From Sinorhizobium meliloti (GTDB lineage Bacteria > Pseudomonadota > Alphaproteobacteria > Rhizobiales > Rhizobiaceae), in assembly GCF_017876815.1 (NCBI RefSeq), contig NZ_JAGIOS010000003.1, positions 750,001-782,000 on the forward strand: DNA of 32,000 bases, in the 5' to 3' direction. Shown here piece by piece: positions 1 to 32,000 of this stretch (position 1 is the stretch's first letter; the number at the start of each line of letters is the position of its first letter). The notes beneath the pieces are model-generated. The model saw nothing but the letters and a program-made list of their open reading frames with translations. It did not search any database and was not told the origin of the DNA. The position numbers and the translations under genes were made by a program.

Positions 1-333
1 AAGGGTGTCGAAGTGAACGAACTGGTCCCGTGGAATGAGGACGGCGACCGCTGGCGGGTTCTCAGGGCTGAGTTTCCTCCCGGCTTCGACACCGCCGCCC
101 GTGTTCACGACTTTTTCTTTGGCGGAGATTTCCTGTTGCGCAGGCACGATTACCACGTCGACGGCGACACAGGCATCACGATCACCGAACTGGTTTCCGA
201 CTATGTCGATAATCACGGTATCAGGATGCCCAGTAAGTTGAGAGGATACCGCCGCTGTTCGGACCTCAATCCCGATCTTGCTCGCGTGCTGATATCCATA
301 GATATCAGCACGCTGGAATTTTCGGCCACTTAG
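1..333 (+). CDS. hypothetical protein, 3' end (5'-partial at window edge)
   Basis: Frame 1 is open from nt 1 to TAG at 331-333, so the ORF-track start at 13 is probably internal. No family recognised. Confidence 0.45.
   Translation, partial: KGVEVNELVPWNEDGDRWRVLRAEFPPGFDTAARVHDFFFGGDFLLRRHDYHVDGDTGITITELVSDYVDNHGIRMPSKLRGYRRCSDLNPDLARVLISIDISTLEFSAT
284..313. repeat. perfect 13-bp inverted repeat (stem 284-296 / 301-313, loop CATA) inside the 3' end of the first ORF
   Basis: GCGTGCTGATATC-CATA-GATATCAGCACGC read directly. A TTTT run lies 5 nt downstream. The ORF stop codon comes only at 331-333. Confidence 0.7.
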
Positions 334-382
334 CGTTTCGCTGAACGACGCGATTCTCCGCCAGGATGAAGAAGGAAACACG

Positions 383-1573
383 ATGAAGGACCTCACGCGC
401 TGCGTCGTTACACCAAAGGTTGATACGGAAGGCTTCGTGGCACTCGGTGCTGGAGTGTACCGTGCTTCAACAATCATGTTCGAGAATGCCGAGGCATATG
501 CCAACCGCGGAAAGCGCGGTCCCGACGGCTATAGCTATGGACTGTACGGTACGCCAACCACTCGAACACTCGAGGCCAAACTGACAGTCCTGGAGCAAGG
601 TGTCAGGACATTCCTTTTACCGTCTGGTCAAGCAGCAAACGCAATTGCGATGCTTCCGTTCCTCAGGGCGGGTGACGGCGTGCTCCTAGCCGATTCCGTT
701 TATCCTCCAGTACGCGATTTCGCCAATACGGACCTGGCTCGCTTCGGCGTCGAGGTTGGCTACTACGATCCTGCCGATCCATCCGATCTCGAAGCTCGCC
801 TTAACGACCGAACCAAGATCGTCTGGTGCGAGTCGCCAGGGTCTACAACTATGGAAGTCCAGGACCTTCCGAGGATCGCGGACATCGCTCATCGGTATGG
901 GGCATTGCTTGGCTGCGACAACACCTGGGCGACGCCGTTGAACTACAAGCCGCTGTCACTCGGAGCCGACATCGTCACGGAAGGGCTGACCAAGTATATT
1001 TCGGGACACTCCGATGTCTTGCTGGGATCGTTGACGGTCCGGGATGAACAGCTAACGGCTCCGATACGGTCTACGCTTGGAAGGTTGGGAATATGCGTCT
1101 CTCCTGACGACGCCTCGTTGGTTTTGAGAGGACTCGAAACACTTGGCGTCCGCATGAGACATGCCAGCGAAGGCGCATTGCAGTTGATCTCCCGGATTCA
1201 GGCAGCCGATATCGTGGACCGCGTTCTTCACCCTGCTCTGCCCACGAGCCCCGGACACTCGATCTGGAAACGAGATTTCCTCGGCTCGTCCGGTGTGTTC
1301 GGCATTGTTTTCAAGGAAGGTCTTTCGCGCCATGTCGCGCCCTCACTCGACGTGCTCAAGACGTTCGCGATCGGGGCGTCCTGGGGCGGAACACGCAGTC
1401 TGATCGCGCCGATGCCCGTGAAGGCCTACCGGTCGGTGACACAATGGGACGGAGATGATCTCATTCTGCGTCTTAGCGTCGGCTTAGAAGACCATCAAGA
1501 CCTCGTTGAAGATGTCGACGCTCTTCTCAAGGAGATTTCCGCACGGCGCTCCGCGTGGACCATCCCGCGCTGA
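383..1573 (+). CDS. metC: cystathionine beta-lyase-like PLP-dependent Cys/Met metabolism enzyme
   Basis: 396 aa. Has YGLYGTPTTRTLE, the PLP-lysine motif TKYISGHSDVLLG and C-terminal RLSVGLED, typical of the trans-sulfuration family. GAAGGAAA RBS lies just upstream of ATG 383. Confidence 0.85.
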   Translation: MKDLTRCVVTPKVDTEGFVALGAGVYRASTIMFENAEAYANRGKRGPDGYSYGLYGTPTTRTLEAKLTVLEQGVRTFLLPSGQAANAIAMLPFLRAGDGVLLADSVYPPVRDFANTDLARFGVEVGYYDPADPSDLEARLNDRTKIVWCESPGSTTMEVQDLPRIADIAHRYGALLGCDNTWATPLNYKPLSLGADIVTEGLTKYISGHSDVLLGSLTVRDEQLTAPIRSTLGRLGICVSPDDASLVLRGLETLGVRMRHASEGALQLISRIQAADIVDRVLHPALPTSPGHSIWKRDFLGSSGVFGIVFKEGLSRHVAPSLDVLKTFAIGASWGGTRSLIAPMPVKAYRSVTQWDGDDLILRLSVGLEDHQDLVEDVDALLKEISARRSAWTIPR

Positions 1574-1850
1574 AGAAGCTCGAAATGGGCTTACACGGCA
1601 GTGGCATGCGCCAAGTGAGGAACACCGCACAATACGAGTTTCTCAAAGCTCAAAGACAAAAGAGCGGATCAGATCGGAGACGAAGGGCGTCAAATGAGCC
1701 TGTTCGATCTTTTAACGCGTTGGAGAACACAACGTTGTAGCCGTGGTTGCTGAAGGGAACGTCGCGACGCTAATCGTTGTCGCTCCGGAAATTGCCGCAT
1801 TATTTGCGATCTTCCACGCCGGGGACGCCCCGCCGTAAGGTAGAGTACGG

Positions 1851-2192
1851 TCACGACTTCGATTTGACAGCATCCATTACTCGAGTGGAATAAACCAAAC
1901 CCGCGCCGGCGTTGACGCCGATCGCAGTGCCGAGGGCCTCAGCGATCTCTTCGCGCGTCGCACCGGCTTTTAAAGCGGCGTCCGTGTGGACAACGATGCA
2001 TCCATCGCAGCGCAAGGAGACTGCGGCCGCTAGCGCGATTAGTTCGTTTACCTTGGAGCCGAGCAAGTTGGATTTGCGAGCTGCTCCACCGATCGCCTGA
2101 TAGCCTCTGATCACATCCGGATTCAAGGAAGCGAGTTCACCGACGCCGGCGAGGACCTGGTCGTGATAGGAATTCCAATCGATCATTGACAT
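1851..2192 (-). CDS. carboxymuconolactone decarboxylase (AhpD-like) family protein
   Basis: ORF-track ORF trimmed to the ATG at 2192 (MSMIDWNSYHD...), which is preceded by GAGG. Has the CxxC motif LRCDGCIVVH and a CMD-type helical C-terminus. Sits 29 nt downstream of the MBL gene on the same strand. Confidence 0.8.
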   Translation of the reverse strand: MSMIDWNSYHDQVLAGVGELASLNPDVIRGYQAIGGAARKSNLLGSKVNELIALAAAVSLRCDGCIVVHTDAALKAGATREEIAEALGTAIGVNAGAGLVYSTRVMDAVKSKS

Positions 2193-2221
2193 GATATACC
2201 TCGTCGCGTGGTTTTTATCGC

Positions 2222-3187
2222 TCAGACGCCGTGATAGACAAGGCGGGTGAAGAACTCGGGGCCGATGACGAACTGTCCCCACTTCGCGTCGAATTGTTCA
2301 GTCGGCTTCGCGGCAATGACTTCATCGATCGGCTTTCCCTCGGCTTTCAGTCTGGCGACGTTCCCGCGGATATCGACGAGCATCTTCCTGTAGTCACTCA
2401 GTTCGGATTTCTTGCTCAGCGGCTGACCGTGGCCGGGTATGACGATCGTCTCGTCGGTGACGCGGGAGAGGATTTCCTCGACCGCCCTGATCTTGCCGTC
2501 GATCCCGCCCCCGGTCGAATAGTCTATAAACGGATAAATGCCATTCCAGTACAGGTCTCCGGTGTGGACGATATTCGCTTCGCGGAACGTGACCGAGATG
2601 TCGCCGTCCGTATGCGCGTTGGGGTGGTGCTTTAGCATCAGCGTCGACTTGTTGAGCTTGAGCGAGGTCTCATCGCCGACAGTTTCCGACGGCACGGCGG
2701 CAAGCGGTGGCCGCGGAAACTCGAAATCCCAGTCGTCCACTCTCTGGATCGTCATAAGGCGTTTCTTGGTGTTCTCGTGCGCAAGGATCACCGCACCTTC
2801 AGCGTTCAGCCATTCATTTCCGTCCGTGTGGTCGAAATGCCAGTGCGTGTTGATCAGATGCATGACAGGTTGCTTGCCAAGCCCAGCCAGGGCATCGAGT
2901 ATCCGGAGGCGGGAGGCGGTTATGCCTCCATCGACCAGGAGTTTCCCGTCCTCCCCGGTTAGAACGGCAATGTTCCCCCCTGACCCTTCCAGTATGGCGA
3001 CGCCGGCTCTGACCTCGTGCACCTTGATCGGTGCTTTCGCCGCCTCGTCGCGGATCATGTCGACGATGCCCTGCGCCTTGGCGAAAGCCTGGCGTGGGCT
3101 GAGCCAGCCTCCGGAGACAGCAAAGGTCGAGGCGGCCATGCAGCACAGACAAAACCCGCGGCGGGAAAGCTTTAAGTCTTGGGTCAT
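2222..3187 (-). CDS. MBL-fold metallo-hydrolase with twin-arginine (Tat) signal peptide
   Basis: 321 aa. N-terminus LSRRGFCLCCMAASTFAVSGG...AFA/KA. HxHxDH motif THWHFDHTDGN, followed by HTDGD and HTGD. AAAGGA RBS. Confidence 0.85.
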   Translation of the reverse strand: MTQDLKLSRRGFCLCCMAASTFAVSGGWLSPRQAFAKAQGIVDMIRDEAAKAPIKVHEVRAGVAILEGSGGNIAVLTGEDGKLLVDGGITASRLRILDALAGLGKQPVMHLINTHWHFDHTDGNEWLNAEGAVILAHENTKKRLMTIQRVDDWDFEFPRPPLAAVPSETVGDETSLKLNKSTLMLKHHPNAHTDGDISVTFREANIVHTGDLYWNGIYPFIDYSTGGGIDGKIRAVEEILSRVTDETIVIPGHGQPLSKKSELSDYRKMLVDIRGNVARLKAEGKPIDEVIAAKPTEQFDAKWGQFVIGPEFFTRLVYHGV

Positions 3188-3259
3188 GGAAGGTCCTTTT
3201 CCGGAATGGCGGCTCCAAGGAGCTTGGACATCACCTGAAGCCGCTCTGCCGCCGAGCGA

Positions 3260-4267
3260 TCATGCCTGGAAGAAAGCCAATAGATCGGGGTTGATGATGT
3301 CGGGGTGCGTGCTGCACATGCCATGTGGCAGACCCTTGTAGACCTTCAACGTGCCATGCTTTAGCAGCTTGATCGACAGCAGGGCGGCGTCGGCAATCGG
3401 AACAATCTGGTCATCGTCGCCGTGCATCACCAGCACAGGAACGTCGATCTTCTTCAGGTCTTGGGTGAAGTCTGTTTCGGAGAAGACCTTTATGCATTCA
3501 TAGTGCGCGATCGCTCCCCCGATCATTCCCTGTCGCCACCAATTCTGGATCAGTCCGGGCGAGACCTTTGCATCCTCCCGGTTAAAGCCGTAAAAAGGAC
3601 CAGTCGGGACGTCGAGGTAGAACTGCGCGCGGTTGGCGGCAAGTTGGGCGCGGAGATCGTCGAACACCTCGATCGGCAAGCCTCCTGGATTGCTGTCGGA
3701 CTTTAGCATCACGGGCGGAATCGCCGAGATGATCACCGCTTTAGCCACCCTGCCCTTGCCGTGCTGGGCGACATAGCGGGTGACTTCCCCGCCGCCGGTC
3801 GAATGCCCTACGTGGATCGCATCCCGCAGGTCGAGGGCCTCCGCAAGTTCCGCGACGTCGGCCGCGTATGTGTCCATGTCGTTGCCCGTGTCGGTCTGCG
3901 TCGAACGACCATGGCCGCGCCTGTCGTGCGCGATGACCCGGTAACCTTTGCCAAGGAAGAAGAGCATCTGGTTGTCCCAGTCATCGGCGCTCAGAGGCCA
4001 GCCGTGATGGAAGACGACGGGCTGGCCCTTTCCCCAGTCTTTGTAAAAAATTTGCGTTCCATCCCTTGTAGTGATCGTGCCCATGGTCTTTTCCTCGGCT
4101 GATGGTTGCTGCGTCTGAGCGTTCGCGGTCGGCACCGGAGCAAATGTTGCCGATCCGAAAAGGGAGGCTCCGACAGCCCCTGCGGCACCGCCCAAGACGG
4201 TGCGCCGTGAAACCGGTGCAAGTGATGATTTTCGGACCGTCATGGAGTTCATCCTGCATTGGGTCAT
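3260..4267 (-). CDS. alpha/beta hydrolase, non-heme haloperoxidase/perhydrolase (arylesterase) type, with Tat signal extension
   Basis: Mature part [30 protein letters not shown]...[10 protein letters not shown]...HGDDDQIVP...PHG matches cofactor-free chloroperoxidase-type enzymes end to end. About 60 extra N-terminal residues contain [18 protein letters not shown]...ANA/QT. Start is ambiguous (4267, 4252 or 4243). Confidence 0.85.
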
Positions 4268-4445
4268 CCCCCAACCGCGGTTTGGACAAGCGCGGCTGAC
4301 GGGCGATTTCGATCGCGGTTGGCGATCGCTCCGTTGGCCTCCCAGGATAGGCAGGAGGGTGGGCTCGGCAATTATATGTTTCCGTTAGGCCAGAAAGCCC
4401 AACTGGTCGGATGTTCTGGATCGACGTATAGTCGCCGAAACTCCG

Positions 4446-6638
4446 GTGGTGCCAACCTGGGAGAATGTCGTGAGGGGGCTAGAATTGCGACAATACGCAC
4501 CTGCGCTTGCAGCAGGATGCGCCGGAACGGCTTTGGGAGTGATTAACCAGGAACCCTCAGGGGCGTTGTTCCTCGCCCTTGCCACGACAATGTTGATCAA
4601 ACGCAGGCATTTAGCGGTGGCGGCCGCGTTGCTGCTGATAGCCGTCTGCGCTCTCATTGTCTTCGTTCAAGCCAGCGGTTCCGCCGGTCTGACGCGCCCG
4701 GCGGCATTTCTGCTGTCCGCGCTGGCAATCGTCTGGCTCGCCGACCTATGGCGGCGGCGGATTGACACCGACGAACATCTGAACAACGCGAAACTGATCG
4801 TGGAAAGCATGCCAGGTCTCGGCTGGGCTACCGACGCAATGGGAAAATTTGTTTATGTGAACCCCAGCGTGGTCGAGTACGTGGGCAAGCGGACAGACGA
4901 ATTCAACGAAACCGGACGAACCGGACTGGAGGCCGTTCACCCCGACGATGCCGAGCGAGTGACGGAGGCATGGCTCACCAGCATGCGGACGGGCACGTCC
5001 TTCCAGTCGATACACCGCATAAGGCGGGCCGACGGCGAGTATCGCTGGTTCCAGGCGTACGGACGCCCCCATTTCGATGCGCAGGGCGATATACTGGGGT
5101 GGTTTGGAACGACCATCGATGTCGATGAAAAGAAGCGCGCTGAGCAGCGGCTGGCGGAAAGCGAGCGGCAGCTTCGCACTCTGATCGATACGATGCCGGT
5201 TATGATATGGTGCGGCTCCCCGTCGGGTGAGCCGATCTATCAGAACCCGAAGACGCTCGAGTATCTCGGGGCCACGTTCGAGGAGATCAAAGAGAACAAC
5301 TTCGGTGTTGTCCATCCCGATGACGCCGAAGGTTTCCAGTCCGCATGGGCGGACTGCGTCGAACGGAAGGCATCGCTCTCGCTGATCTGTCGGCTGCGCT
5401 ACAAGGACGGAACCCACCGTTGGAACAGGATAGACGCGGCCCCGCTCCTCGGCGAAGACGGTGAGATAATCGAATGGTATGGGACCAACGTCGATATCGA
5501 AGAGCTTCATCAGACGCAGGAAGAGCTCCGGTCAAACGCAGAGCGGCTGAAACTGATGCTCGACACACTTCCCGCCTTTGTGTGGTGCGCCAGCCCGGAG
5601 GGACAGCCGACCTATTTCAACGAGCCACTGATGAAGTATTCCGGTGTGACACTCGAGGAGCTTCGCGGCGTCGATGGTTCCGGCTTCGCCCCGATGATCA
5701 GCAACCTCGTTCACCCTGCTGACGCGCCGTTCCTGCGAGACCGCTTCGAGCAGTCCTTCAAGTCCGGCGAACCGATCGCTTTGAAATACCGCCATCGCCT
5801 GGCCGACGGCAATTACCATCTTGTGGACTGCCGAGCGCGTGTCCTGCGCGATCGCCAGAGCAGGCTGTTCCAGTGGTACGGCGTCATCGTCGACGTGGAG
5901 GATGAGGCCCAGGCGCAAGCACAGCTGCAGAAAGCCCAGCACCAGCTCGAACTCGCAACGCGCGCTGCAAGTCTCTCGGAGCTATCCGCTTCGATAGCGC
6001 ATGAATTAAACCAGCCTTTGGTGGCCGTCACCACCAACAGCAGCGCCACCGCGCAATGGCTAAGTGCGACGCCACCCAACATCGACAGGGCGAGGTCCAG
6101 CGCCAAGAAGGCCGCAGACGCCGCCAGCGACGCAGCCGAAGTTATCAGCCGGATCAAGGCACTCTTCAGGCAGTCGGGCGGAGCGAAATATCCAGGTGAC
6201 ATCAACGAGGTCATTTTGGAGGCCTGCACGCTGCTGCGTGAAAGGATCGCCGGATCGAAATGCGATCTGCGAACGCATCTGGAGCCGAACCTGCCGAACG
6301 CGACCTTCGACAAGGGCCTCATCCTCCAGGTGGTTGTGAACCTCGTTCAGAACGCGATGGACGCCATGGCGACGTTGAACGGAGCAGTGCGGCTGCTGGA
6401 GATTCGGTCCCGGTTCGAGAATGGGAAAATCCTGGTGGACGTGCGCGACAGCGGCGTCGGCCTCCAGGATGCCGAGAAGATATTCGAACCGTTCTACACC
6501 ACGAAGCACAACGGCATGGGGATCGGGCTGTCGATCTGCCGTAGTATCGTGGGAGCACACGCAGGAACGCTCTGGGCCTCACCATCGGAACCATCCGGCA
6601 CGGTTTTTACCTTTGCACTTCCCTTATCCGGAGGATAA
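4446..6638 (+). CDS. membrane-associated sensor histidine kinase with three tandem PAS domains (FixL/NarL-partner HisKA type)
   Basis: 730 aa. Hydrophobic N-terminus. Three repeats of a PAS_3-like module (VHPDD...R.RR.DGEYRW...W.GT..D). H-box SASIAHELNQPL. ATPase motifs NLVQNAMDAM, DSGVGL, GMGIGLSI. The start codon (GTG 4446) is uncertain. Confidence 0.9.
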   Translation: MVPTWENVVRGLELRQYAPALAAGCAGTALGVINQEPSGALFLALATTMLIKRRHLAVAAALLLIAVCALIVFVQASGSAGLTRPAAFLLSALAIVWLADLWRRRIDTDEHLNNAKLIVESMPGLGWATDAMGKFVYVNPSVVEYVGKRTDEFNETGRTGLEAVHPDDAERVTEAWLTSMRTGTSFQSIHRIRRADGEYRWFQAYGRPHFDAQGDILGWFGTTIDVDEKKRAEQRLAESERQLRTLIDTMPVMIWCGSPSGEPIYQNPKTLEYLGATFEEIKENNFGVVHPDDAEGFQSAWADCVERKASLSLICRLRYKDGTHRWNRIDAAPLLGEDGEIIEWYGTNVDIEELHQTQEELRSNAERLKLMLDTLPAFVWCASPEGQPTYFNEPLMKYSGVTLEELRGVDGSGFAPMISNLVHPADAPFLRDRFEQSFKSGEPIALKYRHRLADGNYHLVDCRARVLRDRQSRLFQWYGVIVDVEDEAQAQAQLQKAQHQLELATRAASLSELSASIAHELNQPLVAVTTNSSATAQWLSATPPNIDRARSSAKKAADAASDAAEVISRIKALFRQSGGAKYPGDINEVILEACTLLRERIAGSKCDLRTHLEPNLPNATFDKGLILQVVVNLVQNAMDAMATLNGAVRLLEIRSRFENGKILVDVRDSGVGLQDAEKIFEPFYTTKHNGMGIGLSICRSIVGAHAGTLWASPSEPSGTVFTFALPLSGG

Positions 6639-6642
6639 CGCA

Positions 6643-7278
6643 ATGTCCCACGGGGACCATGCCGTATTCGTCATAGACGACGACAAGCGCGTTCGGGATG
6701 GGCTTTCCGAATTGCTTGAATCGCGGGGGATAGGCGTGACGACGTTCGCGTCGGCAAGGGAATACCTCAAAGCCCCAAAGCCGGAGAATCCTTCATGTCT
6801 CGTGCTCGACGTGCGACTTCCAGACATCGACGGGTTCGAGCTCCAGGCCCGGTTGGCAAATGAACCGCACCCACCGATCGTTTTCATAACCGGGCACGGA
6901 GACATCCCCATGACGGTTCGCGCCATGAAACTCGGCGCGGTGGATTTTCTTGCCAAACCGTTCAGGGATCACGAACTGCTTGCCGCGATCCAAACGGCAC
7001 TCGAGCGCGATCGCGAGGCACGTCGCGACCGATCCGTACTCAATGAGCTGCAAGGCAGACTGAATCGCCTGTCCGCAAGGGAACGAGACGTCCTTCCCCT
7101 CGTTGTGAGTGGACTGATGAATAAACAGGGAGCCGCCGAACTTGGAATCAGCGAGATCACCTTCCAAATCCACCGAGGCAATCTTATGCGCAAGATGCAC
7201 GCGGACTCGTTGGCCGACCTGGTGCGGATCGCCACCAAGCTCGGCATACCTATCACGCACTCCCGACATGGAAACTAA
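6643..7278 (+). CDS. FixJ/LuxR-family response regulator (REC + HTH)
   Basis: ORF-track ORF 6421..7278 trimmed to ATG 6643 (MSHGDHAVFVIDDD...). GGAGGA RBS at 6629-6634, with a 4-nt gap after the kinase stop. Receiver residues present (DDD, VLDVRLPD, TGHGD, AKP). LuxR-type HTH: ERDVLPLVVSGLMNKQGAAELGISEITFQIHR. Confidence 0.9.
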   Translation: MSHGDHAVFVIDDDKRVRDGLSELLESRGIGVTTFASAREYLKAPKPENPSCLVLDVRLPDIDGFELQARLANEPHPPIVFITGHGDIPMTVRAMKLGAVDFLAKPFRDHELLAAIQTALERDREARRDRSVLNELQGRLNRLSARERDVLPLVVSGLMNKQGAAELGISEITFQIHRGNLMRKMHADSLADLVRIATKLGIPITHSRHGN

Positions 7279-7281
7279 GGG

Positions 7282-7662
7282 ATGCTAGCGCAGGACAGCC
7301 ATACTTTCGCGATCGTGGACGACGACAAACGGGTTCTGGACGGACTGCGGGAGCTTCTGGAGTCCGTCGGCTACGTCGTTCGGACGTACCGCTCGCCTCG
7401 GTCGTTTCTCTCGACTGAAGACCTCTCCACATGTCACTGCGTGATCACCGACATCAGAATGCCGTCCATGGATGGTTTCGAGCTGGAGCAAGCCGTGAGA
7501 AGTCGGGAGCCCGCAATGCCGATGATATTGATGACCGGCCGCAACGACATCGACGACCTCGGCTTCCCAGGAGCCGACGATCGCAGGGTCTTCATGCGAA
7601 AACCCCTCAACAGTCAGGTGCTGTTGCAGGCTATCACGCGGCTTCTCGCATTTCGGCGATGA
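7282..7662 (+). CDS. single-domain (receiver-only) response regulator, paralog of the upstream FixJ-type REC
   Basis: 126 aa. Has IVDDDKRVLDGLRELLES, the phospho-acceptor context VITDIRMPSMDG, and MTG...RKP. No output domain. Starts 3 nt after the upstream stop. Confidence 0.8.
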   Translation: MLAQDSHTFAIVDDDKRVLDGLRELLESVGYVVRTYRSPRSFLSTEDLSTCHCVITDIRMPSMDGFELEQAVRSREPAMPMILMTGRNDIDDLGFPGADDRRVFMRKPLNSQVLLQAITRLLAFRR

Positions 7663-8285
7663 CGCCGGCCGCCGAGCCTCCGTACGTGTCGGATACGCGT
7701 TTACGGTATTCACTTGGCACTATCCCCATTACCTTCGTGAAGGCCTTGGTAAACGCTGCCTCGGACTGATAACCGATGCTCCGCGCGATGACGGAAAGCC
7801 TATCCGCGTTTCTCTCAATCAGCCTTGCAGCCTGGTGAATTCGCCACTCAGTCAGATATGCCAGGGGAGTTTGTCCGACGACAACTTTGAAACGGGCCGC
7901 GAAAGCCGAACGGGACATGCCGGCTTTCTTTGCCAGTTCATCCACCGTCCAGGCTATTTGCGCCTTCGCATGCATTGCTTCGATCGCCAAGGCCAGATTC
8001 CTGTCGAAGACAGCCGCTAGCCATCCTCGCTTAGGCGTCGACCCTTGTTGCGCGAATGCCCGTATCGCATGAATGAAGAGCAGTTCGAACAGGCGTCGCA
8101 CGACGGCGTCCGAACCCAATCCCGGAGCATCTGCTTCCGCCGCGAGCAACTCCAGCACCGACTGGAACGCTCGGCTACGGTACTGCTCAGATTTCAGGTG
8201 AAGTAGTTTTGGCAGCACATTCCAAAGTCGTGAACTTAGCCTTCCTCATTCGCATCGAAGAGAAGATGTCGGTCAACAGGTCCAA
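7634..8285 (-). pseudogene. AraC-family regulator (cupin-type N-domain class) with internal deletion of the sensor domain
   Basis: The 194-aa ORF (7634..8218) carries only the linker plus the double HTH (WTVDELAKKAGMSRSAFAARFK...SIGYQSEAAFTKAFTKVMG). A family-typical N-terminus (L)DLLTDIFSSMRMRKAKF is encoded at 8285 downward in another frame and ends after 33 codons. No RBS precedes GTG 8218. Confidence 0.6.
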
Positions 8286-8345
8286 CTAAATGTTCCTATG
8301 ATGGACGATCGAGCCAAAACTTGGGACGATCGTGACTGAAAGCTC

Positions 8346-8831
8346 TTGCTGTTCGTCGCTATATGGTGGAGCGAAAAGGAGATTCCAATTGCAAAACCAT
8401 TTCGCGTTAGTCGAAACCGAACGTCGAAGGCTCGCTACTGCCGATACGTGGACACCCAAAATTGGGTGGAGTTCGCTGCGTTGTTCGCACGTGAACCCAC
8501 CATCCGCTTCTTCGGCGAAGACGGAATCGCGCTGGCTGAATTCGATTCCTTCGACGAATTCCTTGCCGCCACCAAGGCCTACCTCGCCGGGGCCAGGACC
8601 ATTCACCAAGTCCACAAGATCGACGTCATCACGGAAGAGGAAGTCCGCGCCATCTGGTCGATGGAAGACTACCTGCTTTTTCCCGACGGCGATGACCTCC
8701 GCCCGGCCTCGATGCACGGGTACGGCCACTATCACGAAACCTGGCGGCTCGAAGACGGACAATGGCGCTTGGCGCACCTGGAGCTTCACCGCACGATCCT
8801 AGAAATCAAGCCGAAGGAGATCGCGGCATGA
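8346..8831 (+). CDS. SnoaL-like / NTF2-fold protein
   Basis: ARYCRYVDTQNWVEFAALF...WSMEDYL...HYHETWRLEDGQWRLAHLEL is a typical SnoaL_4-like pattern. The start (TTG 8346) is uncertain. The stop overlaps the next start (ATGA at 8828-8831). Confidence 0.7.
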   Translation: MLFVAIWWSEKEIPIAKPFRVSRNRTSKARYCRYVDTQNWVEFAALFAREPTIRFFGEDGIALAEFDSFDEFLAATKAYLAGARTIHQVHKIDVITEEEVRAIWSMEDYLLFPDGDDLRPASMHGYGHYHETWRLEDGQWRLAHLELHRTILEIKPKEIAA

Positions 8832-9919
8832 ATTCCAATCCGATCAAAGTCGGCATCATCGGCGTCCATCCGGAAAAGGGCTGGGCCGCAACCGCCCACA
8901 TCCCTGCTCTCAAAGCGTTGCCCGAGTTTCGCATCACGGCTGTGAGCCACAACAAGCCGGAGATAGCCCGCGCGGCCGCCCTGAAGTTCGGCGCGGATCA
9001 CGGCTTCGGAACAACGGATGAACTGGTGAACGATCCGAATGTCGATCTCGTTGTGGTGACGGTCAAGGTCCCACGTCACCTTGAACTCGTAACGAAGGCC
9101 TTGGTCGCGGGTAAGGCCGTCTTTTCGGAGTGGCCTCTGGGAATGAACCTGCCTGACGCAGAAACGATGCTCGCGCTCGCCAAGTCGAAGAACGTGTTCA
9201 CCGCAATCGGCCTTCAAACGCGTTCCGTCCCAGCCGTCAGCTATATGAGGGACCTTATCAAAAACGGGTATGTTGGCGATGTCCTCTCAGTTTCGATCAT
9301 CGGGTCCGGCATCATCTGGGGCGAGGAGATCAGCGAGAGCTACCAGTATACCCTGGAGATGGCCAACGGAGCCTCCATGCTCCACGTGCCATTCGCCCAC
9401 ACGCTTGACGCTGCCCTCTATGCGCTCGGCTTGCGGCTGAAGTCCGTCAGCGGTGCGCTGTCGAACAGCCGTTCCGCGGTAAGGATAGCGGAGACCGGGA
9501 ACCAGATCGCGTTTACAGCGCCGGACCAGATTGTAGTTGGTGGCTTGCTTGAGAACGGCGCGGCGCTCAGCGCGCATTTCCGGGGCGGTCTCTCACGCGG
9601 GACGAATTTCCATATCGAGATCAACGGGACCAAGGGTGATCTCATACTGACGAGCCCTGTCGGCTACGTCGGTCTTGGGGGCTTCACTCTGAAAGGCGCA
9701 CAGCGAGACGAGCAAATGCACGAGTTGCCCGTGCCTTCGGACTACGAAACATCCGGTCTCGAAGACGGGTTCAGCCAAAGCGTTGGCGTCGCGTACTCGC
9801 GCATAGCGTCCGACATAACAAACCACACCAATCTCAGTCCGACGTTCGAAGACGCCGTAAACCTGCATCGGATTCTAAACGCCATCTGGTCCGGTAAAGC
9901 GGAACCGCACGATGTCTGA
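8828..9919 (+). CDS. Gfo/Idh/MocA family oxidoreductase
   Basis: ORF trimmed to ATG 8828 (MNSNPIKVGIIGV...). Rossmann N-terminus, then EWPL and a typical C-terminal alpha/beta domain. Translationally coupled to both neighbours. Confidence 0.85.
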   Translation: MNSNPIKVGIIGVHPEKGWAATAHIPALKALPEFRITAVSHNKPEIARAAALKFGADHGFGTTDELVNDPNVDLVVVTVKVPRHLELVTKALVAGKAVFSEWPLGMNLPDAETMLALAKSKNVFTAIGLQTRSVPAVSYMRDLIKNGYVGDVLSVSIIGSGIIWGEEISESYQYTLEMANGASMLHVPFAHTLDAALYALGLRLKSVSGALSNSRSAVRIAETGNQIAFTAPDQIVVGGLLENGAALSAHFRGGLSRGTNFHIEINGTKGDLILTSPVGYVGLGGFTLKGAQRDEQMHELPVPSDYETSGLEDGFSQSVGVAYSRIASDITNHTNLSPTFEDAVNLHRILNAIWSGKAEPHDV

Positions 9920-10937
9920 GAAAATGCAGGCACTCGTGGTAACCAAACCGGGCGGTCCCGAGGTGCTAAAGCTGCGCGAAGTCCGCCGCCCTCGCCTTAG
10001 GGACGAGTTGGACGTGCTTATCCGAGTGAAGGCGGCGGGCATCAATCCGGCTGACTGGCAGAACCGGAAGAACGGAGCCGTTTACGACAGCGAAGGAGGC
10101 TCCCCGTCTGGGCCAACGATCCTCGGCATTGATGGTGTCGGCGTGGTGGTGGAGGCCGGGCGAGAGGTGACCAACGTCCGAGTAGGCGACGAAGTTTGGT
10201 ACGTGGACGGCGGTTACGCCGGAAATCCGGGAAGCTACGCCGAATACAAGGTCGTACGCTCCGACTACGTGACAGCGAAGCCCGGAACGCTGGACTTTGC
10301 CGAAGCTGCTGCGCTTCCTGTCGTCGCACTGACGGCTTGGGAGGCGGTGTTCGAGAAGCGGCGGGTCGGGCAAGGAGATTATGTCCTCGTTCACGGCGGC
10401 GCGGGCGGGCTCGGGCACATCGCGATCCAGTACCTTGCTGCTCTTGGTGCAAAGATAGCGACCACCGTTTCGAGCGAGCAAAAGGCCGGCCTGGTGAAGA
10501 AGCTTGGCGCTGAACCGGTCATCAATTACCGCTCGGCGAAAGTCGAGGAAGCGTTGCACTCCTGGCGGGGTGAACCTGGAGCGAATGTCGTGTTCGACTT
10601 CGTGGGTCACAGCAATTTCGCCGAAAGCTTCTGTCACACTGGCTCGTACGGAAGACTCGTCAATACAGTGGTGTCCGATTGGCCCGTCGGCGGAAACGGC
10701 CCGGCCGAATGGAAATACATGGATATCAGCTTCGTGAACATAGGGCTTCCCCAGATCAGTCGCGACCATGCACAGCGACTCCGGCAAACCGTTGCGCTCA
10801 AACGGATTGCGGAACTCGTCGATCGAGGCGGTTTGCGAGCGCACATCGACCGGGTGGTTTCCTTCAGTGGAGTCGGTGAAGCCCAGAGGGCCTTGGCAGC
10901 CGGCGAAACGATGGGCAGGCCGGTGCTTTTGATCTGA
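9912..10937 (+). CDS. MDR-superfamily zinc-type alcohol dehydrogenase / NADPH:quinone oxidoreductase-like
   Basis: 341 aa. Has MQALVV...GPEVL, GINPADW, LTAWEA and VLVHGGAGGLGH. 8-nt overlap with the upstream gene. Confidence 0.85.
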   Translation: MSEKMQALVVTKPGGPEVLKLREVRRPRLRDELDVLIRVKAAGINPADWQNRKNGAVYDSEGGSPSGPTILGIDGVGVVVEAGREVTNVRVGDEVWYVDGGYAGNPGSYAEYKVVRSDYVTAKPGTLDFAEAAALPVVALTAWEAVFEKRRVGQGDYVLVHGGAGGLGHIAIQYLAALGAKIATTVSSEQKAGLVKKLGAEPVINYRSAKVEEALHSWRGEPGANVVFDFVGHSNFAESFCHTGSYGRLVNTVVSDWPVGGNGPAEWKYMDISFVNIGLPQISRDHAQRLRQTVALKRIAELVDRGGLRAHIDRVVSFSGVGEAQRALAAGETMGRPVLLI

Positions 10938-10997
10938 TCGAGATTGGCGGCGAGACCGTAATCCGGACTGACGCACCTGAGATACAAGCTCAATTCC

Positions 10998-11960
10998 ATG
11001 AAAGACCCTAGCAATGTCTCAACATATTCCATTGGATTCTCCTCGACAGCATCCGAGGTACTTTCCGGCATCGATTTGACCGGAAAAACGATGATCGTTG
11101 CAGGCGGAGCCAGCGGCATCGGTATCGAAACGGTAAAGAGCCTCGCCGGCGCGGGAGCATCGGTCACCATCGGGGCTCGGCGCGTCGGGGCCGCTGAAGA
11201 GGTCGCCGAGGCTCTCAGGAGAAAAACCGGCAATGAGAAGATAGACGTGCGTCCGCTCGATCTTTCTGATCTCAGGTCCGTTCGCACGTTCGTGGCCAAT
11301 TGGACAAACCGCTACACGCGCTCATCAACAATGCGGGCATCATGGCGCTGCCCGAGTTGGAGCGGTCACCCCGAAGGCTGTGAGATCCAGTTTGCAACAA
11401 ACTTTCTGGGGCACTTCGCGCTCACGCTCGGCGTTCACCCCCATCTCGCGAGGGCCCAGGGTGCGCGCGTTATGTCCGTAAGCTCGACAGGAAGCCTCTT
11501 TGGCCCGCTCTTCTGGGATGACCCGCATTTCCGCTTCATGCCCTACGATCCCCTCCTCGCGTACGCCCAGTCCAAGACCGCCTGTATTCTGCTTTCTATC
11601 GGCATCAAAGACCGCTGGGTCTCCGACGGCATCGTTTCCAACGCGCTCAACCCGGGTGCCATCGCGACCAACCTCCAACGCCATACGGGTGGCCTGAGGA
11701 CGCCTGAACACCTGCGCAAGACGCCCGAGCAAGGTGCTTCCACATCTGTGCTGCTGGCTGGCTCGCCGCTGGTGGAAGGGGTGAACGGTCGGTATTTCGA
11801 CCACTGCCAGGAAGCTCCGCTTGTTGCGCAGAGACCGGAAGGAAAGCTCGAAGGCGTAGCCCCGTATGCATTGGACAGCGCGAACGCGCATCGGCTTTGG
11901 GGCATGGCCGCGGACATCGTCGGAGAGCGGGCTGGATCCACTGGGCCTCGTCACACCTGA
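10998..11960 (+). CDS. SDR-family oxidoreductase, probably inactivated by a compensated double frameshift
   Basis: TGKTMIVAGGASGIGIE (Rossmann motif) and YAQSKTA (YxxxK) are in the open frame. The expected NNAG segment (DKPLHALINNAGIMALPELERS) is encoded in a different frame between about 11303 and 11369. Confidence 0.75.
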   Translation: MKDPSNVSTYSIGFSSTASEVLSGIDLTGKTMIVAGGASGIGIETVKSLAGAGASVTIGARRVGAAEEVAEALRRKTGNEKIDVRPLDLSDLRSVRTFVANWTNRYTRSSTMRASWRCPSWSGHPEGCEIQFATNFLGHFALTLGVHPHLARAQGARVMSVSSTGSLFGPLFWDDPHFRFMPYDPLLAYAQSKTACILLSIGIKDRWVSDGIVSNALNPGAIATNLQRHTGGLRTPEHLRKTPEQGASTSVLLAGSPLVEGVNGRYFDHCQEAPLVAQRPEGKLEGVAPYALDSANAHRLWGMAADIVGERAGSTGPRHT

Positions 11961-12690
11961 TGAACCCGGGCGTAATCATCGAGGCTGGGCGGCGTTACCG
12001 GTACTGGGACCGGCTTCCCCTCGGTGACCGGCGCCGCCTTGATCTCCGGCCGTGCCGCTTCGCCCGGAGTGAGTGCCACGAGCGCCGTATGCATCGCAGC
12101 GCTGGTTTTCGGTCCGACATCGCCGTCCACGCACTGGTCGGCCTGGAACTGAAGGACATTGTCCGCTCGGTAGCCGAGCAGCACGAGCGAGATCCGCGCC
12201 AACCTATCGAAGCGGTCGGCCAAGCCATTCTTGCCGCCGTTGATCTTCTTCGTGATGGTCTCGGCGTCGCCCTCGTCGGCCCAGCGGTTAAGGTCCCGGG
12301 TGTCCCAGTAGAACAGAGGCACCAGGCCTTCCCCCGGATCGGCATTGACCGCGTCCGGATCCTTGACGAAATCGGGGCAATCGAGGCCAGCGGCGCGACA
12401 CCAGTTGCGGAACTGGCGATAGTTGTCCTTGCCAGTGAGCTGCATTCCGGTGCGCCGCGGTAGAGATAACCGTCACCATCCTTCTCCAGCGTGTTGCCGA
12501 GATCGGTCCTTGTGTCGTAGCGCTGCTGCGTCGGCGTCGGCCCCCAGATCTCTCGATCGTAGCGGAAGTCTCCGCTTTCATACATCAGCTGGGCGAAATA
12601 CTGGGCGAGACGGTGCGGCCGATCCATGCCGAAGCGCTCACCGTACCTGTCCAGCGCCACAAGCACGGACGCGAGGTTGCTCTTGTTCAC
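11951..12690 (-). pseudogene. GH19 (chitinase/lysozyme-like) protein with C-terminal peptidoglycan-binding domain, frameshifted
   Basis: The N-terminal part (MNKSNLASVLVALDRYGERFG...GDGYLYRG) lies in ORF 11995..12690. The continuation MQLTGKDNYRQF...WDTRDLN...INGG plus PG_binding-like LLGY...FQ...DGDVGPKT lies in ORF 11951..12445. The frame switch is at about 12446-12456. Confidence 0.75.
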
Positions 12691-12894
12691 CCTGCCCTTT
12701 GCGGCAGAGCGAACCTACTGAGCGGTGATTGAAGTCTCCTGATTGTCGTTGGGGAATGGCTGGCGGGGGCTAAGCCGCACTGGCGCATGGCGGCCGGCAG
12801 TGTTCGGGTTTAAACTGACGTTGGTCGCTTTGCCCCCCCTCGCAGGCGGCCGGGAGGCTCGTCACCGGCCCGCGGCCCTTGACGGGCCTCGCCA

Positions 12895-12908
12895 TTGATC
12901 CACATCAA
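12895..12908. promoter_or_regulatory. perfect FNR/FixK(CRP-family) box TTGAT-N4-ATCAA
   Basis: TTGATCCACATCAA, extended to the 8+8 palindrome CCATTGAT-CCAC-ATCAATGG (12892-12911). Lies in a 300-bp intergenic region, about 90 bp upstream of ATG 12991. Confidence 0.55.
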
Positions 12909-12990
12909 TGGAAATGGGACTGGGACATGGACGATACCGAAGCGAAAAGCGCCGGCCCAATCGATGCGGCTTCTGACCTGAGGGCGGGAC

Positions 12991-14751
12991 ATGGTACACG
13001 CAGACCAACAGGGCGTCCCGGTCGACCCCGCAACTGCTCTACCCACCGAGGCGGAAGTTCTTGCGCAACTTGATCGAATCCGATTCAGCACCGAATTCGA
13101 TGCGCCGGAACGAGCCCGCCAATTCCTGGCCTATGTCGTCGGGGAGACGATTGCAGGCCGTGCCGATCGTATAAAGGCCTATTCAATAGCAACCGAAGTC
13201 TTCGGTCGAGATTCTTCCTTCGACGCTCAAACGGATCCGGCCGTGCGGATTGAAGCTGCCCGTATTCGACGCGCGCTCGAACGCTACTATCTGGTCGAGG
13301 GCCACAACGACCCGCTCATAATAAACATGCCGAAAGGCGCCTACGTACCGACGTTCGAAAGGCGCATCAAAGTGCATACTGAACCTGACCCCGGCCTCTT
13401 CGTGAGCGTCAGACGCAATTCGCCCTTCGGGAGCTCTCGGCAGCCATGGGCGTGGGTCGCGATCGCGGCGCTTGCCTTTGCCCTTGGTAGTCTGGCGGCA
13501 AACGCCCTGCTTCGTTCTATTACCCCGGCGGAGAGCGAGGATATGGCCGGATTCCGGCCAAACATCCCGAAACTCGCTGTGATGCCCTTTGAGGATCTTA
13601 CCGGAACACCGCACTCGGCGATGATAACACGAGGGTTCACGGACGAGGTCGTCGACAAAATTGCCAGATTCAAGGAGATCATTGTCGTCAGCCGAGAAAA
13701 ACTCGATGGCTCACCTGATCAGGCCGACGCCCCGGCTTATGCGCTGGAGGGGCGGGTTCGGCTCGACGGCGAAAAGCTTCGACTTGCAATAAGACTCGTA
13801 CAGCGGTCCGACGGGTCGGTGGTGTGGGCGAACAACTATGACGAAAGTCTTGCGACGCATAAGATTATCGCGTTGCAGGAAAAAGCCGCCGCCGCCGTGG
13901 CGACTGCTGTGGCACAACCCTATGGCGTCGTTTTCCAGGCGAACGCCGTGCGATTTACGCGCTCGGTTCCCGACGATTGGGAAGCATATGCGTGCACCTT
14001 GGCCTATTACGGCTATCGCAGCAACTTGAGCCCGCTAACGCATTCGTCGGTTCAAGAATGCCTGCAGCAAGCGACCCGACAGTTTCCAAACTACGCGACG
14101 GCTTGGGCACTTTTGTCGATGACCTATATCGACGAGCTCCGTTTCCAGTATCGTCTCGAGCGATCATCTCCGATTTCGCTGGAACACGCGGTCGCGGCAG
14201 CGGCGCGCGCCGTAGAACTGGATTCCCAGGACGTCCGTGCCCTGCAGGCGGAGATGCTCACCTTGTTCTTCCGTGGCGAAGTCGACGCGGCCTTGGCTGT
14301 CGGCGCGCGCGCCTTCGCGATCAATCCCAACGACACTGAACTTGCCGGTGAGTATGGTTTCCGGCGCGCCCTTTCCGGTCAATGGCGTTCAGGCTGCGAA
14401 CTTGTATCGCAAACTGTGGAGCGGAACCCCGGCCCGGTGGGATACTTCGAGGCGGCCTTGGCCATCTGCTCCTACATCGAGAGCGATTACGTGGCCGCCG
14501 AGCGATGGGCGCGCTTGGCTGACCTTCGCGCCAATCCCATTTACCGGGTCATATTGCTTGCCATTCTTGGGAAACTCGGCAAAGAGGAGCAAGCAAAGGA
14601 GGAACAGAATTGGTTGGAAACAAACGTTCCGGGCTTCCTCGAAAACATCCGAAAGGAGATCGCCTTGCGGATTCGTCGTCCTGAAGACCAGCAGCATTTC
14701 ATCGAAGGTTTGCGCGAGGCGGGTGTAACGATTCCGGAAGGTGGAGCGTAG
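12991..14751 (+). CDS. regulator-like protein: winged-helix-like N-domain, one TM segment, TolB-N-like module and TPR repeats
   Basis: 586 aa. N-terminal pattern RARQFLAYVVGETIAGRADRIKAYSIATEVFGR...DPAVRIEAARIRRALERYY...PKGAYVPTF. TM segment WAWVAIAALAFALGSLAANALL. LAVMPFEDLTG module. TPR-like C-terminal half. Confidence 0.7.
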   Translation: MVHADQQGVPVDPATALPTEAEVLAQLDRIRFSTEFDAPERARQFLAYVVGETIAGRADRIKAYSIATEVFGRDSSFDAQTDPAVRIEAARIRRALERYYLVEGHNDPLIINMPKGAYVPTFERRIKVHTEPDPGLFVSVRRNSPFGSSRQPWAWVAIAALAFALGSLAANALLRSITPAESEDMAGFRPNIPKLAVMPFEDLTGTPHSAMITRGFTDEVVDKIARFKEIIVVSREKLDGSPDQADAPAYALEGRVRLDGEKLRLAIRLVQRSDGSVVWANNYDESLATHKIIALQEKAAAAVATAVAQPYGVVFQANAVRFTRSVPDDWEAYACTLAYYGYRSNLSPLTHSSVQECLQQATRQFPNYATAWALLSMTYIDELRFQYRLERSSPISLEHAVAAAARAVELDSQDVRALQAEMLTLFFRGEVDAALAVGARAFAINPNDTELAGEYGFRRALSGQWRSGCELVSQTVERNPGPVGYFEAALAICSYIESDYVAAERWARLADLRANPIYRVILLAILGKLGKEEQAKEEQNWLETNVPGFLENIRKEIALRIRRPEDQQHFIEGLREAGVTIPEGGA

Positions 14752-15022
14752 TAATCTTCCCAAAGGTAGTTCGACCCGGTCGCATACTCATGTCGAGCGC
14801 CGTATTCATGAAGCTCGGTCAGCGGGTTCCGACGCCGTACCCGGCGCATCCAAATCATCAGCAAGTCTTGATCATGCTGAGGCTGACCGCCCCAACAAGA
14901 GGCGGATCAGGCTGTTGGAGAGAGTGCCGCCGAGCACCCCAACAGAATGACGACCGTCGGAGTCGAAACACCAGGGCATCGTTCACCGCCGGGTCGATCT
15001 GCTGCCCTGGGCACGATTTCTC

Positions 15023-17371
15023 CTAGCCGTAACGGCGGCTGCCGTTCACCTCTTTGCCTACAATTTCCCTTATGATAGTCAAAGTCTCTCTGGCGGCTTC
15101 CTTCGGCCGCAGAGCCGTATCGGCGACATTGCTCACAAGCTTCGTATTATTGTGGTCGATACCCTTCTCGGACCAGCGCTTTCCTTTGGCAACGGTAATA
15201 TAGACAGAATAAGCATGGTGCATCGTCCCGGGTCGTTCGCCGATAACATGGAGAATTCCCCTGAAGCTGTTTGGATCCGCGTTTTCGAACAGCATTTCGC
15301 CGATGCGGTAGCCGGCGCGCACCCGTCCGCTGGTGACCATGATGTTCTTGTCGCCCACGGTGACACCGGCCCCGGCAAGCAACCTGCGCATCTCCGCAAG
15401 GTAGGGTGCAAGATGCCCGTCGTCCATGATGGCTTTGGCGTTCAATCCATCCGAGATAACAACCTGGCCCTTCGGCAAGTCGTCTCCCCAGGAATCCCTT
15501 ATTCTTTCGATTTCCCGGATTCCTTCCGGGCTGAGCATTTCACCCGTATTGGGGTGGGCTATGTAATCGTTGCGGTCCTTGGACAAGGTGCGGACCGGCA
15601 CGACATCTGGTATGGCGGAAATGAACTCGGGAGTAAGTTCGGCCCAAAGAGATTGCTTCGCGTCGTCGTAGAGACCCTTCACCTTGGCTGCGAGCGTCGG
15701 ATTGAGATCCCATAAATTAGGCCCGTGGCCTGCGGCTAGGTCGACACCTCTCTCCTCAACTTCCCTCATCTTCTGGCGGCCCTCGGCGTAGATCGCGTCC
15801 TTGGACCGTCCATCCCCCTTGGCGAGCCGGTACTGGTAGTAGACCCAGAGAGGATCTGCGTAGTTCGCGGTATAGTTCCCGTCTCTACTCACGATGCCGA
15901 TTCGTTTGTAAAAGTCCCACATCGAGTCATTGACCTTGAAACCAAACTTGTCGCGCAATCGGACGTGATCCTGGAAGGATGTGGTGAGATAGCTCAGCAT
16001 CGGATCGTTCTTGGTAGGCAGCGCAATCAGATAAGCGGGATTAGCCGGCATGATCTGGTCCTGGCACCAATCCAGGTCGTCGAGGCTGACCGTCATGTGC
16101 AGGGTCGTGCAGATATCGAGGCCGATGGTGAGGCCATGGAGCTTGCCCATCACCATGTCCTCGAGACAGCACCGCACCAGTTGTTCCCGGCTCTTGAATA
16201 CTTCCGGTCCTATGAAGCCGGCGACATCGTTGACATGCAGCCATGCGCCTTCGGGCTGCACCTTCGCGAGTTCGATTCCGACCGCCCTGCTGAAGCCATA
16301 CTTCCGCGACTCAAGCACCATCATGTCGACGCCGTTCGCCGCACCGTTGGTGAACTCCGATCCCTGTCCGGTTTCGAAGTAAAGGCCATATCTCTCGCCC
16401 TTCTTCGCGCGGGCGTATTTCAGGATTTTCTCGTTCGTGATGTCGAAGATCTTGTTGCAGTCATCTGTTCCGGCAAGGCTCTGGAACATTGTGGAAACTG
16501 TTCCCGGAAAATTCGCGCCGGTTTCGGCCTGAACATCGATGTGCGCGAGCACGCACCATGGGATCACATCCGCCAGCCTGAACGTATCCACGATGTCCTT
16601 GAGCGCACGTTCAACCGCGGCCACGCTGCTTACAGTGCTGTCCACCGGGTTGGTGCCGATGACAATGTCGCCCGTCGCGTACGAGAAGGCATCGAAAACC
16701 TGCCAGGCGATGTCATCGGGATGGTCGGTGGGAGAATTCGGTTGGATACGGGCGCCCATATATCCCTTTGAACCCATCTTGGTGCCGGGCATCACATTGA
16801 AGATTTTCCGACTTAGGGAGATCAGCTCCTCATTGCTCATCAGTTTCGGAAGCAGGCCTATTGTGTCGCTCGTCAGGCCATCCATAATAGCTTTGATTTT
16901 TTCTTCTGTTTCGGTGATGAGAAATTTCGTCAACTGGCCCATCGTCCAGTCTTTGACATGTTCGTACTGGGCTTGGTCGGTGGTCTGCCAGATCAGTTTC
17001 TGGAGGTCGTCCTCAAACAGCGGGCGCTGGTAAAGATCCTTGATCTTGGTATTTGAAAGAAGAGCGCGAGCCTTTCTTCGACTTGCCTCATCCGCTGCTC
17101 CCACTCCAATCGCTTGATCTCCCTCTTTGAAATCATTCGCAGCGCCGATAACCTGCTGATAAGCAGCTTGATCGAAACCGCCTTTCTTTCTGCTGATGTA
17201 TGCAAAGACGTCCTCGCCGTGTTTCACATCATCGATTACGATGGTGAGTCCGCCAGAAGCGCTTTTGGCAGCGTGGCTGTAGCTTGCGAGCGTGGCGGTG
17301 GCTCCCGCCATTAACAGGAGATCTCGTCTGGTAAGCCCGTCACGCTGACGAGAGAACAAGCGCTTGCTCAT
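15023..17371 (-). CDS. ethanolamine ammonia-lyase-like EutB-EutC fusion protein with N-terminal twin-arginine signal
   Basis: 782 aa. Residues 1-37 read LTRRDLLLMAGATATLASYSHA/AK. Residues about 45-500 align with EutB (GVGAADE, YFETGQGSEF, VNDVAGFIGPEVF, LEDMVMGKLHGLTIGLDICTT, LSYLTTSFQDH). Residues about 620-770 align with EutC (VRTLSKDRNDYIAHP, QVVISDGLNAKAI, VIGERPG). AGGAAAGGAA RBS. Confidence 0.85.
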   Translation of the reverse strand: MSKRLFSRQRDGLTRRDLLLMAGATATLASYSHAAKSASGGLTIVIDDVKHGEDVFAYISRKKGGFDQAAYQQVIGAANDFKEGDQAIGVGAADEASRRKARALLSNTKIKDLYQRPLFEDDLQKLIWQTTDQAQYEHVKDWTMGQLTKFLITETEEKIKAIMDGLTSDTIGLLPKLMSNEELISLSRKIFNVMPGTKMGSKGYMGARIQPNSPTDHPDDIAWQVFDAFSYATGDIVIGTNPVDSTVSSVAAVERALKDIVDTFRLADVIPWCVLAHIDVQAETGANFPGTVSTMFQSLAGTDDCNKIFDITNEKILKYARAKKGERYGLYFETGQGSEFTNGAANGVDMMVLESRKYGFSRAVGIELAKVQPEGAWLHVNDVAGFIGPEVFKSREQLVRCCLEDMVMGKLHGLTIGLDICTTLHMTVSLDDLDWCQDQIMPANPAYLIALPTKNDPMLSYLTTSFQDHVRLRDKFGFKVNDSMWDFYKRIGIVSRDGNYTANYADPLWVYYQYRLAKGDGRSKDAIYAEGRQKMREVEERGVDLAAGHGPNLWDLNPTLAAKVKGLYDDAKQSLWAELTPEFISAIPDVVPVRTLSKDRNDYIAHPNTGEMLSPEGIREIERIRDSWGDDLPKGQVVISDGLNAKAIMDDGHLAPYLAEMRRLLAGAGVTVGDKNIMVTSGRVRAGYRIGEMLFENADPNSFRGILHVIGERPGTMHHAYSVYITVAKGKRWSEKGIDHNNTKLVSNVADTALRPKEAARETLTIIREIVGKEVNGSRRYG

Positions 17372-17493
17372 GGCCGATTCCTTTCCTGCAGGAGGTTCAG
17401 TGCAATGGGCAAATTTCGCACGAGCTTACCCCCGTGTGTCCAAAGCCCATACCGCAAATCCATGTCGTGCGTGCCACCGGAGTTTCAGCTGCG

Positions 17494-18813
17494 TCATAAC
17501 CATCCGCCCGTGAACCCGGCGCGCCTCAGTCCGACCACCAAGGGCTCGCACCGACGCATGACGTTCCACAAGAGGCCGGTCCTGTAGTTTTCGATCATGA
17601 GAACGACGGGACCCTGGTCGATGCCGAAGTGATAAGGAGTCACCCACCATCCCGTTTCGCTGCCTTCAACCGCAAAGGTCTGGTTGAAGGATGGCTTGAA
17701 GCCGTAGAGGCGTGTCATCCCCAGTTGCATCTGTGCAAAGTTCCAGACAGTCGGAATGACGATCTCCGGAGCGAACGGCAGGGACCCCACAACCACCCAG
17801 GGGGACACGGTGCCATCGTCCGGTCCAAAGGGCGCGCCGCGCGCGGTATAGTCGTAGAATTCCCTTTCCACGCCATCGACTGTTCTCTTGATCCAGCCGG
17901 GACCGTCGCTCGCGGTGAAGCCCCAGCAATGCTCGCCGTAACCGGCAAAGTTCAACGGGTTGCGGATGGCGTATTGCTGCTGGACGTAGGTCGCATGGCG
18001 GCTGTTCTGGAAGTAGTCGCTGTTGTGATCGCGCATGAATTCATCGCGGATCCCGCGAAAATCAATCCACATATGCGAGAGCTGGTGGGTGAAGAGTGGC
18101 CCCGAATAAAGCAGTTCGCGTCCGTAGATGTTTCTCCATTCGTAGCTCTCGGTATAGGCGGAATAGGCGTCCGGAGGCAGCGGATGGGTCCTTGATCCCA
18201 ATCCGAGAATGTAGAGCAGAAGCCCCTCGTCGTAACCACGCCAGCGATAGGGAATGAAGCCGCTTTCCGGTCGCCAGCCGTGGGTCAAGGTAGGCCCATG
18301 GTCACAGGCCCAGTTCCAGTCGGCCCGTTCGTAGAGCGTGTTGGCAAGCTGCCTAACCTCGACTTCGTCGGCGCTGTCGCCGTCGAAATAGGCGGCTACG
18401 GTCAAGGCTCCGGCAAACAGGAAGGCCGAATCGATCGTCGACAGCTCGCACTGCCAGACCCGCCGGCCGGTCTCGATGTCGAGGAAATGATAGAAGAAGC
18501 CCTTATAGCCAGACGCGTCGGGCTCCGGTCCCTGTGGGCAGGCCAGCAGGAATGCCAGCTTCTTTCGGGCGATCTTGGCCGCAAACTCGCGGATCAGGAC
18601 GCCGCGCTCGACGACCACGGGAAGCGCCGCGAGCGCCATGCCGATCGCGGCTATGCTCGCCGGAGCGTTGGGCTCGGTCTTGTCGCGAACGAGCCCGTTG
18701 TCCGGGTTGGTGCAATGGAGGTAATAGAGCAGCGTCGTGAACTGGAGCCGGCCGAGGTCCTGGTCGGTCGGCATGCGAGTGAGTTTCGGGGCGATCGATA
18801 GCATCTGTGACAT
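17494..18813 (-). CDS. GH144-like (putative glucoamylase-fold) endo-beta-1,2-glucanase family protein, no signal peptide
   Basis: 439 aa. Motifs remembered from the Glycoamylase/GH144 family: NGLVRDK, GFFYHFLD, STIDSAFLFAG, GWRPESGF, YDEGLLLYILGLGS, GIDQGPVVLMIENYRTGLLW. Starts 5 nt after the GH94 stop. Confidence 0.75.
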   Translation of the reverse strand: MSQMLSIAPKLTRMPTDQDLGRLQFTTLLYYLHCTNPDNGLVRDKTEPNAPASIAAIGMALAALPVVVERGVLIREFAAKIARKKLAFLLACPQGPEPDASGYKGFFYHFLDIETGRRVWQCELSTIDSAFLFAGALTVAAYFDGDSADEVEVRQLANTLYERADWNWACDHGPTLTHGWRPESGFIPYRWRGYDEGLLLYILGLGSRTHPLPPDAYSAYTESYEWRNIYGRELLYSGPLFTHQLSHMWIDFRGIRDEFMRDHNSDYFQNSRHATYVQQQYAIRNPLNFAGYGEHCWGFTASDGPGWIKRTVDGVEREFYDYTARGAPFGPDDGTVSPWVVVGSLPFAPEIVIPTVWNFAQMQLGMTRLYGFKPSFNQTFAVEGSETGWWVTPYHFGIDQGPVVLMIENYRTGLLWNVMRRCEPLVVGLRRAGFTGGWL

Positions 18814-18818
18814 AGTTT

Positions 18819-21800
18819 TTAGCCAAGGATCACTCGGACGTCGTGGAAACGACCATCATCTGCTAACGGTATCTTTGTGTCCGCCAGCGGTGTGTCATCA
18901 AGGAGAATCGAACGTACCCCGCGACAGACGCCGGCCGTGTTGTCCACGTGGATGCGGTATGTCGATGATCCGTGCCTGTACTTGATTTCGAACTCCGGCC
19001 AGTCGGTCGGTACACATGGTTCGATCAAAAGAAACTGGGCCTGTCGGCGAAAACCAAGGATCGCCTCGAGCGCGACGCGGTACAACCAGCCTGCTGCTCC
19101 CGTATACCATGTCCAGCCACCGCGGCCGGTATTTGGCGGTGCGCCGTAGACATCGGCGCTGACGACATATGGCTCGACCCTGTAATGCTGAGCGTCCTGC
19201 TTCGTCGTCGCGTGATTGATCGGATTCAGCAGGTTCCAAAGCTCCAGCGCCCGATCGCCGTCGCCTTGCAGCGCAGTGGCCAACACGACCCAGGCAGCCG
19301 CATGGGTATATTGCCCGCCATTTTCTCGTATGCCGGGAACATAGCCCTTGATGTAGCCCGGCTGCAGCGAACCCTTGTCGAATGGCGGATCGAACAACTG
19401 GATCAGCTTGTCCCGCCGGCGCACGAGTCTTTGATAGGCCGCGCTCATCGCCCTTGACGCGCGTTCATCGTCGGCTTCGCCAGAGATGACGGCCCAGGCC
19501 TGCGGAAGGGCATCGATCTGGCACTCGTCGTTCGAAGAGGAGCCGAGCGGCGTGCCGTCGTCAAAATAGGCGCGGCGGTACCAGGAGCCGTCCCAGGCGT
19601 GTTCTTCCAAGGCCGCGCGCAATCCTTCAGCACGTTCGCAGCACCAAGTTTCGCGGCTTTCGTCTCCACGCGATGACGCGATCGTCGCAAATGATTTCAG
19701 CACCGTCAGGAAGAACCAGCCGTTCCAAACACTTTCACCTCGGCCCTCGGCGCCGACCTTGTTCATGCCGTCGTTCCAGTCGCCCGTTCCCATGAGCGGC
19801 AAACCGTGCTGACCGAGCCGGAAACCGTATTCCAATGCACGGATACAGTGTTCGTAGAGCGTATCGGTCCGTTCGCTGACGTCCGGTTTGCCGAAGTCCT
19901 CCTCCTGGCCCTCCTTGAGAACGGGTGACGTGATGAAAGGCACCTGCTCATTAAGAAGGTCAACGTCGCCAGTCGCCGAAACGTAGTGGTGGACGACGAA
20001 AGGCAGAAAATAGAGGTCGTCGGTGATCCGTGTGCGCACGCCGACGCCGGACGGCGGGTGCCACCAATGTTGAACGTCTCCTTCCGTGAATTGACGCGCG
20101 GCTGCTCGCAGAATGTGTGCGCGTGTCTCGTCCGGCGCGCTGTGGACCAACGCCATCACATCCTGAAGCTGGTCCCTGAAACCGAATGCGCCCCCGGACT
20201 GATAAAAGCCAGACCGCCCCCAGACGCGACAAGCCAGGACCTGATACAGCAGCCAGCGATTCATCATCAGATTCATGCCGACGTCCGGTGTCGAGACCTG
20301 AACCGTATCCAGCAAATCGTTCCATTGACAGCATATGGCCGCGAAGCTTTCGCTCGCACGTTCCGGGTCGGCATAATCGCGCACAAGTCTGCGGACCTGC
20401 TCGTGGCTGCGGGCCTGCCCCAGAACAAAGATAACCTCCTTGCTCTCGCCGGGTGCCAGGGAGATCTCTACCATCAGCGCGGCACAGGGGTCCTGCAAGG
20501 GACCGAAGCTTTCTGCCAAATCGGTTCGCCCTAGGGCCGCTGGCGAGGACACTGAACCGTGTTTCCCAAGAAATTCCGCGCGGTCGGATGTCGTCGACCT
20601 CGGAGGCTGGCTGGCGGCCGCAAACGCAAGCCTTTTCGCGAAAACGCCGGCCCATGAGTTCCGTGCCATGATCGCATTCGATTTCGCATCGCGTTCGCAG
20701 ACGATTTGCATTGCCGTGTCGTCACGCTGGGTTCCCAACACCCATTCGGCGAAATACGTTGCGGTCAGATGGCGAGTTCGCGCGTCGTCATTGCTCAGCC
20801 TCAAATACATCACCTTGACCGGATCTTCCGGCGGAACATGCACCGTCAATTCGTGGTTCAGGCGCCGGCTACGGCTTACATAGCGACTATAGCCCTGGCC
20901 GTGATGAACAGTCACGAACGTTCCATGTCCAAGTGGCAGAGGCGTCGGAGTCCAGACGTCGCCGCTCTCCTCGTCCCTCAAGTAGATGACCTCGCCTGGC
21001 GTATCCGAAACGGGGTCGTTCGACCACGGCGTCAACCGGTTCATTTGGCTGTTGCCCCACCAGGTGTAGCCGAGCCCCGCCTCAGTCGTCAGGCAGCCGA
21101 AGTCCGGGTTGGCCAAAACATTGCTCCAAGGTGCGGGCGGCAAGGCCGGTGCTCGCGACTTAACGCCGTCCACCATGACGACATATTCGCGTCCCGAGGG
21201 GGTGAACCCCCCGAATCCGTTCCAATATAGCAAATCTTTAGTGGATGTGGTCGAAGCCGGCTCCGGGGGCTCTTCGCCCGTTTGAGCGGCCAGAATACGT
21301 GCAGGAAGTGATGCGGCGGGGGATTGCCGGTCGAACAGGCTTGCGAGAGGCCTGCCGCCATCCGGCAAGACGATCCGCGCTGCGGCCGTGATTGCATCCA
21401 GGTGATCGCTCGGGACCGTCGCTGCAGAAAGGACAAAGATTCCGCCTGGTTTGCCCAGCATTCCGGTTTGCGGGCCGGCTCGCAGATCTTTGGCAAGCCG
21501 CTCGGCACTACTCGCGCCACGCCTGTCATATAACGCAAGATCGAACAGCAGACCTCGGCGGCGGGCGAAGTCGTGCGCCATCCTCACTTCGCGAATGAGC
21601 GCGGCATCCCCGTCGCCATTCACGCGAACCAGCATGATTGGAAGATCACCGGAAATTCCGTGGGACCAAAGCGCTCCCCTATCCAGTGGATTTTTCTTCA
21701 GTGCCCTGGCCAATCGCATGGCCGGATTTGCAAACAGGATGCTCCCGGCAAGCTGGTTGAACAGCGACACGTCGCCGGGGGTTAAGTTCGAGCCCTGAAG

Positions 21801-22748
21801 CTCGCCTTGATACGCCTCCAGCGCTTCGGAGAAGGCGCGGTCCGCCCCCTCGATTGTCGAGTAGCGTTCGGCTATTTCCTGGGCCGCCTGTTGATTGTCC
21901 GTCGCTCCCGTGACAAAGGCGGCGCGCACCTTGGCTTTGGGTTTCAGATGGACAATCCTTTGCAGGCAGAAGATCGCATCGAGCACCGGCCCGGTCGACT
22001 TGGAAAGCATGGCACCTGGGTCCAGCATCGCGGGGTCAGCCGTCGTGCGGCCCCTTCCGAGGAATTTGAGCCGATCGGTCTCATGGGCGACTTCTGCCCG
22101 GATCTGTTGATCTGATGATGAAACATGGACGGCCCAGACGGGTGGCTCTGCCGCATCGCGCGGCCGGCGTCGCGCAAACAAAGCACCGGTCGCGTCATCG
22201 TGCTGCGTCTCCACGAAGAGCTTGGCAAAGGCCGGATGCGCCCTGTCCGCGCGGCGATCGTTCAGGCAGACCTCGGAATAGCTGGTAAGATCGAGGGTCC
22301 GCTCTCGTCCGCCATGGTTGACGACGGTAAGCTCACGCACTTCCGCGTCGGCATCCTGCGCGACGCAGACTTTCCAGGAGATTTCAATGTCTTCGGAACG
22401 ACAGGAGAACTCGGCCCGGTCTCCGTGAAAAGAGTGCGCGTAGCTGTTTGCAGGCTGGAAAACGGGTTGCTTGCCGATAGACCACACCGTTTTGTCCGCC
22501 TGGTCGCGGACGTAGCAAACCTGCCCCCAGCAATCTCGCGTGACATCTTCGCGCCACCGCGTGACGTCAAGGCTCCGCCAGATGGCACAACCCGCGCCTG
22601 CATCAGTAACCATGACGCTGTAACGGCCGTTGGAAAGCAGGGCGACGGCTGGGCCTGTATCCGCCAGCTCAGGCGAGCTGTCGTGTCTCGTCACCTCGGG
22701 CGGTCTGCGGCCTTGATTTGTTTTTGACATTGACGTTTCCCAGCTCAA
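18819..22748 (-). CDS. GH94-family glucan phosphorylase (NdvB/Cgs C-terminal-like; beta-1,2-oligoglucan phosphorylase-like), 1309 aa
   Basis: N-terminal LSNGRYSVMVTDAGAGCAIWRSLDVTRWREDVTRDCWG resembles the post-glycosyltransferase region of cyclic glucan synthases. The GH94 core has PPAPWSNVLANPDFG, GYTWWGNSQMNRLTPW, FGFRDQLQD, GDVQHWWHP, TGDWNDGMN and GESVWNGWF. No GT domain and no TM segments. Start is TTG 22748 or ATG 22730. Confidence 0.85.
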   Translation of the reverse strand: MSWETSMSKTNQGRRPPEVTRHDSSPELADTGPAVALLSNGRYSVMVTDAGAGCAIWRSLDVTRWREDVTRDCWGQVCYVRDQADKTVWSIGKQPVFQPANSYAHSFHGDRAEFSCRSEDIEISWKVCVAQDADAEVRELTVVNHGGRERTLDLTSYSEVCLNDRRADRAHPAFAKLFVETQHDDATGALFARRRPRDAAEPPVWAVHVSSSDQQIRAEVAHETDRLKFLGRGRTTADPAMLDPGAMLSKSTGPVLDAIFCLQRIVHLKPKAKVRAAFVTGATDNQQAAQEIAERYSTIEGADRAFSEALEAYQGELQGSNLTPGDVSLFNQLAGSILFANPAMRLARALKKNPLDRGALWSHGISGDLPIMLVRVNGDGDAALIREVRMAHDFARRRGLLFDLALYDRRGASSAERLAKDLRAGPQTGMLGKPGGIFVLSAATVPSDHLDAITAAARIVLPDGGRPLASLFDRQSPAASLPARILAAQTGEEPPEPASTTSTKDLLYWNGFGGFTPSGREYVVMVDGVKSRAPALPPAPWSNVLANPDFGCLTTEAGLGYTWWGNSQMNRLTPWSNDPVSDTPGEVIYLRDEESGDVWTPTPLPLGHGTFVTVHHGQGYSRYVSRSRRLNHELTVHVPPEDPVKVMYLRLSNDDARTRHLTATYFAEWVLGTQRDDTAMQIVCERDAKSNAIMARNSWAGVFAKRLAFAAASQPPRSTTSDRAEFLGKHGSVSSPAALGRTDLAESFGPLQDPCAALMVEISLAPGESKEVIFVLGQARSHEQVRRLVRDYADPERASESFAAICCQWNDLLDTVQVSTPDVGMNLMMNRWLLYQVLACRVWGRSGFYQSGGAFGFRDQLQDVMALVHSAPDETRAHILRAAARQFTEGDVQHWWHPPSGVGVRTRITDDLYFLPFVVHHYVSATGDVDLLNEQVPFITSPVLKEGQEEDFGKPDVSERTDTLYEHCIRALEYGFRLGQHGLPLMGTGDWNDGMNKVGAEGRGESVWNGWFFLTVLKSFATIASSRGDESRETWCCERAEGLRAALEEHAWDGSWYRRAYFDDGTPLGSSSNDECQIDALPQAWAVISGEADDERASRAMSAAYQRLVRRRDKLIQLFDPPFDKGSLQPGYIKGYVPGIRENGGQYTHAAAWVVLATALQGDGDRALELWNLLNPINHATTKQDAQHYRVEPYVVSADVYGAPPNTGRGGWTWYTGAAGWLYRVALEAILGFRRQAQFLLIEPCVPTDWPEFEIKYRHGSSTYRIHVDNTAGVCRGVRSILLDDTPLADTKIPLADDGRFHDVRVILG

Positions 22749-22813
22749 CCGACGACATGGACTTCGAAAGCAGGACCATCACGGTAACCGCCGCCGGAGC
22801 CTCCGCGGGCTAG

Positions 22814-22847
22814 ATCATTTCATGTCGCACCGAAACGGTGAAATGAT
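22814..22847. repeat. inverted repeat ATCATTTCA-N16-TGAAATGAT in the AT-rich gap upstream of the GH94 gene
   Basis: Read directly. An inner CACCG-AAA-CGGTG mini-hairpin overlaps the right arm. A half-matching TTGT-N6-GCAA motif lies at 22856-22869. Confidence 0.5.
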
Positions 22848-22904
22848 TTAACCCTTTGTAATCATGCAACTAATAAAATGCCGCACACGTTTCCCGGAAT
22901 TGCT

Positions 22905-23474
22905 CTAGCCAGCGACGTGTCCGTTCCATACTCTCACTGCGGGTACCTCGTGGTAGTAGGTGAGGACGCTTAACGTGCCGGTATTCAGGAGAAAATGCTG
23001 CCCTGCGCGTGGTGGCAGGCCGATCCATCGCGCTGCAAGCACGCGCAGCACGTGCCCATGCGCAAATAGCGCAACGTCGCCCTTCGCAGCCCGGACGCGC
23101 GTCACGACCTGATCCACACGAGCACCCACCTGACTGGGCGTCTCGCCGCCGGGGCAACCATCCCGGAAAATCAACCAGCCCGGCCTCTTCGCCTGGATTT
23201 GCTGGGGTGTATGCCCCTCGTATTCGCCGTAGTTCCACTCCATCAAGCTTCGGTCGCCGAGGGCGGCGGCGCCGAGACCCACCAAGTCACAAGTCTCCCG
23301 TGCCCGCTGCAGCGGGCTTACGAGAACGAGCGCGAACGTGTGCCGAGCCAACACCGGCCGCATCCTTTCCGCCTGTCGTCGTCCGTTGTCGGTCAAGGGG
23401 ACGTCTGTTGTGCCCGTGTGTTGCCCGCTCAGACTCCACTCGGTCTCCCCATGCCTGATCACGAATACGTTCAC
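22905..23474 (-). CDS. histidine phosphatase (phosphoglycerate mutase-like) family protein
   Basis: 189 aa. Has VIRHGETEWS (RHG motif), SPLQRARET and FAHGHVLR. GTG start with a GGGAGGG RBS, 16 nt after the phosphoketolase stop. Confidence 0.85.
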   Translation of the reverse strand: MNVFVIRHGETEWSLSGQHTGTTDVPLTDNGRRQAERMRPVLARHTFALVLVSPLQRARETCDLVGLGAAALGDRSLMEWNYGEYEGHTPQQIQAKRPGWLIFRDGCPGGETPSQVGARVDQVVTRVRAAKGDVALFAHGHVLRVLAARWIGLPPRAGQHFLLNTGTLSVLTYYHEVPAVRVWNGHVAG

Positions 23475-23490
23475 GTCCAGCCCTCCCGGC

Positions 23491-25953
23491 TCAGACGTTG
23501 TCCCCTTCCGTAGAGGTTTTCCGGGACACTGCTGTCGTGTCTTTCACGCCCCACTTCCATCCGCTGATCGCAAGCATGTCGTCGCCATGCTTTTCGATAT
23601 ATTCGCGATGCTCGATTAGCTTCTCGTGAATTGCCTGCTTGAAATAGGCGGCACGGGCACCGAGTTGCGGCAGCCGATCGATGACATCCTCGACGAGGTG
23701 GAACCGGTCGAGCTCGTTCAGGACCACCATGTCGAACGGGGTGGTCGTCGTGCCTTCCTCCTTGTAACCGCGCACGTGCAGGTTGCCGTGATTTTTTCTG
23801 CGATAGGTGAACCGATGGATCAGCCACGGATAACCGTGGAAGGCGAAGATGATCGGCTTGTCCCTTGTGAAGAAGGCGTCGAAATCACGGTCCGATAGCC
23901 CATGCGGATGCTCCTCCGCAGGTTGCAGCTTCATCAGGTTGACGACATTGATCACCCGCACCTTCAGCTCGGGCAGGTGTTCGCGGAGCAGTTGCACCGC
24001 CGCAAGTGTTTCGAGGGTCGGGACGTCGCCGCAACAGGCCATAACGACATCGGGCTCGCTGCCCTTGTCGCTGCTCGCCCAATCCCAGATGCTGAGGCCC
24101 ATGGCGCAGTGCCTAACGGCCTCGCTCATCGTCAGCCATTGCGGCGCAGGCTGTTTTCCGGCGACGACCACGTTGACGTAGTCGCGACTGCGCAGGCAGT
24201 GGTCCGTGACGCACAGCAGGGTGTTGGCGTCCGGCGGCAGGTAGACGCGGATCACGTCCGCCTTTTTATTGACGACATGGTCGATGAAGCCAGGGTCCTG
24301 ATGGCTGAAGCCGTTGTGATCCTGTCGCCAGACATGCGAACTGAGGAAATAGTTCAGTGAGCCGATGGGTCTGCGCCACGGGATTTCGCCACACACCTTG
24401 AGCCACTTGGCATGCTGGTTGAACATTGAGTCGATGATGTGGATGAAGGCTTCGTAGCAGGAGAAGAAGCCGTGGCGGCCTGTCAGCAGGTAGCCTTCCA
24501 GCCATCCCTGGCACTGGTGCTCGCTCAGTACTTCCATGATGCGGCCGTCCGGCGAGAGATGGTCGTCCTCCGGATAGATATCCGCCATGTAGCAGCGATC
24601 GGTTACCTCAAGCACATCCTGCCAGCGGTTGGAGTTGTTCTCGTCCGGACTGAACAGCCGGAAGTTCTTGCTCTCCAGGTTCGCCTTCATCACGTCGCGC
24701 AGGAACTTGCCCATGGCGCGGGCTGACTCGGCCATAGTCGCGCCAGGGCTGGTTACCTCCACGGCGTAGTCCCTGAAATTCGGCATCTTCAAATCACGCA
24801 AAAGCAACCCGCCGTTGGCGTGGGGGTTGTCGCTCATCCGGCGGTGGCCCGCCGGAGCGAGCGATGCAATTTCAGTCGTGAGCCGACCGGTCTCGTCGAA
24901 AAGCTCCTCGGGCCGATAGCTTTTCATCCATTGTTCGAGAATGCGGATATGCTCCGGCTTGTCCATCTCGCCCATGGGCACCTGATGCGATCGCCAGTAG
25001 TCCTCGCATTTCTTGCCATCGATCTCCGGCGGGCACGTCCAGCCCTTTGGCGTCCGAAAGACAATCATCGGCCATGCCGGGCGCTTGAGATTGCCGTTCG
25101 TGCGGGCATCGGCCCAGATTTCCTTGATCTTGCCGACCACAGTGTCGAGCACGCCTGCGAGCTTCTGGTGAACATCCTCGGGATCACGGCCCTCGACAAA
25201 ATATGGCCTGTATCCCATCCCCTCGAAGAACTTGCGCAATTCCTCCTCGGGAATGCGGGCGAGGAAGCAGGGGTTGGCAATCTTATAGCCGTTCAGGTGA
25301 AGGATCGGCAGCACACAGCCGTCGCGGGCAGGATTGAGGAATTTGTTGCTTTGCCAGCCGGTCGCGAGCGGACCGGTCTCGGCCTCCCCGTCGCCAACGA
25401 CACAGGCGATGATCAGATCGGGATTGTCGAATGCCGCGCCATAGGCATGGCTGAGCGCGTATCCGAGTTCGCCGCCCTCGTGGATGCTGCCGGGTGTCTC
25501 GGGCGCGACATGGCTCGGTATGCCGCCGGGGAAGCTGAACTGCTTGAACAGCCGCTTCATCCCTTCCGTATCCTCGCTGATATTCGGATAGAACTCACTA
25601 TAGGTGCCTTCGAGATAAGCGTGCGCCACCAATGACGGTCCGCCGTGGCCGGGGCCGATGACGTAGATCATGTTGAGATCGTCGCGTTTGATGACCCGGT
25701 TCAGATGCACATAGAGCATGTTGAGACCGGGCGACGTCCCCCAGTGGCCGAGCAGTCGCGGCTTGATATGCTCGCGCTTCAGGGATTCCCGCAATAGCGG
25801 ATTGTCGAGCAGATATATCTGGCCGACTGAGAGATAGTTGGAAGCTCGCCAGTAGGCGTCCATCAAGCGGAGTTCCGCGGATGACAGCACGGCTGCTACA
25901 TGTGACTTGCCTGATGTTGTCTCGTTCATCGCTGCCGTTTCAAGCGAAGTCAT
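23491..25953 (-). CDS. xfp: phosphoketolase (xylulose-5-P/fructose-6-P phosphoketolase)
   Basis: About 820 aa. Has [42 protein letters not shown] and GDGEAETGP. Start trimmed to ATG 25953 (MTSLE...), which is preceded by GGGAGG. Confidence 0.92.
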
Positions 25954-25995
25954 CTGCACCTCCCGATCATAATGACATTACTGAAATCTCTCCGG

Positions 25996-26009
25996 CTTGC
26001 TGTGATGCA
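25996..26009. promoter_or_regulatory. candidate FixK2-type box TTGC-N6-GCAA between adh and xfp
   Basis: TTGCTGTGATGCAA (part of the palindrome GCTTGC-N6-GCAAGC) fits TTG(A/C)-N6-(T/G)CAA. A minus-strand TATGAT (25966-25971) lies about 34 nt from the box centre. It could equally be a small hairpin after the adh stop. Confidence 0.3.
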
Positions 26010-26011
26010 AG

Positions 26012-27040
26012 CTATTGCAATCGCACGACTATGCGACCGTCGATCTTGCCCGCTTCCATGCGATGAAAGATGTCGTTGATGTTCTCGAGGCTCTCCCACG
26101 AGAAATAAGGCTTTACCTTGCCTTCCGCCGCGAACACGAGCGATTCCTCAAGGTCTTGACGGGTGCCCACGATTGATCCACGCACGGTTATGCGTTTCAG
26201 GACGGTCTCGAAAACCGGCAAGGACATCATTCCGGGGGGAAGGCCGACCAAGACCATCGTACCTTTCGACCGCAGGAAACCAAAGGCCTGTTCCATGGCG
26301 GCGGGAGAGACAGCGGTCACGAGCACTCCGTGAACGCCGCCGCTCGTGGCCTTCTGTACCTGCTCGATTGCATCTTCTGACTTGCCGTTTATTGCGATGT
26401 CGGCGCCAAGTTGCTTAGCCAGCGCCAGCTTGTCTTCGAATATGTCGGCGGCCACTACGTGCATTCCCATTGCCTTGGCATATTGCACCGCCATGTGGCC
26501 GAGACCCCCGACGCCCGAGATGGCCACCCATTCACCGGGACGGACTTCCGTTTCCTTCAGCCCCTTGTAGACGGTCACTCCCGCGCAGAGAACGGGCGCG
26601 GCGGCTCCGAATTCCAACCCATCAGGAATCTTTCCGACGAACTCGGGATCTGCCAGTCCGAACTCCGCGAAGGTGCCGTTCACTGAGTACCCGGTGTTCG
26701 ATTGCGAAGCGCACAGCGTTTCCCAACCGGTCCGGCAATAGGTACAGTAACCGCAAGCGGTGTGGAGCCATGGCACCCCAACCTTGTCACCTTCTTTCAC
26801 TCTCCTCACGCCGGCGCCCACGGCTGAGACGAAGCCAACACCCTCATGCCCTGGAATAAAGGGCGGGGCCGGCTTAACGGGCCAATCGCCGTTTGCCGCA
26901 TGCAGATCGGTATGGCACACGCCCGTCGCTTCATATTTTACCAGGACCTGCCCCGCGCCAGGCGTTGGGACTTCCATCTCCTCTATGGTCAGCGGAGCGC
27001 GGAACTGGCGTACGACAGCCGCCTTCATTGTCTGTGCCAT
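26012..27040 (-). CDS. zinc-dependent alcohol dehydrogenase (AdhA/AdhP type)
   Basis: Trimmed to ATG 27040 (MAQTMKAAVV...) behind GGAGGGG. Has GVCHTDLH, GHEGVG, the structural-zinc region CGYCTYCRTGWETLC and GVGGLGH. Confidence 0.9.
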   Translation of the reverse strand: MAQTMKAAVVRQFRAPLTIEEMEVPTPGAGQVLVKYEATGVCHTDLHAANGDWPVKPAPPFIPGHEGVGFVSAVGAGVRRVKEGDKVGVPWLHTACGYCTYCRTGWETLCASQSNTGYSVNGTFAEFGLADPEFVGKIPDGLEFGAAAPVLCAGVTVYKGLKETEVRPGEWVAISGVGGLGHMAVQYAKAMGMHVVAADIFEDKLALAKQLGADIAINGKSEDAIEQVQKATSGGVHGVLVTAVSPAAMEQAFGFLRSKGTMVLVGLPPGMMSLPVFETVLKRITVRGSIVGTRQDLEESLVFAAEGKVKPYFSWESLENINDIFHRMEAGKIDGRIVVRLQ

Positions 27041-27119
27041 TTGCATTCCCCTCCATCTCATACGGCTTCAGAGACACCTCTCAGGGGGGTGCCGAGAGTT
27101 TGCGTTGTGAACGGCAGCG

Positions 27120-27791
27120 CTATTGAGTGTAGGGATCTGGAAAATGCTCCACGATGCCCCTGACCCCGTGGACACTCTCAGCCACGATCCGCGCGGCCCT
27201 GCGACAAGCGGCCGTCTCGACTTGGCCCCAAAAGTGCACGATCCCCTCGGTGACCGTGACAGTCACGTCCAGTTCTTCCAGACCCGTGTTTTCGCCGAGG
27301 CGAACAAGGATGCTGCGTCGAATGGCTTCGTCGCCCGCTGCTGTTTCGTCTGGCTTCGTTGAAAAAATTGCCTGCAGCAGGTCGGCGCGGCTGACGATGC
27401 CGACCAGTTCCCCATCGCGCATTACGGGGATGCGCTTGATACCGCGTTCCTGCATGAGCCCTGCAACGCGCGCAAGGGGCGCTTCCTCCTCAATGGTTAC
27501 GGGGTTGGCCGTCATGACGTCGCCGACGCGCCACGAGCATCGCCTGATGAAGGCGTTCGCCCTGTCATCGGGATCGATCGCCATGTCCGCCATCAACACG
27601 GATGCTCCACTGCAGAGTTCCGTCCGCCGGATCAGGTCGCCCTCACTGATGACGCCGAGCAAGCGCCCATCGTCGTCAACGACCGGGACGCCGCTTACGT
27701 GGTGGTCGAACATCAGCTTGGCTGCCTGTCTAACGCTGTTGTCAGGCGACAGTTTGACAACCTTTGTCGTCATCACATCCTTGACAAGCAT
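27120..27791 (-). CDS. CBS-pair plus BON domain protein
   Basis: 223 aa. Two CBS motifs (VKDVMTTKVV...VSGVPVVDDDGRLLGVISEGDL and VGDVMTANPV...IKRIPVMRDGELVGIVSRADL). C-terminal BON-like LDVTVTVTEGIVHFWGQVET...VHGVRGIVEHF. Confidence 0.85.
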   Translation of the reverse strand: MLVKDVMTTKVVKLSPDNSVRQAAKLMFDHHVSGVPVVDDDGRLLGVISEGDLIRRTELCSGASVLMADMAIDPDDRANAFIRRCSWRVGDVMTANPVTIEEEAPLARVAGLMQERGIKRIPVMRDGELVGIVSRADLLQAIFSTKPDETAAGDEAIRRSILVRLGENTGLEELDVTVTVTEGIVHFWGQVETAACRRAARIVAESVHGVRGIVEHFPDPYTQ

Positions 27792-28061
27792 ATCGATCGA
27801 ACTCCGGTACAGACGTCTCCGCCACTACGGCACCGCGCCTATAAGACGCGCGAAAGATGCTGTAGCGCCTTGGACCGCTGCGAAGCTGAGTTGAGCCGTA
27901 CTCAAGCAAGCTCCGCGACGATCTCAAGCGTGGCCCATGGAGATCCGCCTGATTGTGAACCCCTCCGTCCTGTGCTGCCATTCCGAAAAGCGAATTGCAG
28001 CGGAAAGATGCTGAACGCCGACTTCCTCGTGTGACGATAAGGCAAAAGGGACCGGTCGGCA

Positions 28062-28075
28062 TTGACCGGAGTCAA
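28062..28075. promoter_or_regulatory. FNR/FixK-type box TTGA-N6-TCAA
   Basis: TTGACCGGAGTCAA (arms ATTGA/TCAAT) lies in about 570 bp with no convincing ORF. A minus-strand -10-like CTTATC (28036-28041) lies about 30 nt from the box centre, so the orientation fits the CBS-adh-xfp gene string. Confidence 0.5.
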
Positions 28076-28115
28076 TATATCGACACTTGCTCCGGCGAAT
28101 CGAGAAGCTCGTCCG

Positions 28116-28140
28116 GCGCTGATTTCGTCGATATCAGCGC
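28116..28140. repeat. 8-bp inverted repeat GCGCTGAT-N9-ATCAGCGC
   Basis: Read directly, about 45 nt from the FNR/FixK box. Function unknown. Confidence 0.5.
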
Positions 28141-28358
28141 GTTGCCAGATGCTCCCCGACAAACTCGCCCAGCGTCTGACACAGCAGAGTGCTGCCATGC
28201 GGATCGGGTATGTCCATCAAGCCTCGCCTAGTTCAGTCCGCCCGGAAGCGCACCCGGTCCGCTTGGATTTGACGGAGATCAATGCTCAAAAGGCAGTGTT
28301 GGTGTATGTGCGATCAGAGACTGGGACCGCCCTCCGTTCAAGCCGAGGAGTAGACCGA

Positions 28359-28752
28359 ATGCCTCAGCCGACTATCTCATCATTCGCAGACGCCTCGCCT
28401 ATGCGCTCGATGCCTGGCAGCGTTCTATCCTGCTTCTCGACGTGATGCGCCAGCGCGGTGAACAGTACCGAGAATACAGCGCGCAGACCGCTCCGCACGT
28501 GCTGAACTAGGACGCGGAACTGTCCTCGACGGTCGCACGCTCGATAGACCGGTCAACTGTGCTCGCCCAGATAATCCCGCCCGGGGGCGGCGTTGTCGAC
28601 ACGCTGAAGCGATCCTTCGTCCCCATCGAGCGGCGAGCCGACCACGCAAGCCTTGCGTGATCGGCAACTGCCAGGCCGGCGGAGCGCTGATGAGCCTCGC
28701 ATCGCTGCGCCCGGAACTGTTCAGTCCGTTCGTCGTCCCACCAAACGAATGA
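28359..28752 (+). pseudogene. decayed remnant of a DUF3141-like (so-called 3-hydroxyalkanoate synthetase-like, alpha/beta-fold) gene
   Basis: ATG 28359 lies behind GAGGAG. Family-like segments sit in shifting frames: AYALDAWQRSILLLDVMRQRGEQY...APHVLN, then TAG (28508-28510), DAEL, out-of-frame VLDGRTLDRPVNCAR, IIPPGGGVVDTLKRSFV, then a large deletion joining to KPCVIGNCQAGGALMSLASLRPELF. The family name is recalled from memory. Confidence 0.5.
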
Positions 28753-28947
28753 GTTCGAGGGGTCTCCGGCAGAACGCTCAGCAGCGTGGCACGGCCTACG
28801 CAGTGGACCTGGCCTGGTCCCGCCGCTGAGAGCTCTTCCAGTTAAGACGACGCTTTACCTCATCGATCATCGGGAGAAGCACGGCCGGAAGGTGTCGGTG
28901 AACCGCAGAGCAAGGTGCAGATTATCGGTGATCGCATCGAATAATTC

Positions 28948-30237
28948 TTGGCGTTAGAATACCTGAAAGGGTGGAGTGTGACGCAGTCTGCAGATAATAA
29001 AAGACCTGACTCCGGCGTGTCGGACGACTCGATCAACATGCTGCTGCGGTTTGCCGTTATGATGCTTCGTTCCGGGGGCACCGCGATCCGTACCCGCGAA
29101 CTGGTGGGGGCGATGGCGCACCGCCTCAACCTGGAAACGCCATCGGTGAGTCTCACGCTCGAGTCCGTCACCCTCAGTGTTTACCACGGCAGCGAACAGT
29201 TCGTAGCGATGCGCGAGGTCGGTCCGCCCGGAATCGACTTCAGGCGCATCGGTGAGTTGGAGCGGCTTGCGAACGCGTTAGAGCCAACGGCACCGCCACA
29301 CCGGATAGCGAAAGAACTTGCTGAAATCGAAGCGCGGGCGCCTCAATATACCGGCTGGCAGATGGCGATCGCGATCGGCCTGGCCAGCGGAGGCTTTGCG
29401 TTCCTCAACGGAGCGGCCCTGCCGGAAATGGCCAGCGCCGCGATCGGTGGCGGCATAGGTCAAGGATTGCGCTGGTGGTTGACCCGCCGCCAATTGACAC
29501 ACTTCGGCACGGCGGCACTGGCTGCCATAACCGCTGCAGGAACTTACGTTCTGGTGGCAGCGCTGGCGCGCCGTGCAGGGTTTGCGTTCTCGCACTATGC
29601 TGCGGGCTTCATCTCCACCATACTATTTCTCATCCCCGGCGTTTCGCTGATTGCAGGACTGTTCGATCTGTTGCAGCATCAGACGGTGGCCGCCTTGAGC
29701 CGGCTGGCATATGGCGCGCTGATCCTGTTCATCGTCGCTTCGGGGCTGAGCATCGTGGTGACTGTTGCGGCCATCGAGCTGTTGCCACGCTCGGCGCCGG
29801 CCGAGCTTGCCTATCCGTTGCGCCTTTCGTTGCGCGCCGTCGCGAGCTTCGTTGCCGGCTGCGGCTTCGCCATGCTGTTCAACAGCACGCCACTTTCGTT
29901 GGTTGTCGCGGGCATCGTGGCGCTGGCGGCGAATAGCGTGCGCCTCGTCCTGATCGACATGGGAATGCCGTTGGCGCCGGCGGCGTTCATCGCCGCGTTG
30001 TTGATAGGAATCATCGCCATTCTTGTGAGCCGGCGGTTGGACGCAGAGCTCATGGCGATTGTTACCGCGCCGGTCGTCATCATGATTCCGGGTCTCTACG
30101 TATTCGAGATGCTTGTTCTGCTCAACCGGGGGCAGACGCTCGAGGCCATGCAGGCCTCGGGGGCAGGGATCTTCGTGATCAGCGCGCTCGCGATGGGGTT
30201 GAGCGTGGCGCGCCTCGCAGTCCCGTGGGAAAGTTAG
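28948..30237 (+). CDS. threonine/serine exporter (ThrE) family membrane protein (fused ThrE + ThrE_2 halves)
   Basis: Has LLRFAVMMLRSGGTAIRTRELV..., followed by about 10 hydrophobic segments. A likely true start is GTG 28978, behind GGTGGAG. Confidence 0.8.
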   Translation: MALEYLKGWSVTQSADNKRPDSGVSDDSINMLLRFAVMMLRSGGTAIRTRELVGAMAHRLNLETPSVSLTLESVTLSVYHGSEQFVAMREVGPPGIDFRRIGELERLANALEPTAPPHRIAKELAEIEARAPQYTGWQMAIAIGLASGGFAFLNGAALPEMASAAIGGGIGQGLRWWLTRRQLTHFGTAALAAITAAGTYVLVAALARRAGFAFSHYAAGFISTILFLIPGVSLIAGLFDLLQHQTVAALSRLAYGALILFIVASGLSIVVTVAAIELLPRSAPAELAYPLRLSLRAVASFVAGCGFAMLFNSTPLSLVVAGIVALAANSVRLVLIDMGMPLAPAAFIAALLIGIIAILVSRRLDAELMAIVTAPVVIMIPGLYVFEMLVLLNRGQTLEAMQASGAGIFVISALAMGLSVARLAVPWES

Positions 30238-30425
30238 TCGATGCGGGAAAGCTGTTCTATAGGGTGGTAGCCGCCGTCGATGAAGAACGTATCGCCGCGC
30301 GGCCTCGTATGCGAACAACGCAGTGCGCCTCCGCCATCATCGTTGCTCCCCCCATCAAAGCAGAATGTTTGAGGGCGCCCGTCTCACAAAGGCCTGTTTG
30401 AGGCTCATGTTGTGTCGAACGCCGG
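30234..30425 (-). pseudogene. decayed C-terminal remnant of a second FabI/SDR-like gene
   Basis: The minus strand encodes ...GDTFFIDGGYHPIEQLSRID* (compare fabI ...GQVLYVDGGYHIVD*). Upstream there are ALFAYEAAR in another frame and FD..NRPL..DDGGGA interrupted by stops. Confidence 0.4.
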
Positions 30426-30492
30426 CCTGCGCGCTACCGATCGAAACGAGGCGTGTGGCCGCCTGCCTGATATTGACAGCTCCTATCCCGCG

Positions 30493-31278
30493 CTAGTCGA
30501 CGATGTGGTAGCCGCCGTCGACGTAAAGCACCTGGCCGGTTATGAGTCGCGCCGCGTCGTGGGCGAGAAACGCGGTCGCCATGCCGACGTCATCAATGTC
30601 GACGAGCTCGTTGGCCGGTGCCTTCAGCTTCGTCTTTTCAAGCAGCGCGTCGAATTCCGGGATACCGGAAGCGGCTCGGGTGGCAAGCGCCCCCGGCGAT
30701 ATGGCGTGGACGCGAATGCCCTTGGAGCCAAGCTCGGCGGCCATGTAGCGCACGGCGCTTTCGAGCGCTGCCTTGGCGACCCCCATGATGTTGTAGTTCT
30801 CCACCACCACCTGTGACCCGTAATAGGTCATTGTGAAAAGCGTCCCACCGTTCTTCATCAGCGGCTCCGCGAGTTGCGCCATACGGATGAAGGACCAGCA
30901 GGAAATCTCCATCGTAGTCAGAAACCCCTCGCGCGGCGCATCGGTCACACGCCCGCCGAGGGTGTCCCTCGGGGAGAAGGCGATCGAGTGGACGAGGAAG
31001 TCGAGCTCTCCCCAGGTTTCGCCGATGCGCTCGAAGACCGCCTCGATCTGTCCAGGCACCGCCATGTCGAGCGGCAGGAAGATCGGGGCGTCGAGCTCGC
31101 GTGCCAGCGGCTCGACATGTGGCTTTGCCTTGTCGTTGAGATAGGTCACCGCGAGTTCCGCGCCCAAGGCACGAAACGCGCGGGCACAACCCCAGGCAAT
31201 AGAGCGATCGTTGGCAATGCCGACGATCAGGCCCTTACGACCTTCGAGAAGCTTGGCCTTGACGGTTGGAATGGACAT
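30493..31278 (-). CDS. fabI: enoyl-[acyl-carrier-protein] reductase (NADH), FabI
   Basis: ORF trimmed to ATG 31278 (MSIPTVKAKLLEGRKGLIVGIANDRSIAWG...) behind GGAGA. Has HSIAF, the Y..MGVAKAALE catalytic pattern, and VDGGYH. Confidence 0.9.
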   Translation of the reverse strand: MSIPTVKAKLLEGRKGLIVGIANDRSIAWGCARAFRALGAELAVTYLNDKAKPHVEPLARELDAPIFLPLDMAVPGQIEAVFERIGETWGELDFLVHSIAFSPRDTLGGRVTDAPREGFLTTMEISCWSFIRMAQLAEPLMKNGGTLFTMTYYGSQVVVENYNIMGVAKAALESAVRYMAAELGSKGIRVHAISPGALATRAASGIPEFDALLEKTKLKAPANELVDIDDVGMATAFLAHDAARLITGQVLYVDGGYHIVD

Positions 31279-31292
31279 GCGGCAGTCTCCAG

Positions 31293-32000
31293 TCAGGCGT
31301 TGGGAGCGCTGATGAGCGCCAAGGTATGGCGCGCGATCATCAGCTCTTCGTCGGTTTGAAGGACATGAACGGCAACCCGGCTCTCGGCCGTTGAGATCAA
31401 CGCAGCGCCAGCCTCGTTTGCCGCCGGATCGAGCTCTGCCCCGAGCCACGCGAGGCCTTCGACGATACGTGCGCGGATCGAGGGCGAGTTCTCGCCGACG
31501 CCCGCGGTAAAGACGAAGGCATCGATTCCTCCCAGTGCCGCCGCGAGCATGCCCGCATTGAGCACACACCGGTAAACGAAATGAGCAACGGCGAGCGCGG
31601 CATGTGGGTCGTCACTCGCCAGAAGATCGCGCATGTCGTTCGAGAGGCCCGACAACCCTTTGAGCCCGGCGTCATGATAGAGGAGATCCGAGACGGCTTG
31701 CGCCTTCATGCCCTTCTGGAGGATCAGGTAGAGGACGACGCCCGGATCGAGCTGGCCCGGCCGCGTCCCCATCGGCAACCCGTCGAGGGCGGTGAAGCCC
31801 ATTGTGCTCTCGATGCTGCGGCCGTCGCGCAACGCGCACATCGAAGCACCGCTGCCGAGATGAGCGACGACGACGCGCCCCTTGGCCGCTCTCGACGCCA
31901 CGTCTCGGAGCCGCTCGGCGATATATTCATACGAAAGTCCGTGAAAGCCGTAGCGCCGGACACCCTCATCATAGAAGCTTCGCGGCAGGGCATAGCAATC
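31293..32000 (-). CDS. ackA: acetate kinase, C-terminal two-thirds (5'-partial at window edge)
   Basis: The frame is open to nt 32000. Has [48 protein letters not shown] and TDEELMIA. The stop is 14 nt upstream of the fabI start. Confidence 0.9.

Follow-up and report, generated by a model that had tools for sequence, protein, structure and literature searches.

A putative exported single-chain EutB-EutC ethanolamine ammonia-lyase encoded on pSymA of Sinorhizobium meliloti

Results

The eutBC gene and its flanking signals

The DNA analyzed here, a single 32-kb stretch referred to as the window, belongs to the pSymA replicon of an SM11-type Sinorhizobium meliloti and carries eutBC, a gene predicted to encode a fused ethanolamine ammonia-lyase (EAL; Table 1). 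The gene is absent from S. meliloti strain 1021, and its product shares 100% identity with an S. meliloti protein annotated as EutB. The original prediction, made from the sequence, was of one 782-aa polypeptide joining EutB and EutC behind a twin-arginine (Tat) leader, and this was confirmed by the open reading frame (ORF) and by Pfam and NCBIfam matches. A terminator-like hairpin lies approximately 60 nt past the stop codon, and it is therefore likely that transcription of the unit ends with eutBC.

Table 1. Positions of eutBC, its encoded domains and its neighbors within the window
Feature	Coordinates	Strand	Description
eutBC, whole gene	15023..17371	-	ORF with ATG start; 782-aa precursor of single-chain EutB-EutC EAL
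Signal peptide	17267..17371	-	Residues 1 to ~35; n-region, twin-arginine motif, h-region, SHA/AKS cleavage region
Twin-arginine motif T14-R-R-D-L-L-L20	17312..17332	-	Direct sequence reading
N-terminal extension of mature protein	17165..17248	-	Family-specific; residues 42-69, ...TIVIDDVKHGEDVFAYISRKKGGFDQ..., not in canonical EutB
EutB-like TIM-barrel catalytic domain	15869..17164	-	Residues 70-501; Pfam E 1.7e-140
Conserved helical connector	15689..15868	-	Residues 502-561; between Pfam envelopes
EutC-like cobalamin-side domain	15041..15688	-	Residues 562-777; Pfam E 1.8e-30
Shine-Dalgarno-like AGGAAAGGAA	17378..17387	-	6-16 nt 5' of ATG; direct sequence reading
Terminator-like hairpin	14951..14965	-	Consensus scan only
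GH144-like gene (PF10091)	17494..18813	-	Upstream of eutBC; Pfam; no signal peptide
GH94 gene, 1309 aa	18819..22748	-	Upstream of eutBC; Pfam; no signal peptide
AdhP alcohol dehydrogenase	26012..27061	-	Upstream, same strand; NCBIfam AdhP equivalog 376.8 vs 344

Neither the window nor any of six related loci yielded a cobalamin riboswitch at Rfam gathering thresholds. An RpoE2-type motif (GGAAC-N15-18-CGTT) was rejected as a candidate regulator, as it occurs at chance-level frequency and never near the operon. The window is enriched in FixK-type boxes (three versus 0.34 expected); across loci, such boxes are found 5' of the operon head at only about four of 75.

Domains, active site and predicted fold

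Both Pfam models proposed for checking the fusion matched the protein. The EutB part scores above the curated cut-offs of PF06751 (469 bits vs 25) and NCBIfam NF011649 (632.7 vs 554). The EutC part exceeds that of PF05985 (106.5 bits vs 25.8), while its score against the NCBIfam equivalog NF003971 is far below the cut-off (79.2 vs 230) and marks it as divergent. The extension that precedes the EutB domain follows immediately on the cleavage site and is retained in family members with Tat leaders, in those with Sec leaders and in eukaryotic ones.

The original prediction had listed the loss of key EutB residues as an argument against it. In an alignment to 3abo_A, R208, Q210, N241, E333 and D419 correspond to R160, Q162, N193, E287 and D362 of E. 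coli EutB, which we take from the 3ABO work to be its substrate-binding residues, and all five are invariant in an alignment of 60 family members. Q210 and N241 are altered only in a divergent side clade, P0129. The EutC part, aligned to E. coli EutC (3any_B), keeps the motifs VISDGLNA, GRVRAGY and IGERPG. Sequence comparison thus supports reading the protein as an intact EAL-type enzyme.

Identity to characterised EutB is only ~30%, and the pocket residue M392 of E. coli is replaced by Ile. The family also carries NDVAGFIGPEVF in place of the NTVVGFIGPEYL of canonical EutB. Because of the Met-to-Ile change and the low equivalog score of the EutC part, substrate or cofactor preference could differ from that of known enzymes. 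All of these features would fit an exported, cobamide-dependent enzyme that acts physiologically on a periplasmic vicinal amino alcohol other than free ethanolamine. Candidates are 2-amino-1-propanol, 1-amino-2-propanol, serinol and, as in the original prediction, head groups freed from the lipids or glucans of the envelope. We regard such a substrate as unlikely, in part because the five invariant residues are those that bind ethanolamine through its amino and hydroxyl groups; the neighboring genes, considered below, also bear on this point.

An AlphaFold2 model was built from a 60-sequence alignment with identity reaching down to 53% (pLDDT 85.4, pTM 0.83). It replaced a first run on 37 sequences, all 68% or more identical, which gave a pLDDT of 67 and poor active-site loops. 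In Foldseek searches, the EutB part of the model matched 3abo_A with a TM-score of 0.88 (rmsd 2.6 A), and the EutC part matched 3abo_B/D, 5ysr_D and 7xrm_B with TM-scores of 0.72-0.76. The two domains were originally said to be joined by a linker some 110 residues long. In fact, 60 residues (502-561) separate the two Pfam envelopes, and this stretch is not a free linker, being conserved, with many invariant columns, and predicted to be helical (helices 507-517, 524-540 and 558-575; pLDDT ~85-98). Since 251-268 model columns align to almost the entire length of the E. coli light chain (248-253 residues), the connector as modeled is likely to be mostly the N-terminal arm of EutC.

The leader peptide and its conservation

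Tat signal peptides typically show a motif of the S/T-R-R-x-F-L-K type and, after it, an uncharged, moderately hydrophobic stretch of at least ~13 residues. In the S. meliloti precursor, the residues M1...L13 precede T-R-R-D-L-L-L20, and 18 uncharged residues then lead to SHA/AKS; across the family the uncharged stretch spans 14-26 residues. Signal peptidase I could cleave after S-H-A or after A-K-S, each of which is followed by Ala. Most relatives have AxA at this point, often as A-R/K-A. Residues 1-41 of the structural model have a pLDDT below 50.

Homologous loci whose N-terminus is complete number about 76 and come from Alphaproteobacteria, Thermodesulfobacteriota and Bacteroidota; as judged by motif rules and conservation, 72 of them retain the combination of S/T-RR-x-F/L-L, an uncharged core and AxA. 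The Arg pair is constant among relatives while the flanking leader residues drift. Near this pair, mean pairwise differences at codon positions 1, 2 and 3 are 0.34, 0.19 and 0.56, and farther upstream they are flat at 0.73. This pattern of variation, together with the conservation, indicates that the full leader is coding. The original claim that no alternative start removes the leader is thus not strictly correct, even though the whole leader is evidently translated: codons 21 (ATG) and 49 (GTG) are possible in-frame starts, and some database entries for the family begin at an internal Met (761-765-aa versions). The export signal is both real and conserved, and an extracytoplasmic location is for this reason the reading best supported by sequence comparison.

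The internal start codons would fit an ordinary cytoplasmic EAL, with an N-terminal extension that is a relic or a membrane tether holding the enzyme on the inner side, or with translation starting at an internal codon. Leaderless relatives are also known: the few members of group P0315 seemingly lack any leader, and sister clades and eukaryotic homologues have none. Flavobacterial members carry TRQEFLK with one Arg only and have an APC-family permease gene immediately downstream, as might be expected if the enzyme of these bacteria were cytoplasmic. We rejected this permease as an ethanolamine permease, since it is a generic family member that falls under all equivalog cut-offs. A further consideration is that AdoCbl enzymes undergo mechanism-based inactivation and are normally rescued by the ATP-dependent reactivase EutA, which could not act in the periplasm, where there is no ATP; this counts against a periplasmic AdoCbl lyase. 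Against a cytoplasmic location stand the retention of RR, h-region and AxA across three phyla while other leader positions drift, the coding-type evolution of the leader, and the lack of an ethanolamine permease within the window. The repeated replacement of the leader by bona fide Sec signal peptides, described next, is likewise hard to explain unless export is selected. We therefore consider a cytoplasmic enzyme improbable.

Sec-type relatives

Approximately 30-40 database members carry classical Sec leaders, which are cut directly ahead of the same conserved mature N-terminus. These proteins are close relatives (60-82% identical) and form a dispersed minority, occupying several separate positions in a tree built on mature regions. 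As expected of Sec signals, their leaders exceed the Tat leaders in hydrophobicity (KD 2.72 vs 2.02, p = 4e-16) and are also shorter. The use of Sec signal peptides by close relatives suggests that the extracytoplasmic location, rather than the Tat route, is under selection. It also implies that Sec-type relatives must fold and take up their cofactor after export. The original proposal that cobalamin is loaded before Tat export is accordingly plausible for S. meliloti, but would not apply to the family as a whole.

A Cys recurs in the Sec-type leaders two residues before the mature end, and a lipoprotein reading was considered. The residues that precede the Cys are unlike a lipobox, so that cleavage by signal peptidase I after C-G-A appears more likely, as judged by eye.

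BtuCDF-type ABC transporter genes adjoin Sec-type members, and in some anaerobes both a putative porin and a BtuCDF-like transporter are recurrent neighbors. These transporters, along with the P0129 side clade, in which a Tat leader and a lipobox accompany degenerate active-site motifs, might point to an exported non-catalyst, i.e. an EAL-derived periplasmic protein that binds or scavenges cobamides and holds B12 for uptake. Such a role is very improbable, given that substrate-binding residues and motifs are invariant in the S. meliloti protein, as in the large majority of family members, and that the aldehyde-handling neighbors described below imply turnover.

Genomic neighbors

In order to identify conserved neighbors, ORFs from 81 eutBC loci were clustered. 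The absence of eutA, transporter and shell genes noted in the original prediction was borne out: no eutA, eutH/eat, eutR, eutE/eutD/eutG or shell genes were found among the scanned ORFs of the window or in the annotated record, and no substitute for an EutA-type reactivase is evident in the window.

A survey of the neighbors that recur with the Tat-EutB-EutC architecture, which had been suggested as a check, returned AdhP in alphaproteobacteria, or aldehyde:ferredoxin oxidoreductase (AOR) with an iron-dependent alcohol dehydrogenase (Fe-ADH) in anaerobes, as widely recurring companions. The AdhP cluster is the most widely conserved: 32 of the 81 loci have it, and at 15 it lies immediately upstream of eutBC in the same orientation. 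The AdhP of the window is a Zn-ADH, not EutG, and has no signal peptide. AOR and Fe-ADH genes lie directly upstream of eutBC at one locus (L086), and AOR lies close upstream at two others (L063 and L064). A Pta gene is situated just past the end of the window in the annotated record, and Pta and AckA occur near eutBC at several loci. A gene for a TorF-family putative porin adjoins eutBC at eight loci (L043, L055, L063, L064, L065, L082, L084 and L086). This gene, the BtuCDF-type transporters beside Sec-type members and the lack of eutA, permease and shell genes in the window would all suit a periplasmic enzyme. Conservation of neighbors is patchy, and many Smithella-type loci have no informative ones.

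In Sinorhizobium, eutBC lies directly downstream of glucan-related genes, which could be taken to favor a substrate other than ethanolamine. The original prediction noted beta-1,2-glucan enzymes as neighbors; these are the GH144-like and GH94 proteins encoded upstream on the same strand. Its suggested link to a substrate from envelope glucans was not supported. The two genes occur at 16 and 19 of 81 loci, respectively, all of the Sinorhizobium/Ensifer/Rhizobium type, and their products lack signal peptides; we therefore rejected these lineage-specific and presumably cytoplasmic enzymes as a substrate clue. The recurrent AdhP, AOR, Fe-ADH and Pta/AckA genes instead belong to acetaldehyde metabolism. 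They suggest acetaldehyde as the product and, hence, ethanolamine or a very close analogue as the substrate. A syntenic Pelobacter cluster (see below), from a species that has no further EAL and includes strains able to ferment ethanolamine, also argues for ethanolamine.

Discussion

Proposed function and pathway

We infer that eutBC probably encodes a periplasmic, single-chain AdoCbl-dependent ethanolamine (vicinal amino-alcohol) ammonia-lyase that acts outside the cytoplasm, and we assign this explanation, the best of those considered, a probability of roughly 0.6. In the pathway that we envisage, the precursor would fold in the S. meliloti cytoplasm and, as this organism makes cobalamin, would probably bind AdoCbl there at the intramolecular EutB/EutC interface. 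It would then be exported by Tat as a monomer or small oligomer, with the leader removed at the SHA/AKS site. Canonical EAL is a ~500-kDa (alpha-beta)6 assembly that is beyond Tat capacity, which implies either export before assembly or another quaternary state.

Once in the periplasm, the enzyme would convert protonated, non-permeant ethanolamine to NH3 and acetaldehyde. Plant or soil material, or the turnover of phosphatidylethanolamine head groups, may supply the ethanolamine. Both products could cross the inner membrane without a transporter, whereupon acetaldehyde would be reduced by the co-located cytoplasmic AdhP and ammonia would be assimilated. In anaerobic relatives, acetaldehyde may pass instead to AOR and Fe-ADH. 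The periplasm would in this way do the work of two components of classical eut systems, the ethanolamine permease and the microcompartment.

A broader hypothesis, which we put forward tentatively and at somewhat less than even odds, is that these proteins form a widespread family of extracytoplasmic AdoCbl radical enzymes in soil alphaproteobacteria, anaerobic Thermodesulfobacteriota and Bacteroidota, in which the periplasm replaces the permease and the Eut microcompartment and the export route has switched several times between Tat and Sec. Such switches among close relatives would mean that the Sec-type enzymes, at least, must gain adenosylated cobamide in the periplasm. A periplasmic AdoCbl pool or delivery route would then be expected, possibly involving the adjacent BtuF-like, ABC and MoxR-VWA genes.

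Significance

As far as we are aware, the AdoCbl-dependent isomerases and eliminases characterised to date all act within the cytoplasm or a microcompartment, near an adenosyltransferase and a reactivase driven by ATP. Searches of the openly available full-text literature found no exported or periplasmic EAL, in agreement with the original statement that no characterised example was known. A periplasmic AdoCbl enzyme, if confirmed, would raise the questions of how its cofactor arrives and stays adenosylated outside the cell, how inactivation is survived without ATP, and whether Tat has the capacity to carry AdoCbl holoenzymes. It would also represent a third answer to the problem of acetaldehyde and uptake, beside microcompartments and plain cytoplasmic EAL. 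Current pipelines name genes of this family simply "EutB", despite their abundance in soil and sediment metagenomes. As SM11-type strains of S. meliloti are genetically tractable, the question is open to direct test.

Comparison with known systems

The S. meliloti protein resembles EutB/EutC of E. coli, Salmonella and Listeria (3ABO, 5YSR, 2QEZ) in both domains, their folds, the substrate residues and the light-chain motifs. On the strength of these similarities, the same chemistry would be expected, namely an AdoCbl radical 1,2-amino shift that yields acetaldehyde and NH3. It differs from the two-chain enzymes in being one chain with an extra N-terminal segment and a cleavable export signal. 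EutC is here fused to the C-terminus of EutB, whereas in eut microcompartment systems it is a separate chain with an N-terminal microcompartment-targeting peptide. Unlike classical eut operons, the locus has no EutA, shell, EutH/Eat or EutR genes nearby. The EAL of Acinetobacter baumannii, a two-subunit cytoplasmic enzyme, similarly functions without a metabolosome, and the title and abstract of the paper on it report no export signal (PMC9426561).

Pelobacter (Syntrophotalea) carbinolicus encodes EutBC-1 and EutBC-2, noted in 2012 as an "unusual fusion" (Aklujkar et al., PMC3543383). The fused eutBC genes are its only EAL genes, eutA is absent and strains grow on ethanolamine; uptake and a cytoplasmic enzyme were assumed, with no mention of a signal peptide (PMC3543383). 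The fusion itself is thus not new (PMC3543383), but no description of the export signal was found in the literature searched. The P. carbinolicus cluster comprises a conserved hypothetical gene, a solute-binding protein gene, eutBC, a second conserved hypothetical gene, and genes for an ABC ATPase, a solute-binding protein, a permease, AAA_3, DUF58/VWA and further VWA proteins. The gene order around two Sec-type loci (L082 and L084) is that of Pcar_0469-Pcar_0457. Pcar_0491 and Pcar_0467 may belong to the leader-bearing clade, synteny being the one link. No Pelobacter proteins were among the best 120 matches to a Geobacteraceae member used as query.

The reductive dehalogenases RdhA/PceA are corrinoid enzymes that are folded, loaded with their cofactor and exported by Tat to the outer face of the membrane. 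They are a precedent for Tat export of a folded, corrinoid-containing enzyme. In contrast to the S. meliloti protein, RdhA has an unrelated fold, a non-adenosylated corrinoid with Fe-S clusters, and reductive chemistry in place of an AdoCbl radical rearrangement; no RdhA match to the S. meliloti protein was found by Pfam or Foldseek. Methylamine dehydrogenase and the copper amine oxidase TynA use TTQ, or TPQ with copper, for oxidative chemistry on folds unrelated to EAL. With these enzymes, the proposed lyase would share a common logic, in which periplasmic deamination of a charged amine yields NH3 and an aldehyde that enters the cell.

The eutBC gene and its distribution

The EutB-EutC fusion with a twin-arginine leader named in the original prediction is real, as judged from the ORF, the leader residues and matches of the product, a predicted ethanolamine ammonia-lyase (EAL), to both Pfam models (Table). 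The NCBIfam EutB subfamily model scored 632.7 bits, above its cut-off of 554, and the EutC equivalog model scored 79 bits, far below its cut-off of 230, which marks the light-chain part as divergent. The product is 100% identical to an S. meliloti database entry labelled "EutB". The DNA is identical to that of the pSymA-type megaplasmids of SM11, BL225C, Rm41, RU11/001 and others, and the gene was found in 16 S. meliloti pSymA-type records, including those of these four strains and GR4. Strain 1021 pSymA gave no eutBC match, although its record was within the collection searched; eutBC is thus an accessory gene absent from the model strain, which may be why it has gone unstudied.

Table. Features of the window and of related eutBC loci (L numbers, from a genome-collection scan)
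Feature	Location	Strand	Basis or remark
eutBC ORF	15023-17371	-	ATG start, 782 residues
Purine-rich AGGAAAGGAA	6-16 nt upstream of eutBC start	-	Read from sequence
EutB domain	Residues 70-501		Pfam, E 1.7e-140
EutC domain	Residues 562-777		Pfam, E 1.8e-30
Same-strand string		-	Order: CBS-BON, AdhP, phosphoketolase, histidine phosphatase, GH94 (1309 aa), GH144-like, eutBC (last)
CBS-BON to GH144-like block	17494-27791	-	Kept in Sinorhizobium/Ensifer and some Rhizobium and Mesorhizobium
Terminator-like hairpin	3' of eutBC		Consensus scan only
586-aa ORF	12991-14751	+	Convergent with eutBC
TTGA-N6-TCAA box	12895-12908		83 bp upstream of the 586-aa ORF
TTGA-N6-TCAA box	28062-28075		Upstream of CBS-BON, head of the string
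TTGA-N6-TCAA box	28269-28282		Upstream of CBS-BON, head of the string
Sec-type cluster, L082	9113-22274		
Sec-type cluster, L084	9118-22292		
Sec-type cluster, L063	8989-15068		
APC-family permease, L080	13507-14781		Directly downstream of eutBC
APC-family permease, L081	12368-13651		Directly downstream of eutBC

Enzyme integrity and structure model

Loss of EutB active-site residues would have spoken against the prediction; upon alignment to 3ABO all five substrate-site residues were present, with R160, Q162, N193, E287 and D362 of E. coli EutB corresponding to R208, Q210, N241, E333 and D419; the position of E. coli M392 is occupied by Ile. These five substrate-site positions were invariant in a 60-member alignment and hold in leaderless sister clades and eukaryotic homologues, the exception being Q210 and N241 in the divergent clade of database representative P0129. 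In the light-chain part, the motifs VISDGLNA, GRVRAGY and IGERPG could be aligned with E. coli EutC. AlphaFold gave only a middling model (pLDDT 67) when the alignment was shallow; a more diverse one gave pLDDT 85.4 and pTM 0.83, with values below 50 only at residues 1-41, 453-464 and 776-782. Foldseek matched this model to 3abo_A (TM 0.88, rmsd 2.6 Å) and to light chains of 248-253 residues (TM 0.72-0.76 over 251-268 columns). The segment between the domains had been taken for a linker; residues 502-561, however, are conserved and helical with high model confidence, and in the model are most likely the counterpart of the EutC N-terminal arm. From its sequence, the S. meliloti product looks like an intact single-chain EAL.

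Fused forms without a leader (representatives P0140 and P0141, and protist proteins) indicate that joining of the subunits preceded export or came about independently of it. Among protists, Paratrimastix pyriformis, Anaeramoeba flamelloides and Andalucia godoyi have such leaderless fused proteins, with 44-50% identity to the query (P0123, P0126 and P0127); P0123 and P0126 share a family-specific N-terminal segment that is only partly recognisable in P0127. C2 domains or extended low-complexity insertions are present in other eukaryote-looking representatives (P0122 and P0147). In the side clade around P0129, which comes from Pseudomonadota MAGs, a Tat motif is combined with a lipobox-like ATSGC. 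Both the active-site motifs and those for the cofactor have degenerated (RLRPN in place of RIQPN, AGDAA in place of GTNPV and GQRPD in place of GERPG), and members of this clade may be pseudo-enzymes or have an altered function.

Two types of predicted export signal in one enzyme family

Residues 13-20 of the eutBC product read L-T-R-R-D-L-L-L and are followed by 18 uncharged residues and S-H-A-A-K-S. It was inexact to state that no alternative start removes this leader, since ATG21 and GTG49 are in frame and some relatives' database entries start at an internal Met. The genome-collection scan yielded 80 related loci from Rhizobiaceae, Bradyrhizobium, Microvirga, Geminicoccaceae, Bacteroidota and many Thermodesulfobacteriota ("delta" lineages such as Smithella, Syntrophaceae and Geobacteraceae). 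Among those with a complete 5' end, 72 of ~76 encode S/T-R-R-x-F/L-L, 14-26 uncharged residues and an AxA-type site directly preceding the conserved mature N-terminus ...I.I.(E/D)VKPGEDVFAYI.R.KG.FDQ. In 37 close relatives, mean pairwise differences near the RR were 0.34/0.19/0.56 at codon positions 1/2/3 and flat at 0.73 further upstream, and the leader is therefore translated. In the flavobacteria Formosa and Mangrovimonas (L080 and L081) the leader, TRQEFLK, has a single Arg, and an APC-family permease gene adjoins eutBC. Flavobacterial members, like a few leaderless ones, may be cytoplasmic; alternatively, the flavobacterial permease could transport a different compound.

Wider protein searches revealed members 60-82% identical to the Tat-type ones but bearing classical Sec signal peptides (~30-40 of ~265 full-length database members; e.g. 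MKKKLLKIIVAGIICLGFISLSTYCEA|ITIKEVKPGEDVF and MKGRITRVLLAGLVGLGVLSLSVWASA|ITIHDVKPGEDVF, the bar marking the predicted cut), with a cleavage position relative to the mature protein that matches Tat-type members. Sec leaders are expected to be shorter and more hydrophobic than Tat leaders; here, 37 residues versus 50 preceded the GEDVF anchor, and maximal 12-residue KD scores were 2.72 versus 2.02 (p = 4e-16). In a neighbour-joining tree of mature regions, Sec forms branched at several distinct positions between Tat forms, with 12 parsimony changes among Tat, Sec and leaderless states on this rough tree without support values. The retention of two different export signals on the same enzyme argues that selection acts to keep the protein outside the cytoplasm, and export of the eutBC product is the best supported reading of these sequences. 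The existence of Sec-type relatives also means that cofactor loading before export, as originally envisaged, cannot be obligatory across the family.

Genomic neighborhoods

As had been claimed, eutA, transporter and shell genes are lacking: no eutA, permease, regulator or shell genes were found in the window. None of the proteins encoded upstream of eutBC in the string has a signal peptide. The 1309-aa GH94 protein contains two supersandwich domains. When ORFs of 81 loci were clustered (from crude longest-ORF calls), GH94, GH144-like, phosphoketolase and CBS-BON accompanied eutBC in only 16-19, all from Sinorhizobium, Ensifer, Rhizobium or Mesorhizobium; with this narrow range and the missing signal peptides, the suggested glucan-linked substrate is not supported. 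The block resembles a cytoplasmic pathway that takes beta-1,2-glucan via phosphoketolase to acetyl-phosphate, perhaps serving hypoxic or fermentative survival.

An AdhP-type Zn-ADH occurs in 32 of 81 loci; in 15 of these its gene immediately precedes eutBC in the same orientation. Phosphate acetyltransferase and acetate kinase lie close to eutBC in several. In anaerobic loci different proteins take the same role as AdhP: L086 has the order aldehyde:ferredoxin oxidoreductase (AOR), Fe-ADH, eutBC (Tat), TorF-like putative porin, and in L063 and L064 AOR is close upstream. That one aldehyde-handling enzyme stands in for another at a conserved position provides good evidence that the product is an aldehyde, namely acetaldehyde from ethanolamine.

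Sec-type loci L063, L082 and L084 share the order TorF-like porin, eutBC, 258-aa membrane protein, ABC ATPase, Peripla_BP_2, FecCD, MoxR (AAA_3), DUF58 and VWA proteins. The ABC transporter is BtuCDF-like, and we speculate that the BtuF-like/ABC genes supply adenosylated cobamide to Sec-type enzymes. MoxR/VWA systems are frequently involved in maturing or reactivating enzymes that carry cofactors. Elsewhere, DUF3300 and DUF2950 secreted-protein genes adjoin eutBC (L039, L044, L053 and L060); in L044 and L053 they come after an RND efflux set, with an AI-2E-family transporter just downstream and, in L053, also a Na+/H+ exchanger.

The FixK/FNR-type palindromes in the window (three versus 0.34 expected) hint at low-oxygen control; similar boxes lie 5' of the operon head in L057, L036 and L037 and in few other loci. 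The 586-aa ORF adjoins eutBC in only three loci; with a hydrophobic segment at approximately residues 165-185, a weak TPR match and weak similarity to HilA/EilA-type regulators, it may encode a ToxR-like membrane-bound regulator.

Proposed mechanism and relation to known systems

We propose that the S. meliloti precursor would fold and bind AdoCbl where its EutB and EutC halves meet, with subunit fusion helping to hold the cofactor enclosed during transport, and that Tat would export the folded precursor and the leader be processed. In the periplasm, charged ethanolamine would be converted to NH3 and acetaldehyde, both of which could enter the cell without a transporter. AdhP would then reduce the acetaldehyde; should the island be expressed under low oxygen, this step would be a useful electron sink. 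A difficulty for this scheme is that ATP-dependent reactivation is lacking outside the cell.

The eutBC family shares its predicted chemistry and both folds with EutBC. Reductive dehalogenases are a precedent for Tat export of a corrinoid enzyme, and methylamine dehydrogenase and amine oxidase for periplasmic amine deamination. No exported or periplasmic EAL, nor any periplasmic AdoCbl enzyme, was reported in the openly accessible full-text literature searched. A fused eutBC was noted in the genome paper of Pelobacter carbinolicus, in which eutA is missing and strains grow on ethanolamine; cytoplasmic uptake is assumed there and a signal peptide is not mentioned (PMC3543383). The order Pcar_0469 to Pcar_0457 in its supplementary table (PMC3543383) matches the gene order of L082 and L084, and so the Pelobacter genes probably belong to the leader-bearing family.

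Follow-up and report, generated by a model that had tools for sequence, protein, structure and literature searches.

The DNA analyzed here, a stretch of 32,000 nucleotides (the window), belongs to the pSymA megaplasmid of an SM11-type Sinorhizobium meliloti. Gene calls made with Pfam and NCBIfam profiles place on its minus strand a run headed by a gene for a CBS-CBS-BON protein (positions 27120-27791; two Pfam CBS domains and one BON domain). It is followed by genes for the Zn-dependent alcohol dehydrogenase AdhP (26012-27046; ADH_N and ADH_zinc_N, with an NCBIfam AdhP equivalog score of 376.8 bits against a cutoff of 344), a phosphoketolase (Xfp, 23491-25953; XFP_N, XFP, and XFP_C, with 1529 bits for NCBIfam phosphoketolase), a histidine-phosphatase family protein (HisP, 22905-23474; His_Phos_1), a stand-alone GH94 glycoside phosphorylase of 1303 amino acids (18819-22730; two GH94 supersandwich domains and a catalytic domain), a GH144-family endo-beta-1,2-glucanase homologue (17494-18813; PF10091), and an ethanolamine ammonia-lyase-like fusion of EutB and EutC domains with a Tat signal (EutBC, 15023-17371). 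The same strand carries FabI (30493-31278; NCBIfam FabI equivalog, 437 bits against a cutoff of 337) and the C-terminal 235 codons of AckA (31293-32000), the start of whose gene lies outside the window. The first-pass annotation had named the same genes and had arranged them in two minus-strand runs with a DUF3141-like remnant between them. The genes of both runs were recovered, but an intervening plus-strand gene of the ThrE exporter family had been overlooked (28948-30237; Pfam ThrE and ThrE_2; a threonine/serine exporter family protein in the annotation of CP140882). The DUF3141 remnant is real but lies on the plus strand, not the minus strand, as the frameshifted 5' part of a gene at ~28346-28749. 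With the intact pSymA protein as the tblastn query, amino acids 18-102 match 28397-28648 (58% identity, E 4e-23), and amino acids 145-192 match 28603-28737 in a different frame.

The fabI gene closes a DUF3141-pta-ackA-fabI operon, with pta and an intact DUF3141 gene found upstream of ackA in locus L001. The ackA gene is intact in SM11, where it encodes an AckA of 393 amino acids continuous with the translation from the window, and is frameshifted only in strain ml46. The gene order DUF3141-Pta-AckA-FabI is found in L001, in Mesorhizobium sophorae, and in a betaproteobacterial metagenome-assembled genome (MAG). The pSymA Xfp is a second copy, with a chromosomal paralogue ~82% identical at the nucleotide level. 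The best solved relatives of HisP are Mycobacterium tuberculosis Rv3214/Gpm2 (E 1e-36) and yeast YKR043C (E 2e-27). HisP adjoins Xfp in L011 and L085, which are loci of gamma- and betaproteobacteria, and in locus L043 it is found close to both Xfp and a class I aldolase; it is a candidate sugar-bisphosphate phosphatase, SBPase/FBPase-like. The CBS/BON protein is the orthologue of SMa0636, identified from coordinates in the transcription start site (TSS) table of strain 1021, and is 96% identical to the strain 1021 protein. It heads the cluster in S. medicae, S. fredii, R. leguminosarum, M. sophorae, Pararhizobium, and E. adhaerens and is probably an adenine-nucleotide-sensing or regulatory protein. 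AdhP is present in the clusters of S. medicae, S. fredii, S. terangae, Pararhizobium, and M. sophorae and missing from those of R. leguminosarum and E. adhaerens. The earlier suggestion that the alcohol dehydrogenase and FabI reoxidize NADH found no support; the cluster lacks an acetaldehyde dehydrogenase.

The GH94 protein aligns over 1242 residues with residues 1539-2790 of the A. tumefaciens cyclic glucan synthase Cgs (E 6e-293). This range covers all of the phosphorylase (GP) half of Cgs and includes the Rossmann-like insert at residues 1847-2012 (PMC10901819). The window GH94 retains, in its motif GDWNDGM, the catalytic aspartate equivalent to ChBP D492. Identity to S. meliloti NdvB is ~40%, whereas similarity to the L. 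phytofermentans SOGP, one of the 1,2-beta-oligoglucan phosphorylases of proven activity, is marginal (E 0.0014). The protein thus corresponds to the phosphorylase half of cyclic glucan synthase, present here as an independent copy. In Cgs, this C-terminal GP domain carries out phosphorolysis of linear beta-1,2-glucan (PMC3960220), the substrate being linearized cyclic glucan (PMC3960220; PMC10901819). Unlike Cgs, the window GH94 is a separate soluble protein without the GT84 glycosyltransferase or membrane domains. Both have a partner of the GH144 fold (PMC10901819), which in Cgs is the upstream cyclase domain and here is a hydrolase-type GH144 protein encoded downstream, and the setting in central-carbon catabolism differs from the glucan-export context of Cgs.

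The GH144 gene begins 5 bp past the GH94 stop codon. The best solved relative of its product is XCC2207 (XcSGL; E 4e-112), followed by CpSGL and other GH144 structures, and Cgs is not among its PDB matches at E<=1e-3; XcSGL and CpSGL are GH144 enzymes (PMC12102758). No N-terminal signal peptide was seen on the GH144 protein, and both GH94 and GH144 appear to be cytoplasmic. The cyclic glucans of rhizobia are exported to the periplasm, and no importer was found among the genes of the S. meliloti cluster. The arrangement follows the logic of SOGP systems, in which an endo-glucanase produces sophoro-oligosaccharides that a cytosolic GH94 phosphorylase converts to glucose-1-phosphate (PMC3960220; PMC12102758). 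It differs from them in lacking an ABC importer and a beta-glucosidase, in being tied to phosphoketolase and acetate kinase, and in that the host itself produces beta-1,2-glucan.

The same pair of enzymes could also work in the biosynthetic direction, with GH94 building linear beta-1,2-glucan from glucose-1-phosphate (one potential source being the action of GlgP on glycogen) and GH144 trimming the product, a UDP-glucose-independent parallel to the cyclase and GP domains of Cgs. The reaction of GH94 phosphorylases runs in both directions and SOGPs serve beta-1,2-glucan synthesis (PMC3960220; PMC12102758), the window GH94 is homologous to a synthase domain, the Cgs cyclase domain is a relative of GH144 in fold (PMC10901819), and GlgP occurs within the S. 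fredii cluster. However, the GH144 protein is far nearer to the hydrolytic XcSGL than to Cgs, the linkage to Xfp, AckA, and PGM suits consumption of hexose phosphate, and the cluster holds no exporter. Phosphorolysis is, moreover, usually favored at cellular phosphate levels, and synthesis is considered very unlikely to be the role of the pair.

Comparison across genomes shows that the association of the glucan enzymes with phosphoketolase is conserved. An Xfp-GH94-GH144 core is present in at least 11 rhizobial species, and the linkage spans Rhizobiaceae and Phyllobacteriaceae. Xfp occurs with GH94 and GH144 in S. medicae, S. fredii, E. adhaerens, E. canadensis, Pararhizobium, R. leguminosarum, R. 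mongolense, two Mesorhizobium species, and Pseudaminobacter, as well as in an uncultured alphaproteobacterium and a Steroidobacteraceae MAG; GH144 lies directly downstream of GH94 in at least 10 species. All nine genes (DUF3141-Pta-AckA-FabI-CBS-ADH-Xfp-GH94-GH144) form a single same-strand array in M. sophorae. Elsewhere, further central-carbon enzymes are neighbors: glycogen phosphorylase lies between ADH and Xfp in S. fredii; in distant phyla, PGM overlaps the start of a stand-alone GH94 gene in a Bryobacteraceae MAG, and RpiB/transaldolase/PGI stand directly upstream of GH94-GH144 with Xfp close by in locus L010; and GH94-AckA-Xfp is followed further on by the class I aldolase and HisP in L043. 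The proposed joining of glucan phosphorolysis to phosphoketolase and acetate kinase is thus backed by synteny that is not confined to one strain. Because the linkage is widespread, the earlier view of it as a new element of the window strain does not hold; the Xfp cluster is ancestral, and two deletions removed it from strain 1021.

EutBC does not share this conservation. The protein has the twin-arginine motif TRRDLLL, which is retained in 96 of its 120 best homologues, but S. meliloti and S. terangae are the only species in which it adjoins GH94. Since it is missing from the cluster in S. medicae, S. fredii, R. leguminosarum, and Mesorhizobium, it is a neighbor and no core member; it had been counted in the unit and is probably a same-strand gene outside it.

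A rival reading would make all three blocks (CBS-adhP-xfp-hisP, GH94-GH144, and eutBC) separate, metabolically uncoupled transcription units within an accessory part of pSymA that is variable and rich in FixK boxes. The gaps of 174 bp (hisP-GH94) and 122 bp (GH144-eutBC) fit this, as does the accessory nature of the region, which is covered to at least 80% in 16 S. meliloti pSymA records and deleted in strains 1021 and 2011. In addition, S. terangae carries GH94 but lacks Xfp, and Rhizobium sp. CB3171 carries Xfp-GH144 but lacks GH94. No terminator-like structure was found in either gap, and the 174-bp gap could hold an internal promoter. Against such independence, Xfp and GH94 are adjacent in at least 11 species, with gaps down to 30 bp and across changes in gene order. 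Independence is highly improbable for the cluster as a whole and probably correct for eutBC alone, and functional linkage of the glucan enzymes with the Xfp module is well supported by comparative genomics.

Upstream of the run, an FNR/FixK-type box previously proposed at 28062 was confirmed as a perfect TTGA-N6-TCAA site (box 1, TTGACCGGAGTCAA, 28062-28075). Two further perfect boxes, absent from the first-pass annotation, lie at 28269-28282 (box 2, TTGACGGAGATCAA) and 12895-12908, giving three in the window where 0.34 would be expected; at least as many occur in 2 of 100 shuffles. The box suggested at 25996 (TTGCATCACAGCAA) was rejected as a real site because of its two core mismatches and a 1-nt insertion at this place in S. 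medicae. Transcription starts were transferred by colinear alignment from strain 1021 (SMa_TSS0899 at 341243, "GAG"; SMa_TSS0900 at 341265, "TTT"), and the window sequence agrees with the first three bases of both. The start of the CBS run is predicted at 28026-28028 on the minus strand (+1 at 28028, GAG), with a second at ~28006 and a 5' UTR of ~237 nt. In strain 1021, an identical box 1 is centered 40.5 bp upstream of SMa_TSS0899, and box 1 is predicted to be a class II-type activator site for the run from CBS to GH144. The box 2 homologue is likewise centered 40.5 bp from the divergent start SMa_TSS0898 (1020 reads). Box 2 would thus serve a divergent plus-strand promoter with a start predicted at ~28316, and the DUF3141 remnant begins ~30 nt past it. 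The main text of the 1021 TSS paper does not mention oxygen, and the mapped starts give position, not dependence on oxygen or FixK.

The FixK boxes are conserved in S. medicae, and a duplicate of the promoter region precedes DUF3141-pta-ackA-fabI. In seven other species, no FixK box was found upstream of the cluster; these species have another promoter motif in common. With boxes at the cluster limited to S. meliloti and S. medicae, low oxygen is not established as a conserved signal. The low-oxygen control put forward earlier is therefore plausible for these two species, where a box stands at class II distance, and only for them. In strain 1021, the region SMa0631-SMa0697 is FixK motif-dense and co-regulated (PMC5596199); the predicted extended FixK regulon includes phosphoketolase, a CBS protein, and Zn-ADH (PMC2908626), and the same kinds of genes are induced by microoxia in B. 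diazoefficiens (PMC6515984). The cluster shares with the FixK/FnrN regulon of alphaproteobacteria these three families and a TTGA-N6-TCAA box with class II spacing to a mapped start. It differs in that the three genes head a longer run with glucan enzymes and that only S. meliloti and S. medicae have the boxes.

The non-FixK motif conserved in most rhizobia is also compatible with osmotic or general stress, in which GH94 and GH144 would remodel or recycle cyclic beta-1,2-glucan upon changes in osmolarity and the linkage to xfp, ackA, CBS, and ADH would reflect a shared stress or stationary-phase regulon instead of a dedicated fermentative pathway for low-oxygen energy metabolism. In a k-mer genome-wide association study of 49 S. 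meliloti strains, the loci for tolerance of 600 mM NaCl, that is, salt rather than hypoxia, include COG0406, COG3957, COG3459, and COG0280 (histidine phosphatase, phosphoketolase, GH94 ["NdvB"], and Pta), but five strains account for the signal, which may be an effect of lineage. On plasmids of Burkholderia and Acidiphilium, full-length genes of the Cgs type lie among OsmC, CsbD, slipin, and PHB-depolymerase genes. A stress role leaves unexplained why the central-carbon enzymes PGM, PGI/Tal/RpiB, GlgP, Xfp, and AckA flank GH94 across lineages, and it must contend with the FixK-type boxes that precede mapped starts at class II distance in S. meliloti and S. medicae. It is an unlikely explanation of the cluster.

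The preferred reading, given a probability of roughly 0.55, is a conserved catabolic cluster that couples intracellular glucan phosphorolysis to the phosphoketolase/acetate kinase route. Cytoplasmic GH144 would cleave cyclic or long beta-1,2-glucan to linear oligomers, from which the stand-alone GH94 would release glucose units as glucose-1-phosphate at no ATP cost. Housekeeping Pgm and Pgi would convert this to fructose-6-phosphate; no genes for Pgm, Pgi, or transketolase/transaldolase were found in the S. meliloti cluster. Xfp would form acetyl-phosphate from fructose-6-phosphate or xylulose-5-phosphate, yielding acetate and ATP through AckA or acetyl-CoA through Pta. HisP may act on sedoheptulose and fructose bisphosphates in the recycling of erythrose-4-phosphate and glyceraldehyde-3-phosphate, which would make the route largely redox-neutral, and the CBS/BON protein probably senses or regulates the energy state. 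In S. meliloti and S. medicae, CBS-adhP-xfp-hisP-GH94-GH144 would be transcribed from the class II FixK/FNR-type promoter starting at ~28028; with a copy of this promoter region upstream of DUF3141-pta-ackA-fabI, both halves would be induced when oxygen is limiting. The recurrence of the Xfp-glucan linkage in many rhizobia thus points to a predicted, previously undescribed route from stored glucan to ATP.

A partial counterpart is the lxa locus of B. cenocepacia, which is rich in universal stress proteins that the window lacks and whose published description does not mention phosphoketolase, a CBS protein, glucan, or glycogen (PMC3721108). This locus is strongly induced by low oxygen and includes acetate kinase, a phosphate acetyl/butyryl transferase, Zn-ADH, and a PHA-synthase-like gene (PMC3721108), a set comparable to DUF3141-pta-ackA and adhP of the window region.

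The genes of the minus-strand run were assigned by Pfam, NCBIfam and solved-structure searches to a CBS-CBS-BON protein (27791-27120), an AdhP-type Zn alcohol dehydrogenase (27046-26012), a phosphoketolase (Xfp, 25953-23491), a histidine-phosphatase family protein of 189 amino acids (HisP, 23474-22905), a GH94 protein of 1303 amino acids (22730-18819) and a GH144 (PF10091) protein (18813-17494), followed by an EutB-EutC fusion with a twin-arginine signal (17371-15023). CBS to GH144, a candidate operon, share one strand with gaps of 73, 58, 16, 174 and 5 bp; another 122 bp lead to EutBC. Further upstream of CBS on the same strand lie fabI (31278-30493) and ackA (from beyond the window end to 31293), the latter preceded by pta and an intact DUF3141 gene in an annotated sister record. 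The first-pass annotation had described these genes as two minus-strand runs with a DUF3141 remnant in between. The genes are present, but the plus-strand gene of a ThrE-family exporter (28948-30237) that lies between the runs had been overlooked, and the remnant, though real, is on the plus strand. The 15023-32000 stretch is 100% identical to pSmeSM11c (pSymA) of Sinorhizobium meliloti SM11 and to RU11/001, and 16 S. meliloti pSymA records match it at identities of at least 99.4% over at least 80% of its length. The possibility that ackA is a pseudogene was rejected for the window, as the SM11 copy is intact; it is frameshifted only in strain ml46 (CP140882; locus L001, 32200-33450), where it has no CDS entry.

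The GH94 protein contains two PF06165 domains (E = 2e-150) and one PF17167 domain (E = 1e-124), corresponding to the supersandwich and the catalytic (α/α)6 domains. Its GDWNDGM segment aligns to ADWNDCL of 1V7V (ending at residue 499), with the DWND-motif aspartate that aligns with Asp492 of chitobiose phosphorylase, which we take to be the catalytic residue, being kept; D984 and D987 are invariant across 14 homologues. Residues 27 to 1268 align to residues 1539 to 2790 of the cyclic β-1,2-glucan synthase Cgs (E = 6e-293), which is the whole of its phosphorylase half. With the subdomain boundaries of PMC10901819, this range takes in the N-terminal GP1 subdomain and the Rossmann-like insert. 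For the C-terminal domain of Cgs, phosphorolysis of linearised cyclic glucan (PMC3960220) and phosphate-dependent setting of chain length (PMC10901819) have been reported. The window protein is about 40% identical to NdvB of S. meliloti itself. Other assignments were considered and rejected: cellobiose and chitobiose phosphorylases match the last 800 residues only; 5H3Z from L. phytofermentans, of the Lin1839/LpSOGP clade of 1,2-β-oligoglucan phosphorylases (SOGP, EC 2.4.1.333), gives an E value of 0.0014 and 19 bits; and a fused Cgs with GT84, membrane helices and cyclase would span about 2800 amino acids, whereas the open reading frame has 1303 codons with a stop codon just 5' of its start. 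The protein may still be SOGP-like in its working, though it falls outside the SOGP clade.

A profile search of genome contigs with the GH94 alignment retrieved chiefly full-length Cgs-type genes: 62 of 80 related loci carry such long fused genes, whereas the window GH94 and its rhizobial orthologues are stand-alone. An early count of co-occurrence with Xfp (5/80) was misleading because of these 62 matches, and nearest-neighbor clustering over the 80 loci gave GH144 as the sole shared neighbor. Among the candidates scored, the GH94 subfamily comprises 2798 database proteins at E ≤ 1e-20.

The protein downstream of GH94 matches PF10091 with an E value of 2e-79 and is closest to XCC2207 (XcSGL, 8XUL; E = 4e-112), followed by CpSGL (5GZH; E = 7e-34), both of which are GH144 enzymes named in a β-1,2-glucanase study (PMC12102758). 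It is a member of the GH144 endo-β-1,2-glucanase family, with this activity being putative. Inspection of the N-terminal sequences of the GH94 and GH144 proteins revealed neither a signal peptide nor a membrane segment, and the alignment of the latter with XcSGL begins at chain residue 34 in XcSGL versus residue 7 in the window protein. Xfp presents the XFP_N, XFP and XFP_C domains, with 1529 bits versus a curated cutoff of 962. The best solved relatives of HisP are Rv3214 from Mycobacterium tuberculosis and yeast YKR043C, the sedoheptulose bisphosphatase Shb17. A phosphoketolase cycle that resembles non-oxidative glycolysis requires a bisphosphatase, and we infer that HisP may supply this step.

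Two further roles proposed at first from gene order fared less well. No specific support was found for ADH and FabI as NADH reoxidizers; the cluster is without an acetaldehyde dehydrogenase, and fabI is part of the DUF3141-pta-ackA-fabI unit, an operon that in S. meliloti was reportedly placed under PhoB control by Summers and colleagues in 1999. EutBC, which had been counted as a member of the run, is best taken as its neighbor. This minus-strand fusion (15023-17371) has 782 amino acids with the N-terminal twin-arginine signal TRRDLLL and is common to about 120 close homologues at 75 to 100% identity from Rhizobiaceae, Phyllobacteriaceae, Microvirga and Geminicoccaceae; 96 of the 120 retain the RR motif. 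These features suggest an ammonia-lyase that is exported by the Tat route and presumably depends on cobalamin, which would be an unusual case in its enzyme family.

The linkage of Xfp and GH94, put forward from the gene order of one strain, holds in many species, where an orthologous stand-alone GH94 (57 to 94% identity) lies near Xfp. The order is CBS-ADH-Xfp-HisP-GH94-GH144 in S. medicae, CBS-ADH-GlgP-Xfp-GH94-GH144 on the chromosome of S. fredii, CBS-Xfp-GH94-GH144 with convergent AckA-Pta in Rhizobium leguminosarum, and Xfp-GH94-GH144 in R. mongolense and Pseudaminobacter. Pararhizobium sp. A13 has GH144-GH94-Xfp-ADH-CBS divergent from Pta-AckA, E. adhaerens has GH144-GH94-Xfp-CBS, Xfp adjoins GH94 in E. 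canadensis, and Mesorhizobium sp. LjNodule214 has AckA-FabI-Xfp-GH144-CBS-GH94. Both runs are united in M. sophorae, in the unbroken one-strand array DUF3141-Pta-AckA-FabI-CBS-ADH-Xfp-GH94-GH144. Outside Rhizobiales, a phosphoglucomutase gene overlaps the start of GH94 in a Bryobacteraceae MAG, an RpiB/transaldolase/PGI reading frame lies directly 5' of GH94-GH144 with Xfp 6 kb off in another locus (L010), a Steroidobacteraceae MAG carries GH94-GH144-HisP-Xfp, and a further locus (L043) presents GH94-AckA-Xfp and then, further on, a class I aldolase and HisP. These non-Rhizobiales neighbors are enzymes for the conversion of glucose-1-phosphate to fructose-6-phosphate, the phosphoketolase split and C4/C3 recycling. 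Such recurrence argues against the rival explanation that the cluster genes are neighbors only, without metabolic coupling, to which the exceptions lend some weight: S. terangae has EutBC-GH94-ADH-CBS without Xfp, and Rhizobium sp. CB3171 has CBS-GH144-Xfp without GH94.

Full-length Cgs-type genes of about 2980 amino acids adjoin HisP-Xfp or FabI-AckA-Pta-DUF3141 in two betaproteobacterial MAGs (L085, 4928-16901; L060, 4952-20554), and the linkage of β-1,2-glucan and acetyl-phosphate genes is therefore wider than the stand-alone GH94. A gene for a BacA/SbmA-like ABC membrane protein is found directly 5' of CBS/BON in R. leguminosarum and Pseudaminobacter (L091, 4641-6329; L099, 4392-6074), and a sugar ABC transporter adjoins GH144 in Pseudaminobacter. 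These are possible transport partners, and neither is present in S. meliloti.

The reading that we favor, with a probability of roughly 0.55, is that of a catabolic module: GH144 and GH94 would convert intracellular β-1,2-glucan to glucose-1-phosphate, Xfp with AckA or Pta would harvest acetyl-phosphate from sugar phosphate, and FixK-type control of the module would apply in S. meliloti and S. medicae. Given the export of cyclic glucan, the source of cytoplasmic β-1,2-glucan is a weak point of this module. A second one, the reversibility of phosphorylases, leaves room for the rival explanation that the GH94 phosphorylase runs in the biosynthetic direction; the linkage to Xfp, AckA and phosphoglucomutase fits better with the catabolic one.

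Perfect TTGA-N6-TCAA sites occur three times in the window (12895, 28062 and 28269), versus 0.34 expected. The first is a perfect FixK consensus box, TTGATCCACATCAA, at 12895-12908, located 89 bp upstream of a plus-strand gene for a TPR-containing hypothetical protein of 586 amino acids (12991-14751) that has a weak HilA/EilA-like match and converges on eutBC. The second, box 1 (28062-28075), is conserved in S. medicae and in strain 1021, where the orthologue of the CBS gene is SMa0636. The start-site map of 1021 (PMC3616915, supplementary file 2), which reports the position of starts and not their oxygen dependence, places SMa_TSS0899 at pSymA 341243 (+), and the homologue of box 1 (341196-341209) has its center 40.5 bp 5' of this start, close to the ~41.5 bp that define a class II site. 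Starts were carried over to the window by alignment, with the first three transcribed bases (GAG) of SMa_TSS0899 agreeing with 28028-28026; with transcription from this minus-strand promoter, the leader of the CBS-to-GH144 run would measure about 237 nt. For box 2 (28269-28282), the center is 40.5 bp away from SMa_TSS0898, a divergent start with 1020 reads that maps to ~28316 on the plus strand of the window, about 30 nt before the DUF3141 remnant. With both boxes at 40.5 bp, the region therefore comprises two class II-type promoters that face in opposite directions. The 1021 map also contains an antisense/sRNA start, SMa_TSS0901 (SMa_sRNA_52; 107 reads, on the minus strand of pSymA at 341374), which faces the long 5' UTR of SMa0636 and is equivalent to ~27897 (+) within the CBS leader, as well as the antisense start SMa_asRNA_193 within SMa0636.

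The promoter region (27792-28368) is duplicated 8.7 kb away on pSymA with 90.7% identity (L001, 37165-38134), the duplicated part comprising the CBS leader, both FixK-type boxes and the DUF3141 5' fragment. A truncated 5' fragment of CBS is part of the second copy, which precedes DUF3141-pta-ackA-fabI without any intervening terminator-like site. Because of this duplication, one FixK-type promoter, present in two copies, may drive both runs. FixK control finds indirect support in the literature: FixK motifs are described as frequent in the co-regulated 1021 region SMa0631-SMa0697 (PMC5596199; SMa0636 is not in its supplements), the predicted extended FixK regulon includes phosphoketolase, CBS proteins and Zn-ADH (PMC2908626), and microoxia induces the same kinds of protein in B. 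diazoefficiens (PMC6515984).

The FixK-type control proposed for the run is plausible from box 1 and its class II distance, but the boxes are confined to S. meliloti and S. medicae: even with one mismatch allowed, no FixK box turned up in seven other species over the 600 bp that precede CBS. Instead, seven rhizobial species (Pararhizobium, E. adhaerens, S. terangae, S. fredii, R. leguminosarum, R. mongolense and M. sophorae) carry TTGTCG-N9-CAA(C/G)AGGTTTAA, in short form TTGTCG-N9-CAACAGGTTTAAT, approximately 50 to 75 nt upstream of the CBS/BON start codon. This motif occurs once per locus (L003 18736, L004 17561, L005 17533, L088 2735, L091 6359, L097 6354 and L098 ~5440) and is absent in S. 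meliloti and S. medicae, where the FixK boxes take its place. It reads as a putative σ70-like −35/−10 pair with a conserved spacer and could not be matched to the general consensus sequences of FixK, σ54, EcfG/RpoE2, RpoH or Pho boxes. A weaker box that had been proposed at 25996 was discarded, as it has two core mismatches and an insertion disrupts it in S. medicae; one-mismatch FNR sites number 13 versus 9.2 expected, and the box is thus not above chance. The gaps between the cluster genes yielded no terminator-like site, and RNA folding z-scores of −0.37 (hisP-GH94 gap) and +0.36 (GH144-eutBC gap) indicated neither a terminator nor a structured element. The 174-bp hisP-GH94 gap is 93% identical in S. 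medicae, and it may conceivably hold an internal promoter.

All of the gene families in the cluster are already known, as is low-oxygen control, predicted or measured, of xfp, CBS and ADH genes in alphaproteobacteria. In gene content, ackA, pta, Zn-ADH and a PhaC-like gene recall the hypoxia-induced lxa-type locus, to which the cluster may or may not belong; the window lacks the universal stress proteins that are characteristic of lxa. Searches of the literature retrieved neither a conserved coupling of stand-alone Cgs-type GH94 and GH144 to phosphoketolase/acetate kinase nor any characterization of this GH94 subfamily; nothing was found linking phosphoketolase with GH94, GH144 or cyclic glucan in rhizobia, and phosphoketolase, glucoamylase and rhizobium did not meet in any one paper. 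Cyclic β-1,2-glucans are seen as osmoprotectants and as symbiosis or virulence factors, and we know of no intracellular turnover route for them in producer bacteria.

A broader and distinctly more tentative reading is that β-1,2-glucan of their own making (plus glycogen in S. fredii) serves rhizobia, and bacteria scattered elsewhere, as a store of energy. The stand-alone Cgs-derived GH94 and a cytoplasmic GH144 would feed glucose-1-phosphate into a phosphoketolase cycle of Xfp, the SBPase-like HisP and AckA that, like non-oxidative glycolysis, would be largely redox-neutral and yield ATP without respiration; S. meliloti and S. medicae would have rewired it under duplicated FixK promoters for microoxic, possibly nodule, life. 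If so, cyclic β-1,2-glucans would have the additional role of storing carbon and energy, a large uncharacterized GH94 subfamily would gain a function, and the presence of phosphoketolase in low-oxygen regulons of aerobic alphaproteobacteria would be explained. A role of the cluster in osmotic or general stress is a rival explanation favored by a k-mer GWAS, which tied the COGs of HisP, Xfp, "NdvB" (GH94) and Pta to salt tolerance; the FixK-type boxes at class II distance speak rather for the catabolic module under low-oxygen control.

Strains 1021 and 2011 retain only the CBS/BON gene of 15023-32000. In 1021, one deletion begins within the TPR-family gene (13256) and ends just past adhP (27084), with a junction of 1 to 3 nt of microhomology that joins the 5' end of the TPR gene to the CBS-ADH spacer; the first 88 codons of the TPR gene remain, and its upstream region differs. 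A second deletion, by recombination between the duplicated CBS-5'/promoter copies, removed thrE, fabI, ackA, pta and DUF3141, so that 1021 appears to carry a recombinant of both promoter copies. An insertion specific to SM11-type strains was rejected, since 1021 keeps the truncated TPR 5' end and the recombinant promoter region. The two deletions indicate that the cluster is ancestral and was lost by the laboratory strains; being accessory in S. meliloti and absent from 1021 and 2011, it was undetectable in studies on these strains. The natural presence/absence variants allow direct tests in S. meliloti.

Upstream of the cluster region, positions 4446-8218 encode a triple-PAS histidine kinase, two response regulators (one of LuxR type) and an AraC regulator, adjoined by Gfo/Idh/MocA, Zn-dehydrogenase and SDR genes. 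Among the COGs of this segment, COG0673 and COG0596 are also in the salt-tolerance GWAS list of PMC12855168.
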